Virus record (IMG/VR): IMGVR_UViG_3300021425_004462 | Span: 32,001 to 96,000 of that record | DNA: 64,000 nt | Strand: one strand, 5' to 3' | Origin: a virus | The notes under the pieces: model-generated | What the model was told of the DNA's origin: nothing | Seen by the model: only the letters and a program-made list of their open reading frames with translations | Databases searched by the model: none | Translations under genes and position numbers: made by a program | Part shown: positions 1 to 64,000 of the stretch, one piece after another | Numbering within the stretch: position 1 is the first letter of the stretch | Layout: each line of letters begins with the position of its first letter

Positions 1-820
1 CGTTAAACGCTGCCTTGGGTTCTTTGCGGGATCTGAGTCTTTGGTTGGTAATAATCTGCTGCTTTCGGCTTTTAGATTTATTACTGATGCTGAATGCCGT
101 CAGTATATACTTCGTCAAGCTTTTGAGGAAAGCCTTCATAACCTTACGGTAGTTTATATTTGTGATAGCCTAGATCTTAATATAGAAGAAGTTTTCGCTG
201 CTTATGAAACAATTCCAAGTATTAAAGCTAAAGATGACTTTTTAATGGGCATTACTAATGATATTAGTCGTCAAGATTTTGACGCTCATACTATAGAGGG
301 CAAGCAAGAAATTTTACGCAATTTTTTGACTTATTGGATTGTTTGCGAAGGAACATTCTTTTTTAGCGGATTTGCAATGTTATTGGCTTTAGGTAGACAA
401 AACAAACTTCAAGGAATATCTGACCAAATTAAATATACTCTAAGGGACGAAAGTTCTCATATTGCGTTCGGAACTTATTTAATTAACACCTTGATTGATC
501 AAAATCCAGAAATATGGACAAAAGAAATTCAAAATGAATTTGTGGAGCATATGAAAAAAGCTGTAGAGCTTGAAATAGCTTATGCTCACGATGTTCTTCC
601 TACAGGAATACTTGGGCTAAATGCAGACATGTTTGTTGACTATATGCACTACATTGGAAATCGTAGATTAGAGGGTATTGGCTTAGACTATCGCTTTCCT
701 AGCGATAAAAATCCTTTCCCTTGGCTTAGTGAGGTTGTTGATGTTCAAGCAATGGGAAATTTCTTTGAAAGAAGAGTTAGAGAGTATCAACAAAGCGGAT
801 CTTTAGAAGACGATTTCTAA
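1..820 (+). CDS. nrdB: Ribonucleotide reductase beta subunit, class Ic-like (R2c); 5' end lies outside the window
   Basis: Frame is open from base 2 (VKRCLGFFAGSESLVGNN). Ferritin-like motifs EESLH, EGTFFFSGF, RDESSH and C-terminal NFFERRVREY. Confidence 0.95.
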   Translation, partial: VKRCLGFFAGSESLVGNNLLLSAFRFITDAECRQYILRQAFEESLHNLTVVYICDSLDLNIEEVFAAYETIPSIKAKDDFLMGITNDISRQDFDAHTIEGKQEILRNFLTYWIVCEGTFFFSGFAMLLALGRQNKLQGISDQIKYTLRDESSHIAFGTYLINTLIDQNPEIWTKEIQNEFVEHMKKAVELEIAYAHDVLPTGILGLNADMFVDYMHYIGNRRLEGIGLDYRFPSDKNPFPWLSEVVDVQAMGNFFERRVREYQQSGSLEDDF

Positions 821-1885
821 TAAAGAAGATTCAACTGTTACTCCTGGACCAAAAGTTGCAGAAAAAATATTTTTCTCACCGTTTGAGCGATTTTCCAAAA
901 TCTCTTTTAGTACAAATAAAATAGTGGGGCTACTCATATTTCCGTATTCTTTAAGAATATTTCTAGAATGTTTTAAATCTGCATCAGGTTTAAATTTTTG
1001 AAACGAATCAAGTATTGCCCTTCCCCCAGGGTGAATTGCCCAACAATCTATAGAGTTCTCTATTTCCAATATATGCTCGAGAGCTTCATTTATATTTTCG
1101 GATATAAAACTTGGAAGATCTGAATTTAAGGTTAAATCAAAACCATTGTCTCCGATTTTCCATGCTAAATTTTTTCCATCATCATTTATGACATGAGAAT
1201 TGAATGATTTAACTTCTAGAAATGGTTGTGTTTTTGTTAATTTTTCATCAGAAGAAACTATGCAGGCCGCACACCCATCAGAGAAAATAGAGTTTCCTAT
1301 AATATAGTTGGGATCATCTGTTAGTTTCATGTGAAGCGTACACATCTCAATGCAAACAACTAAAACCTTAGCATCTTTATTGCTCTTACAAAATTCTGAT
1401 GCGGTTTTTAATGCGGGAAATGCAGCTTGACATCCCATAAATCCAATATTTACCCTTTCTATGTTTTTATTTAAATTAAATTCATTTATTATCTCTATAT
1501 CTAAACCTGGATTATAAAAACCTGTACATGAAACGGTTATAAGGTGGGTAATTTCTTGTAGGTTTATTTTGTTTGAAATTTTTGATATCGCCTTGAAGGC
1601 GAGGGGTCCGCTATTTTTTTTATATATATTATTTCTTTCTGAAGTAGAAGGGTTATGCAAAGTCTTGTTTTCATTTCTATGAAAAAGTTCTGTTTCCGTA
1701 GTTGAAAGCCTTAAGTCTTTTAATACGGAATATCTATTTTTAATACCAGATTTTTTGATTGCTTGTTTAATTAAAAGCTTGTATCTTCTGTCATCTTGAA
1801 ATTCATTGATGAAATTGTAAATTTCTTCTTGACTACCTTTATGTTCAGGGTTTGAGGTTTCTATGCAGTTTATATAAATTCCCAT
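803..1885 (-). CDS. Type III polyketide synthase (chalcone/stilbene synthase family)
   Basis: Cys-His-Asn triad in FMGCQAA, WAIHPGG and YGNMSSP; also VSCTG and FGPG motifs. Confidence 0.93.
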   Translation of the reverse strand: MGIYINCIETSNPEHKGSQEEIYNFINEFQDDRRYKLLIKQAIKKSGIKNRYSVLKDLRLSTTETELFHRNENKTLHNPSTSERNNIYKKNSGPLAFKAISKISNKINLQEITHLITVSCTGFYNPGLDIEIINEFNLNKNIERVNIGFMGCQAAFPALKTASEFCKSNKDAKVLVVCIEMCTLHMKLTDDPNYIIGNSIFSDGCAACIVSSDEKLTKTQPFLEVKSFNSHVINDDGKNLAWKIGDNGFDLTLNSDLPSFISENINEALEHILEIENSIDCWAIHPGGRAILDSFQKFKPDADLKHSRNILKEYGNMSSPTILFVLKEILENRSNGEKNIFSATFGPGVTVESSLLEIVF

Positions 1886-1922
1886 AAAATATATTATGGA
1901 AATTTAAAATGAATTCAATAAA

Positions 1923-3215
1923 TTACCCTAAAATGTCTAATAGAGGCTCTCCCTTGTGTGCTATAGTAAAAGGTCTTCCTGAGGGAGAGTATTGGTAGTC
2001 ATTTAATGGTAAACCCAAAGTGTGTGCAATTGTCGCATTTAAGTCTTCTGGTTTAATAGGTTTGCCTTCTGTAGGAGTTCGACCCGTTTTGTCGGTCTCT
2101 CCATAAGTCATTCCACCTTTAATTCCTCCTCCTGCTAAAAAAGCTGTAAAGCAATAAGGCCAGTGATCTCTTCCGTCTCTTCCGTTAATATTTGGAGTTC
2201 TTCCGAATTCAGAAGTTAAAACTACCAAGGTATCGGAAAGCATACCTCTTCGATTTAAATCAATTAGCAGACCACTTAATGCGTGATCAATATCGGTGCA
2301 ATTTGCTGCTACTCTGTCAAAGTTATTATCGTGCGTATCCCATCCTCCCCTTGTTACTTCAACATATCTTACGCCATGCTCTACAAGCCTTCTTGCTAAT
2401 AAGCATCCTTTTGCAAAATTAGTTTGCCCATAAAGATTACTTGTTGACTCAGGCTCTTTTGTGATATCAAAAGCGTTTAAATCATTACTGTTCATTAATT
2501 TAATTGCATCTTTATATAAGTCAGAATAAGCTCTTACTTTTTTCTGTGGAAACTGAGTAGAGAAATTTTCATTTAAAGCTTCTGCAATAGATATTCTACT
2601 TTGGAAATGTTCATGATCCAAGTATGAGGCCATTTTACTATTAGCTAATCCTGAGCTTGGATTATTAATTGGCAATGCTCCATATTTAGATTCTAAAAAA
2701 CCAGCGCCGCCTCCGCCGCCACCTATTTTAACATTGCTGGGTATTGTTCTGTTGATTGAGCCAGAAAGTTTAGATACCCAGCTACCAAATGTAGGGTGAA
2801 CAATTGTACCTCTTTTAAGATAGCTTGTGTGCATTAAATAACTGGCTTGCTCATGCGCTCCTTGGCTTGTGTTCATTGTTTTAATTATTGCTGCATGATG
2901 CATAAGCTCGGCAGTTTTTGGCAAGTTTTCAGAAAGAATTACTCCATCTGCGCTTGTTGGTATAGATTTGGTGGGACCTTGAATATCTGGAGCGTCTGGC
3001 TTTGGTCCAAATGTATCAAGGTGAGACATAGCTCCTCCCATATTTAAATAAATTACGTGCCTTGCTGTAGGAACTCTTGCTCCTGGATTTAGCGCACTAA
3101 CACTATTATGTATATATGCTCCTGCCATTGGCATAAGTCCTACCCCAAAACATGCTTTTGCGGCATGAGCTATAAATTCTCTTCTTCCTAGTTCATCTAT
3201 TGTATTAAAGTTCAT
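1923..3215 (-). CDS. DUF1501 family protein (alkaline phosphatase/sulfatase-like) with a Tat signal
   Basis: GRREFI twin-arginine signal; GGAMSHLDTF, GCLLARRLVE.GV, GGWDTH, SEFGRTP and GRDHW motifs typical of PVC DUF1501. Confidence 0.92.
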   Translation of the reverse strand: MNFNTIDELGRREFIAHAAKACFGVGLMPMAGAYIHNSVSALNPGARVPTARHVIYLNMGGAMSHLDTFGPKPDAPDIQGPTKSIPTSADGVILSENLPKTAELMHHAAIIKTMNTSQGAHEQASYLMHTSYLKRGTIVHPTFGSWVSKLSGSINRTIPSNVKIGGGGGGAGFLESKYGALPINNPSSGLANSKMASYLDHEHFQSRISIAEALNENFSTQFPQKKVRAYSDLYKDAIKLMNSNDLNAFDITKEPESTSNLYGQTNFAKGCLLARRLVEHGVRYVEVTRGGWDTHDNNFDRVAANCTDIDHALSGLLIDLNRRGMLSDTLVVLTSEFGRTPNINGRDGRDHWPYCFTAFLAGGGIKGGMTYGETDKTGRTPTEGKPIKPEDLNATIAHTLGLPLNDYQYSPSGRPFTIAHKGEPLLDILG

Positions 3216-3225
3216 AATAGATTAT

Positions 3226-3230
3226 TACAC
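3226..3230 (-). promoter_or_regulatory. GTGTA motif 10 nt before the DUF1501 ATG (TTGACT also present at 3248-3243)
   Basis: Recurrent GTGTA-N9-10-start motif. Confidence 0.7.
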
Positions 3231-3254
3231 AATTTTGAGAAAAGTCAACACAAA

Positions 3255-3259
3255 GTGTA
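3255..3259 (+). promoter_or_regulatory. GTGTA motif 9 nt before GTG 3269
   Basis: Recurrent motif. Confidence 0.65.
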
Positions 3260-3268
3260 TGATATATT

Positions 3269-3655
3269 GTGCAGTTTTTATTACTTATCTTCTTAACTTG
3301 CAGTATTTTATGCGCTAAATTACAGATTAAAGATTATTTGGATGATTGCGATTGGTGCAAGAATCAGCTTAAAAGCACTCAACCTTTAGATATTGGTGAA
3401 TGGAGTATGAGATGCCAAAAAAAGCCGAAACCAATATGGTTTAATTATAGAAATATAGGCAGAGTCTATGGAACTTATAAAGAAAAAACTTCTATGTGTT
3501 GGATTTATTCTGAGAAATTAGGCTGGATATATAACACTCCTCAATACAAAGATTATATTTATACTCACAAACTTGGATGGATATATATAAAAGATGGTAA
3601 GGTTTATGTTTTTAAAAAGAAAAAGTGGGATTATTTTACAAATATAAATTCATGA
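3269..3655 (+). CDS. Small secreted protein with CxxC and Trp/Tyr-rich (WIY..LGWIY) repeats
   Basis: Hydrophobic N-terminus, CDWC, WIYSEKLGWIY and YIYTHKLGWIY; has its own GTGTA motif. Confidence 0.7.
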   Translation: MQFLLLIFLTCSILCAKLQIKDYLDDCDWCKNQLKSTQPLDIGEWSMRCQKKPKPIWFNYRNIGRVYGTYKEKTSMCWIYSEKLGWIYNTPQYKDYIYTHKLGWIYIKDGKVYVFKKKKWDYFTNINS

Positions 3656-5901
3656 GTGTTAATTAATGTCCATATTATTTCTTTGTATGCATCTTTAGTA
3701 TTTTTTATATTATCTGTAAAAATTTTAATTTCTTTAGTAGAAGGTTCTCTATTTAATATATATTTATATCCTATTGTAATTTTATCACTCAATGACTTTT
3801 GAGACTCTATTGCTTTTATAATTTCAAAGTTTTTATTTTTTAATAATCTAGTTTCAACAAATCCATTCAGGAGATTTAATACTTGTGTCGCAGAGGCACT
3901 TTTATTTGCGTTTTCTATCTGCTCCCTATCTGAACCACCAAACTCACGAATAAGGTGCCCTATGGGCGCAGGAGAGGGTAGTTCTGAGGCTCTAACTGAA
4001 TTGCGGTCTTTCACAAAGTTTTGCTTATACTCTTTTTTCTTATTTTCCATTTGAGATTTGAATTTATCAACACAAGACTCACAACAAAAAGCTACAGTTT
4101 CTCCGTTTTCATTTAGGGCTAATAATGTTGGGTCAATTGCTCTACCCGGTTTGATTGGACAGTCTGTGTTTATTGGCTTACTGAATTTAGACTTGCTTTG
4201 AGTTTTAGGTCTTTCAGTTTTGTTTATTTTTGCCATCAATTCTGAAAACAATTCTTCTCCTGTCATTTCTGAAAAATTTTGAAAATTTTGATATCCTTTT
4301 GTGTTTTGCTCTAATTTTCTAGAATCAACATTATTTACTGTCAAATTAACTAAAGAGTCCCAGATTTGCTCTCCACTCATTCTTTCAAGTATAGGTCCTT
4401 GATAGAAATATGGTACTGCATTTTTAGATTGATTTTCGCTGTCTGGGCCAGCTACAACCCATTTCACTTCTACAGGCATAGACTGATCTTTGTTGTCTTT
4501 AGGGATAACGTCTCTAACCACAGACTGACGCTGAAAAGTTTTTGTATTATATAATATTCTAAGAAATTCCTTAAGGTCATAATTTAATGCAACCATAACT
4601 TTTTCGAGATGAAGTTGAAGTTTTGGGTCCGTAGCTAATGTGTCGTCAAACATATTGTCTATGGGCTCAATTAATGCTAGTCCAAAAGCTTCTTTCCAGA
4701 GTCGATTGACAATGACTGCTGTAAATCTTGGGTTTGAATCTGAAGCTAGCCAGTTTGCATAAATTTCTCTAGATCCTGATTGAGGAGCTTTTGTTTTAAT
4801 ATCTATCTCTTCTCCAAAAATAGTTTTACCCATTAACGATTGGTTTGGTTTTGCGTTGTCGTATTGATAATCTTTCGGAAGATTTATCTTTCCATTACCC
4901 ATGCTGGCTAGTCCGGTTTGAAGAATATCTTGTATATCTCTCACGCCGTTTTGTAATTGCCTTGATTTTTGCGGCTCATCATTATTTTCTAACTTGCGTC
5001 TTTCATCTCTCGCTAATCTGTTTAATACGGTTAAATTTTCTGGACTTTTGGTTCTTAAGTTAGTTGAGCCACTCGTAAAAGCTGCCATTTCATAAAATTG
5101 CTTTTGAGTCCATCGATCAAATGGATGATCGTGGCACTGGGCACATTCTAAGCTAGTACCTAAAAATACTCTAACTGTATTTGCCATACTGTCTAATGGC
5201 ATGTTTACATCACGAGCAAAATAACTAACTCCTTCATTACCTTTGATCCATAATGGGCCAGAAGAAGAAAGCATCTCTCTCACCCATTCATCATAAGGCT
5301 TGTTGTTAGAGATGAAATCTTTGACATAATTTTTATATGGAACACCAGATATTCTATTATTTAATCTGTCTTTAATTCTTAATATATCTGCCCAGAAATT
5401 AAACCAATGACTTACATATCCTTCACTACCTAATAATTGATCAATTAGCTGCGATCTTTTGTTTTTATCTTTTCTATTTAAAAAAGTATCTACTTCTGTT
5501 AAAGATGGAGTTCTGCCTATAACCTTTAAGTATGATCTGCGTAAAAATGTAGCGTCGTCAACTTCTTTATTTGGTCGAAGATTATATCCTCTAAGTTTTG
5601 TTTCGATCAAGCTATCAATATAATTGGCATGAGTTTTTAAATCTTTCTCTGATAGCGGTTTTTTGAATTTAGGCAAAGCTTCGTGACTGGGCGGAAAGTT
5701 ATTTTTAATATAAGCTTGATTATCTTCTGTTAAAGAATCTATCGCTATTCTGAATAACTGTAAATCACTAGATCTTTTTATTAAAGCGTGGGTTGCATTC
5801 GCCTCAAGAATATCTCCTTTAAGATCTTTTCCGTTATTAAAATAAAGCGTATCGCCGAAGCAATAAATTGATGATAAGAATAATAAAATTAGTTTTTTCA
5901 T
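3631..5901 (-). CDS. DUF1549/DUF1553 (PSCyt2/PSD1) protein with a CxxCH motif and a YHS/TRASH-like insert; start re-called to ATG 5901
   Basis: Signal peptide MKKLILLFLSS; DDATFLRR.YL..IGRTP, CAQCHDHPFDRW, NPRFT..IVNRLW and W.LIN..EF motifs. The ORF-track start 6057 overlaps a terminator and the upstream gene. Confidence 0.9.
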   Translation of the reverse strand: MKKLILLFLSSIYCFGDTLYFNNGKDLKGDILEANATHALIKRSSDLQLFRIAIDSLTEDNQAYIKNNFPPSHEALPKFKKPLSEKDLKTHANYIDSLIETKLRGYNLRPNKEVDDATFLRRSYLKVIGRTPSLTEVDTFLNRKDKNKRSQLIDQLLGSEGYVSHWFNFWADILRIKDRLNNRISGVPYKNYVKDFISNNKPYDEWVREMLSSSGPLWIKGNEGVSYFARDVNMPLDSMANTVRVFLGTSLECAQCHDHPFDRWTQKQFYEMAAFTSGSTNLRTKSPENLTVLNRLARDERRKLENNDEPQKSRQLQNGVRDIQDILQTGLASMGNGKINLPKDYQYDNAKPNQSLMGKTIFGEEIDIKTKAPQSGSREIYANWLASDSNPRFTAVIVNRLWKEAFGLALIEPIDNMFDDTLATDPKLQLHLEKVMVALNYDLKEFLRILYNTKTFQRQSVVRDVIPKDNKDQSMPVEVKWVVAGPDSENQSKNAVPYFYQGPILERMSGEQIWDSLVNLTVNNVDSRKLEQNTKGYQNFQNFSEMTGEELFSELMAKINKTERPKTQSKSKFSKPINTDCPIKPGRAIDPTLLALNENGETVAFCCESCVDKFKSQMENKKKEYKQNFVKDRNSVRASELPSPAPIGHLIREFGGSDREQIENANKSASATQVLNLLNGFVETRLLKNKNFEIIKAIESQKSLSDKITIGYKYILNREPSTKEIKIFTDNIKNTKDAYKEIIWTLINTHEFIFVK

Positions 5902-5931
5902 TGTAGGATTATAATATTTATAAACTATAAT

Positions 5932-5936
5932 TACAC
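5932..5936 (-). promoter_or_regulatory. GTGTA motif (30 nt before ATG 5901), directly after a terminator
   Basis: Recurrent motif with a longer spacing than the other sites. Confidence 0.5.
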
Positions 5937-5962
5937 AAAAAAGCCACCCATTTCTGGGTGGC
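5937..5962 (-). terminator. Intrinsic terminator after the beta-barrel gene
   Basis: GCCACCCA-GAAA-TGGGTGGC hairpin followed by T6 on the minus strand. Confidence 0.85.
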
Positions 5963-5986
5963 GATATGGAACGTTTATTAGATTTC

Positions 5987-6637
5987 TTAAAAAGAAAAAC
6001 TAAGTCCTGCAGACAATAAATCTTCTCCGTCCATAGATTCAGAGTCGACTCTAGCATATCCTACAGAAGCTTCGATAGAATCAGTTAGATCTTTTGAAAG
6101 AATCGCTCCGACTTGATAGTAATCGTTGTTTTGAAGATCATACCTATCTGCATTACCAACTGATCCGCCCACAGTTAGGTTTGCGAATTGCAAATTAAAA
6201 CCATGAGATACCCCTCCTTCGAATACATAGTTATTATCACTAGTATCTCTTTGAATTAATACATAAGGCGACAATGCAGTATTCAAGCTCAATCTCACAA
6301 CTGCATCAAGTTGGCTTTTACCGTTTACAGCTTCTTCATGCTCAAAGCCTACATAAGCTTTGAGTAGATCTGTAAATTTAGAAGAAGCTCCTACAGAAAA
6401 AATATAAACACTTTGTCCATCAGAGAGTTCATCGAAAGAAGACGCCGAACCCTCAAGGGTTAAGCTTTCAATTTCTTGACTATAACCCACCGAAGCAGAA
6501 AGATTTTCTTCTGTCAATAAGGAGCCTTTGTTGAATGTATCAGTTCCGTATTCAAGAGATACAGAACCTGATCCAGCATAAGCCGCGTTAATAATAAGCG
6601 CCGTAATGGCAGTAAGGGTAATTAATAATTTTTTCAT
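5987..6637 (-). CDS. Outer-membrane beta-barrel protein (TorF/Gcw_chp-like putative porin)
   Basis: Signal peptide ending AYA, alternating amphipathic strands, C-terminal ...GLSFSF. Confidence 0.75.
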   Translation of the reverse strand: MKKLLITLTAITALIINAAYAGSGSVSLEYGTDTFNKGSLLTEENLSASVGYSQEIESLTLEGSASSFDELSDGQSVYIFSVGASSKFTDLLKAYVGFEHEEAVNGKSQLDAVVRLSLNTALSPYVLIQRDTSDNNYVFEGGVSHGFNLQFANLTVGGSVGNADRYDLQNNDYYQVGAILSKDLTDSIEASVGYARVDSESMDGEDLLSAGLSFSF

Positions 6638-6649
6638 AATTAAAGTAGG

Positions 6650-6677
6650 ATTATATATTATATATCAAAAAAGTCAA
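6650..6677 (-). promoter_or_regulatory. sigma70-type promoter for the beta-barrel gene
   Basis: TTGACT-N16-TATAAT. Confidence 0.7.
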
Positions 6678-7126
6678 TCAATTTTTATTTTATTTAGAGA
6701 TTTTCCTTTTCTGCGAGGTATTGTGATTTCTAATATACCATTATTCATAGAGGCAGATATTTTATCAGAATCTAATTCTGATGTGAGCTTGAATGTATTC
6801 TTGAATCCATCTTTAAAGATTTGTTGCTGAATGTACTCTCCTTCAATAGATTCTTCTTTTGGGGTTTTATAAGAAACAGAAAGCTTTCCGTTGTCGCATT
6901 CGATGTTGATATCTTCCTTGGGTATTCCTGGAGTTAGTAGTTCTATTATGGTTTCTTTTTCTCGCGCTATAACATTAGCTTGAACTGGGTAATCATCTAG
7001 CTCATTGAAATAATTTGTTTCTTCAGGTAGTGAGAAATTAAGGAATAAATCATTTAATAGATTATTCATTGTTGTTTTTGTTTTACTTGAATCTGGTCTG
7101 TAATTTTTTTTGAAGTAATATGACAT
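6674..7126 (-). CDS. Small heat-shock protein (Hsp20/alpha-crystallin)
   Basis: PGIPKEDINIE, F...F.L and ISASMNNGILEITIP motifs; C-terminal IKI (IxI) motif. Confidence 0.92.
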   Translation of the reverse strand: MSYYFKKNYRPDSSKTKTTMNNLLNDLFLNFSLPEETNYFNELDDYPVQANVIAREKETIIELLTPGIPKEDINIECDNGKLSVSYKTPKEESIEGEYIQQQIFKDGFKNTFKLTSELDSDKISASMNNGILEITIPRRKGKSLNKIKID

Positions 7127-7167
7127 AATTATATATTGTTGAGGGTTAAAATATTATAACCTATATT

Positions 7168-7184
7168 TGCAAAAGTTATGCCAA
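7168..7184 (-). promoter_or_regulatory. sigma54 (RpoN) -24/-12 promoter upstream of Hsp20
   Basis: TTGGCATAACTTTTGCA: GG-N10-GC matching the YTGGCA-N6-TTGCW consensus. Confidence 0.75.
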
Positions 7185-7781
7185 TTATTTTTTAAAAAGA
7201 AAGTTTCTCCATTCTGGACGCTCTGATTGGAACGGATGAAAGAATGGATACGGATAAGAAGGCTTTAAATCCTCACCTTTATAGTTTTTGTAAGGATATA
7301 TGGCAGCTTTTTTTGAGTTGCAGGGTTGGCAAGTTAATGTGACATTATGACTCTCTTTTGTGCCACCTTTACTTTTTGGATAAATATGTTCTATTGTTGT
7401 ATCTTTTATATCAAACTTATCTCCACAAATTTGACATCTACCTTTATATCTTTTATGTAAATATCTTAAATTAGGTTTTTCTTTTGTTTGGTATACCCAT
7501 TTTGCGGTAGTGAGTAATATAGTGGGTACGGGGTATAGTTTGTTCGATGAAGACATAAATGGCTGATTCTTGTAATAAGAAGCTCGCTCTTCATCTATCC
7601 ACTCTTCCCAAAATAACGGCTCTCCTGATTGAGATAAAACTTTAACTGAAGAATTTTTATCAAAAACAGAGCCGCAAGATATTAATTTCCTAATACCTTC
7701 TTTCGCTGTAGTGATATTGATTGGAGTCCAGAAGTGAGAGAGTATTAATACTACTCTATCTTTTCCTTGTATGAGATCCAA
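7185..7781 (-). CDS. HNH endonuclease
   Basis: CQICG, TIEHIYPKSKGG, NVTLTCQPCNSKK. Confidence 0.9.
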   Translation of the reverse strand: MDLIQGKDRVVLILSHFWTPINITTAKEGIRKLISCGSVFDKNSSVKVLSQSGEPLFWEEWIDEERASYYKNQPFMSSSNKLYPVPTILLTTAKWVYQTKEKPNLRYLHKRYKGRCQICGDKFDIKDTTIEHIYPKSKGGTKESHNVTLTCQPCNSKKAAIYPYKNYKGEDLKPSYPYPFFHPFQSERPEWRNFLFKK

Positions 7782-7783
7782 TA

Positions 7784-9211
7784 TTATTTATTTTCGTGGT
7801 GTCCGCCTTTAGAGGATTTGGGCTTTTCATGGGTGTAGCCCATTTTTTTCATCTTAAGGTGATCTTCTAAAGTTTTGGCTTTATAGCCTTTTCCTGTCTT
7901 GGGGTCATACATCATATGGGGTTCAAAATCTTCTTTGGCATAATCTTTTTTCATTTTTTTAGATTGAGCTTTTTTAATTGCTTCTTTTGAAGGATAGTCT
8001 TTATCTCCTGGCTTCGCAGGTTTATAGTTTTTGCCCATTCTTTTTTTCTTTTTTTGAATGTTTTCCCAAAGTCCTGCATCAGAAGTTTTTTCTTGTTTTT
8101 TAAGAATTGCGTCTTGTAATGGCTTGGGTAATTTTTTTTGCTTTTCTGTTAGGCCCGCTTCTCCTTTTTCATATAAAGAGCTTTTCATTTTATCGTATTG
8201 CATGGCACATGTAGCATATGTTTTATCTTTATCCATTCCTGCTGTATTGACTAAATCCTTATCGTAGCTCGCACAATGATCCATGAATGGTTTTTTCATA
8301 TAATCTTCAGCGGCTTCAGAAGATTCTTGAGGCGCTTCTGACTTTTCTTCTTCTCCTTTAGTCATTTTAGTAACACTTTTTTTACTCCACATTTTACAGC
8401 TCCAATAGCGGGCTTTTGTTTTTGGCCCAGGGTTTTCGCAGTTGTGGCGAGCTCTAAAATTCTTGCGACGACCAGGGTCATCACGTTTGATTTCCATATT
8501 TGGATCACCAAAATTTACTTTAACAACATTTCCTTTTTCGTTTTTAACGTAAACAGAAAACTTTTTTGGACCTTTGGGTGTTCTAAAAGGTTTGTTTAGT
8601 TTTTTTCCTTTATTCGATTCTGCCGCCCAACTTTCTTCGCTCACATACTCTTCGAAGCCTAGCTCATCAACATCAATAAAAATTGTACTCCACATTTCAT
8701 CTGTAAACTCCGGATCTTCTTGAAGCTGGTGGTTATAAATATCTAACTTCGCTTCAATGAAATCTTCTTCTGTGAAAAAGTTTTCTTCTCGCACTCCATC
8801 ATCAATAAGAACGTTCGCAGAAGCTTTAGCAATATCTTGATCAGCTTTCCTGTAGGAGTCTTTTACTTTGCCGCCTCTCACCATTTTTAAAAATGTATTT
8901 ACTCGAGCCATGGCCCATTGACCTCTACTTTTGCCTGGTCTATGGCTGGATGAAAATGCTCCTGCCCCTCTGCGATAAACTTTCTTTAATTGTGAAAGCG
9001 TAACCTTTTTGCTGTATTTTGAATTATGTTCTTTAACTTTTGATTTGAGAGACTCTAATACTTTTTCTGAAAAGGTAATTTTTCCGCCTTTTTCTCCTGC
9101 GCTTCCTGGCTTATTTTTATCTGAGCCTTTGCGTTTTTCTGATTTTTTTGCGGGTGTTTGCGCTGAACTCTTTGGTCCAGGACGTTTAGCTGAGTGAGAT
9201 TCGTTTTCCAT
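7784..9211 (-). CDS. Modular Lys-rich phage protein (DUF5824-like and DUF6321-like modules), probable internal head protein
   Basis: LKKVYRRGAGAF..SHRPG...QWAMARVN and VNFGDPNM...RRKNFRARHNC...ARYWSC modules; preceded by the GTGTA motif. Confidence 0.65.
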   Translation of the reverse strand: MENESHSAKRPGPKSSAQTPAKKSEKRKGSDKNKPGSAGEKGGKITFSEKVLESLKSKVKEHNSKYSKKVTLSQLKKVYRRGAGAFSSSHRPGKSRGQWAMARVNTFLKMVRGGKVKDSYRKADQDIAKASANVLIDDGVREENFFTEEDFIEAKLDIYNHQLQEDPEFTDEMWSTIFIDVDELGFEEYVSEESWAAESNKGKKLNKPFRTPKGPKKFSVYVKNEKGNVVKVNFGDPNMEIKRDDPGRRKNFRARHNCENPGPKTKARYWSCKMWSKKSVTKMTKGEEEKSEAPQESSEAAEDYMKKPFMDHCASYDKDLVNTAGMDKDKTYATCAMQYDKMKSSLYEKGEAGLTEKQKKLPKPLQDAILKKQEKTSDAGLWENIQKKKKRMGKNYKPAKPGDKDYPSKEAIKKAQSKKMKKDYAKEDFEPHMMYDPKTGKGYKAKTLEDHLKMKKMGYTHEKPKSSKGGHHENK

Positions 9212-9220
9212 ATTTATTTA

Positions 9221-10177
9221 TTACACAAATTTTTCTTTATTTTCTATGTACCATGAGTATGTTTTTTTGATTCCGTCTCTGAGTGATGTTGCAGGCTTGT
9301 ATCCCATTTTTAATAATTTATTATTGTCCATTTTTTTGCGATAAGTTCCATCTGGTTTAGATGAGTCGAATAATATATCTCCTTTATAGTTAACTATATC
9401 TTGTATTATATTAGTTAATTCAAGAATAGAAACTTCATCTTCAGAGCCGCAATTAATATGAGAAATTTTTTGATCATATATGTCTTTAGCCTCGACATTT
9501 TCTAAGCAATATTTTAATGCATCAGCTAAATCATCGACGTATAAAAATTCACGCAAGGGCTTTCCTGTGCCCCATACTTCGATATTCTTTTCGTTATTTT
9601 CTTTTGCTTCGTGAACTTTTCTGATGAGAGCTGGTAGCACATGAGAGCTTTTTAAATCAAAGTTATCTCTAGGGCCATACATATTGCAAGGCATAACTGA
9701 ATAAAAATTATTTTTATATTGATCATAGAAGCTTTCGCATAATTTGATTGCTGCTATTTTTGCAATTGCATATGGTTCATTGGTTTTCTCTAACACATCG
9801 GTTAGAAGGCTATCTTCTGTGATTGGTATTTTTGCATCTCTAGGGTATATGCAAGAGCTGCCGAGATTTATAAGTTTGTGAACATTATACACATGGGAAG
9901 CGTGAATTAAATTACTTGCTATCTGCAGGTTTTGATATATAAAATCTGCACGGTAGATATTGTTTGCAAGAATTCCTCCGACTTTTGCTGCACAAATTAT
10001 GACTACATCAGGCCTTTCTTGCCCAAAGAATTTATTAACTTCTGCTTGATTGGTTAGATCTAATTCCTTTCGGGTTTTGGTTAATAAATTTTTATAACTA
10101 TTTTTAGTAAGATTATCTAGAACCGCAGACCCTACCATTCCGTTGTGCCCGGCAATGAAGATTTTTTTATTATTCAT
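9221..10177 (-). CDS. fcl: GDP-L-fucose synthase
   Basis: AGHNGMVGSA, AAKVGGI, LGSSCIYP, YAIAK, SHVLPAL, WGTGKPLREF. Confidence 0.95.
   Translation of the reverse strand: MNNKKIFIAGHNGMVGSAVLDNLTKNSYKNLLTKTRKELDLTNQAEVNKFFGQERPDVVIICAAKVGGILANNIYRADFIYQNLQIASNLIHASHVYNVHKLINLGSSCIYPRDAKIPITEDSLLTDVLEKTNEPYAIAKIAAIKLCESFYDQYKNNFYSVMPCNMYGPRDNFDLKSSHVLPALIRKVHEAKENNEKNIEVWGTGKPLREFLYVDDLADALKYCLENVEAKDIYDQKISHINCGSEDEVSILELTNIIQDIVNYKGDILFDSSKPDGTYRKKMDNNKLLKMGYKPATSLRDGIKKTYSWYIENKEKFV
9222..9226 (-). promoter_or_regulatory. GTGTA motif 10 nt before ATG 9211
   Basis: Recurrent motif. Confidence 0.7.
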
Positions 10178-11205
10178 CGACTTAATTGCATGTAGTCATT
10201 TTGATACATTTTTTTAACTAAACCTTTAAAATCAGTCTTCCTGGTCCAACCCATTTCTTTTTCTGCTAAACTGCAGTCTCCGCATAATTCATGGACTTCT
10301 GCAGGTCGATAGAATTTAGGGTTTACCTCAAAAATTAATTCACCATCTAAGGTATAGTATTTTTCATTATCCTCAGATCCAGAGGATTCAAATTGAATTC
10401 CTGCACATTTTAAAGTTTCATTTAAAAACTCTCTAACAGTGTGCATTTCGCCGCTACCTAGAACGTAATTTTTAGGTTTTTCTTGATTTAACATGAGCCA
10501 AACGCCTTCCATGAAATCTTCTGCGTCACTCCAATCTCTTTTAGCTTCTAGGTTTCCAAGTTTTAAAACAGGTATTTGCTTTTTATCTTCTATAGCTAAT
10601 TTTATTCTAGCTACTGTATGGCTAATTTTTCTTGTTACAAAATCCAATCCTCTCCTTGACCCTTCATGGTTGAACAGCCAACCTTGAACTGCATACAGGT
10701 CATAGGATTCTCTATAGACCCTGACAATATGTCTAGCTGCGCATTTTGCAGCTCCATATGGACTTTGAGGTCTAAGAGGGTGAGTTTCGTCTTGAGGGCT
10801 GCAAATTACATCTCCAAATTCCTCTGAAGATCCCGCATTGTAAAACTTACAACTTGGCGCAAACCTACGTATTGATTCTAAGATATGTAAAACTGCATCA
10901 GCGTCTGTATCCCATGTTTGAATTGGGTAGTCCCAACTTCCCGCTACAAATGACTGTGCAGCAAAATTTATAAAAAAATCTGGGTGAATATCGATAATTA
11001 CATCTCTAATACTGTGTGCATCATTTAAATCCATATTAATTAATTCAAATCTAGATTGATTTTCTAAGTGCAAAATGTTCTCGTGGTTTTTTACGCTCAA
11101 ACGGCGAGCTGTGCCGTATATTTTATAATCTGTATTTTGTAAAAGATAATCAACCATATGGCTGCCATCTTGGCCCGTTACTCCTGTTACTATAATTTTT
11201 TTCAT
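10174..11205 (-). CDS. gmd: GDP-mannose 4,6-dehydratase
   Basis: TGVTGQDG, AAQSFV, SPYGAAK, FNHE, FVTRKI, LGNLEAKRDW, YRPAEV. Confidence 0.95.
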   Translation of the reverse strand: MKKIIVTGVTGQDGSHMVDYLLQNTDYKIYGTARRLSVKNHENILHLENQSRFELINMDLNDAHSIRDVIIDIHPDFFINFAAQSFVAGSWDYPIQTWDTDADAVLHILESIRRFAPSCKFYNAGSSEEFGDVICSPQDETHPLRPQSPYGAAKCAARHIVRVYRESYDLYAVQGWLFNHEGSRRGLDFVTRKISHTVARIKLAIEDKKQIPVLKLGNLEAKRDWSDAEDFMEGVWLMLNQEKPKNYVLGSGEMHTVREFLNETLKCAGIQFESSGSEDNEKYYTLDGELIFEVNPKFYRPAEVHELCGDCSLAEKEMGWTRKTDFKGLVKKMYQNDYMQLSR

Positions 11206-11597
11206 TTTAACATTAAAATTGAATTTATTGTGTTTTCTGTCATTGGTGTTGGTAAAGAATTTTCTTGTATATTATAATACCCCCATTCGTCATGTTCAAA
11301 AAAATCTTTTGCATTTTCATCTGGAAAAATTAGATCATGCAATTCCGAGTGAAAGACTGCGAATTTATGCGTTCTGCTCATATCGTAAGACGTTAAAAAC
11401 TTTGTGTTTTCTGATTTAATAGTAATTAGAGTTTCTTCATAGACTTCTCTGATTGCAGCTAGTTTTGGGTCTTCATCTAGTTCTATCATGCCACAAGGCA
11501 TTGACCAATGCCCTGCAAAGTTATGACAAATATGGCTGCGCCGACCTAGGAGTACTAGATTATTAAAAGTTAATAATACTCCCGCTGCTTTATACAT
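11202..11597 (-). CDS. Nudix hydrolase
   Basis: Nudix box GMIELDEDPKLAAIREVYEET. Confidence 0.88.
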   Translation of the reverse strand: MYKAAGVLLTFNNLVLLGRRSHICHNFAGHWSMPCGMIELDEDPKLAAIREVYEETLITIKSENTKFLTSYDMSRTHKFAVFHSELHDLIFPDENAKDFFEHDEWGYYNIQENSLPTPMTENTINSILMLK

Positions 11598-12669
11598 CTA
11601 AAAAGTCATCTAATTTTTCTTTGTTTTGCCAGTGCGGACATCCATCGTAATTCATTTTTACTATTTCATCTCCATCTTCTAGCTCAAGCTCGTGTTTGCA
11701 ATCAATAAATGCGCTTTTTTTAATTTTACCTTCAGAATCTTTTAATACATAATATTCCATAGGTTTGCGGTATGGACAAATAAAAGCTTTTATTGGTTCT
11801 CCATTTTTATCCAAAACGGGTTGACCTCTTGACATTTTATAACCATCTTTTCCGCAAGCTAAAGGTCCTCCGAAAGTTCCATCTCTTGGAAAATCTTGTT
11901 TAGCAGCAAGGTTGCTAATTGCGGCATTTTCATCAAAATTATCAAGATACTCTTGAAATTGAGTTAATTGATACTCAAAACCTTCGAGTTCTTCAGGTGT
12001 AATTTTATCCATACGCAAATAGCCTTTTCCATAATTACCTAAGAGATCTTTATCTAGATCAAATCTCAGAAACAAAAATTCGCTTTGGGGGTCTGTTTCT
12101 GGCATGAGGTGTTTTACTGCCAGGCAATATATTAAATTCTGTAAATTATCTGTTACCTCCTTACCTTTAAAAACTGACTTGCTACTTTTAAAATCTCGAA
12201 TAACGACAGAATTGTCTTTGTATACAAAAAGTTTATCTATATATCCGCGAATTGCATACCTAATTCCTTGTTCTTCTTTATGTATTTCTAGGTCAAAAAA
12301 TTGTTCTGATTCAGCTTTTACTGGCTTTTCTTCGCTGTCGCCAAAGAAGTCGCACCTTAAGCCGTTAACTATCATTTCATCTATTAATTCAAGATTCTCT
12401 GAGTCGTTTACAGAAAGTTCTTCGGCTTCCTTTTTCACTTGCGCTGCTACAACTTCTGTATTCCAAATTGTACCTTCTTTTACTATTTTGTTGAATTCTC
12501 TTTTATGTTTGTCACCTAATAGCTCAAATACATTGTGGCAAATAGTTCCTCGACTTGATCCATCATTTCCTGAATCTGGAAGTTTTAATTTGTAGTTGCA
12601 CCAATAAGTCCAGCTACAAGTTTGTGCGGTTTTTATTCTACTTGCGGATAATTTAGTTAACTCACTCAT
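11590..12669 (-). CDS. PD-(D/E)XK nuclease (RecB/AddB/Cas4-like exonuclease)
   Basis: LSASRI...C, RGTICH, RGYIDK, IRDFKSS, Q..IY motifs; C-terminal Cys residues. Confidence 0.85.
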   Translation of the reverse strand: MSELTKLSASRIKTAQTCSWTYWCNYKLKLPDSGNDGSSRGTICHNVFELLGDKHKREFNKIVKEGTIWNTEVVAAQVKKEAEELSVNDSENLELIDEMIVNGLRCDFFGDSEEKPVKAESEQFFDLEIHKEEQGIRYAIRGYIDKLFVYKDNSVVIRDFKSSKSVFKGKEVTDNLQNLIYCLAVKHLMPETDPQSEFLFLRFDLDKDLLGNYGKGYLRMDKITPEELEGFEYQLTQFQEYLDNFDENAAISNLAAKQDFPRDGTFGGPLACGKDGYKMSRGQPVLDKNGEPIKAFICPYRKPMEYYVLKDSEGKIKKSAFIDCKHELELEDGDEIVKMNYDGCPHWQNKEKLDDFLDV

Positions 12670-13699
12670 TGGCTATAATTTTTTTATTTTTTAATAAAGT
12701 TTTAGGCAATGATTTATGTATTTGATTTATCTTTTCTAGAATAAAAGATCTTTGCTTTTCAGGATTAATGGATTGTAACTTTTCATTCCATAATTTAAAG
12801 TCTGATTCAGACATTTCTCCGAAGTCTTTTTTATTTGGTAGGCATATTGAAATTTGATTCGGGTCATAGTAATTAAGTAGTTTTAAATAATTTTTAATAC
12901 TTGCATTTAATCCACGATTTTCTGATGAATGCTGGTCGTTGTTTAAAGATATGATTATATTGGAAACATTTAAAGCTAACGTCGAGCATATAAGTTTTGA
13001 AGATATGTCTAATCCAAAAGTAACTAAAACGTTTTTATATCCATTTTCATTTAAGTTAAGCATATCACCAATACTCTCGACAAAAATCACTGATTGAGAT
13101 TCATTTATACTTTGCTTTGTTTCTTCGCTTACATATAATGGGTATATCCAACCTTTCTTCTTTCCTATATGCTTCCATTTTGGGCGACCGTCTAGATTCG
13201 ACATGTCTCTACCTGAGAAGCCATGTATTTGATTATACTCATTATAAATTGGAAAAACAAATCTTTTATTTAATTTGCCGCTAGTAGCGAATCCACCTTT
13301 TAACGATTTTAACACTTCTGTAGAAATACCTTTATCATTATAAAATTTATAATGAGGTAATAATTTTTTAAGGCAATCTTCTGGGTATATTTCTTCCATT
13401 TCTAATTTCTCCGAAAAAGTTAATCTATTATAATTTGCACCAATATCTTCTTCATCAACATATTGTTTTATTTGCTTTGGATCATTTGTACCTAATGTTA
13501 TTTCTACGAGACGTTTAAATGGAGAGAAGGCGCTGTTTTGCACATGATCTTTCCAGACCCCCGTATTCTTGTATATTTGTATTGCAGTTTTATTATCTCC
13601 GTTCCTAAAAACTGCATTAGTTTGCCAATAAGCTCCTCTATCTGAAAGTTTATAGCCTAAACTAAGAAGTGATTCTTTAAGTTTTTCTTGAGATATCAT
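12662..13699 (-). CDS. dnaG: DnaG-like primase (Toprim)
   Basis: RFVFPI...GFSGR, PKWKH, FVESIGD and KKDFGEM; adjacent to the helicase. Confidence 0.82.
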   Translation of the reverse strand: MISQEKLKESLLSLGYKLSDRGAYWQTNAVFRNGDNKTAIQIYKNTGVWKDHVQNSAFSPFKRLVEITLGTNDPKQIKQYVDEEDIGANYNRLTFSEKLEMEEIYPEDCLKKLLPHYKFYNDKGISTEVLKSLKGGFATSGKLNKRFVFPIYNEYNQIHGFSGRDMSNLDGRPKWKHIGKKKGWIYPLYVSEETKQSINESQSVIFVESIGDMLNLNENGYKNVLVTFGLDISSKLICSTLALNVSNIIISLNNDQHSSENRGLNASIKNYLKLLNYYDPNQISICLPNKKDFGEMSESDFKLWNEKLQSINPEKQRSFILEKINQIHKSLPKTLLKNKKIIANE

Positions 13700-15213
13700 T
13701 AAATATTTGGAAGTTCCTCCATAAATCCTTGTACTGCTTCAACTCCTTCGGAATCCATATGGTCAACCAAGTCTTGAAGGTCTCCACGCTCTTCAAGTGC
13801 AAAATTTTCCATATGAAGGTTGATGTAGTTTTTTCTTTTGCTTCCATCAGGCATTTCTACTGGTTGTAGTGCCCTATGAACATCTTTGCCTAGCCATCTG
13901 TATTTTAAGCAGATTAACTTATGCGTACCAAAGCCTTCAGGCTCTGATTGAATTTCGTCCATTGTTTTCTGTCGTAATAAAAACAAGTGGGAACAGAATT
14001 GCGTAATTTGATCAGAAAGGGAAACAATACTTTCATCATCGACTACATTTTCGGCGCTACGATTATTTGTAATACCGAGTCTATTACTCTGAACACTAGT
14101 TAGCATTGCAACTGTCGGGGCATCATTAAAGCATAATTCTTTTTGGATTAATTGCTTAAACTTATCAACCATTCTACCCACGGTTTCCCATGAGCTTGCT
14201 CCGTTTTGCCTTTCATATGTTGTTTTAATGTAATCGAAGCTAAAGATCATTTTATTCCCGCGACCTATTTCCGAATAATAGAATCTACGAATAATATTCA
14301 ACATACTATCGATGCTATGACCTGCGACGTTATAATAGTAGAATTTAAAGTTTTTAATCTTGTTCCATGTCTGTCTGACTTTATCAACAATCTCTTGTCC
14401 TGCCTGTCTCCACCTACCTGTTTCAAGTAAGTGCATTGGTACTCCAGATAAAGCAGAGCATTGTCTTATTATAAGTTCTTCTTTACTCATCTCTCCATTA
14501 TCAAAATGAAGTACTGGGACGTGCCCATTAATTGAAGATACTTTTGTGCAAAAGTCCATACAAAATTGCGTTTTACCTACCCCTGCCCTTGCGACTACAA
14601 CGGTTATGTTTCCTGGGCGCAATAAAGAACCATATAATTCATTTACTCTTTGATGCGGGCCCATTAAACCAAATTCATCAATAGGGTTATTGCCCCTGTC
14701 TTCGATAAAATCTTCCATTTCATCAAATAAGTTTTCTGGCTTATTTGACCCTATTTCATAAAGGTTAACTTTATCGTTATATATTTTATCTGCTTCACTG
14801 ACAATGTCGTCAAATGAAGCGCTACTAGATAATGATTTCATATTTTTAGCAACTTGTAAAGAGGAGTTATGTATCTCTCTTCGGACTGTTATTTTTTTAA
14901 GCTCTTGCGCCGCCTTTAAGACACCTTCTTTAGAGATCTGCCTTAAAGATAAGGCTTTGATATAATCTGCGATATTTATGTTATCCTCGAAGGATATATT
15001 TAAAGATTGAACTCTTTGGGTTAGAATTACTTCATCTAAAGACTCTGCTTGCTCTAGACTTTGTCTTAAAACACAAAAAATGGTTTTATTTACAATAGTG
15101 TTACTGTCAAAAAAATCTTTTTCATCTATGAAGGAGGCAATTAGAGGATAAGATTCTGGGTATTTTATTAGGCCCGCTATTAAGTGTTGTTCTAGTTCAT
15201 ATGAATATACCAT
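13699..15213 (-). CDS. dnaB: DnaB-like replicative helicase
   Basis: DnaB N-domain, Walker A ARAGVGKT, GEMS, FDYIK, QSNR and KYR motifs. Confidence 0.93.
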   Translation of the reverse strand: MVYSYELEQHLIAGLIKYPESYPLIASFIDEKDFFDSNTIVNKTIFCVLRQSLEQAESLDEVILTQRVQSLNISFEDNINIADYIKALSLRQISKEGVLKAAQELKKITVRREIHNSSLQVAKNMKSLSSSASFDDIVSEADKIYNDKVNLYEIGSNKPENLFDEMEDFIEDRGNNPIDEFGLMGPHQRVNELYGSLLRPGNITVVVARAGVGKTQFCMDFCTKVSSINGHVPVLHFDNGEMSKEELIIRQCSALSGVPMHLLETGRWRQAGQEIVDKVRQTWNKIKNFKFYYYNVAGHSIDSMLNIIRRFYYSEIGRGNKMIFSFDYIKTTYERQNGASSWETVGRMVDKFKQLIQKELCFNDAPTVAMLTSVQSNRLGITNNRSAENVVDDESIVSLSDQITQFCSHLFLLRQKTMDEIQSEPEGFGTHKLICLKYRWLGKDVHRALQPVEMPDGSKRKNYINLHMENFALEERGDLQDLVDHMDSEGVEAVQGFMEELPNI

Positions 15214-15219
15214 GTTCGT

Positions 15220-15248
15220 ATGGTATCATATATTATGAATTTAGTCAA
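15220..15248 (-). promoter_or_regulatory. sigma70-type promoter, leaderless onto dnaB
   Basis: TTGACT-N17-TACCAT-N6-ATG. Confidence 0.7.
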
Positions 15249-15526
15249 GAGATTTCTTCATCACCAAAATCATTTAGGGGATCCAAGTGTATTTCTTGTG
15301 CAGAAACTTGTTCTAAGTATTGCTCAAGGGCTTTTCGTAATCCCATTTCTATAATTGGAGAATTAGCTTTTGTAATAATTGAGGGTAAACCTTCTTGGTT
15401 TACATATGATAAAATAAATCCGCTGTCTCCACCTGTGGACCCTGAGAATTCGAAAAGTTGGGTAATAATATTTTCAGGCAAGTTAAATGGCTCCAGTTTT
15501 TCTGGGTCAATGTGTTCTTCATTCAT
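15245..15526 (-). CDS. Hypothetical acidic protein
   Basis: Fits the gene chain; GTGTA motif 10 nt upstream. Confidence 0.7.
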   Translation of the reverse strand: MNEEHIDPEKLEPFNLPENIITQLFEFSGSTGGDSGFILSYVNQEGLPSIITKANSPIIEMGLRKALEQYLEQVSAQEIHLDPLNDFGDEEIS

Positions 15527-15536
15527 AATATGTTAT

Positions 15537-15541
15537 TACAC
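15537..15541 (-). promoter_or_regulatory. GTGTA motif 10 nt before ATG 15526
   Basis: Recurrent motif. Confidence 0.7.
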
Positions 15542-15544
15542 ATA

Positions 15545-15955
15545 TTAAAGATGAACACCAAAGTTTTCGAATAGTTTTTCATTTAATTTATCTTCTTCGT
15601 ATATTTCAATTAACTGAATATCATTTAGTTCGCAAAATTTAAGTTTGTCTTGATCTCTTTTTAATTGATTAATATAATTAATCTTATTCTTTCCATGGAA
15701 GAAGGGGACGTATTTTGTATGCTGTTTTCCTTGCACTTCAACCGCAATTTTTTTATTTGCATTATAAAAATCTAAAGAAAGTTTTGTTCCTGCAACAGGA
15801 AACTCTTCAAATACAATATGGTTGCTCCAATATTCTTTAAGAAACTGTTTGGTTCTGTATTGTATTTTACTTCGACTTGGCCCATCCCAGTTAATTAAAT
15901 AATTTTTAGCCTTTTTAACAGTTCTAGTTCCTCCAAATAAAGTCTTAAAGCGCAT
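15545..15955 (-). CDS. Vsr/DUF559-like PD-(D/E)XK endonuclease
   Basis: LDFY...IAVEVQGKQH...RDQDK...C..NDIQLIEI. Confidence 0.8.
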   Translation of the reverse strand: MRFKTLFGGTRTVKKAKNYLINWDGPSRSKIQYRTKQFLKEYWSNHIVFEEFPVAGTKLSLDFYNANKKIAVEVQGKQHTKYVPFFHGKNKINYINQLKRDQDKLKFCELNDIQLIEIYEEDKLNEKLFENFGVHL

Positions 15956-17051
15956 TAGTTAAATTCTTAAAATCTTGATACAGAAAATCCGAAAGTTTTT
16001 CGTTTTCTTCTAGATAATCAATCAACCTTTGCTCTCCTTGAAATTTTTCATTTATTTCTAGCTTTTTATCAGAAAGTTCTTTAATTAAATCTTCCGAAAC
16101 AGATATCCACGCGCCTTTCTTTTCTATTAAATTAAAAAGATATAACATGTCAAGAATTTCTCTAGCTCTCCATACTGACTTACCGTCTTTTTGTCCGTAT
16201 TTAATTGGATACCTTACTGAAGATCCAGTTTTTTCATTTACACTTTTCCTGAATTTAATCTTACAGTAATGCCCTATAGGTTCACCTTTATCATCTAATT
16301 TTGTTGCGGTTGGGTTTTTAAAAATTAAATCAGAAGTATAACGCTCTTCAAATTCTAGAATAAAGTTCGCGTAGTGCTTGATTGCATTACCTCCTGCCTG
16401 CTTGACTTTTGGGCCTCCTCTAGACGCGTAGGGATTAGTTGCTACTTCAACTCTAACTTGACTAGTTAAAATCATTGTGTGACCCATTTTTGTTATAGGT
16501 AAAACCATTTTCTTTAAAAATACAGAAGTTATTAATGCTCCTCCTGCAACTTGCTCTGATTCTGCGAAAGGCTTATCAATATCATTTACTCTGCATAATG
16601 CATCAACACTATCGATTATGAACATATATTTCTTGTTGTGCTCATTATGAAAAACCAATTCTCTTATTAATTCGAAGACTTTTTCAAATACATTACAATC
16701 AAAAACGAAGAATTTTTCTGGATCTGTGTCTATTCCTGATCTTTCGATCATCTCGGGACTAAACCTTCCCTCGCTTTTGATATAAATTATCATACCTTCT
16801 TTTTTAAACATTTTTTGAAAGTTTTTAGCGAAAGCCATAGCACAGCTAGTTTTCCCCCCTTCATTTATACCTGTAAATCGATGCGCTCCACCAGGTAAAC
16901 CTCCTCCTAATGCTATATCTAGATTCAAGCTTCCGCTTGGAATTTTATATTCTTCACTTTCATGAAAATTATAATGATATTTTTGATTATCTTTGTCCGA
17001 TAAGAATTTAGATATTTGATCTGTAGTTTTAATTTCTTTAGTTTTGCTCAT
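15945..17051 (-). CDS. recA: RecA/UvsX-like recombinase
   Basis: SGSLNLDIALGGGLP, GINEGGKTS, IIDSVDAL, SQVR, GGNAIKHY, IEKKGAW. Confidence 0.9.
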   Translation of the reverse strand: MSKTKEIKTTDQISKFLSDKDNQKYHYNFHESEEYKIPSGSLNLDIALGGGLPGGAHRFTGINEGGKTSCAMAFAKNFQKMFKKEGMIIYIKSEGRFSPEMIERSGIDTDPEKFFVFDCNVFEKVFELIRELVFHNEHNKKYMFIIDSVDALCRVNDIDKPFAESEQVAGGALITSVFLKKMVLPITKMGHTMILTSQVRVEVATNPYASRGGPKVKQAGGNAIKHYANFILEFEERYTSDLIFKNPTATKLDDKGEPIGHYCKIKFRKSVNEKTGSSVRYPIKYGQKDGKSVWRAREILDMLYLFNLIEKKGAWISVSEDLIKELSDKKLEINEKFQGEQRLIDYLEENEKLSDFLYQDFKNLTNAL

Positions 17052-17376
17052 CTATAAATTGCCTGATTGTTTTTGTCTTTTTAGATACTAACTTATCTTC
17101 TCCAAATTTCTTGCCAATTTTAATATTTTCTTTTGGAGGTATTTTATAATTAAATTCTCTATATTTTTTTCTTATCTTTTTTAAGCCCATGGGACTTCTT
17201 AGCAATGCTAGAGAATTAGATTTAGGTAGCGAGACCTTTTCCCAAAATTCTATTTGAGGGAACATTTCTAATAAATCATTTAGAATTTTCATTTCCCTTG
17301 CCCAAAAAAATCTTTTTTGAGTTTTAGGCTCTTCTACTAATTTTTTTATTAGATCTTTTTTATGAGTCTGCTTCAC
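17038..17376 (-). CDS. Hypothetical basic protein
   Basis: First gene after a sigma70 promoter; overlaps the recA start. Confidence 0.7.
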   Translation of the reverse strand: MKQTHKKDLIKKLVEEPKTQKRFFWAREMKILNDLLEMFPQIEFWEKVSLPKSNSLALLRSPMGLKKIRKKYREFNYKIPPKENIKIGKKFGEDKLVSKKTKTIRQFIDEQN

Positions 17377-17382
17377 TCATAA

Positions 17383-17411
17383 ACATTAACATATATATAT
17401 TTTTTTGTCAA
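17383..17411 (-). promoter_or_regulatory. sigma70-type promoter, leaderless
   Basis: TTGACA-N17-TAATGT-N6-GTG. Confidence 0.7.
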
Positions 17412-19489
17412 GAAATAAATTCGTATGTTGGCTTTTGCTGTCTATATGATCTATTATCTAATCTTGAGTCAAGATATTTTCTTATGCTTGTGTCAAAAAC
17501 TTTTCTCATTAAGGGGGTTTCTTGGTTTGGGCATAAATCATCTATCTCTGCAGCAAGCGCTTGACAATTTAGTATGTCAGCTTTAGAAAAATCTATTTCT
17601 CTTGTAAACTTATGAGAGCCCTTTAGTGATGATGGGATTACAACTTCAAAGCCGTTGGGCGTATTGGATTTTATTATTAAATCTTTTTCCTTGGATGAAT
17701 TCAATTGATTTAAGGCTTTTTCTTTTTCTTTTTCTAGTGAATCAATTGACTTTTGTAGTTCTGATATTTGATTCTGATGTGTTTTTAGATTTTTATTTTC
17801 TTCACTTAATTGTTTTTTTTCCTTATTTAATCTTTGTATGTTTTGGTCTTTGTAAGTTATTTTTTGGTTTAATTCTTTAATTAATATTTTATTTTGAGAA
17901 TTTTCTTTTAATGTGTCACTTTCTTTAGATTTCAGTAAATCAATTTCTGATAATATGTCTTGAAGTTTTAACTCGCAAGACTGCATATCTTTCTTTGTTG
18001 CAGAAAGAGCTTCTTTATGATTATTATGTTTAATTGCAATTTTTTTAATTTCTTGAATATCTGTTTTAAATTTTGAAGCTTTATCTAAAACTTTTTTCTT
18101 TTCTATTTTAAGTTCTTCTAATTCAACTTTTCTCTTTTCTCGCTTAGCTTCTAGTTTAGCTATCTCTTCCTTAATTGGTGAATGTTGTTCAATTTCTAGA
18201 GCATATTTTTCAGCTTCTATTTTAGCTTCTCTTGAGGACTCTTTGTATTTTTCAAGCTCTTGTTTGTATAAATTGATTTGAGATTCTTTTAATTCAATGA
18301 TCTTCTCTTCTTGTTCGAGGTCTTTTTTCTTTTCTCTAAGCTGACTTTCTTGTTCTTCAAGTTCTTTGGATAAAATTTTAATCTCAGCATTTTTTGTGAT
18401 TATTTGACTTTCATCTATTTGTAAGCCTGGAAATCTTTTCATTAAGCTGATATGAGCAGCAAGAACAAGTAATACCGCAAGGGGGTCAAATACGAAAATA
18501 AGTATTATTATAACTATTCTTACTGCTTTACCCATATCGAACTCTACCCCAGTGAAATCAGATATAAGTTCAGCAACATATTTAATGGGTCCAACTTCAG
18601 CTTCTAGTTGCCTTGAGCCATCGTCATAATTGAATTTTTCTTTTTCTAATTCATCAATTTTATTTAAAGATTCAGCTATCTTATTATTATATTCTTCTAT
18701 TTTATTTTTGACTTCATCAGGTTTATCAAATCCAATGGATTGATATTCTTGTATTCTTTTTCTGATGTCTGAAATTAAAGAAGATGTCTCGTTTCTGTAT
18801 TTAGATATACGCGCTTCTATTTCACTTTTCTTTTTACTTAATTCAGCTCTTTCCTCTGCTTGGTCTGCAGTAATTTGCTCTAGATCCTTCTTTTTGCTAG
18901 AAAAAAGCCCTCCAGATTTACTTTTAATAGAATTAAGTTCTTCGTTTAATTTATCAATTCTAGATTCAATAGGAATTAACATTTTGTTGTCCAACTCAAT
19001 ATCTTTTTCTAGTTGTTTCGTAAGTTGATCTATCTTTTTTTGTTCTAAATTGATATTTTCTTGGCTTTTGTCGTTTAAGTTTTGATTGCTATTTTCTGCC
19101 TGAGTGATTAGATCTTTTTGTCTTAAAATGAAATCTTTTTCTCTTTGTATTTTATTTTCTACTTGAGTGGCTAGCGCGATATTTTTCTCGGCATTAGCCT
19201 CGTGCTCTATGTGAGACTTAGAAAGGAATCCAAAAATTCCCATGCTGGTAATCCCCATGAGAACTAGTATTGCCGAAAATAAATATATTTTTATAGTTTT
19301 TGGAGCGGAACTCCAATTATTGTGAAGCCATATTGCTGCAATAATTTTTCCAACTTCTAAGGCTGCACCCATAGCTATAACGGCTTCTATTGAGCCGGGG
19401 AAAATTGTAGCTAAACCTATTATGCTAAAATAAGCCGCTATACAAGAAATACTTAATGCGGATAATAATGTCAATATTGCAAAGATCAT
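17408..19489 (-). CDS. Membrane protein with long coiled coils
   Basis: Three N-terminal TM segments (LEVGK, ITSMGIFGFLSKSH), EVGPIKY, IFVFDPLAV TM, K/E-rich heptads. Confidence 0.8.
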   Translation of the reverse strand: MIFAILTLLSALSISCIAAYFSIIGLATIFPGSIEAVIAMGAALEVGKIIAAIWLHNNWSSAPKTIKIYLFSAILVLMGITSMGIFGFLSKSHIEHEANAEKNIALATQVENKIQREKDFILRQKDLITQAENSNQNLNDKSQENINLEQKKIDQLTKQLEKDIELDNKMLIPIESRIDKLNEELNSIKSKSGGLFSSKKKDLEQITADQAEERAELSKKKSEIEARISKYRNETSSLISDIRKRIQEYQSIGFDKPDEVKNKIEEYNNKIAESLNKIDELEKEKFNYDDGSRQLEAEVGPIKYVAELISDFTGVEFDMGKAVRIVIIILIFVFDPLAVLLVLAAHISLMKRFPGLQIDESQIITKNAEIKILSKELEEQESQLREKKKDLEQEEKIIELKESQINLYKQELEKYKESSREAKIEAEKYALEIEQHSPIKEEIAKLEAKREKRKVELEELKIEKKKVLDKASKFKTDIQEIKKIAIKHNNHKEALSATKKDMQSCELKLQDILSEIDLLKSKESDTLKENSQNKILIKELNQKITYKDQNIQRLNKEKKQLSEENKNLKTHQNQISELQKSIDSLEKEKEKALNQLNSSKEKDLIIKSNTPNGFEVVIPSSLKGSHKFTREIDFSKADILNCQALAAEIDDLCPNQETPLMRKVFDTSIRKYLDSRLDNRSYRQQKPTYEFIS

Positions 19490-19725
19490 TGCGGCTTATA
19501 GTTCGAGTTGGGCGGCTGTATTTTGTTAGTAGGATCTACCGTTGATAAACTAGGCCTATTTGAGTTAGCAAAATCGCCTTTGTTATCATTTCCGTAGTAA
19601 CCTTTTTCTCCTTTTTGAAGAGAAGGGTTGTTTTTTTGTTGGCTTGGATAGTCATATTGACCTGGAGATGACTCTCTATTGTCATTCGGGTATCTGAAAT
19701 TTGGGTCTTCGTTTGGTTTACTCAT
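19486..19725 (-). CDS. Hypothetical low-complexity protein
   Basis: GTGTA motif 9 nt upstream; ATGA overlap with the next gene. Confidence 0.65.
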   Translation of the reverse strand: MSKPNEDPNFRYPNDNRESSPGQYDYPSQQKNNPSLQKGEKGYYGNDNKGDFANSNRPSLSTVDPTNKIQPPNSNYKPQ

Positions 19726-19726
19726 A

Positions 19727-19906
19727 TTAGTCTTTACACTCTAAGTCGGTTATTTTCGCGGTAATTGTTTGCCCGTTCTCTAATTCGATAGTTGCAAAGA
19801 TAGCTCCGTCATCTGGCCCTCCGATTTCTTCATATTCATGTATGATTTTTCCGACCATTTCTACGCCATTAACTCTAACTATGCACATTTTGGGTTTTTT
19901 ATTCAT
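19727..19906 (-). CDS. Hypothetical small beta-rich protein; start re-called to ATG 19906
   Basis: GTGTA motif at 19921-19917 is 10 nt before MNKKPK. Confidence 0.65.
   Translation of the reverse strand: MNKKPKMCIVRVNGVEMVGKIIHEYEEIGGPDDGAIFATIELENGQTITAKITDLECKD
19735..19739 (-). promoter_or_regulatory. GTGTA motif 9 nt before ATG 19725
   Basis: Recurrent motif. Confidence 0.6.
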
Positions 19907-19916
19907 TATTCTTATA

Positions 19917-19921
19917 TACAC
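19917..19921 (-). promoter_or_regulatory. GTGTA motif 10 nt before ATG 19906
   Basis: Recurrent motif. Confidence 0.65.
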
Positions 19922-19936
19922 TATCATTGTCTTTAG

Positions 19937-19985
19937 AAAGTTCAAAAGTTAACTTTGGACTTTTATTAGACTTTGCTTTAACTTT
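19937..19985. repeat. Cluster of RACTTT/AAAGTT hexamers
   Basis: AAAGTT at 19937 and 19945; AACTTT 19951; GACTTT 19958 and 19969; AACTTT 19980. Confidence 0.7.
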
Positions 19986-19986
19986 T

Positions 19987-19991
19987 GTGTA
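19987..19991 (+). promoter_or_regulatory. GTGTA motif 9 nt before portal ATG 20001
   Basis: Recurrent motif. Confidence 0.7.
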
Positions 19992-20000
19992 TTATAATTG

Positions 20001-21986
20001 ATGAGCAAGAGAAAATACGTAAAGCGTTCGGATTATTGGAATAAATTTAATAAACAATCTGAGCCAGATTTGAATTCTTTAATTAATATACCTATTTCAG
20101 AGCCTTTTAGTTCGGGCGAGCCTTATTACTCGGAGTCGACGGCCTCTAGCTATATGAGAACTGAATCTAAATCAGATGGCCTAGCTTCGAGGAGAAACTC
20201 TGTTCATAAAAGTAATAAAAAGTTTAGGTTTTCTAATATAGCTGGAGGAATGCTTCCTTATGTTTATGGTAATGATGGGGTTAATGTAAGAGATACAATA
20301 GAGCTTTGTCAGAAAGCTTATGCCAATATATCTGTTTTTAGAAATGCTATTGATGTAATGTCTGAGTTTGCTAATTCAAATCTTTATCTTGAGGGAGGGA
20401 CTCAAAAATCTAGAGACTTTATATACAAATGGTTTGATAAGGTTAACTTGTGGAACCTTAAAGATCAATATTTCAGGGAATACTATAGAAGTGGTAATAT
20501 ATTTTTATATAGAGTAGATGGAGAATTTTCTAAAACAGATTTTGATAAATTGAGTAAAATATATGGGTCAACGATATCTTTGAAGCCTGGCAAATTGCCC
20601 GTAAAGTATATCGTTCTAAATCCTTACGATATTGTGGCGGCGAGAGGGTCTTCGTTTGAAACTGCATTGTATGAAAAAATATTATCTGAATATGATATTG
20701 AAAGATTAAAAAATCCAAAGACTGAATATGATCAACAAGTCTATGAAGCTTTAGATGATGCTACTAAAGAAAAAATTAAAAATGGAAAGTATAATCAAGA
20801 CGGAATTAGGGTAAAATTAGATCCTGGGCATTTAGTATATTCTTTTTATAAAAAACAAGATTATGAGCCTTTTGCAATTCCTTTTGGGTATCCCGTATTG
20901 GATGATATTAATTTTAAATTAGAGTTAAAGAAGATTGATCAAGCTATTTGTAGAACAATAGAAAATGTAATTCTTCTCATCACAATGGGCGCAGAGCCTG
21001 ATAAGGGCGGCATTAATCCTAGAAATATGGAAGCGATGCAAAATTTATTTAAAAACGAAAGCGTAGGAAGGGTGCTTGTGAGCGATTATACAACTAAGGC
21101 TCAATTTATTATTCCTGATATTGGTAAAGTTGTTGGTCCTGCAAAATATGAAGTTATTAATAATGACATTAAAGAGGGTTTGCAGAATGTTATTGTTGGT
21201 GATGAACGATATAGTAATACTCAGGTTAAGGCTAAAATATTTTTAGAAAGATTGAAGGAATCTAGAAACGCTTTTATTTACGATTTTCTTCAACCGCAAA
21301 TTAAAATGATTTGCCAAAACTTGGGATTCAGGAAGTATCCTAAAGTAAAATTTGAAGAAACAGATATAAAAGATGAAGTGCAACTTCAAAGAGTTGCAAC
21401 AAGATTGATGGAGTTAGGAATTATAACTCCGCAACAAGGTATGACCGCTTTAGAGAAAGGTATATATCCTGATCCTGAAGAATTAGAATCTGCTCAAAGA
21501 GAGTATGTTGAACAAAGGAAAGACGGTTTGTATAATCCTATAGTTGGAGGGGTACCAATGATAACTCCCGGAACAGATGACTCTCCGACTTCTAAAGAAA
21601 ATCAAGTTAAGAATGAAGTTGGTAGGCCGGTAGGGACTTCAGATATTCCTCAGGAATCAACTGCGGCTTTATTTAGTAGAGAAAATATACAAGATGTAAT
21701 TTATAGTTCTGAAAACCTTCAGAGGTTTGCTGTTTTAGAAATGAAAAATAAACTTGGAAAAAAGAGACTTAAGAAGGGAGAAAAAAATATGGTTGATGAG
21801 CTTTGTCAATCAGTTATACTTTCGACGGATACAGATAATTGGGAGAATCAAATAGAGGAATGTATTAATGATCCAAATAATATAGAAAGTTTGTACCCTA
21901 TGGCTGGGGTTCAGGATTTAGCATCTGAGCATGGGCTTGATCTATATTCTGCTGCATTGTTATATCACAGTAAGAAAAGGACTTAA
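20001..21986 (+). CDS. Portal protein
   Basis: VFRNAIDVMSEF, EYYRSGNIFLY, KKQDYEPFAIPF, LMELGII and GRP motifs; size typical of large-phage portals. Confidence 0.75.
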   Translation: MSKRKYVKRSDYWNKFNKQSEPDLNSLINIPISEPFSSGEPYYSESTASSYMRTESKSDGLASRRNSVHKSNKKFRFSNIAGGMLPYVYGNDGVNVRDTIELCQKAYANISVFRNAIDVMSEFANSNLYLEGGTQKSRDFIYKWFDKVNLWNLKDQYFREYYRSGNIFLYRVDGEFSKTDFDKLSKIYGSTISLKPGKLPVKYIVLNPYDIVAARGSSFETALYEKILSEYDIERLKNPKTEYDQQVYEALDDATKEKIKNGKYNQDGIRVKLDPGHLVYSFYKKQDYEPFAIPFGYPVLDDINFKLELKKIDQAICRTIENVILLITMGAEPDKGGINPRNMEAMQNLFKNESVGRVLVSDYTTKAQFIIPDIGKVVGPAKYEVINNDIKEGLQNVIVGDERYSNTQVKAKIFLERLKESRNAFIYDFLQPQIKMICQNLGFRKYPKVKFEETDIKDEVQLQRVATRLMELGIITPQQGMTALEKGIYPDPEELESAQREYVEQRKDGLYNPIVGGVPMITPGTDDSPTSKENQVKNEVGRPVGTSDIPQESTAALFSRENIQDVIYSSENLQRFAVLEMKNKLGKKRLKKGEKNMVDELCQSVILSTDTDNWENQIEECINDPNNIESLYPMAGVQDLASEHGLDLYSAALLYHSKKRT

Positions 21987-21988
21987 TC

Positions 21989-23083
21989 ATGGGCGCCTTC
22001 GAGACTTTCGTAAATGCTAACTTAGGTATAAGAAAGCCTTTGATCCTTGACGTAGGACATCCTACTGAAAGCTCTAAGGCGGCAGGTATTGTTGGCTCTG
22101 AGTATGTTGATACTCAAACTAATAATGTTTACGAAAAAACTGGAGAAAATAATCTAGAAGATTGGGTTTATGTTAGAACCCTAGGTGACTCGCTAAGAAT
22201 AGACGTCATTAATTTAGATCAACGGGTTGATGAATTAGAGGAGCTGAATAAGGACACTTTAATTTTAAATAAAAGTTCTGCTGCTCAAAATTTTTCATCA
22301 ACCGTTAATTTACCGAATAATATTACCGATTTAAATATAAGCTATGAATCCTTAGGTAATGATGTAGTTTATTTATCCTCTCCTAGGGTTTTTGCTTCGC
22401 TGAGATTTGACTCGGAGCCGAATTCTTTTTATGTATATAATATATTTAATGTAACAACAAGTGATTTTAGTATACAGTTTTCCGATAATGTAATTGAGCC
22501 TGATTGTAAATTAGATATACTTATTTCTGCGTCTGCAAGTCAAATTAGTGGGTACGTAGAGGGAACGACTGGAGATACTGGTGGGACAACTGGAGATACT
22601 GGAGATACTGGAGGAGTAACTGGAGATATTAGCGGGACTTCCTTCGTTTGGTTTAATGAGGTTGATGACCGCTTAATTATAAGAAATACTGTTTTAAAAA
22701 CTGAAGACCCTGCATTAACTTATTGGGAGTACGACGGAAACTATATTAAGCCTCTAGAGTCTGGTTCTTTGTTTAGTGGAGATTACTCTCAGTTTTTTAT
22801 TGAAACGGGTCAAAATATTACTTTATTTGATGAAGCAACAGACGAGTCTTATACTATTAATGACGGCGAAGCTCCTGTAGGAGGTGATGCCCAATCTGTG
22901 ACATTCTTTTCCTCAGAAGATCAAACATTAACAATGCTAGAGTCTCCAGAAGTTTTAACAGATCCTGCTATAGAACTTTTTGAAACAGGAAATAACTCCT
23001 TGATTCCTTTGGGGTCGCCACAAGAAACGCAAGTAGATTCTCAATATTTCCAAGAAACAGGAGATTATGTAACTATAATTTAA
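21989..23083 (+). CDS. Acidic virion-like protein with H-lectin-like domain and TG-rich linker
   Basis: GSEYVDT.T.NVYEKTG, SPRVFASL..NVTTSDFSIQFS, TTGDTGG repeats, (W/F)E.....L.P repeats. Confidence 0.55.
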   Translation: MGAFETFVNANLGIRKPLILDVGHPTESSKAAGIVGSEYVDTQTNNVYEKTGENNLEDWVYVRTLGDSLRIDVINLDQRVDELEELNKDTLILNKSSAAQNFSSTVNLPNNITDLNISYESLGNDVVYLSSPRVFASLRFDSEPNSFYVYNIFNVTTSDFSIQFSDNVIEPDCKLDILISASASQISGYVEGTTGDTGGTTGDTGDTGGVTGDISGTSFVWFNEVDDRLIIRNTVLKTEDPALTYWEYDGNYIKPLESGSLFSGDYSQFFIETGQNITLFDEATDESYTINDGEAPVGGDAQSVTFFSSEDQTLTMLESPEVLTDPAIELFETGNNSLIPLGSPQETQVDSQYFQETGDYVTII

Positions 23084-23089
23084 AAAAAT

Positions 23090-23094
23090 GTGTA
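23090..23094 (+). promoter_or_regulatory. GTGTA motif 9 nt before ATG 23104
   Basis: Recurrent motif. Confidence 0.7.
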
Positions 23095-23103
23095 TAATAT
23101 AAC

Positions 23104-23619
23104 ATGTCAACAAAAAGTATAATTCCTAGAGGTAGCGGAGAAGGTGGGCTTGGTCTTAATGATGTTAGGTGGGGCGAAGCTTATTTTGATAACGGTCATT
23201 TCAATAGTTTAGAAATTAGCGGGAAAAGAGTTCTCGTTGAAGGTGATGCTCAAGGAGGGTCTTCTCAGGATTTGAGTAATTTTCATGAAAAAAATTCTGA
23301 TGGAGGATTGACTGTTACTGGACAGGTAAATCTTTCGGGGCATATTATCCCGCTAGAAAACGCTCAATTCGATTTGGGTTCTGCAGAGAAAAAAATCAGA
23401 CATCTGTTTTTGAGTGATAATTCTATGTTTATAGGGGACCAGTCAATTTCTGTGGATGATAATAAGAATTTATTACTACCTTCTGGAATAAAACTGGGAG
23501 GAGAAAATGGTTTAAGTATAACTCAAAACCAAGATGGAAGAATAGTTTTCCCAGAGCAGGGATTTGTTATTGGCGGGGGAGACGGTTCTAACGAATTGAT
23601 TGATGGTGGGTATTTTTAA
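23104..23619 (+). CDS. Short tail-fibre-like protein
   Basis: GHIIP..NAQFDLGSAEKKIRHLFLS fibre repeat; C-terminal IDGGYF. Confidence 0.65.
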   Translation: MSTKSIIPRGSGEGGLGLNDVRWGEAYFDNGHFNSLEISGKRVLVEGDAQGGSSQDLSNFHEKNSDGGLTVTGQVNLSGHIIPLENAQFDLGSAEKKIRHLFLSDNSMFIGDQSISVDDNKNLLLPSGIKLGGENGLSITQNQDGRIVFPEQGFVIGGGDGSNELIDGGYF

Positions 23620-23621
23620 TC

Positions 23622-24302
23622 TTATATTGGTTTTAAATTTTTTGTCAATATTTCAAATATAGAATTTTTTATACCTTCGTTACCTTTTCCCCATTTATAC
23701 ATAACGTCATTTCTAATTTGACCCATTTGCTGTTCTATCTTTTGAATTTCTTTTTTGAGTAGATCTATGATTTCCGGAGATATTTTTTTGATATCTATAT
23801 TTAATTCTAGGGCGACTTTAAGTATTTTTCTAAAATCTCCATTCTGTTTTCCCTCCACGACTTCATTGTAGAGGTCTAGCCTTTCTTCTAGTTCTTCCCC
23901 TGTTAGATCTTTGTTTAAGTCTGGATGGGTTTTCTTGACCACTTCTCTGAATAAGTTATTCACTTCTTCATTTGATAATTCAGTAGATCTATCTTTTTTA
24001 TCAGGAACGGATTCAAAGGGGTGTTTTATTTTTTTATTGTCGCAGTACTCTATCATTTTTGCTATGAAGTCTCTACGTATTTCTTCAAATTCTTCAACTA
24101 ATTCTTCGTGCTCTAGATTTAAATATATTGCTTTGTGTCGTAATTTATTAAATATTTTTTTTAGTTTTTTTTGAGCTTCTGGTGCAGAATATTTAACGGG
24201 TAAATTTTCTTTTGTATATTTTTTATTGCTAGGTTCGTGTTTACCTAGCGGATGTTTTTCTCTTTCTGAAAACAAATCGTCAAACAAATCTTTTCTATTC
24301 AT
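23622..24302 (-). CDS. J-domain (DnaJ-like) protein
   Basis: LFREVVKKTHPDL with flanking helices. Confidence 0.75.
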   Translation of the reverse strand: MNRKDLFDDLFSEREKHPLGKHEPSNKKYTKENLPVKYSAPEAQKKLKKIFNKLRHKAIYLNLEHEELVEEFEEIRRDFIAKMIEYCDNKKIKHPFESVPDKKDRSTELSNEEVNNLFREVVKKTHPDLNKDLTGEELEERLDLYNEVVEGKQNGDFRKILKVALELNIDIKKISPEIIDLLKKEIQKIEQQMGQIRNDVMYKWGKGNEGIKNSIFEILTKNLKPI

Positions 24303-24311
24303 ATATTATTT

Positions 24312-24316
24312 TACAC
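24312..24316 (-). promoter_or_regulatory. GTGTA motif 9 nt before ATG 24302, directly after a terminator T-tract
   Basis: Recurrent motif. Confidence 0.7.
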
Positions 24317-24342
24317 AAAAAAAGGCGACCCAAAGGGTCGCC
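24317..24342 (-). terminator. Intrinsic terminator
   Basis: GGCGACCC-TTT-GGGTCGCC hairpin followed by T7 on the minus strand. Confidence 0.85.
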
Positions 24343-24372
24343 CGAGATAACTAAATATCTTTCTCGTAGATG

Positions 24373-25104
24373 TTACGCAATAGAAGCGATGAGCTCTACT
24401 GTATAATTTGAAGAAGGTGTGCTGTCTGCAAATGTTACAGTGGCTGCAGTCGTGCTTACTGAACTAACCATGCATGCGATAATTGGATCACTAGAATTAG
24501 AGCTTTTGAGCTGAGCTACAACGATTGGAGTTGAGCTAAATGTGCGACCAAAGCTAATTGATCCGGAATTGTCGACACCGTTACCTACGCTTGTGCTAAC
24601 TGCGACTACATCATTAGTTGATATATTGTGAGCCAAGCTAGAAATGTCAACATCAAGGTCAGATGTTCCATCTGAGTTTATAGCAGCAAGACTGGAGATA
24701 TCAACATTAACATCTGACAAGTTGTCGGTGTCTACAGCATTTAAGCTAGAAATGTCAGCATTAAGATCTGACAAGTTGTCGGTGTCTACAGAATTTAAGC
24801 TAGAAATGTCAGCATTAAGATCTGACAAGTTGTCGGTGTCTACAGCATTTAAGCTAGAAATGTCAGCATTAAGATCTGACAAGTTGTCGGTGTCTACAGC
24901 ATTTAAGCTAGAAATGTCAGCATTAAGATCTGACAAGTTGTCGGTGTCTACGGTTTGAAGGCTGGAGATATCCGCTTCAATTGTGCCGCGTGACATAAGT
25001 GTGCTGCCTTGTGCACTTTTGATTTCAAAAGCGCCAGCAGAACTCGCTTCAAGGAGGAGATTACCTCCAAGATTTAATGACTCGGTACGAAATACTTTTG
25101 CCAT
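24373..25104 (-). CDS. Fibre-like protein: 18-aa DISSL coiled-coil repeats plus C-terminal H-lectin-like domain; start re-called to ATG 25104
   Basis: DISSLNAVDTDNLSDLNA repeats; ISFGRTFSSTPIVVAQ..VSTTAATVTF; GTGTA motif 9 nt upstream. Confidence 0.75.
   Translation of the reverse strand: MAKVFRTESLNLGGNLLLEASSAGAFEIKSAQGSTLMSRGTIEADISSLQTVDTDNLSDLNADISSLNAVDTDNLSDLNADISSLNAVDTDNLSDLNADISSLNSVDTDNLSDLNADISSLNAVDTDNLSDVNVDISSLAAINSDGTSDLDVDISSLAHNISTNDVVAVSTSVGNGVDNSGSISFGRTFSSTPIVVAQLKSSNSSDPIIACMVSSVSTTAATVTFADSTPSSNYTVELIASIA
24634..24972 (-). repeat. 54-bp coding tandem repeat (6 units plus a partial)
   Basis: Near-identical units encoding DISSLNAVDTDNLSDLNA. Confidence 0.95.
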
Positions 25105-25113
25105 ATATTGATA

Positions 25114-25118
25114 TACAC
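25114..25118 (-). promoter_or_regulatory. GTGTA motif 9 nt before ATG 25104
   Basis: Recurrent motif. Confidence 0.7.
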
Positions 25119-25149
25119 GCAAAAATTATTAAATTGAGAATTTTTATTT

Positions 25150-27129
25150 TTATTTAAAGTTGCTCCAATAGCTTATAAATATTTTTTTTAATTGAAGTGG
25201 GTACGACATAAAATGTAATATAAATGTGTTATTATTTACAAATCTGGGGTCAGTATTGAATTCGTTCATTTCAAATATTTTTCTATTAAATCCCGCCGAA
25301 TCTGATCTTTTAAGTATTTGACAAAATATTTCTTGATCTCCTCCACTAGCATATAATGAAGATTTATCCCCCTGGAAATCTCGCCATCTTTTTATTAAGT
25401 TTTTTGTATATTGGTGCGATTTAAATAATAATACTCCGCTGTTTAGCATGGAATTGTTGCCAATATCCTTGGTTGCTAAGATAAATTTTTTAGGAGCTTT
25501 TTGGATTATGCTTTCAAATCTTTTTTCTGGATTAAAGATTAATGTATCGGAATCCATCCATACTATATATTCATGATTATCAATATGATTTAGTAGCGCT
25601 TGCGCTTTCGACCAGTTTGGATTAGATTCTTTTTCAAGTTTTTCGCGGTAAATATAAAATGTATAACCTTGCTTTTCGCAATATTCTTTTATGCATTTTT
25701 CTGAGTAAATGGCATAGTCAGATATTTCTTTTGTGTATAAACTAACTATAGCTATTTTTTGATTTGGATTATATGTGTTGAATTTATTTTTGGGAATTTC
25801 TGCTTTGGGTAATTGATTCGAGATATATTTTAGGAAATTGTAATCTTTGAAATTTTTCCATTGATCTTTGAGTTCAATAAATTGTTGTTGTTTTGTTTTT
25901 AAAAGAGGATTGATTGCGTGTTGAATTAAATTTTCATCACAACAAAAGCATATATTATATGTCTTGCGGGTTGTAATTATTTCTTTAATTTTTTGTTTAA
26001 TGTTTGATTTTTGCTTGTCCCACCAAGAAGCTAGCTTTAGGCGGTACTCATTCTGCCACTCATTTTTTTTTGACAATACCATAATTTCATCTGCAGCTTT
26101 ATCCCAATCAGAAAATTGTATCAATGGGTGATCACTGCCAAATAAATCGTTCCAATATTCATCTGCCTCGATAATAGGAATGCTCCCACCCTCAATAGCT
26201 TCATATAATCTGAACGTATCTGGATTGGTGCGTCCCTTGGGGCAGATAGTAAAAATAGATTGTTCAATTATTTTTTTATACCTTATAATATCAATACTAT
26301 CGTTGGATAGCCAGGACTTATTTACGTTAAGGAAATAAGGAGCGTCAATTTTGCTAAGACTTTTTATTATGTTTTTTCTATTTCCTTTTTTATAAGTTTG
26401 ACCCATGAAGTTCCAGATGTATTTTTTTTGGGTCATATTAAAATATTTTTCATTCATTATTCGTGGGTACATTTTTCGATCTTCCTTTATAATAGTTCGA
26501 ATACCACTATCTTTAGAACTGGTAGATCCTTTATATTCAACATTCATTTCGAAACCTCGAATCAGGAAGTTGTTTAGTTTGTGATATCTAAAACAAAAAA
26601 AAGTAAATATATCTCCATACCAATGTTTTATTTCTTCTGGAATATATGTAAAGTCAGCTTTAAAAAAGCAGAAAAACATTCCAGGTCCATGGTTGATTAC
26701 TGTCTTATAAGGTGTTAGCTCTTTATGGTTGGGGAAATTACTATAATGAAACTCGTGATTTTTATCTGTCACAAGTTTTCCGTTTATGCTATTTGGGTCC
26801 ATGAATATACCTCCAACTTTGTTGGGTATATTATTTAATATAAAATTAAATATATCGCAATCGATTAAGTTGTCGTCATTAATGATGCAACACAATTCGT
26901 TTTTAGCTCTATCTACTCCAAGGTTGGCGCTTGCATTAAAGTATAAACCTGTGCTTTGTCGTAGAATTTTAACTTTATTAAAGCTGTATATCCATTCGGG
27001 AGTATTTTCGATTCTATTGTCGATAATTAATATTTCATCAATATCACCTGTGTTGTCTAAATCACAAATTAATTTTTGCATTAATTTATTGGCTTGCCAA
27101 ACGGTGGGAATTATTACTGAAAATTTCAT
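25150..27129 (-). CDS. Multidomain glycosyltransferase: GT2-like + exostosin (GT47)-like C-terminal half + GT34 (GMA12/MNN10)-like; start probably ATG 27129
   Basis: MKFSVIIPT..IINDD; CPKG..PDTFRLYEAIEGGSIPI; WSK..VWMDSD..NSGV..GDQ. Confidence 0.8.
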   Translation of the reverse strand: MKFSVIIPTVWQANKLMQKLICDLDNTGDIDEILIIDNRIENTPEWIYSFNKVKILRQSTGLYFNASANLGVDRAKNELCCIINDDNLIDCDIFNFILNNIPNKVGGIFMDPNSINGKLVTDKNHEFHYSNFPNHKELTPYKTVINHGPGMFFCFFKADFTYIPEEIKHWYGDIFTFFCFRYHKLNNFLIRGFEMNVEYKGSTSSKDSGIRTIIKEDRKMYPRIMNEKYFNMTQKKYIWNFMGQTYKKGNRKNIIKSLSKIDAPYFLNVNKSWLSNDSIDIIRYKKIIEQSIFTICPKGRTNPDTFRLYEAIEGGSIPIIEADEYWNDLFGSDHPLIQFSDWDKAADEIMVLSKKNEWQNEYRLKLASWWDKQKSNIKQKIKEIITTRKTYNICFCCDENLIQHAINPLLKTKQQQFIELKDQWKNFKDYNFLKYISNQLPKAEIPKNKFNTYNPNQKIAIVSLYTKEISDYAIYSEKCIKEYCEKQGYTFYIYREKLEKESNPNWSKAQALLNHIDNHEYIVWMDSDTLIFNPEKRFESIIQKAPKKFILATKDIGNNSMLNSGVLLFKSHQYTKNLIKRWRDFQGDKSSLYASGGDQEIFCQILKRSDSAGFNRKIFEMNEFNTDPRFVNNNTFILHFMSYPLQLKKIFISYWSNFK

Positions 27130-29030
27130 TTTAAAAAATTTTTCTTGCAACCTAATGGAATAAATGAAACGTTATCAGCGACAGCGTCGCTTCTGTAGTA
27201 TTGTCGAAATACATGTTTGAAATTTTTGTAATGATCTATCTCTGCGTAGCAATGTTCGTCACTAAGGTGAACTAATATGCAGTTTTTACATTTATTGAAA
27301 TATTCCTTCAGTGATTTAATTCGGTTTTTTAAAAATTGTCTAACATTTTCTTCATAAAGGTTTACATTTTTTGCATATATATCACTATATACTATAACGC
27401 TATTTTCTTGAGGGTTTTTCATTTCGATATCAAATACTTTTTCGGGATTCATGTCTTGAAATAATTCTAATATAAAATCTTCTTCATATAAGTTATTGTT
27501 TAAGAATACAATTTTTGCCTCAATAGGTTTTGTGATGGACCGCTTTAGTTTATGGAGATCTATCGTGTTTCCCTTTGTGTACATTTTATTATTAAAATCT
27601 TCTGATAAAGAGTTTATGAAAACATTTTTTCTGCCTTGACTAAGGAAGTAATCTAAGTATTTAAAATCTCCATAATCTTCCTTTTTGCCACAAGGAGGTA
27701 GGGGTCTTCCTGGAATTTTAATCCATAGATTTGGAATATTGAATGCATCAGCACAAATTAATCCATGTAGTGAGCTACTTACTATAGCAGAGCAAGAGTA
27801 GATTTTATCTATAACATTTTGCCATTTATCTGTGGGGTTAATTAAATGGAATCTATCGTCATCTCTGATTAAATTTTTAAAAATATCTATATTAGAAATG
27901 TGTGGCACTAATCCTATTTTTTTTCCCAGCTCTTTATTTTTTTTAGGCTTGTAAAACATGGGTAAAAGTAAAGCCGGGTCACCGAGGTAGGTATTGCTAA
28001 CATCCATTCCTGCTGAGCGTACACATTGGAGTGTTAATGGCCCCCTAACGCATCTGAATTCATTATTGAAATTTGGTATCTTTTCTGAGTGGTGGTGTAG
28101 ACCTGCACCGCAGACGATTTCTTTTTCTTTGAGATCGCCTAGAGTTGAACCTATTAGTTTAATTTGTTTATATTCACCTTTACAATTAAATTTTACGCTA
28201 TCTCCGAATAAAAACTTAGCGATGGGCACGTTTAACTCGTCTCCAAAATTGCCGAAACCTTTTTTATAACGCCAGTACGAAACGTTAGTAACTTCTTTGG
28301 ATGAAAATTTTTCTTTATCGTGTCTTATATCTGAGTTTTTATCAATTTCAGGGTTGTCATTTTTTTCATGTAATTGATATGACATTAATGGGTTCAGGTG
28401 GTAAATAGAATTTGGCGCAGAGAATAATTTGTTTTGATTGAAAAATTTTTGCATAAAGTTATCTAGGGCCTCATTTATTCCTCCTTGTTCTACCCACTGA
28501 CATAAAGTGGATGCTGCTTGCTTGCTTAGTATGTATGAGCTTGCGTTCATATGCCAATAATGATCATTTTCTGAGAAGAAATTATTTTTTTTAATATTAA
28601 AGAAGTGGTTATTGTATTCTTTTGTTACCTTATGATAATGAGGTTTATTCCAGGGTTGGCAGCCACCTAGGTATATTAAGTTATAATTATTAGGTATATA
28701 ATTACTGTAAACTTGATTCCAGGAATTGGTAAACCCTTTTTTAAAGACTACATCGTCTTCTAGTATTAAATAATTATCGGCCTCTCTATCTAGTGTTAGC
28801 TGTTTCCATAACCTGTAATGACTTAGAGCGCATGCTATTTCTGCTTTTGTTAGCTTATTGAAAGATTTTTTAAAAATATTTTTTATTTCTTGATTAAGTT
28901 CTAATTCTTTTGCGTTAATAGCTGGAAACCTTTCCGCTGAAAATGGTAGGTTTTTGTTTATATGATCTAACCTATCTTTTCGTCTATCAAGGTTTATAAA
29001 AAAAGATCTACTTATTCGATTTAATTTCAT
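27126..29030 (-). CDS. Multidomain glycosyltransferase: GT25 + polysaccharide pyruvyltransferase-like + exostosin-like N-terminal half
   Basis: FINLDRRKDR, EIACALSH, ILEDD; NFGDELN, VRGPLT, GDPALL, SSSLHG; HLSDE..FRQYY..IPLG. Confidence 0.85.
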   Translation of the reverse strand: MKLNRISRSFFINLDRRKDRLDHINKNLPFSAERFPAINAKELELNQEIKNIFKKSFNKLTKAEIACALSHYRLWKQLTLDREADNYLILEDDVVFKKGFTNSWNQVYSNYIPNNYNLIYLGGCQPWNKPHYHKVTKEYNNHFFNIKKNNFFSENDHYWHMNASSYILSKQAASTLCQWVEQGGINEALDNFMQKFFNQNKLFSAPNSIYHLNPLMSYQLHEKNDNPEIDKNSDIRHDKEKFSSKEVTNVSYWRYKKGFGNFGDELNVPIAKFLFGDSVKFNCKGEYKQIKLIGSTLGDLKEKEIVCGAGLHHHSEKIPNFNNEFRCVRGPLTLQCVRSAGMDVSNTYLGDPALLLPMFYKPKKNKELGKKIGLVPHISNIDIFKNLIRDDDRFHLINPTDKWQNVIDKIYSCSAIVSSSLHGLICADAFNIPNLWIKIPGRPLPPCGKKEDYGDFKYLDYFLSQGRKNVFINSLSEDFNNKMYTKGNTIDLHKLKRSITKPIEAKIVFLNNNLYEEDFILELFQDMNPEKVFDIEMKNPQENSVIVYSDIYAKNVNLYEENVRQFLKNRIKSLKEYFNKCKNCILVHLSDEHCYAEIDHYKNFKHVFRQYYRSDAVADNVSFIPLGCKKNFLK

Positions 29031-30129
29031 TTATTAATTTACTATATATATTTATATTTTTATATTCAAACGGACTAAATTGACTTAGGTGGGATCGAGC
29101 TTGCTGTGTATATTCACTTAAAGTTTTTTGATGATTTAAGATTGCATTATATAATTGATTGGATCCCATTTTGATGTCGTGTTTGCTATAATAATATCCT
29201 ATATCACATAGACTGGGGCAATTATGGATTAGGGGTAAGCCCATATATAATTGCTCGAAATTCGCATAATTGAATTCATTATCATTCTGGTGGCTAATAA
29301 CTGTACTACCAAACTTACTTAATGCATCGAGTGACCCCCATCTGTTATTAAAAAAACAGAAATTTTTCTTGCTTAAGATATTTAGTCTTTTTACGAAATT
29401 TTCAAAATATTTTCCAGTCCTGATTTTTTCTGCGCAAAAAGTATTGATAGCTCCTAAAGTGCCGGGCCTTTCGGTTTCAAGTCTTTCGCAAATCATTAAG
29501 GGGACAAAGCATGTTTTTATTGTATTTAAGTTTGGTTCGAAAATGCAGATTTTATTAACATAGTCAGGCTTAAAGAATGGATTTAAGTTTTTTTTATTTA
29601 GATCTTTAATTTTATCTTGAACAAAAGATGGTTCCCATATCATGGGAGTTACTATAACATCATCCATCCCGTAGTATGTTTTTATGTATTCTATACCAGA
29701 GGAGTGATGTGGAAGGATCCATATTTGATCTATATACTTATTGGTATCTTTGGGATTAATTTGTATATCTTGATTTTTATATCTTTCGTCAAATAAAGTA
29801 TTATATGTATCTATGTATAATTTATGACCAAAATGAGCTATGATAATTTTTAATTTAGGATTACGATCCTTTAATTCTTTATATATTTTTGCGGGGATAT
29901 CGTATCCCGCGATAATTAGAATGTCTAGTTTTTCGTTTTTATCGATAATTAAATCTTGTAGTAGCATACCCTTGTGCTTAAAATGCATTTTATTTTTGGG
30001 TATATCTTTAGTAATATAATAGCATTCATGACCTATTCTTTTGAATAAATCATAAAGGAAGACAATATTTTGCTGCATTCCATTTGCCCAGAATGCAATG
30101 GACATATCGAGGGTAATTCCTATTTTCAT
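29008..30129 (-). CDS. DUF2827 family protein (GT-B-like)
   Basis: FWANGMQQN, IWILPH, PMIWEP, IFEPNLN..KT...P.MICE, ISHQ..NEFNY, PLIHN. Confidence 0.75.
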   Translation of the reverse strand: MKIGITLDMSIAFWANGMQQNIVFLYDLFKRIGHECYYITKDIPKNKMHFKHKGMLLQDLIIDKNEKLDILIIAGYDIPAKIYKELKDRNPKLKIIIAHFGHKLYIDTYNTLFDERYKNQDIQINPKDTNKYIDQIWILPHHSSGIEYIKTYYGMDDVIVTPMIWEPSFVQDKIKDLNKKNLNPFFKPDYVNKICIFEPNLNTIKTCFVPLMICERLETERPGTLGAINTFCAEKIRTGKYFENFVKRLNILSKKNFCFFNNRWGSLDALSKFGSTVISHQNDNEFNYANFEQLYMGLPLIHNCPSLCDIGYYYSKHDIKMGSNQLYNAILNHQKTLSEYTQQARSHLSQFSPFEYKNINIYSKLINEIKSNK

Positions 30130-31202
30130 GACAATAATTTTTTATATTTCTCTATCACGAATGGATTGTTAGGTGAGAATTTATTAAGTATAGTTTCAGA
30201 TTGTTTCTTGTATTCTTCTAAATTTTTATCGTGAAAAGTTAACGCTAGCCTTAGTGCTTCAGCGCCTTTTTTCGTATCATATTCAGGGTAGAAATAACCA
30301 GCTGATTTTATATATTCAGAGTTATGCACTAGGGGGATATTGAAATATAATGCTTCAAGATAAGTATAATTCAGCCCGTTTAATAATTGATTTGATAGTG
30401 ATACTGAAATTTTGTTCGCAAATAAATTAGTTACTCTTTGCCTGTGATTGAAATTCACTTTTCCACCTTTTTGTATATCTAGTTGCCACATCATTCTTTT
30501 GAAGAAATTAGCTTCTTTTAGTTTTGATGTGCAATAAACATTTAATGATTCAAATAAACTTTTATCTTCCGAGTAAAGTTCTTCTGCTATCATGATTGAA
30601 GGTAGGCAGTGTTTTGTTGTGTTTAAGTTTGGTTCAAAAATTCCTATATGCTTGGGCTTATCTTTTGAATAAAAGCAACTTTTACCGGCTTTATTCCATA
30701 TCTTTTCATGCATTTTCATATATTGCGAACTCCATATATATGGAAGTTCGAGGACTTTTTCATTTTTGTAATAAGTTCTGAAATAATTGAAGGAAAATTT
30801 GTAATGAGGTGATACCCAATTTTCGTCAACTCTATATGGGATTAAGGGGGATGTTGTATTCCAGCTTGATTGTTCTATGTCAGCTAATAATCTATTTCCA
30901 TAGTGGACATGAATGTTCCTGCATGCAGGTTTAAGTTCTTTTATCTTATCTATTATTGAATGCTTTAGCATCCATGTAGTTTGTAGGACAGCATATAGAT
31001 CATCTATATAATCTAGTATTTCATGCTCTTCTAATATTAATATATCTGTAGGTGGGTCTACGCAATCATCTATTTTGTGATTTACTGCAATTATAGGCTC
31101 GAAGCCTATGTTTTGTAAAAGTTCAGCCAGGAATACAATGTTTTGTTGCAAGCCATTGCTGAAAATTCCGTTTTTGTAATTCGCGGTCAATAATATTCTC
31201 AT
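30126..31202 (-). CDS. DUF2827 family protein (GT-B-like), paralog of 29008..30129
   Basis: IFSNGLQQN, WVSPH, PYIW, IFEPNLN..K, NGLNYTYLE, PLVHNS. Confidence 0.75.
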   Translation of the reverse strand: MRILLTANYKNGIFSNGLQQNIVFLAELLQNIGFEPIIAVNHKIDDCVDPPTDILILEEHEILDYIDDLYAVLQTTWMLKHSIIDKIKELKPACRNIHVHYGNRLLADIEQSSWNTTSPLIPYRVDENWVSPHYKFSFNYFRTYYKNEKVLELPYIWSSQYMKMHEKIWNKAGKSCFYSKDKPKHIGIFEPNLNTTKHCLPSIMIAEELYSEDKSLFESLNVYCTSKLKEANFFKRMMWQLDIQKGGKVNFNHRQRVTNLFANKISVSLSNQLLNGLNYTYLEALYFNIPLVHNSEYIKSAGYFYPEYDTKKGAEALRLALTFHDKNLEEYKKQSETILNKFSPNNPFVIEKYKKLLS

Positions 31203-31212
31203 TGACTAAATT

Positions 31213-31217
31213 TACAC
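31213..31217 (-). promoter_or_regulatory. GTGTA motif 10 nt before ATG 31202
   Basis: Recurrent motif. Confidence 0.7.
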
Positions 31218-31219
31218 AA

Positions 31220-34183
31220 TTAATCTTCAGAAATAACAAAAGAAGCTGGATTTAATGTTGATGTATTTGCGGATCTATTTAGTTTATCTAAATTAAAAAT
31301 AAAACTTCCGTCTGAATCCGTAAGTCCGCTTGAATTGCATATTGTAAATTTATTATTCACATCGTAAGAATTATCTAATTGTATTCCATCAGAATAAGAT
31401 TGATAGGTATATATTGTTCCTCCATTTGGAGCTGTACCGCCTTCAGAAACATTTTCAAAAGTTACGTTACTAGTGTTTGAAACAGTAGTTCCTATGTTAG
31501 CAAGGCCTGCCCCTAAGCTATTTGGGGAAGCATTGACTGTTCTGGATGAGAATCCTGCAAGGGTATAATTTGGATTAGTTAAAATTGAATTTGTTGTAAT
31601 TCCCGCTAAATTAGTTGCAGTTACACTCCATGAAAAAGTTCCTTTTGTATCAGAGTCTGAAACTGTAATTGTATAAGAATTGCTTGTTTTTCCTGTTCCA
31701 GAACTATTTATAGTAAGAGTAGATTGGTTGCTTTGGGACGAATCTAGAGTTAAAGTTGGAGTGTTTAGCATTAACTGTGAACTTTCAAGATCGAAATTGT
31801 CTGATATTCCTGACGGTGAGCTTGATAGTTTTAAAGACAAATTGTTTATTGATAAAGTTAGTGGTGCGTTCGCTATATTTACTACATCTTGGAGTTGGAT
31901 AGTTATACCATTTGATGTTTTTGTTCCTGATAGGGTGAAATTGTCAATAGATATATTATATGAACCACCTAGTCTAGAAACCTCTTTTTTAACTAAAGCG
32001 TACCCGTTTGAACTAACCTTGGGTGAAGTATTAATGCTTACAGTTTGCGTACCCCCTGAAGTGGGTTGTAATCCACTATGACTTAAATTTACGCCAGATG
32101 ACGCAACTGCAGATAAATTTGGTTGAGAGTTGATGAAGTCTATCACTGGGCCGACATAGGGCCATCCAGCAGGGCGTTTTGGGAAATTAATTATAAGCAT
32201 ACTCCCGGAAGTAGTGACAGATGCAGGGTTTCCATAGTTAATTAAATTTAATCTAAGATTTGTATAGGCTCCTTCAGCGTAAGGTCCGGTCATGGTAACT
32301 GTTACTACCCCTCCGGGTTGATTTAAAAGTGTTCTAACTGTAAAATTTCCATAATATTCTAATTCATTGTCGAATTGACTGTTGGTAGAGAAATTTAATT
32401 CACCGGCTCCGCCTAAGTTGCTATCATCTATGTAAAGAGTGTCTATGTTATTCTTTTCAAAATTAATAGTAGCGGATTCAGAATTTTTTAATGCGCTTTG
32501 ATTAAGTGGATAATCTATTCCTAGTATGTTTAAGTGAGGTATTGATCCGTTGTTTAATGTCGCTGTATCTGATGTCGTAAACTTATCGCTCAGTGTGTTG
32601 AAATTGTTTTTTGCAATAAATGCCGCTGGTTGATTGCCATCTCTAGTTGAAGAGCCTATTGAGCCGTATACGTTTATAGGAACGGTGAATTTATAACTTC
32701 CATCTGGTAGTGTTGACTTGTTGTAATTTGAATTATATGATGACTGAGATCCATTTGATACACCTTCATTCCTAACCGATAAAGATATATCATTTATAGA
32801 AGACCCTTTTCCGTCTATAAAAACTTCTGATTCAACTATGTCTCCAGCTTTTAACTCGGATGAACCTATTGAATGTGGAGATGTAGCCGATGAAGCTATC
32901 GAACTTAATGAAGCTCCAGTTATCTGTGGACCATTCGCTATTTTTACTATGGCGTTTTTTCTATCAACAGCTCCGTTTCCAGATCTTACCGCAAATATTT
33001 CAATATTATTAGAGTTATTAAAAATTCCCTGAATATAATCAACTGTTTTTGTGGATTCGAATGAATTGGGATTGTTTATTGATACGTCTTGACTTGGGGT
33101 GTATAAAATTGAGTCTGTAGAACTATTCCAATTGGATATGCTATTAGAGAAGGTGGTAGATTCTCCCTCTCTTAGTCCATCAGAGCGACCGTTATATGAT
33201 GTTGGATTATTTATAGATATAATTGGGTAATCTTGGTCTACAGGTCGAGTTCCGCTTACGTTTGAAATAACTTCAGAAGAAACGGCTTTTCCAGTAGATC
33301 CAAAAGCGTTAACAGCTTGTAGTGATACTCCATATGATCCATTTACTATATTTGATACGGTAATAGGTATTGTCGCAGTGAAGATACCGTTGTTTTCGGT
33401 TAGCGCATAACTAGTGAAATTTATTTCTTCAGCTAAACCTGATTCTAAAACCTTAATAGAATCAACATCACTTGTATCGAAGTCTGCATAAATATTTAAA
33501 ATATCTCCTTGTTTTAAATGAGAGCTCCCTTGGTTTTGTCCGTTTTTCGGTGTAGAATTTTGTATAGAATCTATCCTGATTTCTATAGCTTCTGGCCCGC
33601 CTCCCGCTTCTGTTATAGGTAGAATAATACTCCTGCCATTTGCTTCTCCACTAAGTTGTGTTTTACCTTCTATGTTTACATTGTCTAGAAAACCAATAAA
33701 TCTTCTTGTATGTTCTCCTAGTTGCTGTATGTTTTCAAGAGGTATTTCTTGTCCTTCTATAGAGGCTTGCCCCAAGTAATCTCCATTGGGTCCATCCCAC
33801 TGCATTTCCACTTTTAAATTAGAGGCAGATGTAACTTCAACGGAAGATAGATATAAATTTGGGTTAGGGGTATTGTTGTAATTTTTATTTGTTACTCCGT
33901 CATTGTCTATAACGTCAGAAAAGAAGACGAATTCAGCTGAACCTGACTCAATTTGAGATATCGATCCACCTAGTGTTCTAACGTCTACTCCGTCTAAAGT
34001 TAATCCGCTAACAAAATTTCCACTAAGGAACTCTACCGAATCCGTCGTTCTTATGTTTTGGTCCATAGAAACACGTAAACCGCCGAAATATAGGTTATCA
34101 AAAACTCCTGTAGCCCAGGCTCTTGTTATCTTACCTATGCCACCTTCACCACTGTTTCTTGGAACTAAATTTCTTGTACCCAT
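31220..34183 (-). CDS. Large S/T/N-rich virion protein with Ig-like beta-sandwich repeats
   Basis: N-terminus like 23104..23619 (PR.SGEGG.G...W); repeated LK.G(D/E) and 'A.N..G' Ig-like motifs. Confidence 0.6.
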   Translation of the reverse strand: MGTRNLVPRNSGEGGIGKITRAWATGVFDNLYFGGLRVSMDQNIRTTDSVEFLSGNFVSGLTLDGVDVRTLGGSISQIESGSAEFVFFSDVIDNDGVTNKNYNNTPNPNLYLSSVEVTSASNLKVEMQWDGPNGDYLGQASIEGQEIPLENIQQLGEHTRRFIGFLDNVNIEGKTQLSGEANGRSIILPITEAGGGPEAIEIRIDSIQNSTPKNGQNQGSSHLKQGDILNIYADFDTSDVDSIKVLESGLAEEINFTSYALTENNGIFTATIPITVSNIVNGSYGVSLQAVNAFGSTGKAVSSEVISNVSGTRPVDQDYPIISINNPTSYNGRSDGLREGESTTFSNSISNWNSSTDSILYTPSQDVSINNPNSFESTKTVDYIQGIFNNSNNIEIFAVRSGNGAVDRKNAIVKIANGPQITGASLSSIASSATSPHSIGSSELKAGDIVESEVFIDGKGSSINDISLSVRNEGVSNGSQSSYNSNYNKSTLPDGSYKFTVPINVYGSIGSSTRDGNQPAAFIAKNNFNTLSDKFTTSDTATLNNGSIPHLNILGIDYPLNQSALKNSESATINFEKNNIDTLYIDDSNLGGAGELNFSTNSQFDNELEYYGNFTVRTLLNQPGGVVTVTMTGPYAEGAYTNLRLNLINYGNPASVTTSGSMLIINFPKRPAGWPYVGPVIDFINSQPNLSAVASSGVNLSHSGLQPTSGGTQTVSINTSPKVSSNGYALVKKEVSRLGGSYNISIDNFTLSGTKTSNGITIQLQDVVNIANAPLTLSINNLSLKLSSSPSGISDNFDLESSQLMLNTPTLTLDSSQSNQSTLTINSSGTGKTSNSYTITVSDSDTKGTFSWSVTATNLAGITTNSILTNPNYTLAGFSSRTVNASPNSLGAGLANIGTTVSNTSNVTFENVSEGGTAPNGGTIYTYQSYSDGIQLDNSYDVNNKFTICNSSGLTDSDGSFIFNLDKLNRSANTSTLNPASFVISED

Positions 34184-34192
34184 TATTTATAT

Positions 34193-34197
34193 TACAC
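34193..34197 (-). promoter_or_regulatory. GTGTA motif 9 nt before ATG 34183
   Basis: Recurrent motif. Confidence 0.7.
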
Positions 34198-34205
34198 AAA
34201 TTGTA

Positions 34206-35462
34206 TTAAAATGATATATCGTCAGTAAATGCTTCAGGGCCAGTATTGTATCTCCATATATTAGACCTTAACTCTAGGTCGTTTTCGCTTTTTAGTATCC
34301 ACATTGTATCAGAAATAAAAACATGATCGTTTGGTGTTACATCTCCGTCTTCATTTATTTCGAAGGCTTCTTGTAATTCGTACCTATTTAAAGATCCAGT
34401 TATTTCAAATGAAGTGTCATCTAGCCTCGAAACCTGTCTTTCCACAGATTCTATTTTAGAATCTAGTAAAGCTCCTGTTTGATTTAAATTACCACTGAGA
34501 GATTCTATTTTAGAGTCTAGGAAGACTCCTGTTGTGAAACTACCACTAAGAGATTCTATTTTAGAGTCTAAAAAGTTTTTTGTTTCGCTTAAATCACCGC
34601 TTAAAGATTTTATTTCAGAGCTTAGTAAATCTCCTGTTTGGTTTAGAGTTCCGCTAAGAGATTCTATTTTAGAGTCTAAGAAGGCACCTGTTTGATTTAA
34701 GGTTCCGCTGATAGATTCTATTTTAGAATCTAAGAAGATGCCTGTTTCATTTAGGGTTCCACTAAGAGATTCTATTTTAAAGTCTAAGAAGGCACCTGTT
34801 TGATTTAAGGTTCCGCTGAGAGATTCTATTTTAGAATCTAAGAAGATGCCTGTTTCATTCAGGGTTCCGCTGAGAGATTCTATTTTAGAATCTAAGAAGA
34901 TGCCTGTTTGATTCAGGGTTCCACTGAGAGATTCTATTTTAGAATCCAAGAAGGCGCCTGTTTGATTTAGGGTTCCACTGAGAGATTCTATTTTAGAATC
35001 CAAGAAGGCGCCTGTTTGATTTAAGGTTCCGCTGAGAGATTCTATTTTAGAATCTAAGAAGGCGCCTGTTTGATTTAAGTTTCCGCTTAATTCTTGAATA
35101 AATTTTAATACATTAACGCCGCTAATATGTATTGATTCACTGTTTCCAGATATAAAGTCGATTGTATCTGTATTTATGTGTCCAGCTTCTCCACTATCAA
35201 AAAATATCTTTAACCCAGATAATTCAGTATAGTTTCCTGTTTTTACAGAAAGAGTATTAGAGACTATATCGTCTGATATGGTTCTTGTGTTTGTTAGTAC
35301 ATCAAAAAAGCCGGAAGTAGATTCTAGTATGTACGAGTTTAGTTTTACTGTTTCTAACCTCTTGCCATCTATCAAGACAAGAGGATCTTCGGGTTCTTGT
35401 CCGACAATGTACTTTTTGTCCCCTATCCTTCTTAAGGATTTTTTAATTTCAAAGAAATCCAT
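34206..35462 (-). CDS. Coiled-coil fibre-like protein with 18-aa SG/TG repeats
   Basis: 12 units of ESLSGTLNQTGAFLDSKI. Confidence 0.7.
   Translation of the reverse strand: MDFFEIKKSLRRIGDKKYIVGQEPEDPLVLIDGKRLETVKLNSYILESTSGFFDVLTNTRTISDDIVSNTLSVKTGNYTELSGLKIFFDSGEAGHINTDTIDFISGNSESIHISGVNVLKFIQELSGNLNQTGAFLDSKIESLSGTLNQTGAFLDSKIESLSGTLNQTGAFLDSKIESLSGTLNQTGIFLDSKIESLSGTLNETGIFLDSKIESLSGTLNQTGAFLDFKIESLSGTLNETGIFLDSKIESISGTLNQTGAFLDSKIESLSGTLNQTGDLLSSEIKSLSGDLSETKNFLDSKIESLSGSFTTGVFLDSKIESLSGNLNQTGALLDSKIESVERQVSRLDDTSFEITGSLNRYELQEAFEINEDGDVTPNDHVFISDTMWILKSENDLELRSNIWRYNTGPEAFTDDISF
34452..35096 (-). repeat. 54-bp coding tandem repeat, 12 units (one is 51 bp)
   Basis: Repeated agagattctattttagaatc...cctgtttgattt units. 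Confidence 0.95.
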
Positions 35463-35467
35463 AAAAA

Positions 35468-36859
35468 TTAAAAATTATCGTATAACCCTGTTTCTTTGTA
35501 TGTAACTGCGTACTTTATAGAGAAACCTGATATGGTATGCGGTCTTTTAACATAAATTCTTCCGGCTTCATCGTTTTCTATCTTTACTGCCATATCTATA
35601 TCTAAATATATAAGATCTTCTGTTTTGGGAGACACGGGCTCAGAGTTGTCAAGTCTTCTTTCTGATGTGTGAAATTGTATAGGATAAGATGATTCATTGT
35701 GAATTACGACGCTTTCAACTAAACCTCTCTCATAAAGATCATTAAAGTCTATAAGCTCGTAAGAATTAATTAAGCTTGCGGATTTATTTTCTTGCCTCAT
35801 TCCAAATTCTGTGTCTGTATGGAAGCAAAATTTACTATCTACGCATCTATTAGGGTCTGTATATTCTGCATGAATAAAGTAATCCGGGTGACCTGTTTCT
35901 AATAATGATTTATTTTTTCTTCCATTTTCAAAATAAGTTCCAAATACATCATCCATGAGGTTGCGATTTTCTCCATAACAATTTCCGCTATCTATACCGT
36001 ATCTTTTTGTATCAGAAATAGATTCAAGAAGTAAAAAATCTTCTTCTATTTTTTGAGAAACAGTTTTCGTTCTAAGCTTCCATGGTTGGTATAATTCCCT
36101 TCTTTCTATTTGGTGCCATATGTCTACAAGTTTTCCGGAAATTCCTACAAGCTCTCCAGAAATACCCACCAATTCTCCTGATATTCCATGAGTGCCTTCA
36201 ACTAATTCTTCTGAAATTTCTACTAATTCTCCAGATATACCTTCCGTTCCTTCAACTAGTTCCTCTGATATTTCATGAAGCTGTCCAGAAATCCCTTTTA
36301 ATTCTGAAGACATATTATCTAGATTTCCTGAAACACCAGATAGTAATCTATGAGTTTCTTGATCTGAATCTATTTCTACATCAATGTGAATACTAGAAAG
36401 TTCTCCAGAAATACCCGAAAGTAATCTATGAGTTTGTGTGTCCTCATCAATTTTTACATCAATATGAATATCTGAAAGTTCTCCCGAAATTCCAGATAAA
36501 AGCCTATGGGTTTCTATGTCATTAGACAGAGAAAGTTGGCCAGAGATTCCAGATAAAAGCCTATGGGTTTCTATGTCATTAGACAGAGAAAGTTGGCCAG
36601 AGATTCCAGATAAAAGCCTATGGGTTTCTATGTCATTAGACAGAGAAAGTTGACCAGAGATTCCAGATAAAAGCTTATGAGTTTCTGTATCGCTGGGCTC
36701 AATTGATAAGTCTAAATTATCTATCGTTATTCCGCCAGCCGGCTCCCATCTACCACTAGCTTTATTCCACTGATATGAAAAAGTAGGCTGAGGTGATAGG
36801 TGATCTAATTGCGTTATATCTTTATATAACGGATTATTTTTATAATCTTCGTTGGCCAT
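35468..36859 (-). CDS. SG-repeat protein, probably virion-associated
   Basis: ETHRLLSGISGQLSLSND and GISGELV repeats; GTGTA motif upstream. Confidence 0.65.
   Translation of the reverse strand: MANEDYKNNPLYKDITQLDHLSPQPTFSYQWNKASGRWEPAGGITIDNLDLSIEPSDTETHKLLSGISGQLSLSNDIETHRLLSGISGQLSLSNDIETHRLLSGISGQLSLSNDIETHRLLSGISGELSDIHIDVKIDEDTQTHRLLSGISGELSSIHIDVEIDSDQETHRLLSGVSGNLDNMSSELKGISGQLHEISEELVEGTEGISGELVEISEELVEGTHGISGELVGISGELVGISGKLVDIWHQIERRELYQPWKLRTKTVSQKIEEDFLLLESISDTKRYGIDSGNCYGENRNLMDDVFGTYFENGRKNKSLLETGHPDYFIHAEYTDPNRCVDSKFCFHTDTEFGMRQENKSASLINSYELIDFNDLYERGLVESVVIHNESSYPIQFHTSERRLDNSEPVSPKTEDLIYLDIDMAVKIENDEAGRIYVKRPHTISGFSIKYAVTYKETGLYDNF
36130..36690 (-). repeat. 57-bp and 21-bp coding repeats
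   Basis: About three near-identical 57-bp units at ~36490-36690, then degenerate THRLLSG(I/V)SG and GISGELV units. Confidence 0.85.
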
Positions 36860-36869
36860 ACGAAGATAT

Positions 36870-36874
36870 TACAC
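36870..36874 (-). promoter_or_regulatory. GTGTA motif 10 nt before ATG 36859
   Basis: Recurrent motif. Confidence 0.65.
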
Positions 36875-36881
36875 CTTTTTT

Positions 36882-37226
36882 TTAGTCTCTATCTAAGTGG
36901 TGTTTTATGCCGTTTCTTTTCTTGCTATATTCTTTGAAATATTTTTGCTGAACTGGATCATACCCTAGTTTATCTTTTCTTTTCTGACTAAGTTCTCTAC
37001 TTTGATCAACTAAGTCTCCATATGTACCTTTTTGGTTTGCTGTTTTTTGTATAAAAGCTTGATTATCAAAAGGATCTGAGCTTGAATCTATACTAGCCTG
37101 AGGAATATCCCACACTCTATTCCATTTAATCCCTTCTTGATCTATATAGATGTGTTCATCATTCATTGATTGAATAATATCTATAGTTTCTTCTGTCTCA
37201 GGGTGTTCGTATGTATATAAAGGCAT
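36882..37226 (-). CDS. FmdB-like zinc-ribbon-derived protein lacking Cys
   Basis: MPLYTYEHPETEE..DIIQSMND pattern. Confidence 0.55.
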   Translation of the reverse strand: MPLYTYEHPETEETIDIIQSMNDEHIYIDQEGIKWNRVWDIPQASIDSSSDPFDNQAFIQKTANQKGTYGDLVDQSRELSQKRKDKLGYDPVQQKYFKEYSKKRNGIKHHLDRD

Positions 37227-38281
37227 TATTCTAATATTTTTTCTAAAGTATTTTTGTATGTAAATTTATTTTTTAGTTTATTGCCTTCGGTATTTTCTTT
37301 TTTACAAATAGTTTCAGCTTTTTCCATTGCGGATATAAATTCTTCGTCATCAAAAGTATATATACTGCCTTGGTTGAAGTCAGAACCTTTTTTAAAAAAA
37401 ATGTTATCATAAACTTCTTCTTTTCCGTTTGGCTCAATTAATATAGAATTATCTTTTGAGGCCCAGTCTTTATGTGCAGTTGAATTTAATACAATACTCC
37501 ATTTCCCTAGGCATGTGGCATTGAAGGATGGTAGGTTCCAACCTTCTGCACCACTCATACCTCCAAGATCGATATCTATTGAGTTTAAAAAATCATTAAC
37601 TTGAGAGTTTTTAGGTAAAAATGGCAAGAAGTTTATGTTTCCATAACTTTTTCCTTGAAGTATATTTCTTATGGAAGCTTCCATTTCTTCTTTTTTGAAA
37701 AATGGATTAGAAATGCAACACGTTAATTGGTATTTGTAGTTATTGCCATATTTCTTGATCCAGTTTCTTATAATTTTTTCTGTATGCTTTCTTTTTTCTA
37801 GCTTACCCATTAAACCAAAATGAATCTTATCGTTTAAATATTTTTTTTCGGTATTATAAAAAGAATCGTCAAAACCTAACGGCGCATAGGATGCGTTATT
37901 AAATTTACCTGCAGAATAAGAACTGCTAAAAACAACTTTATCTTGAAGTTCTGCTATTTTTACCTCTGATTCTGTGGGTTGATCTAATTCGTAAAAAGTG
38001 TAAAGTATTTGATTTTTAGATATCCTGCTTTCTGCGCCATTTAAGTGCCACATCTGAAGGGTCGTTGTGTTTTTATCTAATTTTTTATATCTATTATTAA
38101 CCCCGTCTTCTACCCAAAGTTTAAAATTAGAGTCATTTATTTTAAATGAACTGACATCCACATTGCCAGTTGGGAAAATTGCTACATCTATATTTTTAGA
38201 GTATATTTCTTTTAGTAAATTAAAGCAAACATTACCAAAAGATAGTGAGTTAAGTGGACCTTTAAATATTAATTTGTTCAT
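37226..38281 (-). CDS. GT-B (GT4-like) glycosyltransferase
   Basis: YTFYE, PLGFD, GKLEKRK, SGAEGWNLP. Confidence 0.8.
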   Translation of the reverse strand: MNKLIFKGPLNSLSFGNVCFNLLKEIYSKNIDVAIFPTGNVDVSSFKINDSNFKLWVEDGVNNRYKKLDKNTTTLQMWHLNGAESRISKNQILYTFYELDQPTESEVKIAELQDKVVFSSSYSAGKFNNASYAPLGFDDSFYNTEKKYLNDKIHFGLMGKLEKRKHTEKIIRNWIKKYGNNYKYQLTCCISNPFFKKEEMEASIRNILQGKSYGNINFLPFLPKNSQVNDFLNSIDIDLGGMSGAEGWNLPSFNATCLGKWSIVLNSTAHKDWASKDNSILIEPNGKEEVYDNIFFKKGSDFNQGSIYTFDDEEFISAMEKAETICKKENTEGNKLKNKFTYKNTLEKILE

Positions 38282-38664
38282 TAAAATGGAATATCTGCGA
38301 ATTCATCGTCTTCTTGAGTATTTTGTTTTTCTTTAGGTACTGGATTATCTGTTGAGTTTTCATTATTTCCACTTAAAAATGTAACTAAATCAGCTATACA
38401 ATATATTTTATTTCTTGTTTGTCCTTCTGCATTTTTCCAAGAATTTAAATGGAGCCTTCCATCTATCATTACTTTCCTGCCTTTACTTAAGAATCTAGCG
38501 CAGTTATCTGCAGTCTTGTTCCACGCTTCTACATCTAGATAAAGGACATTATCTGACGGTCTGTTGTTTATTGCTATAGTGAATACGCAAACTTTTTTAC
38601 CTGTTTTAGTTTCTTTTACTTCTGGGTCCCTTGTTAAATTTCCTAGTCCTATAAATCTATTCAA
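38281..38664 (-). CDS. ssb: Single-stranded DNA-binding protein
   Basis: GNLTRDPE, LSKGRKV.IDGRL, acidic C-terminal DEFADIPF. Confidence 0.95.
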   Translation of the reverse strand: MNRFIGLGNLTRDPEVKETKTGKKVCVFTIAINNRPSDNVLYLDVEAWNKTADNCARFLSKGRKVMIDGRLHLNSWKNAEGQTRNKIYCIADLVTFLSGNNENSTDNPVPKEKQNTQEDDEFADIPF

Positions 38665-39268
38665 TGTTAAATTCTCCTTTTAGTTCGTTTTGTATTTCTT
38701 TAATTGCTGAGTTATGTATATTTATGCAACCTTGGATACTTAAGTTTAATGAATCTCCTATATTTTTCCAGGGCATTACTTTATTTTTCATTCCTTCAAT
38801 GTATCTCATGTTGAATATTTTTTCAACTCTTTTATCTGGATGATTATCTATTATCTTTAAAACTTTATTAAATATATCTTCTTTTATAGAGTTTGCTATG
38901 TCTTTAGATTCTTCTGATTCTTGATCTGTCATATTTTCTATAAAATCTGAGTTAAAAACAGGTCTTCTTTTATTTCTGTTGTACGTGTTTAGGCAGTTCC
39001 ATTTTGTTTCATTACCTAAATATGTGCTGAATTTGGTACCTTTCGTTTCGTCGTATTTTAATGCAGCCATGTATATCTTGTATTCTTTTTCGTTAATTAA
39101 CTCGTCTTTATCAATATAATTGCTTTGCCTAGAAGAATATGCATTTACCATATCTATATATATTCCGCTATGCCGATCTACTAATTCATTTAAACTCTCT
39201 TCAATATCATGTTGATTTTTTATATTATTAATAAGTTCAGAATCGGATTGATTATTGAAATAGTTCAT
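38657..39268 (-). CDS. Phage sigma-70-family sigma factor (regions 2 and 4)
   Basis: SDSELI..IK, AALKYDETKGTKFSTY, IF.MRY...IG.SLNLS. Confidence 0.85.
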   Translation of the reverse strand: MNYFNNQSDSELINNIKNQHDIEESLNELVDRHSGIYIDMVNAYSSRQSNYIDKDELINEKEYKIYMAALKYDETKGTKFSTYLGNETKWNCLNTYNRNKRRPVFNSDFIENMTDQESEESKDIANSIKEDIFNKVLKIIDNHPDKRVEKIFNMRYIEGMKNKVMPWKNIGDSLNLSIQGCINIHNSAIKEIQNELKGEFNIE

Positions 39269-39797
39269 TGTATATAGAATTTATTTTATTGTTTATATAT
39301 AGATTATCTGTTTCTCTGAAATTTTTCCACTTTACTCTATATTGGGACATGTTTTTTAAGATAGGATCGTTCTTTAATTCCTCCTTATTGGGCGCGATGT
39401 TTCCGTGCCTTTCGATATGGATTGTTTTTCCGCCCTGAGATTCAACCCATTCTATTTCATTTTTATACCTAACATCTGTAATGAAGACATAATCCTGATT
39501 GATACTTTTAAGTTTATTGGAGAGCCTATCGATCCAACAGTTCTTGTTAAGCCTTCTTCTTACCTTTGTCCCATAGCATACCAAGAAAGGTCTGATGATT
39601 TCTTTCTCTGTATTGATTTCGGTAAATGCTGATATACCTATATTCTTCTTGAGAAAATCATCACATTCTTCTTTTAATTCATCAGCAAACGCTAGTCGTT
39701 TGGATGAAATATTTTTATTACTTAATTTTTTGGATAAGAACTGAAACAGAGTATCCTTACCTGATCTCGCTAATCCTGATATTCCTATAATTGTCAT
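39252..39797 (-). CDS. Deoxynucleoside monophosphate kinase
   Basis: GLARSGKDT, AFADELK, R..LV.YGT, ITDVRYKNE. Confidence 0.9.
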   Translation of the reverse strand: MTIIGISGLARSGKDTLFQFLSKKLSNKNISSKRLAFADELKEECDDFLKKNIGISAFTEINTEKEIIRPFLVCYGTKVRRRLNKNCWIDRLSNKLKSINQDYVFITDVRYKNEIEWVESQGGKTIHIERHGNIAPNKEELKNDPILKNMSQYRVKWKNFRETDNLYINNKINSIYNELFQ

Positions 39798-40105
39798 GAA
39801 CCGAAAATGTTTTTGACCTTAGAGGATAAATCATGAAATCCGGCATTAGCTAACATTCGTGATACTGAGTGATAGCTCGTTACTTCATTCATGTCTTCAT
39901 CTACCTCGTTTGGTATATAGTCTTTACTTATCTTTGACGAAATCATGACCGAGGATAGTTTCAAGTCCTTACCTCGCTCCGCTAACATATTTACTAATGC
40001 TTTTGTGCAAGCCTCTGTTTCATCTTCAGCAGACAAAACTATCGACCAATCAGAGCATTTAACTATGAAACATGTTTCTTTATCTAAATCGATAATATTT
40101 TCCAT
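39794..40105 (-). CDS. Hypothetical protein; start re-called to ATG 40105
   Basis: ATG lies 7 nt after a perfect TATAAT; the track start 40141 is the TTG of the -35 box. Confidence 0.7.
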   Translation of the reverse strand: MENIIDLDKETCFIVKCSDWSIVLSAEDETEACTKALVNMLAERGKDLKLSSVMISSKISKDYIPNEVDEDMNEVTSYHSVSRMLANAGFHDLSSKVKNIFGS

Positions 40106-40112
40106 GCTTTGA

Positions 40113-40141
40113 ATTATAGCCCATAGTTGAAGTAAAGTCAA
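40113..40141 (-). promoter_or_regulatory. sigma70-type promoter, leaderless
   Basis: TTGACT-N17-TATAAT-N7-ATG. Confidence 0.85.
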
Positions 40142-40201
40142 TCTTATTTTATATATTTATTAAATTAAGATATATAGTATATCCTATTGAATAACAATGC
40201 A

Positions 40202-40237
40202 CAATTTTTTGCACGTCACTAATTCAATTTTTTGAAT
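40202..40237. repeat. Two CAATTTTTTG direct repeats, each inside a palindrome
   Basis: Copies at 40202-40211 and 40225-40234; TGCA-N8-TGCA and ATTCAA-N4-TTGAAT. Confidence 0.6.
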
Positions 40238-40242
40238 AAGAC

Positions 40243-40271
40243 TTGACAAAAATCTAATTTAAGTATAAGAT
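40243..40271 (+). promoter_or_regulatory. sigma70-type promoter, leaderless
   Basis: TTGACA-N17-TAAGAT-N7-ATG. Confidence 0.8.
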
Positions 40272-40278
40272 CTATCGA

Positions 40279-40602
40279 ATGAAAAAATTCATACAGATAC
40301 CATTAGCTATTCAAGAGGATATTATTTCGGGCAAATTAATTGGTAACGATCTAGTTGTTTACTCCTACCTCGTTGATAAGGCCGGGCACGGCAAACCTAT
40401 ATATTTTTCTAACAACAAGATAGCAGGAGAACTAGGCGGAATGTCTTACGGTAAAATATCGGCAAGCCTAAGCAGACTATATAAGGCTAAACATATTTTA
40501 AGAAAAAAAACAGCAGGAAATACAATGACACAGTTAAAGACTGTTGTTATAAATTCCAAAAATATCATGATAAAGGGGAGGCAGCATGAAGATATCTGTT
40601 AG
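40279..40602 (+). CDS. Winged helix-turn-helix protein (HTH_36/replication-initiator N-terminus-like)
   Basis: FIQIP..I, DLVVYSYL, FSNNKIAGELG.MS..KIS.SLSRL...HI. Confidence 0.7.
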   Translation: MKKFIQIPLAIQEDIISGKLIGNDLVVYSYLVDKAGHGKPIYFSNNKIAGELGGMSYGKISASLSRLYKAKHILRKKTAGNTMTQLKTVVINSKNIMIKGRQHEDIC

Positions 40603-41539
40603 GATGGAGGGTGGCTTAGGTGACCACTTCGCCGCTAATAGATTCATTCCTGCAATTAAGGAATATTACCCTGGGTGCGAAATAGACCTATGGTCAGACA
40701 CGGAAGGTAGCCCGATACAGTCAGATATACTTAAGGAAATGTGGCCAGACCATTTCAATAATGTTTTTGTTTTGGAAAAAAAGAAACATAAAAAATTTCG
40801 AATAAAATCATCAAATTTCCCAGAAGAAGATTATAGAGGGTCAATTAAAAATGTATCACCTAATGATATGAAATTAATGGAAGGGGCTTATGATAAGTTT
40901 TACGACCTACATATTGACTCCTTAGATTGGTTGAACCATGACTACGATTGGTTTAAGTATTTTAATATCTTTCCAAAACCCACTACCAACTTAACCGAAA
41001 ATATAAAGTTACCTTTTGACAAATTCATTTTAGCGCACCTTTATGCGAGAGACGGTGCAGATTCAAATATGGAAGATTGGTATATTAAGAGATTAATTAA
41101 CGATATAACAAAAGATTTCAACTTAATAATTCTTTACGATAGTCATTCCAAACATAAATACGAAGATTTTCTGGAATCAAAAAACCCAAAATTACATTTA
41201 GTGCACGCAGATCTAAGGCAAATATTTTATCTGTCCAGTAAATGTACAGCTATGTTCGGTATTGATTCAGGGATACGATATATTCCATATCATTTTGGTA
41301 AACCCACATTCACTTTCTCAAAATATTGTCAAAAATACGGAACGGTTCAATACTCTTATTTAATTAGATGGTTATTTAATGAAAAGTACGTTTTTCCTTT
41401 ACATTATGACATTAGTAGCGCAAGTCAAATAATAAAAAATTGCTTACGCAATCCTGCGTATAGATTATACCCTTTCTTACTAGATGATATAGAGCGTCTG
41501 GTTGCCCAGAGAGACATTACGGAATATATTACAGAATGA
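40586..41539 (+). CDS. GT9 (heptosyltransferase)-like GT-B protein
   Basis: RMEGGLGD..IK..YP, FGIDSG. Confidence 0.7.
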   Translation: MKISVRMEGGLGDHFAANRFIPAIKEYYPGCEIDLWSDTEGSPIQSDILKEMWPDHFNNVFVLEKKKHKKFRIKSSNFPEEDYRGSIKNVSPNDMKLMEGAYDKFYDLHIDSLDWLNHDYDWFKYFNIFPKPTTNLTENIKLPFDKFILAHLYARDGADSNMEDWYIKRLINDITKDFNLIILYDSHSKHKYEDFLESKNPKLHLVHADLRQIFYLSSKCTAMFGIDSGIRYIPYHFGKPTFTFSKYCQKYGTVQYSYLIRWLFNEKYVFPLHYDISSASQIIKNCLRNPAYRLYPFLLDDIERLVAQRDITEYITE

Positions 41540-42324
41540 AAGTAGCATTATGGTTTAGTGGGAAATTAGGAGACTGGGAAGAATGTTTAAAGTCGATAAC
41601 AGAAAATATTATCTGGCCACTAAAGCCAGATATTTTCGTTACAACTTGGGACGATCAACCCTCTTACGACTTCTGCCAATACTATAAACCAGTAAAACGT
41701 CAAATATTGAACTTCGAAAAAGCAATGGCATCGCTAGCGCCAACAGACAAGCTCCCATACCAGCCAAACAAAGGATTAATACCTATGTTAGTAGGAATTA
41801 AAGCCTCTAATACTATATTCCAAAACTACGCTTTATTAAAAAAAATCAATTACGATTTAGTAATCAGGATAAGACCAGACATACAAGTATTAGAACAAAT
41901 AAAACCTCATGAAATAAAAGATTGTTTAAAAAATAAACATATTAGACTACCACTATTTGAGAGTACCAATATATACAATCATGAAGAAGAAATCAAAAAA
42001 CAATTTAGCTTCAGTTTTGTATATGACAAAGCTTCTCTGCCAAATCAAATAAATGATCAGCTAGCTATTGGACACCCCGACCAAATGAATAAGTACGCAA
42101 ATTGTTTATCAAGCGTAGCAACTGCAATAAAAATTATGTGGAATGAAGGTTACCCTGAATATATGATCAAAGTGCCAGAGTCAGTAATAACAATGTGCCT
42201 AAACTTACAGCAATGTAAATACAAGCAATTAACAGGAACAAATCCGTTTGGTAATATTAATACAATCCTGTGTAAAAATGGCAAAAAATGGAGAAACCAA
42301 GGACACAACTCAATTTCAGTTTAA
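41536..42324 (+). CDS. Putative glycosyltransferase (ALxFSG...YDxVIRxRPD...NDQxAxG family)
   Basis: VALWFSG, DIFVTTW, YDLVIRIRPD, INDQLAIG, PE motifs. Confidence 0.65.
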   Translation: MKVALWFSGKLGDWEECLKSITENIIWPLKPDIFVTTWDDQPSYDFCQYYKPVKRQILNFEKAMASLAPTDKLPYQPNKGLIPMLVGIKASNTIFQNYALLKKINYDLVIRIRPDIQVLEQIKPHEIKDCLKNKHIRLPLFESTNIYNHEEEIKKQFSFSFVYDKASLPNQINDQLAIGHPDQMNKYANCLSSVATAIKIMWNEGYPEYMIKVPESVITMCLNLQQCKYKQLTGTNPFGNINTILCKNGKKWRNQGHNSISV

Positions 42325-43280
42325 TGAAAATTTTCTTTCCAGATATCCACATAACTTTAACAAAAAATTTAAGCAAATCCTTGCAACAGCTAGGTCACCA
42401 AATAGTACTACCCTCAAAAGATTACCGCATAACAGAGTTACCTCCTCAAAATTGGGTATGGAACACTTCCCACTCAAAAGAATCTATTAAAAAATTCGAC
42501 CTAGCGTCTAATTCTATTTTCGTAGATAAAGAAGAGCTTTTCGATATAAAACCTGACGTTATATTTGTTAGTGCATTCGAAAATCAATTCGAAGTACTAA
42601 ATATTATATGGCCTGAAGCTAAAAAATGGGGAGCAAAACTAGCATTTTACAGCGGAAACGATTATTGGGACACGGCTTATCCGTGGGAGATAATACAAAA
42701 CTATATGCCCGCAGACCAACTAGCAGCAAAGCTTTGCGCTAAACACAAAAAACATTTTTTTCATTACAAACCCTGGATTGATTATGAAATGTTTTCCTTT
42801 GATGGGGTTTCTGACGGCAAAAAGATAGGTACATATATATGTGATTACAAAAATAACTTCCCGGAAGACTACGAGTGCTATACTCAAACCATTCGAGCTC
42901 ATAATGCAGAATATATTTTATGCGAAAAAGAAACAAAACAAAGAACTTCAGAGATAATGAACGAAACAATCTCTACCTTACATATAAAAAGACTAGAAGG
43001 TTACGGTTTTGCTATTATCGAAAGCATGGCAAAAGGTAGACCGGTCTTTTTCTGGGAACCTTTAACTGAGGGCAAAAGCTACCTTCAATGGTTAGAGCTT
43101 GGGGTTACCGGCTTTACATTTAGAGATTTAGGGGATTACATTTCTCAACAAAATTTCTTAATAACAGAAACTGAATTTAGACATGAAGTACAGAATAAGT
43201 GTGCCGAGAGGATAAGAGATATAATAAATAATGAAGAAGAGAATTTAAAATTAGACAATTTCTTAAATAATCTATTATGA
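42324..43280 (+). CDS. GT-B (GT4-like) glycosyltransferase; start probably ATG 42324
   Basis: EGYGFAIIESMAKGRPV, GVTGF; TAATG coupling to the upstream stop. Confidence 0.75.
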   Translation: MKIFFPDIHITLTKNLSKSLQQLGHQIVLPSKDYRITELPPQNWVWNTSHSKESIKKFDLASNSIFVDKEELFDIKPDVIFVSAFENQFEVLNIIWPEAKKWGAKLAFYSGNDYWDTAYPWEIIQNYMPADQLAAKLCAKHKKHFFHYKPWIDYEMFSFDGVSDGKKIGTYICDYKNNFPEDYECYTQTIRAHNAEYILCEKETKQRTSEIMNETISTLHIKRLEGYGFAIIESMAKGRPVFFWEPLTEGKSYLQWLELGVTGFTFRDLGDYISQQNFLITETEFRHEVQNKCAERIRDIINNEEENLKLDNFLNNLL

Positions 43281-43975
43281 AACTGAATGATTTATTTGAT
43301 GCGGTTTATTATATTAACCTTGACTCAAGAACAGATAGAGATGAAGAGTTTTGGGAATTAAATAATAATTTTTTATGTAAAGAACGGACAATTAGAATAT
43401 CTGCGTTTGATGCGAGAAACACAAATGTAGCAGACGGGGTCTTACCTCTAATGCGTGCAAGAGCGGCGCATTCAGTAAGCTATTCTAAACCTTTCCGCCA
43501 TGCAATTGAGAATAACTTTAAAAAAATATTAGTTCTCGAAGATGACGCTGAACCAATGATCAAGGACCCAGAAGAAATGTATTCCTTGATTAAAAATTGC
43601 CAACAAACAGATTATGATATATTATTCCTTGGAGGGACAGTCCAATCTCAATTAACAAAAGAAAATGAATTTCTGTACAAGGTTAAAAATAATGTACTAA
43701 CCACACATGCAATATCTTTTTGTGATAATAATAACCTATTTAAAACAATAGCCCCATTAGGTAATAATTATGAAGCTACATTTGAGTACCTAACTAGACA
43801 AAGAAATTGTTTTGCGACAGACCTACTTACTTCAGAACTTACCTTAAAATACAGAAGTTTTTTTCCCAAGAGCCTTATCTACGGCCAATACGAAAGCTTT
43901 TCAGATATAGATGGAAAGAATGCATCTTACAATAACGATATGATAAATAGATTCGATAAATTTACCGCATCATGA
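43277..43975 (+). CDS. GT25 glycosyltransferase
   Basis: YYINLDSRTDR, ILVLEDDA, ILFLGG, TTHA, SDI. Confidence 0.85.
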   Translation: MKLNDLFDAVYYINLDSRTDRDEEFWELNNNFLCKERTIRISAFDARNTNVADGVLPLMRARAAHSVSYSKPFRHAIENNFKKILVLEDDAEPMIKDPEEMYSLIKNCQQTDYDILFLGGTVQSQLTKENEFLYKVKNNVLTTHAISFCDNNNLFKTIAPLGNNYEATFEYLTRQRNCFATDLLTSELTLKYRSFFPKSLIYGQYESFSDIDGKNASYNNDMINRFDKFTAS

Positions 43976-44871
43976 AAAAAACTAACTTCGGAGTATTAGT
44001 ATACCAAAATCAATATTTACCTGAATGTTCTTCGATTAATGTTGGAGACTACATACAATCATTAGCGGCGTTAAATATATATAAAAAAATTATAGAAGAA
44101 AAACTTAATGTTTCATTCGAAATAGATGAATTCACTAATTTAGTTTTAGAGAATAATATAGACGGATTTAATTTTATTTTCATCAAAAGAGATAACTTAC
44201 ATGAACAATCCCAATATCAAGGATTAGATAATATCATCACAATCATGAATGGATGGTGGATGTGGCCATTTAATAAAAACAAAGAATTAAGTTTTGAGAT
44301 ACCCAAAAATTTAAAACCCATATTTACTTCGTTCCATATTTACGATAATAACTTACTTAATGAAAAAAATATTAAAACTTTCGAAAGGTTTCAACCGATA
44401 GGCTGTAGGGACATAGATACATTAAATAAATTAAAAAGTAAAAACATAGATTGCTTCTTTTCTGGATGCCTAACCACAACAATAGATTTTTATGACTGGG
44501 AAGGTCAGAATTCAGATTCAGTACTACTAGTTGATTATAACAAAAATAATTTAAATGTAAATGAATCCAGACTGACACATCATACCCCAGAAATTAAGGA
44601 AGATTTTAAAAAAGGATTTAAACTAGGGCTTAATCTACTTAAAAAATATAGTTTATGCAAAAAAGTATACACCTCAAGAATACATTGCTATCTTCCGTGT
44701 CTAGCTATGGGCGTACCCGTTGAATTTAATTACGGAGATAATTCTAAGCTTAATACCTGGGGTACGGGCAATGAAAGATTCAACGGTTTAAGGGAACTTG
44801 GGGCAGAACAAGATAAACTGAATAAAATTCAACTAGGATTCGATCAAATCATGAATCACATAAAAATATAA
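43972..44871 (+). CDS. Polysaccharide pyruvyltransferase-like protein
   Basis: NVGDYIQSLA, MNGW, PIGCRD, FSGCLT, TSRIHCYLPCLAMGVPV. Confidence 0.82.
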   Translation: MKKTNFGVLVYQNQYLPECSSINVGDYIQSLAALNIYKKIIEEKLNVSFEIDEFTNLVLENNIDGFNFIFIKRDNLHEQSQYQGLDNIITIMNGWWMWPFNKNKELSFEIPKNLKPIFTSFHIYDNNLLNEKNIKTFERFQPIGCRDIDTLNKLKSKNIDCFFSGCLTTTIDFYDWEGQNSDSVLLVDYNKNNLNVNESRLTHHTPEIKEDFKKGFKLGLNLLKKYSLCKKVYTSRIHCYLPCLAMGVPVEFNYGDNSKLNTWGTGNERFNGLRELGAEQDKLNKIQLGFDQIMNHIKI

Positions 44872-44875
44872 TACA

Positions 44876-45679
44876 GTGAAAAGGATAGCTATATGCTTTA
44901 GGGGAAAATGTTCCGACGAAAATATACATTGGGCTACAGGCACGCTTAGAAAAACAGATTACAAAAAAACCTTAATTTCTATAAGAAATAATTTAATAAA
45001 TACTAACCCAAATTATAATTTCGACATATACCTACATGGCTGGATATCTGAAGAAGCTGACTCAAACAAGATAGAATCAGATTTTAATGCAAAATTAAGC
45101 AAACTTGACAAACAGATAGACTTTTCTCCGTATTACGAAAAAATTAAAAACTACAGAGAGATATTGCAATCTAGATTTAGCCATTTACATCAGAAAAATC
45201 AATATTCCTACAATGATATAAAATTTTTCGATTATTTTAATAATATATTCTCATATGCATACAGTATATCTAATGCGGTAAAACTAATAGATCAACCTAA
45301 GAATTACGAATTAATAATAAATACTAGATACGACATTAATTTAATAGAAGCCATAAATTTAAATTCACTAGATAAAAATAAAACTTATACTGACAACACA
45401 GGATTAAACCACAGCCCTCTATTTTATGGTGATTTCATACATATTTCGAAACCAGAGAAGAGTGTTTTATGGGCAAATTTTTTCAATTTTTTAAGCGAAG
45501 AGATCTTCTTTAAAAAAGATTTTGAACAATGGGCGAGAAGCTTTAAATCAAAAAATATTAACGGAAAAACCGACCACGGTATATATTCACCTCAAATGAT
45601 ATACGCTAATTTTTCCCAGACACACACACCACACAGAGATGTTGTGCCAAAAATAAACGCATCACTTTTTAGATATTAA
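44876..45679 (+). CDS. Putative glycosyltransferase, same family as 41536..42324
   Basis: IAICFRG, DIYLHGW, YELIINTRYD, GDF. Confidence 0.6.
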   Translation: MKRIAICFRGKCSDENIHWATGTLRKTDYKKTLISIRNNLINTNPNYNFDIYLHGWISEEADSNKIESDFNAKLSKLDKQIDFSPYYEKIKNYREILQSRFSHLHQKNQYSYNDIKFFDYFNNIFSYAYSISNAVKLIDQPKNYELIINTRYDINLIEAINLNSLDKNKTYTDNTGLNHSPLFYGDFIHISKPEKSVLWANFFNFLSEEIFFKKDFEQWARSFKSKNINGKTDHGIYSPQMIYANFSQTHTPHRDVVPKINASLFRY

Positions 45680-45681
45680 TA

Positions 45682-47103
45682 ATGATAAAAGCGGTACTAT
45701 TTGACTTAGATGGAGTTCTCGTTGACTCAAGAGAAATGCATTACCTAGCACTAAATAAAGCTTTAGAATATATAGATCCAAAATTTATAATCAAAAGAGA
45801 AGAACATCTATCTACTTTTGACGGTTTACCAACAAAAAGTAAACTCAATAAATTAACAGAAACAAAAGGTTTACCAAAAGATCTTTACAATGAAGTATGG
45901 AAGCTTAAGCAAAAATTTACAGTTGAAGCAATAAACGAGCAGTACTCTGTAGATGAGAGATTGTGTGGTATACTTAAAAATTTAAAGGAAAAAGGGATCA
46001 AAATGTGCGTTTGCTCTAATTCTATCAGAGAAACTACAAAAATGATACTTTTAAGGAAGGGGCTTATAGAGTATATTGAATTTTTGATAACGAATGAAGA
46101 CGTAAAGAATCCAAAGCCTAACCCTGAGATGTATTTAAGGGCAATGATACGACTTGGATTATCACCTAAAGAATGTGTTATAGTAGAGGATTCTCACATT
46201 GGAAGAAAGGCAGCTATGCTATCAGGAGCAAGTCTTTGCGCTGTAATAAATCCAAATGATGTCGAATTATCTAAAATAGAATATATTATACAAAAAGCAA
46301 ATGATAAATCAAAACTCAACCCCAAATGGCAAGGAGGAAAAATGAACGTACTTATACCAATGGCTGGAGCGGGATCCAGATTCGAAAAAGCTGGATATAC
46401 ATTCCCTAAACCATTAATCGAAGTTAGAGGTCAACCAATGATACAGGCAGTCGTCAATAATATAAATATTGACGCAAAACATATCTTTATAGTGCAAAAG
46501 GAACACTTTAAAAAGTACAACCTAAAAGAAACTTTAAATGCAATATCACCAGGTTGTGATATCGTAACAGTAGAAGGAGTAACTGAAGGCGCAGCTTGCA
46601 CAACCTTATTAGCTAAAGATTTAATAAATAACAACGAACCTTTATTAATAGCAAACTCAGATCAATTTGTAGAATGGGATAGTAATCAATTCATGTACTC
46701 TATGGTGGGAGACACTATTGACGGAGGTATACTAACATTCTACTCTACGCACCCCAAATGGAGCTACGCAAAATTAAATGAAGACGGTTTTGTTTCGGAG
46801 GTTCAAGAGAAGAAACCTATAAGTGATAAAGCTACAGTAGGTATTTACTACTGGACGAAAGGCTCTGATTACGTCAAATACGCAGAGCAAATGATTGAAA
46901 ATAATACAAGGGTGAACAACGAGTTCTACGTATGCCCTGTTTACAATGAAGCTATCAAAGACAACAAGAAAATTAAAATTTTTGATATTCCGAAGATGTG
47001 GGGCTTAGGAACACCAGAAGACCTAAATTATTTTTTAGAGCACCAAGGAAAAGAAGATTCTGATCCAGATATGTGGGCTAACACCCCAAACCCTAATGAA
47101 TAA
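45682..47103 (+). CDS. HAD phosphatase fused to a sugar nucleotidyltransferase
   Basis: FDLDGVL, KP.PE, VEDS; IPMAGAGSRF, PKPLI, TEGAACT, NSDQ, EKKPIS, NNEFY, LGTPEDL. Confidence 0.9.
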   Translation: MIKAVLFDLDGVLVDSREMHYLALNKALEYIDPKFIIKREEHLSTFDGLPTKSKLNKLTETKGLPKDLYNEVWKLKQKFTVEAINEQYSVDERLCGILKNLKEKGIKMCVCSNSIRETTKMILLRKGLIEYIEFLITNEDVKNPKPNPEMYLRAMIRLGLSPKECVIVEDSHIGRKAAMLSGASLCAVINPNDVELSKIEYIIQKANDKSKLNPKWQGGKMNVLIPMAGAGSRFEKAGYTFPKPLIEVRGQPMIQAVVNNINIDAKHIFIVQKEHFKKYNLKETLNAISPGCDIVTVEGVTEGAACTTLLAKDLINNNEPLLIANSDQFVEWDSNQFMYSMVGDTIDGGILTFYSTHPKWSYAKLNEDGFVSEVQEKKPISDKATVGIYYWTKGSDYVKYAEQMIENNTRVNNEFYVCPVYNEAIKDNKKIKIFDIPKMWGLGTPEDLNYFLEHQGKEDSDPDMWANTPNPNE

Positions 47104-47422
47104 GTTTAATTTAAAAGATTTTACAAGAGGCTGGTTCATTGGCAACTTCAACCCTTCTCTAATTAAAACTAACGATGTTGAAGTTGGAGTTAAAGAATAT
47201 AAAGCTGGAGATTATGAAGAATTTCATCACCACAAGATTTCAACAGAAATCACTTGCATTACAAAAGGAGAAGTAGAAATGAATGGAGTGAGGTATAAAG
47301 AGGGAGATATTATTGAAATAAAACCCTTAGAAGGTACAGACTTCAAGGCGATTACAGACAGTCAAAATGTTGTCATAAAACTTCCTGGGGCAAATGATGA
47401 CAAATATCTAGGAAAAGCATGA
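47096..47422 (+). CDS. Cupin-domain protein
   Basis: GWFIGNF.P, HHHKISTEI...G, GDI.EI.P, DDKY. Confidence 0.8.
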   Translation: MNKFNLKDFTRGWFIGNFNPSLIKTNDVEVGVKEYKAGDYEEFHHHKISTEITCITKGEVEMNGVRYKEGDIIEIKPLEGTDFKAITDSQNVVIKLPGANDDKYLGKA

Positions 47423-47841
47423 TACTAGTATCTCATAGAGGAAATATATCTGGACCAAATCCAGAAAAAGAAAATCATCCAGACTACATAAAAGAAGCTC
47501 TTTCGCAAGGATTTGATGTAGAGGTAGATATATGGGGAGATAAAGAATTATGGCTTGGTCACGATAAACCTCAATACAAATGCTCAGTTAGTTTCCTTAT
47601 TAACAATTACCAAAAGCTATGGATCCATTGCAAAAACTTAATAGCTATAGATATATTGTCTGAATTTAAAGTTTTAAATTACTTCTGGCATCAAAACGAT
47701 GACTATACATTAACCTCTAAAAATTTTATATGGACATACCCAGGTAAACACGTATGCAATAAAAGCGTCTTAGTTGTAGATGACGCAAGAGAATATGCTG
47801 GCCCGATTTGCTTTGGTTTATGCTCTGACTATATTAGGTGA
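47419..47841 (+). CDS. Glycerophosphodiester phosphodiesterase/PLC-like protein
   Basis: SHRGN, EN, DVEVD, LGHD, WIHCKN, G.CSD. Confidence 0.82.
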   Translation: MILVSHRGNISGPNPEKENHPDYIKEALSQGFDVEVDIWGDKELWLGHDKPQYKCSVSFLINNYQKLWIHCKNLIAIDILSEFKVLNYFWHQNDDYTLTSKNFIWTYPGKHVCNKSVLVVDDAREYAGPICFGLCSDYIR

Positions 47842-48704
47842 ATATTAGCGATATATTTTCAAAAAATTATTTCAAACATAACTACCACTTAAGCCAGGAG
47901 CAAAGATTTCTTCACAGCTTCCTTGAAAGGTACTTATTGAGAATGGAGCGGTACATTGAAACCGTATCTATAATTATTCAAGGAAAATTAAACAAGAGGT
48001 CTATTGATACCATTCCAGAATACTTAAAGTATGGGGAAGTTATTATCAGCTGCTGGGACAATGATGATTTATCTATGCTTGATAAATATAAAGATAAAGT
48101 TAAAATCATAATAAATAAATATTCGAACGCAAAAACAAAACAAAAAAAAACAGGAAGTCAAGCTCCCTGGATCTTTCAAAATTTAACAACACTAAACGGC
48201 CTTAATGCCGCAAGCGGATACTTATGCATTAAGTTAAGATCTGATGAAAGTTATCCTATCCTAGACCCATTAATAAATAAATTTAAAAATAATAGAGACA
48301 CAAAAGATCCAAGTACGAATTTGTACAAAGATTATAAAATAATCACATCAAACATTTACTTTAGGCACGACAGAGAGAACAAATTTCACCCATCAGATCA
48401 CATAATAGCAGGAACAAAAAGTCGAATGCTAGAGTCCTTTAAGTTATCAAACTCCTATTGTTATAAACCTCACACAAAATTCCCAGAGCAATTAATAGCT
48501 CACGCAATAATTAACAGCTATTTCGACCCCGTTAATAAAAGAAAAGATAGAGTAAAAAACGAAAATTCTAAAGAGTTAATGAAAAAACATTTTGACATAA
48601 TAAGAATAAAAGATTTACCTAATCATATATGGACTTCAAGCTACAGAAAGTATGATCCATTATACAGCGAAGAAGACTGGTGTCATGATATAAATTCCAT
48701 ATAA
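47838..48704 (+). CDS. WavE-like polysaccharide synthesis protein
   Basis: SIIIQG, IISCW, Q..TT.NGL, KLRSD, HPSDH..AG, PEQ. Confidence 0.72.
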   Translation: MNISDIFSKNYFKHNYHLSQEQRFLHSFLERYLLRMERYIETVSIIIQGKLNKRSIDTIPEYLKYGEVIISCWDNDDLSMLDKYKDKVKIIINKYSNAKTKQKKTGSQAPWIFQNLTTLNGLNAASGYLCIKLRSDESYPILDPLINKFKNNRDTKDPSTNLYKDYKIITSNIYFRHDRENKFHPSDHIIAGTKSRMLESFKLSNSYCYKPHTKFPEQLIAHAIINSYFDPVNKRKDRVKNENSKELMKKHFDIIRIKDLPNHIWTSSYRKYDPLYSEEDWCHDINSI

Positions 48705-48711
48705 ATAATAG

Positions 48712-48746
48712 TTGAGAAAATAAATACAGGACATATAATCCTGTAT
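48712..48746 (+). promoter_or_regulatory. sigma70-like promoter with the -10 box flanked by an 8-bp inverted repeat
   Basis: TTGAGA-N16-TATAAT; ATACAGGA (48724-31) / TCCTGTAT (48739-46). Confidence 0.6.
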
Positions 48747-48747
48747 C

Positions 48748-49308
48748 ATGAGTATTTCACTTTATAAACCAAATAGCAAAAACACAGGGTGTGCTTTTAA
48801 TTTTAAAATCGGAGTAAATAAGTCTAAAGAACCTGTAATTTACGCAAGCGCTATCCAGCAGTATAGCTGGGACGATTCAAAGAAAACCGGAAACTTTTCA
48901 GGAAACGGGACTGATCCAGATAAAAAAATAAACTTAAAATTCACAGAGTTTGAAATAGGTGGAATAATTAGCGCTTTTAAAAACAGAAATGAATTCTCTA
49001 CATTTCACGCGTTCGAAGAGAATAAGACGTCAATCAAATGCACCCCATGGGATAAAAAAAGTAAAGTAAAACAAGGAGATAAAGAAACCTGGGTGACTAT
49101 ACCTGCATTCGGAATTAATGTTACGCGAAACGGTAATCAAATTTTCAGAATACCCATTGAACCTGGAGAAGTTGAAAATTTAATGGAATTTTTAAAATTT
49201 TATCTATCAGAACTATATAAACATAGAAGAAAAGAAGAGATTAAAAGACTCAAAGAATCCCAATCACAAAACACTTCATCAGGTAATAGCGGCGCAGCCC
49301 CTTTTTAA
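48748..49308 (+). CDS. Putative ssDNA-binding protein (PC4/Whirly-like)
   Basis: YKPN..NTG.A, W...K.GNF, K....EIG pattern; flexible tail ending PF. Confidence 0.45.
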   Translation: MSISLYKPNSKNTGCAFNFKIGVNKSKEPVIYASAIQQYSWDDSKKTGNFSGNGTDPDKKINLKFTEFEIGGIISAFKNRNEFSTFHAFEENKTSIKCTPWDKKSKVKQGDKETWVTIPAFGINVTRNGNQIFRIPIEPGEVENLMEFLKFYLSELYKHRRKEEIKRLKESQSQNTSSGNSGAAPF

Positions 49309-51212
49309 TGAAGAAAAAAATCTTAATACATAGTAATCATTGTAAAGCGTATACGGGTTTTGGTAAAAATGCTAAAAACATTCTACTCCATTTACATAAA
49401 ACAGGTAAATATGAAATAGTAGAATTTTCAAACGGCATTAAATGGGGAGACCCTTCTTTAAGTTTATTACCATGGAAAGCTCAAGGTTCGCTACCAAACG
49501 ACCCCTCTATAATTAAAAAAATAAATCAAGATCAAGCCTTATACAGAAACGCTGGTTATGGCGGGCAAACTATAGACAAAATTATAGAAGAAGAGAAACC
49601 AGATCTTTATTTAGGGATTGAAGATATTTGGGCCTTTTCTGGTTATACAGACAAAAAATGGTGGAATAAAATAAATTGCGCAATCTGGACTACCCTAGAT
49701 AGCCTACCAATTTTACCCGAAGCAGTTAGCGCCGCTCCTAAAATAAAAAATTATTTCACTTGGTCTTCTTTCGCATCTAAAGCTTTAAACAAACTAGGGT
49801 ATGATCATGTAAAAACCTTACATGGAGCAATAGATTGTAAAAATTTTTACAAAATTAAAGATGAAAAAAAATTAAATCTTAGGAAAAAATTCAATATAAG
49901 CGACAAAGATTTCGTAATTGGTTTTGTATTCAGGAATCAACTAAGAAAATCTGTACCAAACTTATTAGAAGGTTATAAAATTTTCTGCAAAGAAAACCCT
50001 GACTGTTCCGCAAAACTTCTATTGCATACTCACTGGAAAGAAGGTTGGGATATAACTTCCTTAATTAAAGAAAAAGGCATTAACCCTAAAAACATTTTAA
50101 CAACCTATATCTGCTCTCATTGTAAAAATTTTGAAATAAAACCTTACGAAGAAGAGGGCAAGGATTGTCGACTTTGTGGTGCAGAAAAATCACAGGTAAC
50201 TCCAAACACAAAATTAGGAGTTACAGAGTCTCAACTTAATGAAATATACAATATCATGGATGTTTACTGCCATCCATTTACTAGCGGAGGTCAAGAAATA
50301 CCAATACAAGAAGCTAAATTAACAGAGCTTGTTACCCTAGTAACAAATTATAGTTGCGGAGAAGACTGCTGTACAGAAGAAAGCGGAGGCTTACCATTAA
50401 ATTGGTCTGAATACAGAGAACCTGGAACTCAATTTATTAAAGCCAGTACAAGCGCAAAAAGCATAGCAAATCAACTAAAAAAAGTTTTAAAAATGAAGCC
50501 CGCAAAACTAAAAGAGTTAGGGCAAAAAGCTAGAAACTTTGTTATAAATAATTATAGCACTGAAGTTATAGGAAAAAAACTTGAAGATTTAATAGATGGC
50601 ATGCCTAAAGTAGATTGGGATTTTGATTTCAAGCCTGTAGAAAAAAACCCAGACTATAACCCCCCAGAAATTAAAGATGATGGAGATTTCGTAAAAGATC
50701 TATACAAAAATATTCTTCAACTCGAGGTCGGAGAATCCGATGAAGGTTATCTCCACTGGATTAAAAGACTTTCCTCAGATATGGATAGAGACTCCGTGTT
50801 AGCTTATTTTAAAAATGTAGCTAAAAAAGAAAACAAAAAAAACGAAAAGATAGATTTTAGAGACATACTGGATAAAGATGACGAAGGAAAAAGATTGCTT
50901 TTCTCTATACCAGAAAGTATTGGAGATATATACATGTGCACATCTTTATTAAAAAATATAAAAAAATTATACCCCAAATATAATATTTATTTTGCAACAA
51001 AACCAGAATATTTTGAAATTTTAGAAGGTAACCCTTATATACATAAAGTTATACCTTATAGTAACAGTCTAGACAGTCTTCCTGCCATGGAGGGACAAGG
51101 CAACCATAAAGGTTATTTCGAAATAGCTTTCCTACCCTTTATCGGCACACAAAGAATGTTAAATTACATACATAATGGAAAGGATAAAATACAATTTAAT
51201 ATATGCACTTAA
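49308..51212 (+). CDS. GT4-like glycosyltransferase with a Zn-ribbon insert, a DUF4214-like segment and a GT9 N-domain at its C-terminus
   Basis: TGFG, RNQLRK, CSHC..CRLC, SGGQEIPIQEA, LYKNIL..DE.G..HW, ESIGD..IK..YP. Confidence 0.8.
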   Translation: MKKKILIHSNHCKAYTGFGKNAKNILLHLHKTGKYEIVEFSNGIKWGDPSLSLLPWKAQGSLPNDPSIIKKINQDQALYRNAGYGGQTIDKIIEEEKPDLYLGIEDIWAFSGYTDKKWWNKINCAIWTTLDSLPILPEAVSAAPKIKNYFTWSSFASKALNKLGYDHVKTLHGAIDCKNFYKIKDEKKLNLRKKFNISDKDFVIGFVFRNQLRKSVPNLLEGYKIFCKENPDCSAKLLLHTHWKEGWDITSLIKEKGINPKNILTTYICSHCKNFEIKPYEEEGKDCRLCGAEKSQVTPNTKLGVTESQLNEIYNIMDVYCHPFTSGGQEIPIQEAKLTELVTLVTNYSCGEDCCTEESGGLPLNWSEYREPGTQFIKASTSAKSIANQLKKVLKMKPAKLKELGQKARNFVINNYSTEVIGKKLEDLIDGMPKVDWDFDFKPVEKNPDYNPPEIKDDGDFVKDLYKNILQLEVGESDEGYLHWIKRLSSDMDRDSVLAYFKNVAKKENKKNEKIDFRDILDKDDEGKRLLFSIPESIGDIYMCTSLLKNIKKLYPKYNIYFATKPEYFEILEGNPYIHKVIPYSNSLDSLPAMEGQGNHKGYFEIAFLPFIGTQRMLNYIHNGKDKIQFNICT

Positions 51213-52357
51213 TAGAACAATATGCACTTTCGTGTGGAGTTAAAATAGATAAGCCACATATTGAAGAATCATTCTTTCCAGTACCTTTTGAAAAATACAT
51301 AACCATTCATGCTAGTAGCGGCATGGACTCCAAAAACTATGATTACTATTCAGACGTCATAGAAATGATTACTCCATATTTAGCAGAAAAAGATATTCAT
51401 ATTATACAGATTGGAGCCAAAGACGACATAAAATTAGATGGCTGTGAACATTTAAACGGAACAACTACAATAAGACAGACATCTTATATAATTAAAAATA
51501 GTTTATTACATTTTGGCAACGACTCATTCTCAACTCATGTAGCTTCAGGTTTTAATAAAAAAATAGTTTGCCTATATAGTATATTATACAAAGAATGTTG
51601 CGGCCCATATTGGGGCGATAAAAACAATCAGATCTTAATAGAGTCACACAGAAACGGACTGAAACCGTCTTTTTCGAACAAAGAATCTCCCAAAAGTATT
51701 AATTTAATAAATCCAGAAACTATAGCCTCCAGCATACTAAATTTACTAGAGATAGATAATGAATTAGAAAAAATTAATACAATATACATAGGTAAGGAAT
51801 ACGCTTCATCATCAGTTTCTGTTGTTCCAAACTATGTAATGCCATCAAATTTTGCGCAAGGACAACCAATGAATATATGGGGCCACGAGTTCTTCGATGA
51901 GGGAAATATAGTCCAATGGGCATATGGAAGAAAATGTAATATTTTTTTAAAACAGAACATGTCAGTAAAATACCTAGACACAATAAGGCAAAACATTAAT
52001 CAAATCAATTATTTCATAAATGATAATACTGACGCGAAATACTTTGAAGTTTTAGAGAGAGGAGGTATTAATTTTAAACTAGTTTGTGAAGATGCAAATA
52101 AAATCAATGAGTACAGAACGAAATTTTTCGACTGGAACATTCACCTAGTAGAAAAAAAACAAAAAAAAGACCTTGACATAATAGACAAAATCTGCGATAA
52201 TACTCGCTATAAAAGCTCCCTACAAATACTATCAAATGGAAAAATGTATAATAGCAAAGCAGCCTGGAGGCAAGATATCACAGAAAGTGATAAAATTATA
52301 GATTGCGATGAATTCTGGGAGCAAGTAGAACACTTCAAACTTTACAACAAAAATTAA
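51203..52357 (+). CDS. GT9 C-terminal-half-like protein
   Basis: YITIH, IIQIG, HFGNDSF..HVA. Confidence 0.7.
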   Translation: MHLIEQYALSCGVKIDKPHIEESFFPVPFEKYITIHASSGMDSKNYDYYSDVIEMITPYLAEKDIHIIQIGAKDDIKLDGCEHLNGTTTIRQTSYIIKNSLLHFGNDSFSTHVASGFNKKIVCLYSILYKECCGPYWGDKNNQILIESHRNGLKPSFSNKESPKSINLINPETIASSILNLLEIDNELEKINTIYIGKEYASSSVSVVPNYVMPSNFAQGQPMNIWGHEFFDEGNIVQWAYGRKCNIFLKQNMSVKYLDTIRQNINQINYFINDNTDAKYFEVLERGGINFKLVCEDANKINEYRTKFFDWNIHLVEKKQKKDLDIIDKICDNTRYKSSLQILSNGKMYNSKAAWRQDITESDKIIDCDEFWEQVEHFKLYNKN

Positions 52358-52358
52358 T

Positions 52359-53180
52359 ATGTCAACAAAAACAACCGCAGATAATTCAGTAACATACGAA
52401 GCGCAAACTTCAATTAAAACTTCTAAAAAATCGATACCAGAAAAATATTTAAAAGGTCCAGGTCGTTTTTGTAGAGATGGATTTGGACTATTAAATGAAG
52501 TATCATACGAATTTGATGAAGATGGCTCAGTGAATTGGAGATCTATGATCAAAGATGAACATTTATTCCCAAATAAATCATGGTTCGATTTACGCAAAAA
52601 AGATGTACCGAGAACAATCGACGGACTAAAAGATCATCAATTGCTTATTAAATTGTCGGGAATCAAAGAGCTTGCCAAACTGCGAGGGTTCTCGGACGTA
52701 TCTTATGAAGTTGTTAAATGTCAATCAGATCACGTTGCAGTTATCTGTAGAGTAACTTTTTTACCTAATTACGAAACAGGAGGTAAAGCTGTAACCTTTC
52801 AAGATATGGCGAATGCAACTTTAAACAATACAAGTAGTTTTGCAACAAAGTTTTTAGAGACTATAGCCTGCAACCGCGCATTTGTACGCTGTGTTAGAAA
52901 CTTTCTTAACGTTCATATCGTTGGAGATGATGAAATAGACAAATCTTCTCTTAATAATAATACACAAGTTAATGTATCCGCAACACTGACACCCTATTCA
53001 ATGATAGAAAATTTAGCTAAAGATAAATTAAATTGTGGAAACTTTGAAGAATTTAAAGTTGTTCTTCGTGACTGGTGGGCCGCAGGTAAATATAAAAACG
53101 ACGAAGTTAAAAACTGGAACGACTATTCAGATATTCCCGCAACACAAGCAAGAATATTAATGAAAGTAATAAACGAATAA
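52359..53180 (+). CDS. Putative single-strand annealing protein (Rad52/Sak/RecT-like)
   Basis: IKLSGIKELA..RG, C.VTF, LETIACNRAFVRCVR.FL. Confidence 0.55.
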   Translation: MSTKTTADNSVTYEAQTSIKTSKKSIPEKYLKGPGRFCRDGFGLLNEVSYEFDEDGSVNWRSMIKDEHLFPNKSWFDLRKKDVPRTIDGLKDHQLLIKLSGIKELAKLRGFSDVSYEVVKCQSDHVAVICRVTFLPNYETGGKAVTFQDMANATLNNTSSFATKFLETIACNRAFVRCVRNFLNVHIVGDDEIDKSSLNNNTQVNVSATLTPYSMIENLAKDKLNCGNFEEFKVVLRDWWAAGKYKNDEVKNWNDYSDIPATQARILMKVINE

Positions 53181-53183
53181 AGT

Positions 53184-56100
53184 TTAAAAATTATTTTCTA
53201 GTTTAGATATTCTTTCTTCTAAAGACTCTATTGTTTTTTGTTGCTCTTTAATAGCTCCAACTAAAAATGGAATTATACCATCGTATTTAAGACCAAGGTA
53301 TCCATCTTCTCTTTGCTTAACTAAATGAGGAGCAATCTTCTTAACATCTTGAGCGATCAAGCCATAATCTTTTCCGGAATAAATTTTAGACTTATTATTC
53401 CACTCAAACTCAACTCCTTTTATTGATAATATTTTAGATAAAGGGTTTTTGATTTCAATAATATTATCTTTAAGTCTTTTATCTGAAGAAGATCCATAGA
53501 AAGCCACAACATCTCCAGTTACAGTTAAACTAGTTCCTGTTATATCTCCTCCGTTCAAACTTGAGCTTGCATTTATGGTTGTACCATTTATAGTAGGAGA
53601 AGTTATCGATGTGCTAGTTAAATCAGTTATAGTTGCTTCAGCGGAAGTTATATTTTTAGCATTAGAAATAGTTGCATGATTTATTGTAATGAGATCTGAA
53701 GCAGACTGCCCTAATGCAAATTTATTATCGCCGTTAAGTATTCCTGCCATAAAGAAATTCTCATTATGAGTTCGTATATAAGCAGTGCCATTATTATCGT
53801 AGTCATCTTGATCTCCTATAGTAAGAATATCTTTCACTACAGATGATTCTGTGATTAATAATTTTGTTGCGACACTAGAAAATTGTGCACCTAAACTCCG
53901 CCAATCACTTGTGTTTTGATCTGGGCGCTTATTAACATTATCTCTTAAAGCTATATAATCAGAACCGCCGTAACGAACTATATCTACATTAAGATTATCC
54001 CCTACAGCGCCCTTATAATTGGTTGCATCATTCCACTCCCCCCTATAACTAGGCCCTGAGCCTCGCTCGCCCCTATCACCTTTAAAAGTCACAGAGAAAG
54101 TTTGCTTTTTAGTGATTGGAGAGGCAGAAACTTGACCCTTAAAATCCTTAACTGTAATATTATAGTTAATAAATGCTCCATTATCTGTAGATTTAAATCC
54201 AGAAGCATCAGCAAAAATTAATGTTTTACTTGAAATTGATTGAGATCCGGCAGTTATATTTGAAGAAGGGCTCGCTTGAACAAAAAATTCTCCATCCGAT
54301 AGCTGAGACCCGCTAGTTACTTCGCCCGCTGCGCTTCCATATTTTCTAGGTGTTAATGCAACACTTCCAAGGAAAACTTGAATATTTGTACCAGATCCAG
54401 TTGGTGATGGATCATTTTCTAAATCATAAGTTAAGCCATGATGCTCATTACTTAATATAATAGTGGTGGCATTAGAACCAGCTCTTAAAGCAAAAATACT
54501 TATTTGATCTGAAGCCAATTCAGAGTTGGCCGAACCTGTTTCAGAAAAATTACAAGTTATAGTCGCTAAAAGACTCTCTGAAGTACCTTTAATATCAGCG
54601 GGAGGCACATAAACAATTTCATCTAAATCTTCAATGTAAGAGCCTTCGGTATAAGATCCTCCCCCTATTCGTTTTAGTGTGCCGAGTCCACTTTTTGAAT
54701 ATTTATAAAATTTATTCCCCCCAAGATCATTGCGAGGGGCAGCGCTTATAGTTATATCGCCAGAAGTTATTTTGGTTAAATCATCTTCATTGTAAGATAC
54801 GGCCTGAACTGGAGATGCGGTCAGATCAACCGCTCTAGCAGGGCTTCCCTCTTTATTCTTACTTAAACTTTGTCTTTTTGTAAAAGTTTTTGATTGTCCG
54901 TCTTGATCCTTTACAGTAATTTGGTAATCTATATGAGCTATATTAGAGCTAGATGTCCAACTAGCTACCTTAAAACTGGGCTTTGTAGTGTTAGAATCAA
55001 GAGTTACTCCTGATAGAGTAGTTTCAACATGAAATTGTTCAGGTGCTAAATTTGCCTTTACATTTTGATAAGAAAAAGATGTAACCCCCTCAAAAACAGA
55101 TATAGTATTTAAAGTATTATCAAAATTTAAATTTTCTTGGTTATTAGCTCCCAAGGTTACAGGTACATTTGAAAATTCTTGAGACATAACGACCGTCAAG
55201 GCATTAGAGCCTTCTTTTAACCCGAAAATAGTAGTCCTGTCTTCAGCAACAAATTCAAAGTCGGAACTTGATTCATTATTACTTCCGTCCCAAGATCTGC
55301 ATTTAATTTTTATAGGAAGATCGTTAGATTCATAGGTTCCAGCAATTTTGCCGCTTCCAGAACCTATAGCGAGAGTTATTTTTTTATCTTTTGTTTTATA
55401 AGAAGCTGGAGGATTATCTATATCGTTAGGTACAGGTTTAGTGCCTAGGGGGGGATGCAATATTTGCCACTCATTATTTGTATTACTGTATTTATAAAAG
55501 ATAAATTCGGGATTATTATTATGAAAATTAAATCCTTCTACCTCTACGTCTATAGATGTAGGAGCCCTAACATTCCCAACGGTATCATATTGTATTGTTT
55601 GGTCTGTTACGCTTAATTCAATACCCCTGCTTTTCTTACCCTCTCTTGATTTTGTGAAGGTATACTTTTTATCAAATCTAACAGGAGGAAATTCATCATT
55701 AGCAGAATTATCAACGTATTTATTATCAAAAATAGGTAAATCAAGCACAGCTTCGCTAACAATATTATCATTAGAATCTATTAATCTTTCAGGTAAATTA
55801 AGAATTTCTAATTCTGCCAATTTAACTTGCGCTCCATCTATAGTTCTAGTTATGGTATTTATTCTATAGTTTGTACCCAAAGTAAAATCCTTTAAATTAT
55901 GAGCTATTGTTCCAACACTATAAGAATCACTTTCGTATGGACTGCTTGAATCAAAATTATAATACTTGTGTCCCCTTCTAAATATTATAGCCGTTTTCCC
56001 TTCAGCCAATAGAGACGTTGTAACTTGGCCATACTCATCCGCAACATATGTATGATTTTCATTCTCTAATAAAACAGTATAAGAATCATTTCCGGGCTGA

Positions 56101-59100
56101 CTGCCGTATACAGTAACAAAGTCGCTAGCTAAAAACAAGTCGGTAGGGCCATTGCCTAGATCTACATTTTCATGTATAGCAGAAACTTTACAAGTAAAAG
56201 GAGTCATGGACATTCTTGGTATATGGTCTCCATATTTGTCAATCAGACTTGCTGTACCCAGAGCGCCATTAATTGACCAATTATTTTCATTATTCTCCAA
56301 CAAAACAAGGTCAGATGGTTTCAAGCTTTTTCCAGTATAAAAATCAAACCTGACATTACCAAAAGTATTAAAAGCGCCAGCAGATAATTTTAAATCATTG
56401 CTTTCGTTTTTATCTTCGTCAAAAAATCCATCAAAATCATAATTATATATTTGATTCTCGACATCCAAATCAACATAAACCGCAGACGCTCCATCTGCAA
56501 CAAAATCTACAGCCAAAGATCTCTCCATAGAAGTCTTAGCTCCAGAAACATTTATTATAACAGAACTATACTGAGGCAAAATACTTGAACTAGATTCATC
56601 ATTAAATCTTATCATTTTTTCAAAACCAGTAACCGAAAGCTCTGCTTTTGCTAATCTAGCTCTAAGCGCTCCGTCCGAACCATCGCTAAATAATGATGCG
56701 TCATATTTAAATCCTGAAATTTCATAAAGATCTCCATTTCTAGAATTCTTAAACTGATCGTAAGAGAAAAATTCATAACCATCAGGAGAAGACAATCTAA
56801 AAAGAACATCATGAGGACCCATGGTACTATTTTGATATGTTGCAGTAAACACGCACTTATCTTCTTGCCTTGCAGGTAAATATGTACCATCAGATTGCTC
56901 TACATACATAAAAGATTTAGGCTCTGCACTCATATCAAGAAAAGTGTATTCTGCGCCATCAAATTGTTTTAATTTTCCAAAAAGGGTCAATGAGTCTCCA
57001 TCGAAAAACAGTTTTCCATCAGGAGTTTGAAAAACGAATGTTCCATCTCCACTAACAGCGAAACCCTGTTGAGGAGCCCCATTACTATCTTTGCTATCTA
57101 AGCCTCCAAAACCTGCACTGCGAATTTGCCCGCTTAAATTATTGCCACCGATTTGTAAATCTTGACCATATATAACTTCAGATCTTAACTTATCTGCAGT
57201 CAAATTATGGATCTTAGCATTTGTTATCGCTGCATTTTGTATATGTGCACTACCTATCGAAGCATTGGAAAAAGAATGCCACATAGGAGAAGGTATACCC
57301 CCTGCATTTCTTGCTATAATAAAATCATCTGTTTCACCAAGTAAATTAATCTTTGCTTCGTCAACTCCTATACTAGTTCCCTCTCCTGCGGGATGATAGG
57401 ATGAAGTATCATAACCTCCACTATAAACTATATTTCTTAAAGGATTTGATATTTCTGAAGTAAGCAGCTCATTACCCCCTCCTTCCCCTACAAGGCCAAG
57501 CTCCTCTTTTTGCTGAGAAGTTAACTGTACAATATTTTTATCATGAGTAGGTATTCTTCCAGTAGCGCTCCAGTAAATAAAAGGGTCTTCTGTTTTTCCA
57601 GCTTCAATAACATAACCCGTGCCTTGATAGTAGACAAAGTGCCTCACCCATTCTACAGAACCCTCAGAAGTATTGCCTTTAAATGGATTATTTGGCACTA
57701 GAGAAAGAGTGTTGGGAAATGCGGTGGTTATATTTTGTTCAAAATCAGATATATCTGTAGTTTTTACTTGTCCCAAAGTTAACTCTAAACCCTCTAAATT
57801 ATCAGAGCTTGAGTTACTTGAGCCAGTGAAAGGTCCTTTATTTCCCGCAAAATCTACAGGTCTAACCCAAAAATATCTACGATCATTTGCGAGACCTTTT
57901 TGAGAAGCTTGCACTGAAGGAGCAGAAGCATCTATATTAAATATATTAGTAGCATTTACGATATCTCCAGCAAAGTCATTAAATTCTTTAGGGATCTCGC
58001 CAATTGTATATTGAACTCCTTCAATTCTTCTATATCCTGTAGAGTTTTGATGTTGACTCAAAAATTTTCCGTCGCTGAACTCTAAAAATTTATCAGACAA
58101 ACCTGTGGACTGCCAAACTTCATAATAATCTATATCATTAGGCTTGCTATTAATTAACCCATTATCTTTTATTTGTGAACCGGGCTGAGACCAATTCAAG
58201 AAATAATTTTCAAATGAAGTATTCCCTTCAAGCCCTTCAACCGGTCCAGGAATTTCGTCTGTTGTTATATTTAGAGCTGGCCCAGGGTATGAATTAGGAT
58301 TTCTTGAATAATAATTTTTAGGTAGAACCCATACTTTTTCTAAGTTTCCCTGATTATTAGTGCATTCGAAAAGCTGACCGCTACCAAAATCATCGAAAGG
58401 TAATATCTTATAATAATAACCTGTAATTTCTTCTCCAACTTCAGGGTTATCGTCAATAATTTGATTAATATTATCACCAAAACTTAAATCTCCTGCACCC
58501 AAAACGCTTTTCACGAAAGGAGCTTCTCCCCTAATAGGTTTTTTATTAGAATCTAGAATAGAAAAATTTTCTTTATCAGACCTATATAAAACAACTTCGC
58601 TAGTTTTTTCGCCTCTTCCATTGGCGTAATTAAAATTAAATTTTACTTTAGTTACTTGATCTTTAGAATCAGCGGTAAAACCTTGAGTCTTAATGACTGG
58701 AGGAGGATTATCTCCTATGATTCTTTCTTTTTGAATTACTTCCCCTAAATTATTAATAATACCAAGCTCTAGACCCACAGATCTTTTACCGCTTTCAGGC
58801 AGATACTTATCTCCATGTATTTGATTATTTAATTCGCGAGTATATTCAAAGTTATAAAAAACCTTGGCATTATGTATGTTTCCTACAAGAGGTCTATTAC
58901 CAAGGTCGTCTACATTCGATGACAAAGTATCATTACCTTCGGTTATTCCAGTTAAAAATTCATTAGTATGAGGATCAAATAAAGAACCGCTAATTCCAAC
59001 TATTCCAGGAACAACATCTTGTTTAAATAAAAATTTATATTGATTTAAATCTACTAAATTACCGACGCCATCAACAACATCCCAATTAAAAATGAGATCA

Positions 59101-60413
59101 TCTTCTCTTTCGTCAAATCTAATATTATCTAACTTAATGGAAGTAGCAACTTTTTTTAGAGTTCCGCCTTCCTCTAAGCCATTTTCTGTTAAATTTAAAT
59201 ATTCTTGAATACCATATTCATCAACGGCGGCAAAAGAATAATAATAATCAAACCCAAATTTTTGTTGATTTGAAAAATCTTCCTTACTTCCAGCTTTACC
59301 GAACGAACCAAAAATTGGAGGTTTTCCAAGATCTTGCCAGTATTCGGTTGAGGGAGGAGAAGTATTGCTTGGGTCATTTTGGTGATTTTTCTTAGCTTCA
59401 TATACCTTACCATCTTCAAATAAAACTTTATCTCCAATATCATATTGAGTTGTAGATAATTGAGAATATTCTTCTGCATCTCTAATCGAAGTATAATAAT
59501 TGACATTATCAACAATGCTATTTGAGCTATAAATTTCATAGTCCTGCTGAATATAAAAACCTTGACAATTTAAATTTAAAAAGTCAGTATCTGCACAAAT
59601 ATATGACGCATTGAATTTCCCACCCTCCATATTATATAGAAAATTATCTATATTAGATGGGTAATTTATTCCAGTCATAACCCCAGTACAAGTTCTATTA
59701 AACTTATCGTGAGCAACAATCTCAAGGGTTAAATTTCGATCTATATCTAATTCATTAAAAAAGTTTTCATTTAAATTTATAGAAAAATCCCTATAGTTAT
59801 TTAATGAACCTAAAACATCTTGAGACAAAAGGATATCTCGCAACGCTTCTGATTCGCTCAATATAGAGTTATCAATTGCCTCGGGATTCTCACCGGTTTT
59901 AAAGGATAGTGAAAACTTATTAAAAAAAGTGTCGCCGAGCAATTCGCTTGAAAGAACCTGACCCTCTTTTGCATGTCCGTATGGAGCTATCAAACTCCAA
60001 GATATATCTGCGGATCTTCCTACGTATTCTGATTTTATGTAAAGAGAATCTCCCTGTGTTAAAGGTTCTTTAATAATCTCTTTTCCAATAGATGCATCAT
60101 TAGGAAGATTATCTATATTAATATCTGAAAATGTAAAAGTATTTTCCAAAAAATTAGGAAAAATTTCAATTCTATCTTGAATAAATTCAGAACGAATACC
60201 TATATCACTTACAGCAAAAATTCTAACATCAAAAATTCCATAATTACCCTGAAGGGGAACTGATTTGAAAACACTATCCCCTTCACTTTCAACCAAAGAT
60301 GAGCCCCTTCCTAATTCGTATCTAAATGAGTAATTATCAGAAGTGCCAACAACTTCATAACTTGCGTTAAGGTCGTTAACCGTAAATTCTACACCTATAG
60401 CTGTTCTAGACAT
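53184..60413 (-). CDS. Giant central tail fibre/receptor-binding protein with FN3-like, CBM-like and C-terminal peptidase S74 chaperone domains
   Basis: FWVRPVD.AGN, IGSAHIQNAAITNAKI, Y..GD.V..G..Y.A...W, SSDKRLKDNI...GLIAQDV...AIKE. Confidence 0.85.
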   Translation of the reverse strand: MSRTAIGVEFTVNDLNASYEVVGTSDNYSFRYELGRGSSLVESEGDSVFKSVPLQGNYGIFDVRIFAVSDIGIRSEFIQDRIEIFPNFLENTFTFSDINIDNLPNDASIGKEIIKEPLTQGDSLYIKSEYVGRSADISWSLIAPYGHAKEGQVLSSELLGDTFFNKFSLSFKTGENPEAIDNSILSESEALRDILLSQDVLGSLNNYRDFSINLNENFFNELDIDRNLTLEIVAHDKFNRTCTGVMTGINYPSNIDNFLYNMEGGKFNASYICADTDFLNLNCQGFYIQQDYEIYSSNSIVDNVNYYTSIRDAEEYSQLSTTQYDIGDKVLFEDGKVYEAKKNHQNDPSNTSPPSTEYWQDLGKPPIFGSFGKAGSKEDFSNQQKFGFDYYYSFAAVDEYGIQEYLNLTENGLEEGGTLKKVATSIKLDNIRFDEREDDLIFNWDVVDGVGNLVDLNQYKFLFKQDVVPGIVGISGSLFDPHTNEFLTGITEGNDTLSSNVDDLGNRPLVGNIHNAKVFYNFEYTRELNNQIHGDKYLPESGKRSVGLELGIINNLGEVIQKERIIGDNPPPVIKTQGFTADSKDQVTKVKFNFNYANGRGEKTSEVVLYRSDKENFSILDSNKKPIRGEAPFVKSVLGAGDLSFGDNINQIIDDNPEVGEEITGYYYKILPFDDFGSGQLFECTNNQGNLEKVWVLPKNYYSRNPNSYPGPALNITTDEIPGPVEGLEGNTSFENYFLNWSQPGSQIKDNGLINSKPNDIDYYEVWQSTGLSDKFLEFSDGKFLSQHQNSTGYRRIEGVQYTIGEIPKEFNDFAGDIVNATNIFNIDASAPSVQASQKGLANDRRYFWVRPVDFAGNKGPFTGSSNSSSDNLEGLELTLGQVKTTDISDFEQNITTAFPNTLSLVPNNPFKGNTSEGSVEWVRHFVYYQGTGYVIEAGKTEDPFIYWSATGRIPTHDKNIVQLTSQQKEELGLVGEGGGNELLTSEISNPLRNIVYSGGYDTSSYHPAGEGTSIGVDEAKINLLGETDDFIIARNAGGIPSPMWHSFSNASIGSAHIQNAAITNAKIHNLTADKLRSEVIYGQDLQIGGNNLSGQIRSAGFGGLDSKDSNGAPQQGFAVSGDGTFVFQTPDGKLFFDGDSLTLFGKLKQFDGAEYTFLDMSAEPKSFMYVEQSDGTYLPARQEDKCVFTATYQNSTMGPHDVLFRLSSPDGYEFFSYDQFKNSRNGDLYEISGFKYDASLFSDGSDGALRARLAKAELSVTGFEKMIRFNDESSSSILPQYSSVIINVSGAKTSMERSLAVDFVADGASAVYVDLDVENQIYNYDFDGFFDEDKNESNDLKLSAGAFNTFGNVRFDFYTGKSLKPSDLVLLENNENNWSINGALGTASLIDKYGDHIPRMSMTPFTCKVSAIHENVDLGNGPTDLFLASDFVTVYGSQPGNDSYTVLLENENHTYVADEYGQVTTSLLAEGKTAIIFRRGHKYYNFDSSSPYESDSYSVGTIAHNLKDFTLGTNYRINTITRTIDGAQVKLAELEILNLPERLIDSNDNIVSEAVLDLPIFDNKYVDNSANDEFPPVRFDKKYTFTKSREGKKSRGIELSVTDQTIQYDTVGNVRAPTSIDVEVEGFNFHNNNPEFIFYKYSNTNNEWQILHPPLGTKPVPNDIDNPPASYKTKDKKITLAIGSGSGKIAGTYESNDLPIKIKCRSWDGSNNESSSDFEFVAEDRTTIFGLKEGSNALTVVMSQEFSNVPVTLGANNQENLNFDNTLNTISVFEGVTSFSYQNVKANLAPEQFHVETTLSGVTLDSNTTKPSFKVASWTSSSNIAHIDYQITVKDQDGQSKTFTKRQSLSKNKEGSPARAVDLTASPVQAVSYNEDDLTKITSGDITISAAPRNDLGGNKFYKYSKSGLGTLKRIGGGSYTEGSYIEDLDEIVYVPPADIKGTSESLLATITCNFSETGSANSELASDQISIFALRAGSNATTIILSNEHHGLTYDLENDPSPTGSGTNIQVFLGSVALTPRKYGSAAGEVTSGSQLSDGEFFVQASPSSNITAGSQSISSKTLIFADASGFKSTDNGAFINYNITVKDFKGQVSASPITKKQTFSVTFKGDRGERGSGPSYRGEWNDATNYKGAVGDNLNVDIVRYGGSDYIALRDNVNKRPDQNTSDWRSLGAQFSSVATKLLITESSVVKDILTIGDQDDYDNNGTAYIRTHNENFFMAGILNGDNKFALGQSASDLITINHATISNAKNITSAEATITDLTSTSITSPTINGTTINASSSLNGGDITGTSLTVTGDVVAFYGSSSDKRLKDNIIEIKNPLSKILSIKGVEFEWNNKSKIYSGKDYGLIAQDVKKIAPHLVKQREDGYLGLKYDGIIPFLVGAIKEQQKTIESLEERISKLENNF

Positions 60414-63400
60414 TATATACTTAAATCTGAAAGGATTAAACTTGTTGGGGCTTCAGGCAAAGTCATATTAGCCTGAGGCGGAATTGGCATTAAAGGAACT
60501 CTAACAGACGAGTCCTTGTCGACAAAATTAAATTTAGAAGAGTTATACTCAATACCTTGAACTTCATATTGATTGTTATCTAATTCTTTTACACTTAATG
60601 TCCTAAATAATTGAGATTCAAAAGCCCTAGAAGCTTTAGTGCTTACATCTTCAACAAAATAAATTTCTCCTTTATCGGATATTGTTGCGCCTTGAAATTG
60701 CTCATAAGCAGAAGTAGAATCAATTAATTCTATAGTATTAACATCAATATATATTGTATTCCATTCTTTATTTATAATATTATTTAAGCCCTGATTAGAA
60801 GAATTGAAATTTTTAATTTTTATTTTTCTATTTTTAAATAAATCAACTCCATGATTTTCATTTAATTTTATTATAAGAGCGTTAACGTTTTGCCTAGAGC
60901 TGTCTTCTGAAGAGCTTTCTATACTCAATATCTCAGATTCATTATAAGCAGGATTCGAAGATTCTTCTAAATAATTACTAACTTCTGAAGGAACCGATGT
61001 TGGGATTTGATTAGAGTTGGAAGATTCTCTAAGTTTCAAACCTAAAAATTGACTAGACACATGAATAACATCAAAATTTCTATCTCCTAATAAATATGTA
61101 TCACCTACAGAGTACCCAGATATGTTATTATAAACATATATTCTTATTGGGTCAGGGTTGCTACCTTCATACACAACCGCAGCCCACGAACCTCCAGATA
61201 TTGCATCGAGGTAAAACCATGCAATTTTATTCTCTCCAAAAGAATGCGTTTTTGCTATTTCTGAATTACTCCACACCCAACCTATTTCTGTCCAAAAAAA
61301 CCAAAACCCATCATTCCCAGAATTATCTTTATTAACCATATTTCCTAAGTACAACCAACCAAAACTCACAGACCAAAACCAATCACTACCCTCAGGATTA
61401 TATATTTGTCCAAATAAGCTTGAATTATAAAATTTGTCAGGCTCAGGGTTACCTGATTGATTAACAAAAACTCTATTCAAAACCCCGCTATAGGTAGAAG
61501 GTTGCCCTCTGGAGCCGCTAGATCCGAAAAGGCCTCTTAAAGAGAATGATGCACCTATTTCTAGCTTTTTGAACGCTTTTAAGGTTGCTTGGGAAATAGA
61601 ACTACCTATATCTTCTACAGAAACAAAATGCTCGCCACCCTCATTAAGGAAGTAATCTTTTCCTTCGTCAATTATATTAACCTCCTTACCATTGGAGGTT
61701 TCTGATACCTTAAACGTATTCGATGTAGAGTTTATTACAAAATAAGAACTAACCCCCTTCTTTTCTTTATCTAAGCCAGACGGCAAAACCCCAAGAGAAG
61801 AAAATCTAACTCTATCACCATCCTGAAGACCGTGTTTATATATATTTATTGTATTAGTTGCAGTGTCTACAAAAAATTGAAATTTTATCCTTAAATCCGA
61901 AATAAGAGTTTTTTGCCCTTGAGGCCCTTTGTTTTTAAGATTTTCATCAACAATTATAGACCCATCGAATCTTAAAGCTTGAGGGGCGCCAATAGAATCT
62001 ATATCTATATCTTGATCCTCTTTAGATATTTCATTAATAGCTCTTGCAGAAATAGATTCATAAGTTTCTCTATCAAGCCCAGTATTTATTAAAATTTCTA
62101 CACGCCTGATATTAGGCACATTCCTTAAACTCTTATCTATTAAAATACTTAACCTATCTTTTTCTTTTGTATCTCCATTTTCATCAATATATTCACTTTT
62201 TGTTAACAAATCAAGTATTCTTCCACTCATAGACTCTCCACTTCTATTTTCGTCAGACACCTCGAAAACCGAACCTGGATAAAGAAATGCTCCTTCCGTA
62301 CCAGTAACAAATTGAATTTTTTCTGATTCTAAATTAGAAGAAGCAAGAACCCATTTAGCTAATCTCCTGGCCATACTTTTAGAAGTTATCCCTAACCCCA
62401 TAGTTTCTTTTTCTATATAACCATATATTTGCATAGCGGCCGGATCTTCTTCGTAAACAACATCAGGCTTATAGTTCTTTTCTCTATTATTAAATCTTAC
62501 AAGACTCGCGGTAATTTTTTTATTCCTTGCGAATCCAGAATATGAAAACCCTTCTTTTTTTCTTACATTAGAATTGTTAAATAGAATAATTGGATTTTTT
62601 TTCGAATCTTGCACTACTGATATTTTACCCGCGGTGTATATAACCATACCCCTGAATAATGAAGCTAGAGAATTAAGAGAGTTAACTGCTTCAGACTGTT
62701 CAGTTAAATATAGATTGCAAGCAAATCTTGGTTCAACAGTAGAATGGTTAATCTGAGTAGCGCAAGCTCCGATTGTCTTTCTAATATTGCCATCAGCATA
62801 AGATGATGGCACATCATTAAAAGCTGGCCCAGATAATGTTAAAACCATTTTACTACCATTTAACACTTCAGACCTTATCAAAAATCTTTCCTCAATATTG
62901 TACTCCCCGCTCCTAATTGAAGAATTTTTAGATAAATTTTTCCTTACAGCTATGGCTTTCGATGAAGTCCCTGAGATTTGATCATCAGAATAATTATGTT
63001 GATGAATGAAAAAAGCAACTTTCTTACCTTGGAACTGTTGATTTTTTCCAAAATCTTTTAAAAAATCCTCAACCCCATATGCAACTTCTTGTATATTTCC
63101 AGAAACATTTACGTATTGAATAGAGTCAATAGTTATAGTAAAACTTCCGGCAGAAGTTCCTGAATTATAGTCTATATCATTATTTGTAGTAAAAGCCAAA
63201 GGGAATCCCGTTTTAGTTTCTATTGGATAATTAGTCTCAACAAGTTCATCGCAATATTTTGATATCTTATAGAGCTGCCACTTATCAACCATTAAATCAC
63301 TTACGCCGTATCTACCAAGCCCATACCTATAATTAGTTAACAAATCAAAAAAGACCCAAGCAGGATTATTACTCCAATATTTTTTTTCATCAGATATAGA

Positions 63401-64000
63401 AAAAATGGATTGATTTTCATCTGATTGCCCTTTAAATAAACCGTCCCAAGGCCCATCGTATCGCCTAGACTCAGGGTCATAGTTAGAAGGAATTAATACT
63501 TTTTTAAGTTTTGCGTGATAAGACCTTAAAGGTATATTTTGGAAATTTTTACTATCAAAACGAATTTTTACGGCGGCAGTATTTGGGTAAATTAGTTTTT
63601 CATTTATCATTTCTTGAACATAAGCAATTCTTAGCATTTTATTCCTCATAACTCCACCAACATTTCCAATATATGTACTATTTGATCCTAACGGATTATC
63701 GTAAGCTACATTGTTAGCTTGATCTTTTGTCAGATCAAGTTCTGCATTTAATTTTACTACAGAAAAACTTAATTGCTCAGAGTTATTAAAAAATAATACC
63801 TTTGGATCATATTTTATAGAAATACTAAAGTTGTAAGAGCTTGACGCTAACCCCTGCACAAAGAAGAACTGATTAGAGCCTGACTCTATAATTTGTATAC
63901 CTCTAGTAATTTTTGATGAATTTACCTCTGTTGCGCCTTCCGTCGCTTTTATGAAATCTATATCGCTACGACTAATTCCACTATCAGGGTTTAAAATATT
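60413..64000 (-). CDS. Tail tip/host-specificity protein J (lambda gpJ-like); 5' end lies outside the window
   Basis: YPNTA, IPSNYDP, WDG.FK, SNNPAW..FDL, RYGLG, CDELV, EPRF.CN, G.TS...ARR..W; frame is open to base 64000. Confidence 0.9.
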   Translation of the reverse strand, partial: NILNPDSGISRSDIDFIKATEGATEVNSSKITRGIQIIESGSNQFFFVQGLASSSYNFSISIKYDPKVLFFNNSEQLSFSVVKLNAELDLTKDQANNVAYDNPLGSNSTYIGNVGGVMRNKMLRIAYVQEMINEKLIYPNTAAVKIRFDSKNFQNIPLRSYHAKLKKVLIPSNYDPESRRYDGPWDGLFKGQSDENQSIFSISDEKKYWSNNPAWVFFDLLTNYRYGLGRYGVSDLMVDKWQLYKISKYCDELVETNYPIETKTGFPLAFTTNNDIDYNSGTSAGSFTITIDSIQYVNVSGNIQEVAYGVEDFLKDFGKNQQFQGKKVAFFIHQHNYSDDQISGTSSKAIAVRKNLSKNSSIRSGEYNIEERFLIRSEVLNGSKMVLTLSGPAFNDVPSSYADGNIRKTIGACATQINHSTVEPRFACNLYLTEQSEAVNSLNSLASLFRGMVIYTAGKISVVQDSKKNPIILFNNSNVRKKEGFSYSGFARNKKITASLVRFNNREKNYKPDVVYEEDPAAMQIYGYIEKETMGLGITSKSMARRLAKWVLASSNLESEKIQFVTGTEGAFLYPGSVFEVSDENRSGESMSGRILDLLTKSEYIDENGDTKEKDRLSILIDKSLRNVPNIRRVEILINTGLDRETYESISARAINEISKEDQDIDIDSIGAPQALRFDGSIIVDENLKNKGPQGQKTLISDLRIKFQFFVDTATNTINIYKHGLQDGDRVRFSSLGVLPSGLDKEKKGVSSYFVINSTSNTFKVSETSNGKEVNIIDEGKDYFLNEGGEHFVSVEDIGSSISQATLKAFKKLEIGASFSLRGLFGSSGSRGQPSTYSGVLNRVFVNQSGNPEPDKFYNSSLFGQIYNPEGSDWFWSVSFGWLYLGNMVNKDNSGNDGFWFFWTEIGWVWSNSEIAKTHSFGENKIAWFYLDAISGGSWAAVVYEGSNPDPIRIYVYNNISGYSVGDTYLLGDRNFDVIHVSSQFLGLKLRESSNSNQIPTSVPSEVSNYLEESSNPAYNESEILSIESSSEDSSRQNVNALIIKLNENHGVDLFKNRKIKIKNFNSSNQGLNNIINKEWNTIYIDVNTIELIDSTSAYEQFQGATISDKGEIYFVEDVSTKASRAFESQLFRTLSVKELDNNQYEVQGIEYNSSKFNFVDKDSSVRVPLMPIPPQANMTLPEAPTSLILSDLSI

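What the first reader, a model, noticed from the sequence alone, without database searches (positions are those of the whole stretch)
803..1885. Intact type III polyketide synthase in a phage genome
Seen: complete Cys-His-Asn triad, AT-rich codon use like its neighbours, an 18-bp convergent overlap with nrdB, and a weak possible promoter (TTGAAT-N16-TAATAT, 1918-1891). Established: bacterial type III PKSs make alkylresorcinols or alkylpyrones from acyl-CoA/ACP. No partner methyltransferase or oxidoreductase is adjacent. Inference: the phage may make a phenolic lipid that alters the host envelope or acts as a signal. Such enzymes are rare in phages as far as I know.
Basis: partly seen in the sequence, partly recalled or inferred. 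Interest (0 to 1): 0.75.

Follow-up and report, generated by a model that had tools for sequence, protein, structure and literature searches.

The report
Type III polyketide synthase in marine phage
An uncultured marine tailed phage carries an intact, evolutionarily maintained plant-like polyketide enzyme as a rare add-on gene, so the virus probably makes a phenolic lipid inside infected cells, which is unusual for a phage.

Summary
Window 803-1885(-) is an intact 360-aa type III polyketide synthase (PKS): both Pfam chalcone/stilbene-synthase domains, Cys152-His285-Asn316, and every family-wide conserved residue. The record is a phage (large terminase, tail sheath, replication genes; no integrase found). 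It is not a chimera: the DUF1501-PKS-nrdB junctions recur in two other contigs (~89% nt identity) and in contigs of four other studies' runs.

The gene is selected (dN/dS 0.075-0.09 at dS ~0.5) and has the phage's own composition. It is a cassette (822-1929) that replaces a 55-bp terminator spacer found in close relatives: of 17 related IMG/VR loci with the same DUF1501|nrdB junction, 1 has the PKS.

No cellular protein exceeds 46% identity. Cellular relatives mostly sit beside a methyltransferase and/or an FAD monooxygenase (alkylresorcinol-type operons); the phage record has neither, nor an acyl-CoA ligase or carrier protein.

The neighbouring PSCyt2/PSD1-DUF1501 module points to marine Opitutales (Verrucomicrobiota) hosts; none of 32 candidate genomes showed a type III PKS.

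Best reading: a stand-alone synthase making long-chain alkylresorcinol/alkylpyrone from host acyl-CoA and malonyl-CoA. Product and role are inferred, not shown. The proposed promoter is no better than chance.

The parts
803..1885 (-). Type III polyketide synthase gene (360 aa; Cys152-His285-Asn316)
   Evidence: ORF; Pfam N and C domains; triad and 45 family-wide conserved positions kept; dN/dS 0.075-0.09 at dS ~0.5
822..1929 (.). PKS cassette: the stretch present here but replaced by a 55-bp spacer in the closest PKS-less relatives
   Evidence: blastn homology to L098-L100 stops at 821 and resumes at 1930. The relatives' spacer holds a GC hairpin plus T-run
803..820 (.). 18-bp convergent overlap of the PKS 3' end with the nrdB 3' end; the last six PKS codons and its stop lie in sequence shared with PKS-less relatives
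1886..1922 (-). 37-bp spacer between the DUF1501 stop and the PKS start. It holds the weak promoter-like TTGAAT-N16-TAATAT (1918-1891) and no predicted terminator
   Evidence: Sequence; scan; 35 of 37 bases identical in L002 (read)
1..820 (+). 3' part of nrdB (ribonucleotide reductase small subunit; the full gene is G000 31807-32820)
   Evidence: Pfam Ribonuc_red_sm 2.5e-58; ORF table
1923..3215 (-). DUF1501 protein with a twin-arginine-like N-terminus, directly upstream of the PKS on the same strand; probable co-transcription partner
   Evidence: Pfam DUF1501 2.3e-109; N-terminus; dN/dS 0.008
3221..3248 (-). Better promoter-like site (TTGACT-16-AATAAT, TG before the second hexamer, 10/12) just upstream of DUF1501; candidate promoter of a DUF1501-PKS transcript
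   Evidence: consensus match only
3631..5901 (-). PSCyt2/PSD1 (DUF1549/DUF1553) protein, probable start at the MKKLILLF signal-like sequence. With DUF1501 it forms a module shared with Opitutales genomes
   Evidence: Pfam; translation; orthologues directly upstream of DUF1501 in L090-L093

Best explanation
Window 803-1885(-) encodes a functional, stand-alone type III polyketide synthase. It is carried as a rare accessory gene (a 'moron' or auxiliary metabolic gene) by a tip subclade of a widespread family of marine contractile-tailed phages. These phages probably infect small-genome Opitutales (Verrucomicrobiota).

Shown:
- The enzyme is intact and keeps all catalytic and family-wide conserved residues.
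- It is under purifying selection and fully adapted to phage composition.
- It sits as a 1.1-kb cassette that replaced the terminator spacer between the convergent DUF1501 and nrdB genes.

Inferred:
- It is transcribed with DUF1501, because there is no terminator between them.
- The homodimeric enzyme loads a host long-chain acyl-CoA (or acyl-ACP) on Cys152 and adds about three malonyl-CoA units.
- It cyclises the product to a 5-alkylresorcinol, or lactonises it to an alkylpyrone.
- The product is an amphiphilic phenolic lipid that partitions into the membranes of the infected cell.

The record has no methyltransferase, FAD monooxygenase, acyl-CoA ligase or carrier protein, so the phage supplies only the committed condensing step and draws both substrates from the host.

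Most likely benefit (speculative): stabilising or protecting the infected cell's envelope against oxidative or lytic damage until lysis.
For: Enzyme:
- Pfam N and C domains are well over their cut-offs.
- Cys152/His285/Asn316, Phe201, Phe249 and FGPG(345-348) are invariant.
- All 45 positions that are >=98% conserved across 189 sequences are kept. Only 7 clade-specific changes fall at positions >=85% conserved in 183 cellular relatives.
- Best solved relative is PKS18 (1TED), 4.1e-44. Cys182 aligns with the residue that differs between 1TED and 1TEE.

Selection: dN/dS is 0.090 (window-L002, dS 0.49), 0.075 (L002-L087) and 0.228 (window-L087, dS 0.06).

Phage context:
- Large terminase: Terminase_6N 6.8e-9 and phrog_2 2.2e-26.
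- Tail sheath 1e-36 and DnaB; Pol III alpha and ClpB; nrdA.
- No tyrosine integrase.
- IMG/VR virus record, 86% complete by CheckV.

Not a chimera:
- L002 and L087 keep both junctions at ~89% nt identity.
- Run X6 record 17 (45.7 kb) spans 1-4000 and X2 record 11 spans 73-4000.
- X7 record 26 and X11 records 4 and 5 bridge the junctions. These are four different studies.

Cassette:
- Homology to L098-L100 is broken exactly at 822-1929, where those relatives have a hairpin plus T-run spacer.
- The PKS is in 1 of 17 IMG/VR loci with the DUF1501|nrdB junction.
- On flank trees the PKS-plus rows lie in a 5-row tip group together with PKS-less rows.

Product class:
- Of 67 cellular loci examined, 38 have a SAM methyltransferase and 34 an FAD_binding_3 monooxygenase among the three ORFs on either side of the PKS, mostly just downstream on the same strand (35 of the 40 methyltransferase ORFs are the next ORF). 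54 loci have at least one.
- Planctomycetal enzymes in such operons make pentadecyl- and heptadecyl-resorcinols, as do HidC and SrsA (PMC10896814, passages).
[quoted passage not shown] It raised resistance to endolysin digestion and to H2O2 (PMC13730376, abstract).
Against: - No activity, product or expression datum exists; no RNA run was listed.
- The phage clade sits on a very long stem (1.2 changes/site) outside every cellular clade. Its specificity may therefore have drifted from that of the operon-embedded relatives.
- No characterised enzyme could be placed in my tree.
- Resorcinol versus pyrone, starter length and number of extensions cannot be read from the sequence here.
- The tailoring genes that define the cellular pathway are absent from the phage.
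- No type III PKS was found in the candidate host genomes, so the end product may differ from that of any known pathway.
- Host assignment rests on one gene module.
- The record is 86% complete, so a partner gene could lie in the missing part.
Confidence: 0.6

Rival explanations
1. It is an active type III PKS in the phage, but it makes a different product class. Examples would be a malonyl-CoA-only aromatic (phloroglucinol, THN or dihydroxyphenylacetate type) or a short-chain pyrone, acting as a pigment, redox compound, antibiotic or signal rather than a membrane lipid.
For: - The stem of the phage clade is long, 1.2 changes/site.
- Seven fixed changes fall at otherwise conserved positions, including Y256D and L181M beside the PKS18-Cys205-equivalent Cys182.
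- The best NCBIfam hit is the DpgA model.
- The only GenBank phage precedent, ZL12, is RppA-like.
Against: - The DpgA score is 142 bits against a cut-off of 425.
- Identity to the ZL12 enzyme is only 24%.
- All nearest relatives (34-46% identity) belong to the radiation whose members sit in methyltransferase/FAD-monooxygenase operons.
- The best solved match is the long-chain enzyme PKS18, with its tunnel Cys conserved (the role of that residue is recalled).
Confidence: 0.25
2. The gene is a passenger picked up by recombination, with no role in infection, on its way to being lost.
For: - It is absent from 16 of 17 related IMG/VR loci with the same junction, including relatives with 99% identical DUF1501.
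- No partner genes are present.
- No convincing promoter of its own.
Against: - dN/dS is 0.075-0.09 over dS ~0.5, with no stops in three lineages.
- Synonymous divergence matches that of the flanks, so it has been kept since those lineages split.
- Codon use is fully phage-like.
- Relatives at 67-70% identity form one clade with it, implying long residence in this gene pool.
Confidence: 0.06
3. It is an artefact: a cellular contig or bin contaminant wrongly called viral, or a mis-join placing a bacterial PKS next to phage genes.
For: The record is a linear metagenome assembly, 86% complete. DUF1501 and PSCyt2/PSD1 are typically cellular families.
Against: - Phage hallmark genes lie on the same contig.
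- Identical junctions appear in L002, L087 and in contigs of runs from four other studies.
- PKS composition is typical of the contig.
- No cellular protein exceeds 46% identity.
Confidence: 0.03
4. It acts as a FabH-like ketoacyl-ACP synthase III that boosts host fatty-acid synthesis, rather than as a polyketide synthase.
For: Weak Pfam ACP_syn_III and ACP_syn_III_C matches, 30.6 and 30.1 bits.
Against: - The NCBIfam FabH models score 29.7-43.4 bits against cut-offs of 249-304.
- The chalcone/stilbene-synthase domains score far higher.
- All close relatives are annotated or placed as type III PKS.
Confidence: 0.03

Closest known systems
Bacterial alkylresorcinol-type type III PKS operons (SrsABC of Streptomyces griseus, HidABC of Cyanobium, methyltransferase-oxidoreductase-T3PKS operons of Planctomycetota)
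   Same: Same enzyme family, triad and size. The nearest cellular relatives of the phage enzyme have a methyltransferase and/or FAD monooxygenase close by (54 of 67 loci). Products of characterised members are long-chain alkylresorcinols (PMC10896814, passages).
   Different: At most 46% identity. The phage group is a separate long-branched clade. It is phage-borne and stand-alone: no methyltransferase, monooxygenase, ligase or carrier protein in the record. No characterised sequence was compared directly.
Mycobacterium tuberculosis PKS18 (PDB 1TED/1TEE), long-chain alkylpyrone synthase
   Same: Best solved-structure match (4.1e-44, 154.5 bits). The triad aligns, and Cys182 aligns to the residue mutated in 1TEE.
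   Different: A distant relative. The first ~80 residues are outside the aligned stretch. Its product and the role of the tunnel residue are recalled, not tested.
ArsMB, a marine type III PKS expressed alone in E. coli (PMC13730376)
   Same: It shows that a lone type III PKS can make cell-associated alkylresorcinols from a host's own acyl-CoA pool, with effects on endolysin and H2O2 resistance (abstract). This is the working model for the phage gene.
   Different: It is a bacterial (Pontimonas) gene studied in a heterologous host. Its sequence was not compared here.
Streptomyces phage ZL12 (pZL12.100), annotated type III PKS
   Same: The only GenBank phage with a type III PKS found by tblastn (2 records of one phage among 50,697).
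   Different: 24% identity, annotated as RppA-like, in an actinobacterial phage with a 90-kb circular record and unrelated neighbours.
Type III PKS genes on giant-virus-like IMG/VR contigs (L146-L149)
   Same: Viral contigs encoding both chalcone/stilbene-synthase domains.
   Different: 32-33% identity and 412-433 aa. In L148 the gene lies next to an mRNA capping enzyme, so these are viruses of eukaryotes and a separate acquisition.

Membership tests
Type III polyketide synthase (chalcone/stilbene synthase superfamily) | Chal_sti_synt_N and Chal_sti_synt_C domains above Pfam gathering scores | tested here: met
   77.1 and 80.2 bits against a cut-off of 27
Type III polyketide synthase (chalcone/stilbene synthase superfamily) | Cys-His-Asn catalytic triad | tested here: met
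   C152, H285 and N316 are invariant in A1 and >=98% conserved in 189 sequences. They align to PKS18 positions 175/313/346 (numbering recalled)
Type III polyketide synthase (chalcone/stilbene synthase superfamily) | Conserved gatekeeper phenylalanines and the GFGPG loop | tested here: met
   F201, F249 and F345-G346-P347-G348 are invariant. The names of these motifs are recalled
Type III polyketide synthase (chalcone/stilbene synthase superfamily) | Stand-alone ~40-kDa protein without a carrier-protein domain; homodimer | tested here: inconclusive
   360 aa, full-length alignment to relatives of 356-398 aa; no PP-binding match in the record. Dimer not tested, as structure tools were off
Type III polyketide synthase (chalcone/stilbene synthase superfamily) | Iterative decarboxylative condensation of malonyl-CoA | not testable with these tools
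   Needs an enzyme assay
Alkylresorcinol/alkylquinone (Srs/Hid-type) pathway | PKS gene in an operon with a methyltransferase and/or an FAD-dependent oxidoreductase | tested here: not met
   Met in cellular relatives (54 of 67 loci). In the phage record none was found: tblastn and four cluster HMMs, PF13649 and PF01494
Alkylresorcinol/alkylquinone (Srs/Hid-type) pathway | Groups phylogenetically with characterised alkylresorcinol synthases | not tested
   No characterised sequence was available to the tools. In the tree the phage clade is a separate long branch
Alkylresorcinol/alkylquinone (Srs/Hid-type) pathway | Long-chain alkylresorcinol product | not testable with these tools
   Needs GC-MS/LC-MS
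DpgA (3,5-dihydroxyphenylacetyl-CoA synthase) | NCBIfam equivalog NF042429 at or above 425 bits | tested here: not met
   142.4 bits
FabH / ketoacyl-ACP synthase III | NCBIfam FabH models at or above their cut-offs (249-304 bits) | tested here: not met
   29.7-43.4 bits
Phage auxiliary gene (moron/AMG) | Lies inside a real phage genome between phage genes, and is present or absent among close relatives | tested here: met
   Hallmark genes; junctions reproduced; present in 1 of 17 related loci, with cassette boundaries 822-1929
Phage auxiliary gene (moron/AMG) | Recognisable host-derived origin | tested here: inconclusive
   No donor clade in the tree. Best cellular identity is 46%. Not found in 32 candidate-host genomes

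The most novel reading that the evidence does not exclude
The phage gives its host a biosynthetic ability that the host lineage lacks. A single viral enzyme turns host acyl-CoA and malonyl-CoA into phenolic lipids that load the infected cell's membranes. This 'chemical armour' would protect the virus factory against oxidants, against lysis from outside by competing phages, or against premature lysis. Alternatively the compound acts as an antibiotic or deterrent released at lysis. This would be the first polyketide-lipid auxiliary gene of an environmental virulent phage. Natural PKS-plus and PKS-less sister phages exist as a ready-made experiment.
Probability: 0.3. Interest if true: 0.8.

Novelty: new variant of a known kind. 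Interest (0 to 1): 0.6.

Why it matters
Known phage auxiliary metabolic genes mostly touch central metabolism: photosynthesis, nucleotides, phosphate, sulfur and carbon. Secondary-metabolite synthases are scarcely known outside prophage-borne bacteriocins (that statement is from recall).

Here a small-molecule synthase is kept under selection in a free marine phage lineage. It differs from every cellular homologue and has been stripped of the tailoring genes that accompany it in bacteria.

If it is active, viral infection would change the lipid and natural-product chemistry of abundant marine Verrucomicrobiota. Viromes would then also be a source of compact, self-sufficient polyketide enzymes.

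The case is directly testable. It is a single 360-aa gene, expression systems for such enzymes are published (PMC10896814, PMC13730376), and natural sister phages with and without the cassette exist.

Tried and rejected
- **Near-identical DNA in GenBank phages:** no match for window 1-6100.
- **Cultured relatives:** large terminase against GenBank phages gave at most 28% identity, so there is no cultured relative and no host hint.
- **DUF1501 in GenBank phages:** no match.
- **tRNAs:** none in the window or in the four further loci (L003-L006), which together cover the whole record.
- **Rfam on window 1-9500 at E<=0.1:** nothing.
- **RNA evidence:** no RNA holder listed. I did not use contig depths to rank genes or genotypes, as the tool warns against it.
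- **Metagenome scan with the phage-clade alignment:** one locus only, L087.
- **Phylum-wide host sample:** 401 genomes of the phylum of G003, none with DUF1501 at E<=1e-150. The order-level sample then found 32 of 401.
- **Zero overlap of host markers:** none of the 32 DUF1501-orthologue genomes is among the 34 genomes with a PKS match. About 2.7 would be expected by chance, so on its own this is suggestive, not significant. The genomes are also draft assemblies.
- **Weak PF02797 matches in G687 and G605** (28.1 and 20.7 bits): these gave no tblastn match to the PKS. I take them to be FabH-like, which I did not verify.
- **Neighbour analysis:** 13 of 80 genome loci were dropped because my nested-ORF filter lost the PKS ORF in them. 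These were mostly high-GC genomes, so the counts are k of 67.
- **Flank trees:** L087 was left out because its DUF1501 is cut by the contig end.
- **Donor of the PKS:** not resolved. I ran no AU test. treekit flagged the phage rows for deviant composition.
- **Resorcinol versus pyrone and starter length:** no structure could be predicted, and no characterised reference sequence could be fetched.

**Literature.** None of the searches listed a paper on a phage-encoded type III PKS. The searches were:
- 'type III polyketide synthase' + phage
- alkylresorcinol + bacteriophage
- phage-encoded + biosynthetic gene cluster + T3PKS
- type III PKS + auxiliary metabolic + viral
- Verrucomicrobia + phage + DUF1501
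- Opitutales + phage + AMGs
- giant virus + polyketide synthase + chalcone

I read only listings for most hits. Passages of PMC10146946, PMC13495085 and PMC9903846 concerned bacterial clusters only. Supplements were not opened. Table S2 and Figs S1-S8 of PMC10896814 may bear on sequence-function links.
Full report
**What is there**

Window 803..1885 on the minus strand is an uninterrupted ATG-started ORF of 360 aa.
- It matches both halves of the chalcone/stilbene-synthase fold: Chal_sti_synt_C at 2.1e-22 and Chal_sti_synt_N at 1.8e-21, both about 50 bits over the cut-off. It also matches FAE1_CUT1_RppA.
- NCBIfam gives only sub-threshold matches: DpgA at 142 bits against 425, and FabH models at 30-43 bits against 249-304. 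It is therefore neither of those.
- In a 19-sequence alignment Cys152, His285 and Asn316 are invariant. So are Phe201, Phe249 and the FGPG loop at 345-348.
- Against 183 cellular relatives, the six phage-clade sequences keep all 45 positions that are >=98% conserved. They differ consistently at only seven strongly conserved positions: F67L, L136F, L181M, D193N, M240L, Y256D and A344T.
- The best solved relative is M. tuberculosis PKS18 (1TED, 4.1e-44). The triad aligns to positions 175/313/346, which I recall as its catalytic residues. Cys182 aligns to the one residue that differs between 1TED and 1TEE.
- The protein aligns end to end with its relatives, so it is not truncated.

- The 18-bp convergent overlap with nrdB (803-820) is real.
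- The AT-rich composition is that of the contig: GC 31.2%, GC3 23.3%, both within one standard deviation of the 100-ORF mean. The codon-frequency distance is in the 6th percentile of ORFs of similar length.
- TTGAAT-N16-TAATAT is present at 1918-1891 but matches only 8 of 12 consensus positions. The scan of 1-9500 found 33 promoter-like sites where shuffles give 35.1.
- No terminator is predicted between the DUF1501 stop (1923) and the PKS start (1885). A better promoter-like site lies upstream of DUF1501 at 3248-3221. Co-transcription with DUF1501 is my preferred reading, and it is an inference.

**Is it a phage, and is the linkage real?**

The window is bases 32001-96000 of a 122,059-bp IMG/VR virus record, linear and 86% complete by CheckV.
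- The record encodes a large terminase, a tail sheath and a DnaB helicase, and tail-fibre-like proteins.
- It also encodes a primase-like protein, RecA and a PD-(D/E)XK nuclease, Pol III alpha and a ClpB-like ATPase, and nrdA/nrdB.
- No tyrosine integrase and no tRNA were found.
- Two other contigs, L002 (a 51.9-kb IMG/VR record) and L087 (a 32.8-kb metagenome contig), are collinear with it at about 89% nt identity. They carry the same DUF1501-PKS-nrdB arrangement.
- Twenty DNA runs from nine studies of seawater, marine or estuary metagenomes hold the stretch.
- In four of them, from four studies, independent contigs bridge the junctions. One contig of 45.7 kb spans the whole of 1-4000.

**Selection**

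- Between the window and L002 the PKS has dN/dS 0.090 at dS 0.49.
- Between L002 and L087 it has 0.075 at dS 0.50.
- The flanks have similar dS: nrdB 0.58 and DUF1501 0.63.

The gene has therefore been maintained since these lineages split, and it has co-diverged with its neighbours.

**An accessory cassette**

Searching IMG/VR with the neighbouring DUF1501 protein gave 49 viral loci at 62-99% identity.
- Seventeen of these have nrdB convergent directly after DUF1501. Only one, the contig of L002, has the PKS between them.
- In the closest PKS-less relatives (L098-L100; DUF1501 99% identical in protein) homology to the window runs 1-821 and 1930-3292.
- The 55 bp that those relatives have in between holds a GC hairpin followed by a T-run, a typical two-way terminator between convergent genes.
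- The PKS cassette (822-1929) thus replaced that terminator. The last six PKS codons and the stop lie in the shared nrdB end.
- On trees of the flanks, the two PKS-plus rows and three PKS-less rows form one unresolved tip group. This sits inside a larger PKS-less family.

Either one gain, or a gain followed by a loss, fits these data.

**Where the gene comes from**

- Among 5.8 billion protein clusters, only four are close: 94%, 70% and 67% identity, plus a 71% fragment, all on short unnamed contigs. The next hit is at 46%.
- In a tree of 85 sequences the six phage-clade rows form a fully supported group. It sits on a stem of 1.2 changes per site, outside the Bacteroidota, Verrucomicrobiota, Balneolota, Actinomycetota and Deinococcota clades.
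- This was a quick search, and the phage rows were flagged for deviant composition.
- No donor can be named. Divergence together with phage-like codon use argues for long residence in a viral gene pool.

**What the relatives do**

The genome-contig scan kept 80 cellular loci, and I could analyse 67 of them (13 were lost to my ORF filter). I looked at the three ORFs on either side of each PKS.
- 38 loci have a SAM-dependent methyltransferase; 35 of the 40 such ORFs are the next ORF downstream on the same strand.
- 34 have an FAD_binding_3 monooxygenase, 54 have at least one of the two, and 18 have both.
- UbiA prenyltransferase and MatE occur in 10 loci each.
- This is the gene set of alkylresorcinol/alkylquinone pathways. 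In PMC10896814 (passages) planctomycetal type III PKSs from methyltransferase-oxidoreductase-PKS operons made pentadecyl- and heptadecyl-resorcinols. The paper likens them to cyanobacterial HidABC and cites SrsA, FtpA and AgqA.
- The phage record has none of these partners by tblastn, by four cluster HMMs or by Pfam family search. It also has no AMP-binding ligase and no carrier protein.
- A lone enzyme can suffice. [quoted passage not shown] It raised resistance to endolysin digestion and to H2O2 (PMC13730376, abstract).

**Host**

- The DUF1501 protein has a continuous series of relatives from 99% down to about 60%. It includes two named 'Verrucomicrobiota bacterium' proteins at 80% and 77%, and several members on contigs of 200-340 kb.
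- In a 401-genome sample of the order that holds L012's genome (record title: uncultured Opitutales bacterium), 32 genomes have a single orthologue at 52-80% identity.
- In all four loci inspected, a PSCyt2/PSD1 orthologue (42-58%) lies directly upstream, as in the phage. Those loci have 44-47% GC, so they are not this phage.
- The phage family therefore shares a two-gene envelope module with marine Opitutales, which are the likely hosts.
- In the same 401 genomes a type III PKS match (E<=1e-30) occurs in 34, only four of them strong. None of the 34 is among the 32 candidate genomes.
- About 2.7 overlaps were expected by chance, and the genomes are drafts, so this is only a hint that the host lineage lacks the enzyme.

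**How rare it is**

- tblastn of 50,697 GenBank phage records found only Streptomyces phage ZL12. Its gene is RppA-like and 24% identical.
- No PHROG family matches.
- Pattern scans of IMG/VR found the L002 contig. With looser patterns they found four contigs at 32-33% identity.
- One of those four is labelled a giant-virus MAG. Another carries an mRNA capping enzyme next to the PKS. These are viruses of eukaryotes.
- The pattern scans see only sequences that keep two short motifs, so they give a lower bound.
- Seven literature searches listed no paper describing a phage-encoded type III PKS.

**Verdict**

- It is a divergent, stand-alone member of the bacterial type III PKS radiation whose operon-embedded members make alkylresorcinols.
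- It is carried as a rare cassette by a tip lineage of a widespread marine phage family.
- The product (a long-chain alkylresorcinol or alkylpyrone made from host substrates) and its role (protecting or remodelling the infected cell's envelope) are inferences awaiting a simple expression experiment.

Noticed in passing
window 1923-6057 (-); loci L096-L144; L090-L093: A PSCyt2/PSD1 (DUF1549/DUF1553) plus DUF1501 gene pair, a typically planctomycete/verrucomicrobial pairing of unknown function, is carried by 49 IMG/VR viral loci. It shares gene order and 78-80% (DUF1501) identity with Opitutales genomes. The phage DUF1501 has a twin-arginine-like N-terminus and is extremely constrained (dN/dS 0.008). 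It has no match in GenBank phages or PHROGs. This may be a more widespread unexplained phage auxiliary module than the PKS itself.
   Followed up: partly
window 3269-3655 (+): A 128-aa ORF with a hydrophobic N-terminus fills the ~415-bp gap between PSCyt2/PSD1 and DUF1501 on the opposite strand. It is 90% conserved in L002 and L098. It is absent from the host loci, where the two genes lie about 57 bp apart. No Pfam search was run on it, and it has no PHROG match.
   Followed up: partly
window 40279-53180 (+), 9221-11597 (-), 27126-29030 (-): The phage carries a large surface-glycan gene set. It includes GT25-, GT9- and WavE-like proteins, a polysaccharide pyruvyl transferase, a HAD hydrolase and two further glycosyltransferases. 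It also has GDP-mannose 4,6-dehydratase with an epimerase/reductase, and a NUDIX hydrolase. The phage invests heavily in envelope or cell-surface chemistry.
   Followed up: partly
window 5987-7126 (-); G000 22513-24975 (-): There is a signal-peptide beta-barrel-like protein ending in ..LSFSF, with a weak match to the cyanophage outer-membrane-protein domain. An Hsp20 and a full-length ClpB-like double AAA+ chaperone are also phage-encoded.
   Followed up: no
window 53184-60413 (-), 60413-64000+ (-); G000 103617-110039 (-): Three very long ORFs (2409 aa, 1580 aa in the full record, 2140 aa) were not searched against any family library.
   Followed up: no
L146-L149 (PKS at about 5908-7209 in L148): Four IMG/VR contigs, one labelled a giant-virus MAG, encode a 412-433-aa type III PKS at 32-33% identity to the phage enzyme. 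In L148 it lies directly after a trifunctional mRNA capping enzyme. My one literature search listed no paper on this.
   Followed up: partly
window 816-833: In runs X6, X7 and X11 several contigs match nrdB and then run on into unrelated sequence right after its stop codon (loose ends). The nrdB 3' end therefore looks like a variable insertion point in this phage group.
   Followed up: no
window 7185-7781 (-): An HNH endonuclease gene (HNH_5 at 3.1e-13) sits between the Hsp20 gene and a DUF5824-containing protein. It may be a mobile homing element.
   Followed up: no

Follow-up and report, generated by a model that had tools for sequence, protein, structure and literature searches.

In sigma70-family holoenzymes, the TG of an extended -10 element (TGn-TATAAT) can replace the -35 element. 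The late promoter of phage T4, TATAAATA, is read with gp55, gp33 and gp45, and the late mRNAs of this phage have leaders with Shine-Dalgarno (SD) sequences. The promoters of phage phiYS40 are said to be -10-only and read by the host sigma factor. Most middle and late mRNAs of this Thermus phage, studied by Sevostyanova et al. in 2007, are described as leaderless (PMC3594737). In phage phiEco32, gp36 is described as acting with gp79 at middle and late promoters that consist of the single element tAATGTAtA, with AATGTA centred at -11.5 and transcription starting 6-8 bp past the element (PMC8948821, PMC12276001).

In this work, a recurrent GTGTA motif (the box) was studied in the genome of an uncultured marine phage, which belongs to a mostly marine clade. 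The window was the whole 64,000-nucleotide stretch of this genome that had been annotated. No description of a GTGTA motif was found in the literature searched. Judging from its arrangement in the DNA, the box is likely to be a -10-like, single-element promoter that acts at the DNA level and yields mRNAs with a leader of 0-4 nt.

Results

The initial annotation had listed 13 genes with GTGTA 9-10 nt before the start codon and one site 30 nt before the start at 5901, and all of them were found at these coordinates in the window (Table 1). The gap between the box and the start codon was 9 nt at seven of the 13 sites and 10 nt at six, the spacers were A/T-rich, and the start codon was ATG in every case except GTG 3269. 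Among the gene roles proposed earlier, the tail sheath and the glycosyltransferase block found support, and 'portal' and 'head-like' were not confirmed. Assembled contigs from the RNA libraries of two seawater metatranscriptomes spanned 24362-25085, although such contigs cannot show 5' ends.

Table 1. GTGTA boxes, sigma70-type promoters and sigma-like genes (window coordinates unless marked)
Feature	Coordinates	Strand	Context
GTGTA box	3226..3230	-	10 nt 5' of ATG 3215; gene 1923-3215, DUF1501-like AMG; pairs divergently with box 3255..3259 (+)
GTGTA box	3255..3259	+	9 nt 5' of GTG 3269; gene 3269-3655
GTGTA box	5932..5936	-	30 nt 5' of ATG 5901; adjoins terminator-like hairpin 5962-5943 and T-run
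GTGTA box	9222..9226	-	10 nt 5' of ATG 9211; gene 7784-9211
GTGTA box	15537..15541	-	10 nt 5' of ATG 15526; 93-aa ORF 15245-15526 within replication block
GTGTA box	19735..19739	-	9 nt 5' of ATG 19725; 79-aa gene, then 17408-19489; box within 3' end of upstream gene
GTGTA box	19917..19921	-	10 nt 5' of ATG 19906; divergent pair with box 19987
GTGTA box	19987..19991	+	9 nt 5' of ATG 20001; 661-aa gene, then 21989-23083
GTGTA box	23090..23094	+	9 nt 5' of ATG 23104; 171-aa gene
GTGTA box	24312..24316	-	9 nt 5' of ATG 24302; adjoins terminator-like hairpin 24343-24323 and T-run
GTGTA box	25114..25118	-	9 nt 5' of ATG 25104; 243-aa gene 24373-25104
GTGTA box	31213..31217	-	10 nt 5' of ATG 31202; heads overlapping glycosyltransferase block 31202 down to 25150
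GTGTA box	34193..34197	-	9 nt 5' of ATG 34183; tail sheath gene 31220-34183
GTGTA box	36870..36874	-	10 nt 5' of ATG 36859; 463-aa gene, then 34206-35462
Sigma70-type promoter TTGACT-N17-TACCAT with TGn	15220..15248	-	6 nt 5' of ATG 15213, DnaB-like gene
Sigma70-type promoter TTGACA-N17-TAATGT	17383..17411	-	6 nt 5' of GTG 17376
Sigma70-type promoter TTGACT-N17-TATAAT	40113..40141	-	7 nt 5' of ATG 40105; heads sigma203 operon
Sigma70-type promoter TTGACA-N17-TAAGAT	40243..40271	+	7 nt 5' of ATG 40279; heads + strand operon 40279-53180
Sigma-70-family-like gene (sigma203), 203 aa	38657..39268	-	one of two candidate box readers
Second sigma-like gene, 262 aa	genome 12926-13714		outside window; more conserved than sigma203

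GTGTA itself was scarcer in the window than expected by chance (39 occurrences versus 62.8 ± 7.2 in shuffles). The pattern GTGTAN{9,10}ATG occurred 12 times versus 2.37 ± 1.62 times in shuffled sequence (the maximum was 7, and 0 of 100 shuffles reached 12), and all 12 matches were located at ORF starts; the enrichment over shuffled sequence on which the initial annotation had staked the motif was thus obtained. When every 5-mer was scanned at offsets -40 to -5 from 107 crudely called ORFs of the 122,059-bp record, GTGTA at -14 ranked first (10 observed, 0.036 expected, p = 5.5e-22) and GTGTA at -15 ranked third (4 observed, p = 6e-8).

The gap was also counted in a pooled set of 1591 unique gene starts from the phage and 100 related loci. 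GTGTA was found 77 times at a gap of 9 nt, 28 times at 10, 7 times at 11, 29 times at 12 and 8 times at 13, and control words were found 0-5 times per gap. At gaps of 15-45 nt there was no excess (27 GTGTA versus 27 ATGTG and 33 TACAC as control words). Box 5932..5936 is a possible promoter with a leader, of a class that is statistically unsupported. At the 149 pooled box starts with gaps of 9-13 nt, an SD-like tetramer was present in only three cases, in agreement with the earlier remark that these starts have no SD; SD-like sequences were found at 178 of 1415 other starts in the clade. ATG was the start codon at 145 of the 149 box starts; the comparison starts were longest-ORF starts, which inflates their non-ATG share. 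Two sequence features expected of leaderless mRNAs, an AUG start and no SD, were therefore found at the box starts.

The consensus of the box was wwwwGTGTA-A-w-A-w-A-A, and the commonest hexamers counted from its TA were TAATAT, TAATAA and TAAAAT. No information content was seen upstream of the box, and a -35-like TTGA(C) partner was nearly absent (2 of 102 GTGTA sites).

The motif was placed at the heads of gene groups, in divergent intergenic regions and just past terminator hairpins, and not at operon-internal genes. Of the 54 genes that follow a co-directional neighbour at a distance of 10 nt or less, 51 were without the motif, in line with the earlier statement that a gene lacking it is mostly coupled to an upstream gene or has a sigma70 promoter. 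Among the 49 genes with larger gaps, 19 had the motif 8-12 nt before the start and six more had it further upstream. Five divergent box pairs were found, and within 1-40000 each of the two best terminator hairpins was directly followed by TTTTTTGTGT.

GTGTA was counter-selected within genes on both strands, most strongly in antisense. In the phage coding DNA, the antisense form TACAC was the second most under-represented of the 1024 5-mers (24 versus 55.0), and sense-strand GTGTA was mildly depleted in the phage alone (rank 101, z = -1.9). In the coding DNA of relatives (1.0 Mb from 77 related loci), TACAC ranked second (O/E 0.58) and GTGTA eleventh (O/E 0.64) among the under-represented 5-mers. 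In a synonymous-shuffle test antisense control words were depleted too (TGTAA, z = -4.9; ATGTG, z = -4.5; TGTGT, z = -3.7), so part of the depletion may be compositional.

The motif was present in all 20 loci retrieved via two structural proteins. Among the loci retrieved via sigma203, GTGTA at -14 ranked first to third in four of six identity bins, down to 44% identity. It was outside the six best words in two small bins, one with 35 starts and one with 64; in the former, GTGTA at -15 was third. In relatives, orthologues of the 243-aa gene had CGTA or GGTA in place of GTGTA, with TTCCCA about 17 nt upstream; therefore, either the core may be looser than five letters or this gene may use another promoter class. 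Relatives of sigma203 were encoded on at least 275 IMG/VR contigs.

The host of the clade is probably a member of Opitutales (Verrucomicrobiota), an assignment made from one gene (DUF1501); the relatives of this phage gene were host-like. In five Opitutales genomes with close DUF1501 relatives, GTGTAN{9,10}ATG showed no excess over the reversed pattern, which indicates that the signal is phage-specific. Host promoters with leaders would escape this pattern.

Promoters of the sigma70 type were found in the same phages. Across the clade, the hexamer ended 6, 7 or 8 nt before a start codon in 55 of 92 matches to TTGAC-N17-19-TAnnnT. Because these promoters share the geometry of the box, a promoter abutting the start codon appears to be a general expression mode of the clade. 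TGn in the standard register was present in 21 of the 55 and GTG abutting the hexamer in two. The interpretation of the box as a standard extended -10 was rejected since its TG abuts TA with no intervening base. The GTGTA boxes form a class separate from the sigma70-type promoters.

The sigma-like nature of sigma203, proposed in the initial annotation, was corroborated by several searches. Sigma203 matched PHROG sigma families at 4e-8 and 4e-5 and TIGR02937 over positions 2-165 of 165 (E = 1.5e-10; 41 bits, under the cut-off of 42.9). It had no Pfam hit at E ≤ 0.001, and Sigma70_r2 scored 14.9 bits in a six-frame Pfam search. Its AlphaFold model had a pLDDT of 83, and the 48 PDB hits listed by Foldseek (ranks 1-50) were all sigma factors or sigma-containing RNA polymerase complexes; the TM-scores were low (0.29-0.42) and the hits were cellular sigma factors. 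Sigma203 thus has the sigma2 and sigma4 domains of the sigma-70 family, and its operon has a perfect sigma70-type promoter. The 262-aa product is an equally good candidate for the box reader. Both candidates were ECF-sized and two-domain with a region-4-like C-terminus. This end is kept in both, although the box promoter shows no -35 element. As both genes lie behind sigma70-type promoters, the proteins would be made early.

Discussion

Depletion within genes, placement at gene-group heads, a geometry shared with the sigma70-type promoters and the lack of a -35 partner support the single-element promoter suggested initially. GTGTA with the following A/T-rich run would be the core of this promoter, and its reader is probably a sigma factor made by the phage, so that the binder would be host core RNA polymerase with sigma203 or the 262-aa product. 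Transcription would start about 9-11 nt past the box, at the A of the start codon or 0-4 nt from it, and the mRNAs would consequently be leaderless or nearly so. This leaderless state is suggested by geometry, namely by hexamers ending 6-8 nt and boxes lying 9-10 nt before the start codon. Translation would then proceed without SD from the 5'-terminal AUG. The designation 'late' fits only in part, as non-structural genes (DUF1501-like, ClpB-like and a small gene of the replication block) are headed by the motif as well.

A host sigma factor is unlikely to be the sole reader of the box, whether the primary one through an unusual extended -10 (GTG-TAwwww) or an alternative one, with the phage sigma-like proteins acting elsewhere. 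The six bases from the box TA do resemble a -10 hexamer, as the three commonest ones show, the middle and late mRNAs of phiYS40 are reported to be mostly leaderless, and in Deinococcus, with its own polymerase, a -10 motif is described as adjoining ORFs (PMC12340547). However, the TG of the box is one base off the standard TGn, a shift that was rare among the sigma70-type promoters; the candidate-host-like genomes showed no excess of the pattern, with the reservation made above for promoters with leaders; and two conserved phage sigma-like genes would be left without a target. A signal in RNA, that is, a non-SD initiation element or a processing site in transcripts beginning further upstream, could produce the same sharp spacing of 9-10 and 12-13 nt, as a translation signal would look alike. 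The rarity of SD-like sequences throughout the clade is compatible with it, and some Verrucomicrobiota are listed as SD-poor (PMC10783764). Nevertheless, a promoter is favoured because the strongest depletion was antisense, on a strand absent from mRNA, where no translation signal could act. In addition, most operon-internal genes are translated without a box, boxes lie directly past terminator hairpins and in divergent pairs, and canonical DNA promoters are spaced alike from start codons, which makes an RNA-level signal quite improbable.

Phage polymerases typically use short promoters made of a single element, and the late promoters AACA-N6-TA/G of AR9 and TATG of phiKZ are described (PMC5312081). 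Moreover, the tail sheath shows a distant similarity to its counterparts in jumbo phages of the phiKZ type (28-32% identity, covering 20-46% of its length), and the record is only 86% complete. An unrecognised phage-encoded RNA polymerase, of the kind known from the phiKZ/AR9 or T7 groups, is nevertheless a very improbable reader of the box. A six-frame Pfam search of the record gave no match to RNA_pol_Rpb2_6 or RNA_pol_Rpb1_2 (controls were positive in 14 of 14 genomes), a result that bears on the phiKZ/AR9 type. No polymerase was recognised among 44 proteins scanned against Pfam and PHROG, and the two sigma-like genes imply the use of the host core enzyme.

If the reading of the box as a promoter for a phage sigma factor holds, a single five-letter word serves to map transcription units throughout an abundant group of phages, none of them in culture, and structural and synthetic-biology work gains a new pair of sigma factor and promoter whose -10 register is unusual. 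It would also be a natural case of two promoter classes fused to start codons, by which the choice of transcription start and translation initiation become one signal. Phage-driven leaderless translation would become testable outside the Deinococcus-Thermus group. Gene callers that expect SD will set wrong starts in these phages, where the box marks the correct one (20001 and not 19998, 25104 and not 25122, 19906 and not 19945).

A wider proposal, which seems rather doubtful at present, is that nearly every transcription unit of the clade is a leaderless mRNA, with early promoters for the host sigma and GTGTA promoters for the phage sigma both welded to start codons while the candidate hosts differ. 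If true, it would amount to a separation of phage from host translation imposed by the phage, would imply a phage factor, still undiscovered, by which ribosomes are biased towards AUGs at the 5' end, and would involve a sigma factor recognising G-T-G immediately upstream of the -10 TA, a new register.

Comparison with known systems

Of the known systems, phiEco32 gp36 and its element tAATGTAtA come nearest. In both phages a single element with a TGTA core occurs without a -35 element, its position relative to the transcription start being deduced here from geometry; with the 6-8 bp described for phiEco32, the start would fall on the A of ATG at the GTGTA boxes. As described, gp36 is a phage-made distant sigma homologue acting on the host core polymerase, for which there are candidate sigma factors here, and the early genes are read by host sigma70. 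In contrast to phiEco32, the word is GTGTA, in which the G two bases before TGTA is invariant, a counterpart of gp79 was not identified, and the host belongs to another phylum. Moreover, gp36 is described as having no homology to region 4, but a region-4-like end is retained in both candidates of the present phage. A PDB sequence search with sigma203 at E ≤ 1 returned no gp36 chain among its hits, although the PDB copy may not contain one. Leaderless transcripts are not described for phiEco32 in PMC8948821, where the word 'leaderless' occurs 0 times.

Like phiYS40 as described, the present phage is a large myovirus in which promoters abut ORFs and non-early mRNAs would mostly have no leader, an arrangement that implies translation of 5'-terminal AUGs. 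Unlike phiYS40, whose host phylum is rich in leaderless genes, it is associated with candidate host-like genomes in which such geometry was not seen. Further differences are that its early sigma70-type promoters abut start codons, that its box is the distinct word GTGTA and that it encodes sigma-like proteins.

The box resembles the extended -10 element in that a hexamer similar to TAnnnT is immediately preceded by an extension containing TG. It differs in that TG adjoins TA directly, a one-base shift, that another invariant G lies before the TG and that A is preferred at position -10. These genomes also contain the standard TGn form, which belongs to the other promoter class. A T4-type late promoter was rejected because the recurrent word is GTGTA, unrelated in sequence to TATAAATA; the candidates here are ECF-sized and two-domain. 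The T4 analogy drawn initially holds for a one-element promoter at -10 with a candidate phage sigma-like reader, and it is looser than the likeness to the phiEco32 element.

The GTGTA box upstream of start codons

The initial annotation had proposed that GTGTA was a one-element late promoter of the phage with little leader, and that it might be read by a phage sigma factor. All of the sites it had reported, 13 of them located 9-10 nt before a start codon and one at 30 nt (5932-5936), were found in place. GTGTA was rare as a word in the window (39 occurrences versus 62.8±7.2 in shuffled sequences). The proposed positional enrichment was confirmed: the pattern GTGTAN{9,10}ATG occurred 12 times versus 2.37±1.62 times in shuffled sequences, and 0 of 100 shuffles reached 12. 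All 12 occurrences were located at ORF starts, and the thirteenth site preceded a GTG start.

To guard against choosing the motif by eye, every 5-mer was scored at every upstream offset for 107 ORFs called over the whole record. The highest-ranking combination was GTGTA at -14 (10 observed, 0.036 expected, p=5.5e-22), with GTGTA at -15 in third place. The ORF caller was crude (longest ORF, greedy choice), and the ORF-scan and gene-gap counts rest on its 107 ORFs; it missed a 93-aa ORF at 15245-15526(-), a 113-aa ORF at genome 12652-12993 (genome coordinates refer to the whole record) and an end-truncated ORF starting at genome 120428. Boxes outside the window are listed in the table below. The logo consisted of an A/T-rich run, then the invariant GTGTA and then A-w-A-w-A-A. 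It contained no information further upstream of the box, and no -35 partner was found in the upstream logo or in the box set of the clade.

Boxes followed by a leader were also considered. AAGG-rich leaders after the boxes at genome 21043, 97177 and 110069 were first taken as support for such a class, which was dropped on the counts pooled over the clade. There, GTGTA at 15-45 nt from starts was no commoner than control words (27 versus 27 and 33), and SD-like words were present in 5 of the 27 leaders. Boxes at these distances, including that at 5932, are plausible singly but have no statistical support as a class.

The genes headed by the box included those for the tail sheath and, with a 29-nt gap, the tape measure protein, as well as a DUF1501-like gene, the glycosyltransferase block, a ClpB-like gene and a small ORF in the replication block. 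The label "late" would therefore be only partly apt, and "non-early" is safer.

Several longest-ORF starts at TTG are probably wrong, since a box or a sigma70-type promoter marks a downstream ATG (19998 to 20001, 25122 to 25104, 19945 to 19906 and 40141 to 40105). Separately, the word TCAACA preceded four start codons lacking GTGTA, at a distance of 10 nt or, once, 17 nt. No more than three of the four sites are independent, as two lie in a 3' end that is repeated between neighbouring fibre-like genes; TCAACA may be a third promoter class or a chance occurrence.

Coordinates of boxes outside the window, TCAACA sites and sigma70-type promoters
Feature	Coordinates	Strand	Remark
GTGTA box	genome 2737		9-nt gap
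GTGTA box	genome 10689		9-nt gap
GTGTA box	genome 11344		9-nt gap
GTGTA box	genome 112232		9-nt gap
GTGTA box	genome 116716		9-nt gap
GTGTA box	genome 120414		9-nt gap
GTGTA box	genome 11329		12-nt gap
GTGTA box	genome 21997		12-nt gap
TCAACA	window 7137-7142	-	before ATG 7126
TCAACA	genome 3690-3695	-	
TCAACA	genome 6608-6613	+	
TCAACA	genome 8442-8447	+	
sigma70-type promoter	window 15248-15220	-	precedes DnaB
sigma70-type promoter	window 17383-17411	-	precedes gene at 17376
sigma70-type promoter	window 40243-40271	+	precedes + strand operon at 40279
sigma70-type promoter	window 40113-40141	-	precedes operon at 40105, which holds the sigma203 gene
sigma70-type promoter	upstream region of genome 9131		outside window
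sigma70-type promoter	upstream region of genome 31807		outside window

Conservation across the clade

Between one and seven boxes at the same distance from start codons were present in all loci fetched by the sheath protein (4 loci) and by the 243-aa product of the gene at 24373-25104(-) (16 loci). Relatives of sigma203, the 203-aa sigma-like product of 38657-39268(-), were found on 275 viral contigs, and the loci of the best 80 of these 275 (83-44% identity) were grouped by identity into six bins. In two of these, the bins of 62-70% identity (p=1.6e-46) and of the 44-50% tail (p=1.5e-18), GTGTA at -14 outranked all other words, and in two more it ranked second or third. Two small bins, with 35 and 64 starts, did not have it among their six leading words, although GTGTA at -15 was third in the one with 35 starts. 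When this phage and 100 loci were pooled (1591 unique starts), gaps of 9, 10, 11, 12 and 13 nt were observed 77, 28, 7, 29 and 8 times, respectively, whereas reversed and complementary control words occurred 0-5 times at each of these gaps.

In orthologues of the 243-aa gene, CGTA or GGTA replaced GTGTA at the same distance from the ATG, and a conserved (G)TTCCCA was located approximately 17 nt upstream (at about 9930-10003 in the loci of relatives; compare window 25105-25160(-)). This variant may represent a looser core or another promoter class; together with (G)TTCCCA, it looks like a bipartite, ECF-style promoter.

sigma70-type promoters with the same geometry

Within 90 nt of starts in the clade, TTGAC-N17-19-TAnnnT ended 6, 7 or 8 nt before the start codon in 55 of 92 occurrences. 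Because bacterial holoenzymes usually start approximately 7 nt after the -10 hexamer, the A of the start codon should be the first nucleotide of transcripts of this early type, which makes the early genes appear leaderless as well. With the TA of GTGTA assigned to -12/-11, the box would occupy the same place as the sigma70-type hexamer. The boxes form a class separate from these promoters: the standard TGn extension was present in 21 of the 55 promoters and GTG abutted the hexamer in only 2, and a -35-like word at the right spacing was found in only 2 of 102 boxes. A generic sigma70 scan was not enriched over shuffled sequences (78 versus 76.5 and 76 versus 88.8), which leaves the strict TTGAC-N17-TAnnnT form next to start codons as the sole informative one.

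Candidate sigma factors

The proposal that 38657-39268 encodes a sigma-like protein was borne out. sigma203 matched PHROG sigma families and, over its whole length, the NCBIfam sigma70-ECF superfamily model (E=1.5e-10; 41 bits, just below the cut-off of 42.9). Its predicted fold consisted of two helical domains (mean pLDDT 83), and 48 of 48 PDB entries among the Foldseek matches listed (ranks 1-50) were sigma factors or RNA polymerase complexes containing one. The TM-scores were low, as expected for two mobile domains. The sigma203 operon begins with TTGACT-N17-TATAAT-N7-ATG (40141-40103(-)), and sigma203 should therefore be made early.

A second sigma-like gene, encoding 262 aa, was found outside the window at genome 12926-13714(+). 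Its product scored 26.7 bits on Pfam Sigma70_r2, above the cut-off, and 37 bits on TIGR02937. A Cys-rich insert separates its regions 2 and 4. A sigma70-like promoter is located upstream of this gene and the terminase just downstream; translation probably begins downstream of the TTG since the 113-aa ORF at 12652-12993, a zinc-ribbon ORF, overlaps the gene. The 262-aa protein was far better conserved, with 74-97% identity among the best 80 of 115 relatives versus 44-83% for sigma203 among the best 80 of 275, and the two genes co-occurred on large contigs. The two proteins are equally good candidate readers of the box. Searches with working controls found no RNA polymerase in the record; the search for a T7-type polymerase was uninformative because its controls gave no signal.

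The phage record and its putative host

The record is linear, 122,059 bp long and estimated to be 86% complete, with a GC content of approximately 33%; the window comprises its bases 32001-96000. It encodes a tail sheath (PHROG 15433), a tape-measure-like protein, a 2409-aa fibre with an endosialidase-chaperone end, the large terminase, DnaE, DnaB, SSB, ribonucleotide reductase, a ClpB-like ATPase and many glycosyltransferases. In a search for cultured relatives, no match was obtained when 17000-37000 was compared with phage records by megablast. The sheath protein matched only phiKZ-like jumbo phages (28-32% identity), DnaE had distant matches only, and sigma203 had only a weak match there, to the sigma factor of Synechococcus phage S-CBWM1. 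Judged by these searches, the record is without a close cultured relative, so that there is none to supply transcript data.

Proteins from marine Opitutia/Opitutales MAGs and from one SAG-like record shared 72-80% identity with the product of the DUF1501-like gene at 1923-3215(-), and Planctomycetota versions shared 35-52%. These identities suggest that this auxiliary gene, headed by a GTGTA box, was acquired recently, and this single gene hints, and no more, at a marine member of Verrucomicrobiota as the host. In five Opitutales genomes, neither the box-ATG pattern nor the sigma70-leaderless pattern was in excess over reversed controls. This absence fits a phage-specific system and argues that the geometry is not a habit of the host, whose assignment is itself putative. 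CCTGG and CCAGG were among the five most under-represented 5-mers in coding DNA of 77 related loci (O/E 0.58-0.59), a hint that CCWGG is avoided as a site of restriction or methylation.

Assembled contigs of two seawater metatranscriptomes contained 5-6% of the sampled words. They were identical to the window over 24362-25085, with small pieces elsewhere, which indicates that near-identical phages were present in those samples. In both runs, cover within 17000-36990 was highest over the gene at 24373-25104. The contigs carry no start, end or strand information, so this cover argues neither for nor against a transcription start at 25104, and the uncovered parts carry no meaning.

Promoter or translation signal

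A non-SD translation signal was the alternative to a promoter. The two readings differ in what should be avoided inside genes: an mRNA signal cannot be selected against on the untranscribed strand, whereas a promoter firing antisense can. When all 1024 5-mers were ranked in coding DNA against a third-order Markov expectation, TACAC, the antisense form of GTGTA, was the second most under-represented word of this genome (24 versus 55.0 expected, z=-5.3), and sense GTGTA was mildly low (22 versus 30.2 expected, rank 101). The coding DNA of 77 related loci (1.0 Mb) again had TACAC in second place (O/E 0.58, z=-13.4), and GTGTA was eleventh (O/E 0.64, z=-9.1). The first rank of TAAGA is trivial because this word contains a stop codon. 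The Markov ranking replaced a synonymous-codon shuffle test, in which GTGTA was depleted on both strands but some related control words were also depleted antisense. With that caveat, the antisense depletion favours a signal at the level of DNA.

The box was also distributed as expected from gene groups. It was lacking in 51 of 54 co-directional genes located no more than 10 nt after their neighbour, and among 49 genes with a larger upstream gap it was present at 8-12 nt in 19 and further upstream in 6 more. Divergent box pairs occupied five intergenic regions, and TTTTTTGTGT stood immediately after each of the two strongest terminator-like hairpins in 1-40000. Counter-selection, gene-group structure, the spacing shared with sigma70-type promoters and the separateness of the class together favour a signal read on DNA, and the GTGTA box is likely to be a promoter rather than a translation signal. 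As far as sequence can tell, the system would be a single-element promoter of the phage-sigma type, fused to start codons across the whole clade.

Comparison with known systems

In literature searches on phage late promoters, leaderless transcripts and phages of Verrucomicrobiota, no description of the box was found. According to a review, most middle and late mRNAs of Thermus phage phiYS40 are leaderless (PMC3594737). In Deinococcus, -10 motifs are placed next to ORFs (PMC12340547). In AR9 and phiKZ, phage polymerases recognise late promoters that are short words, and the leaders of AR9 transcripts range from 26 to 491 nt (PMC5312081).

The nearest known case is phiEco32, whose sigma factor gp36 reads the single element tAATGTAtA, with AATGTA centred at -11.5, starts transcription 6-8 bp downstream and uses no -35 element (PMC8948821, PMC12276001). 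The word, the sigma factor and the host all differ from those of the present phage, and leaderless mRNAs are not described in these accounts of phiEco32. By analogy, the phiEco32 spacing applied to the GTGTA box would make transcription start at, or directly beside, the A of the ATG.
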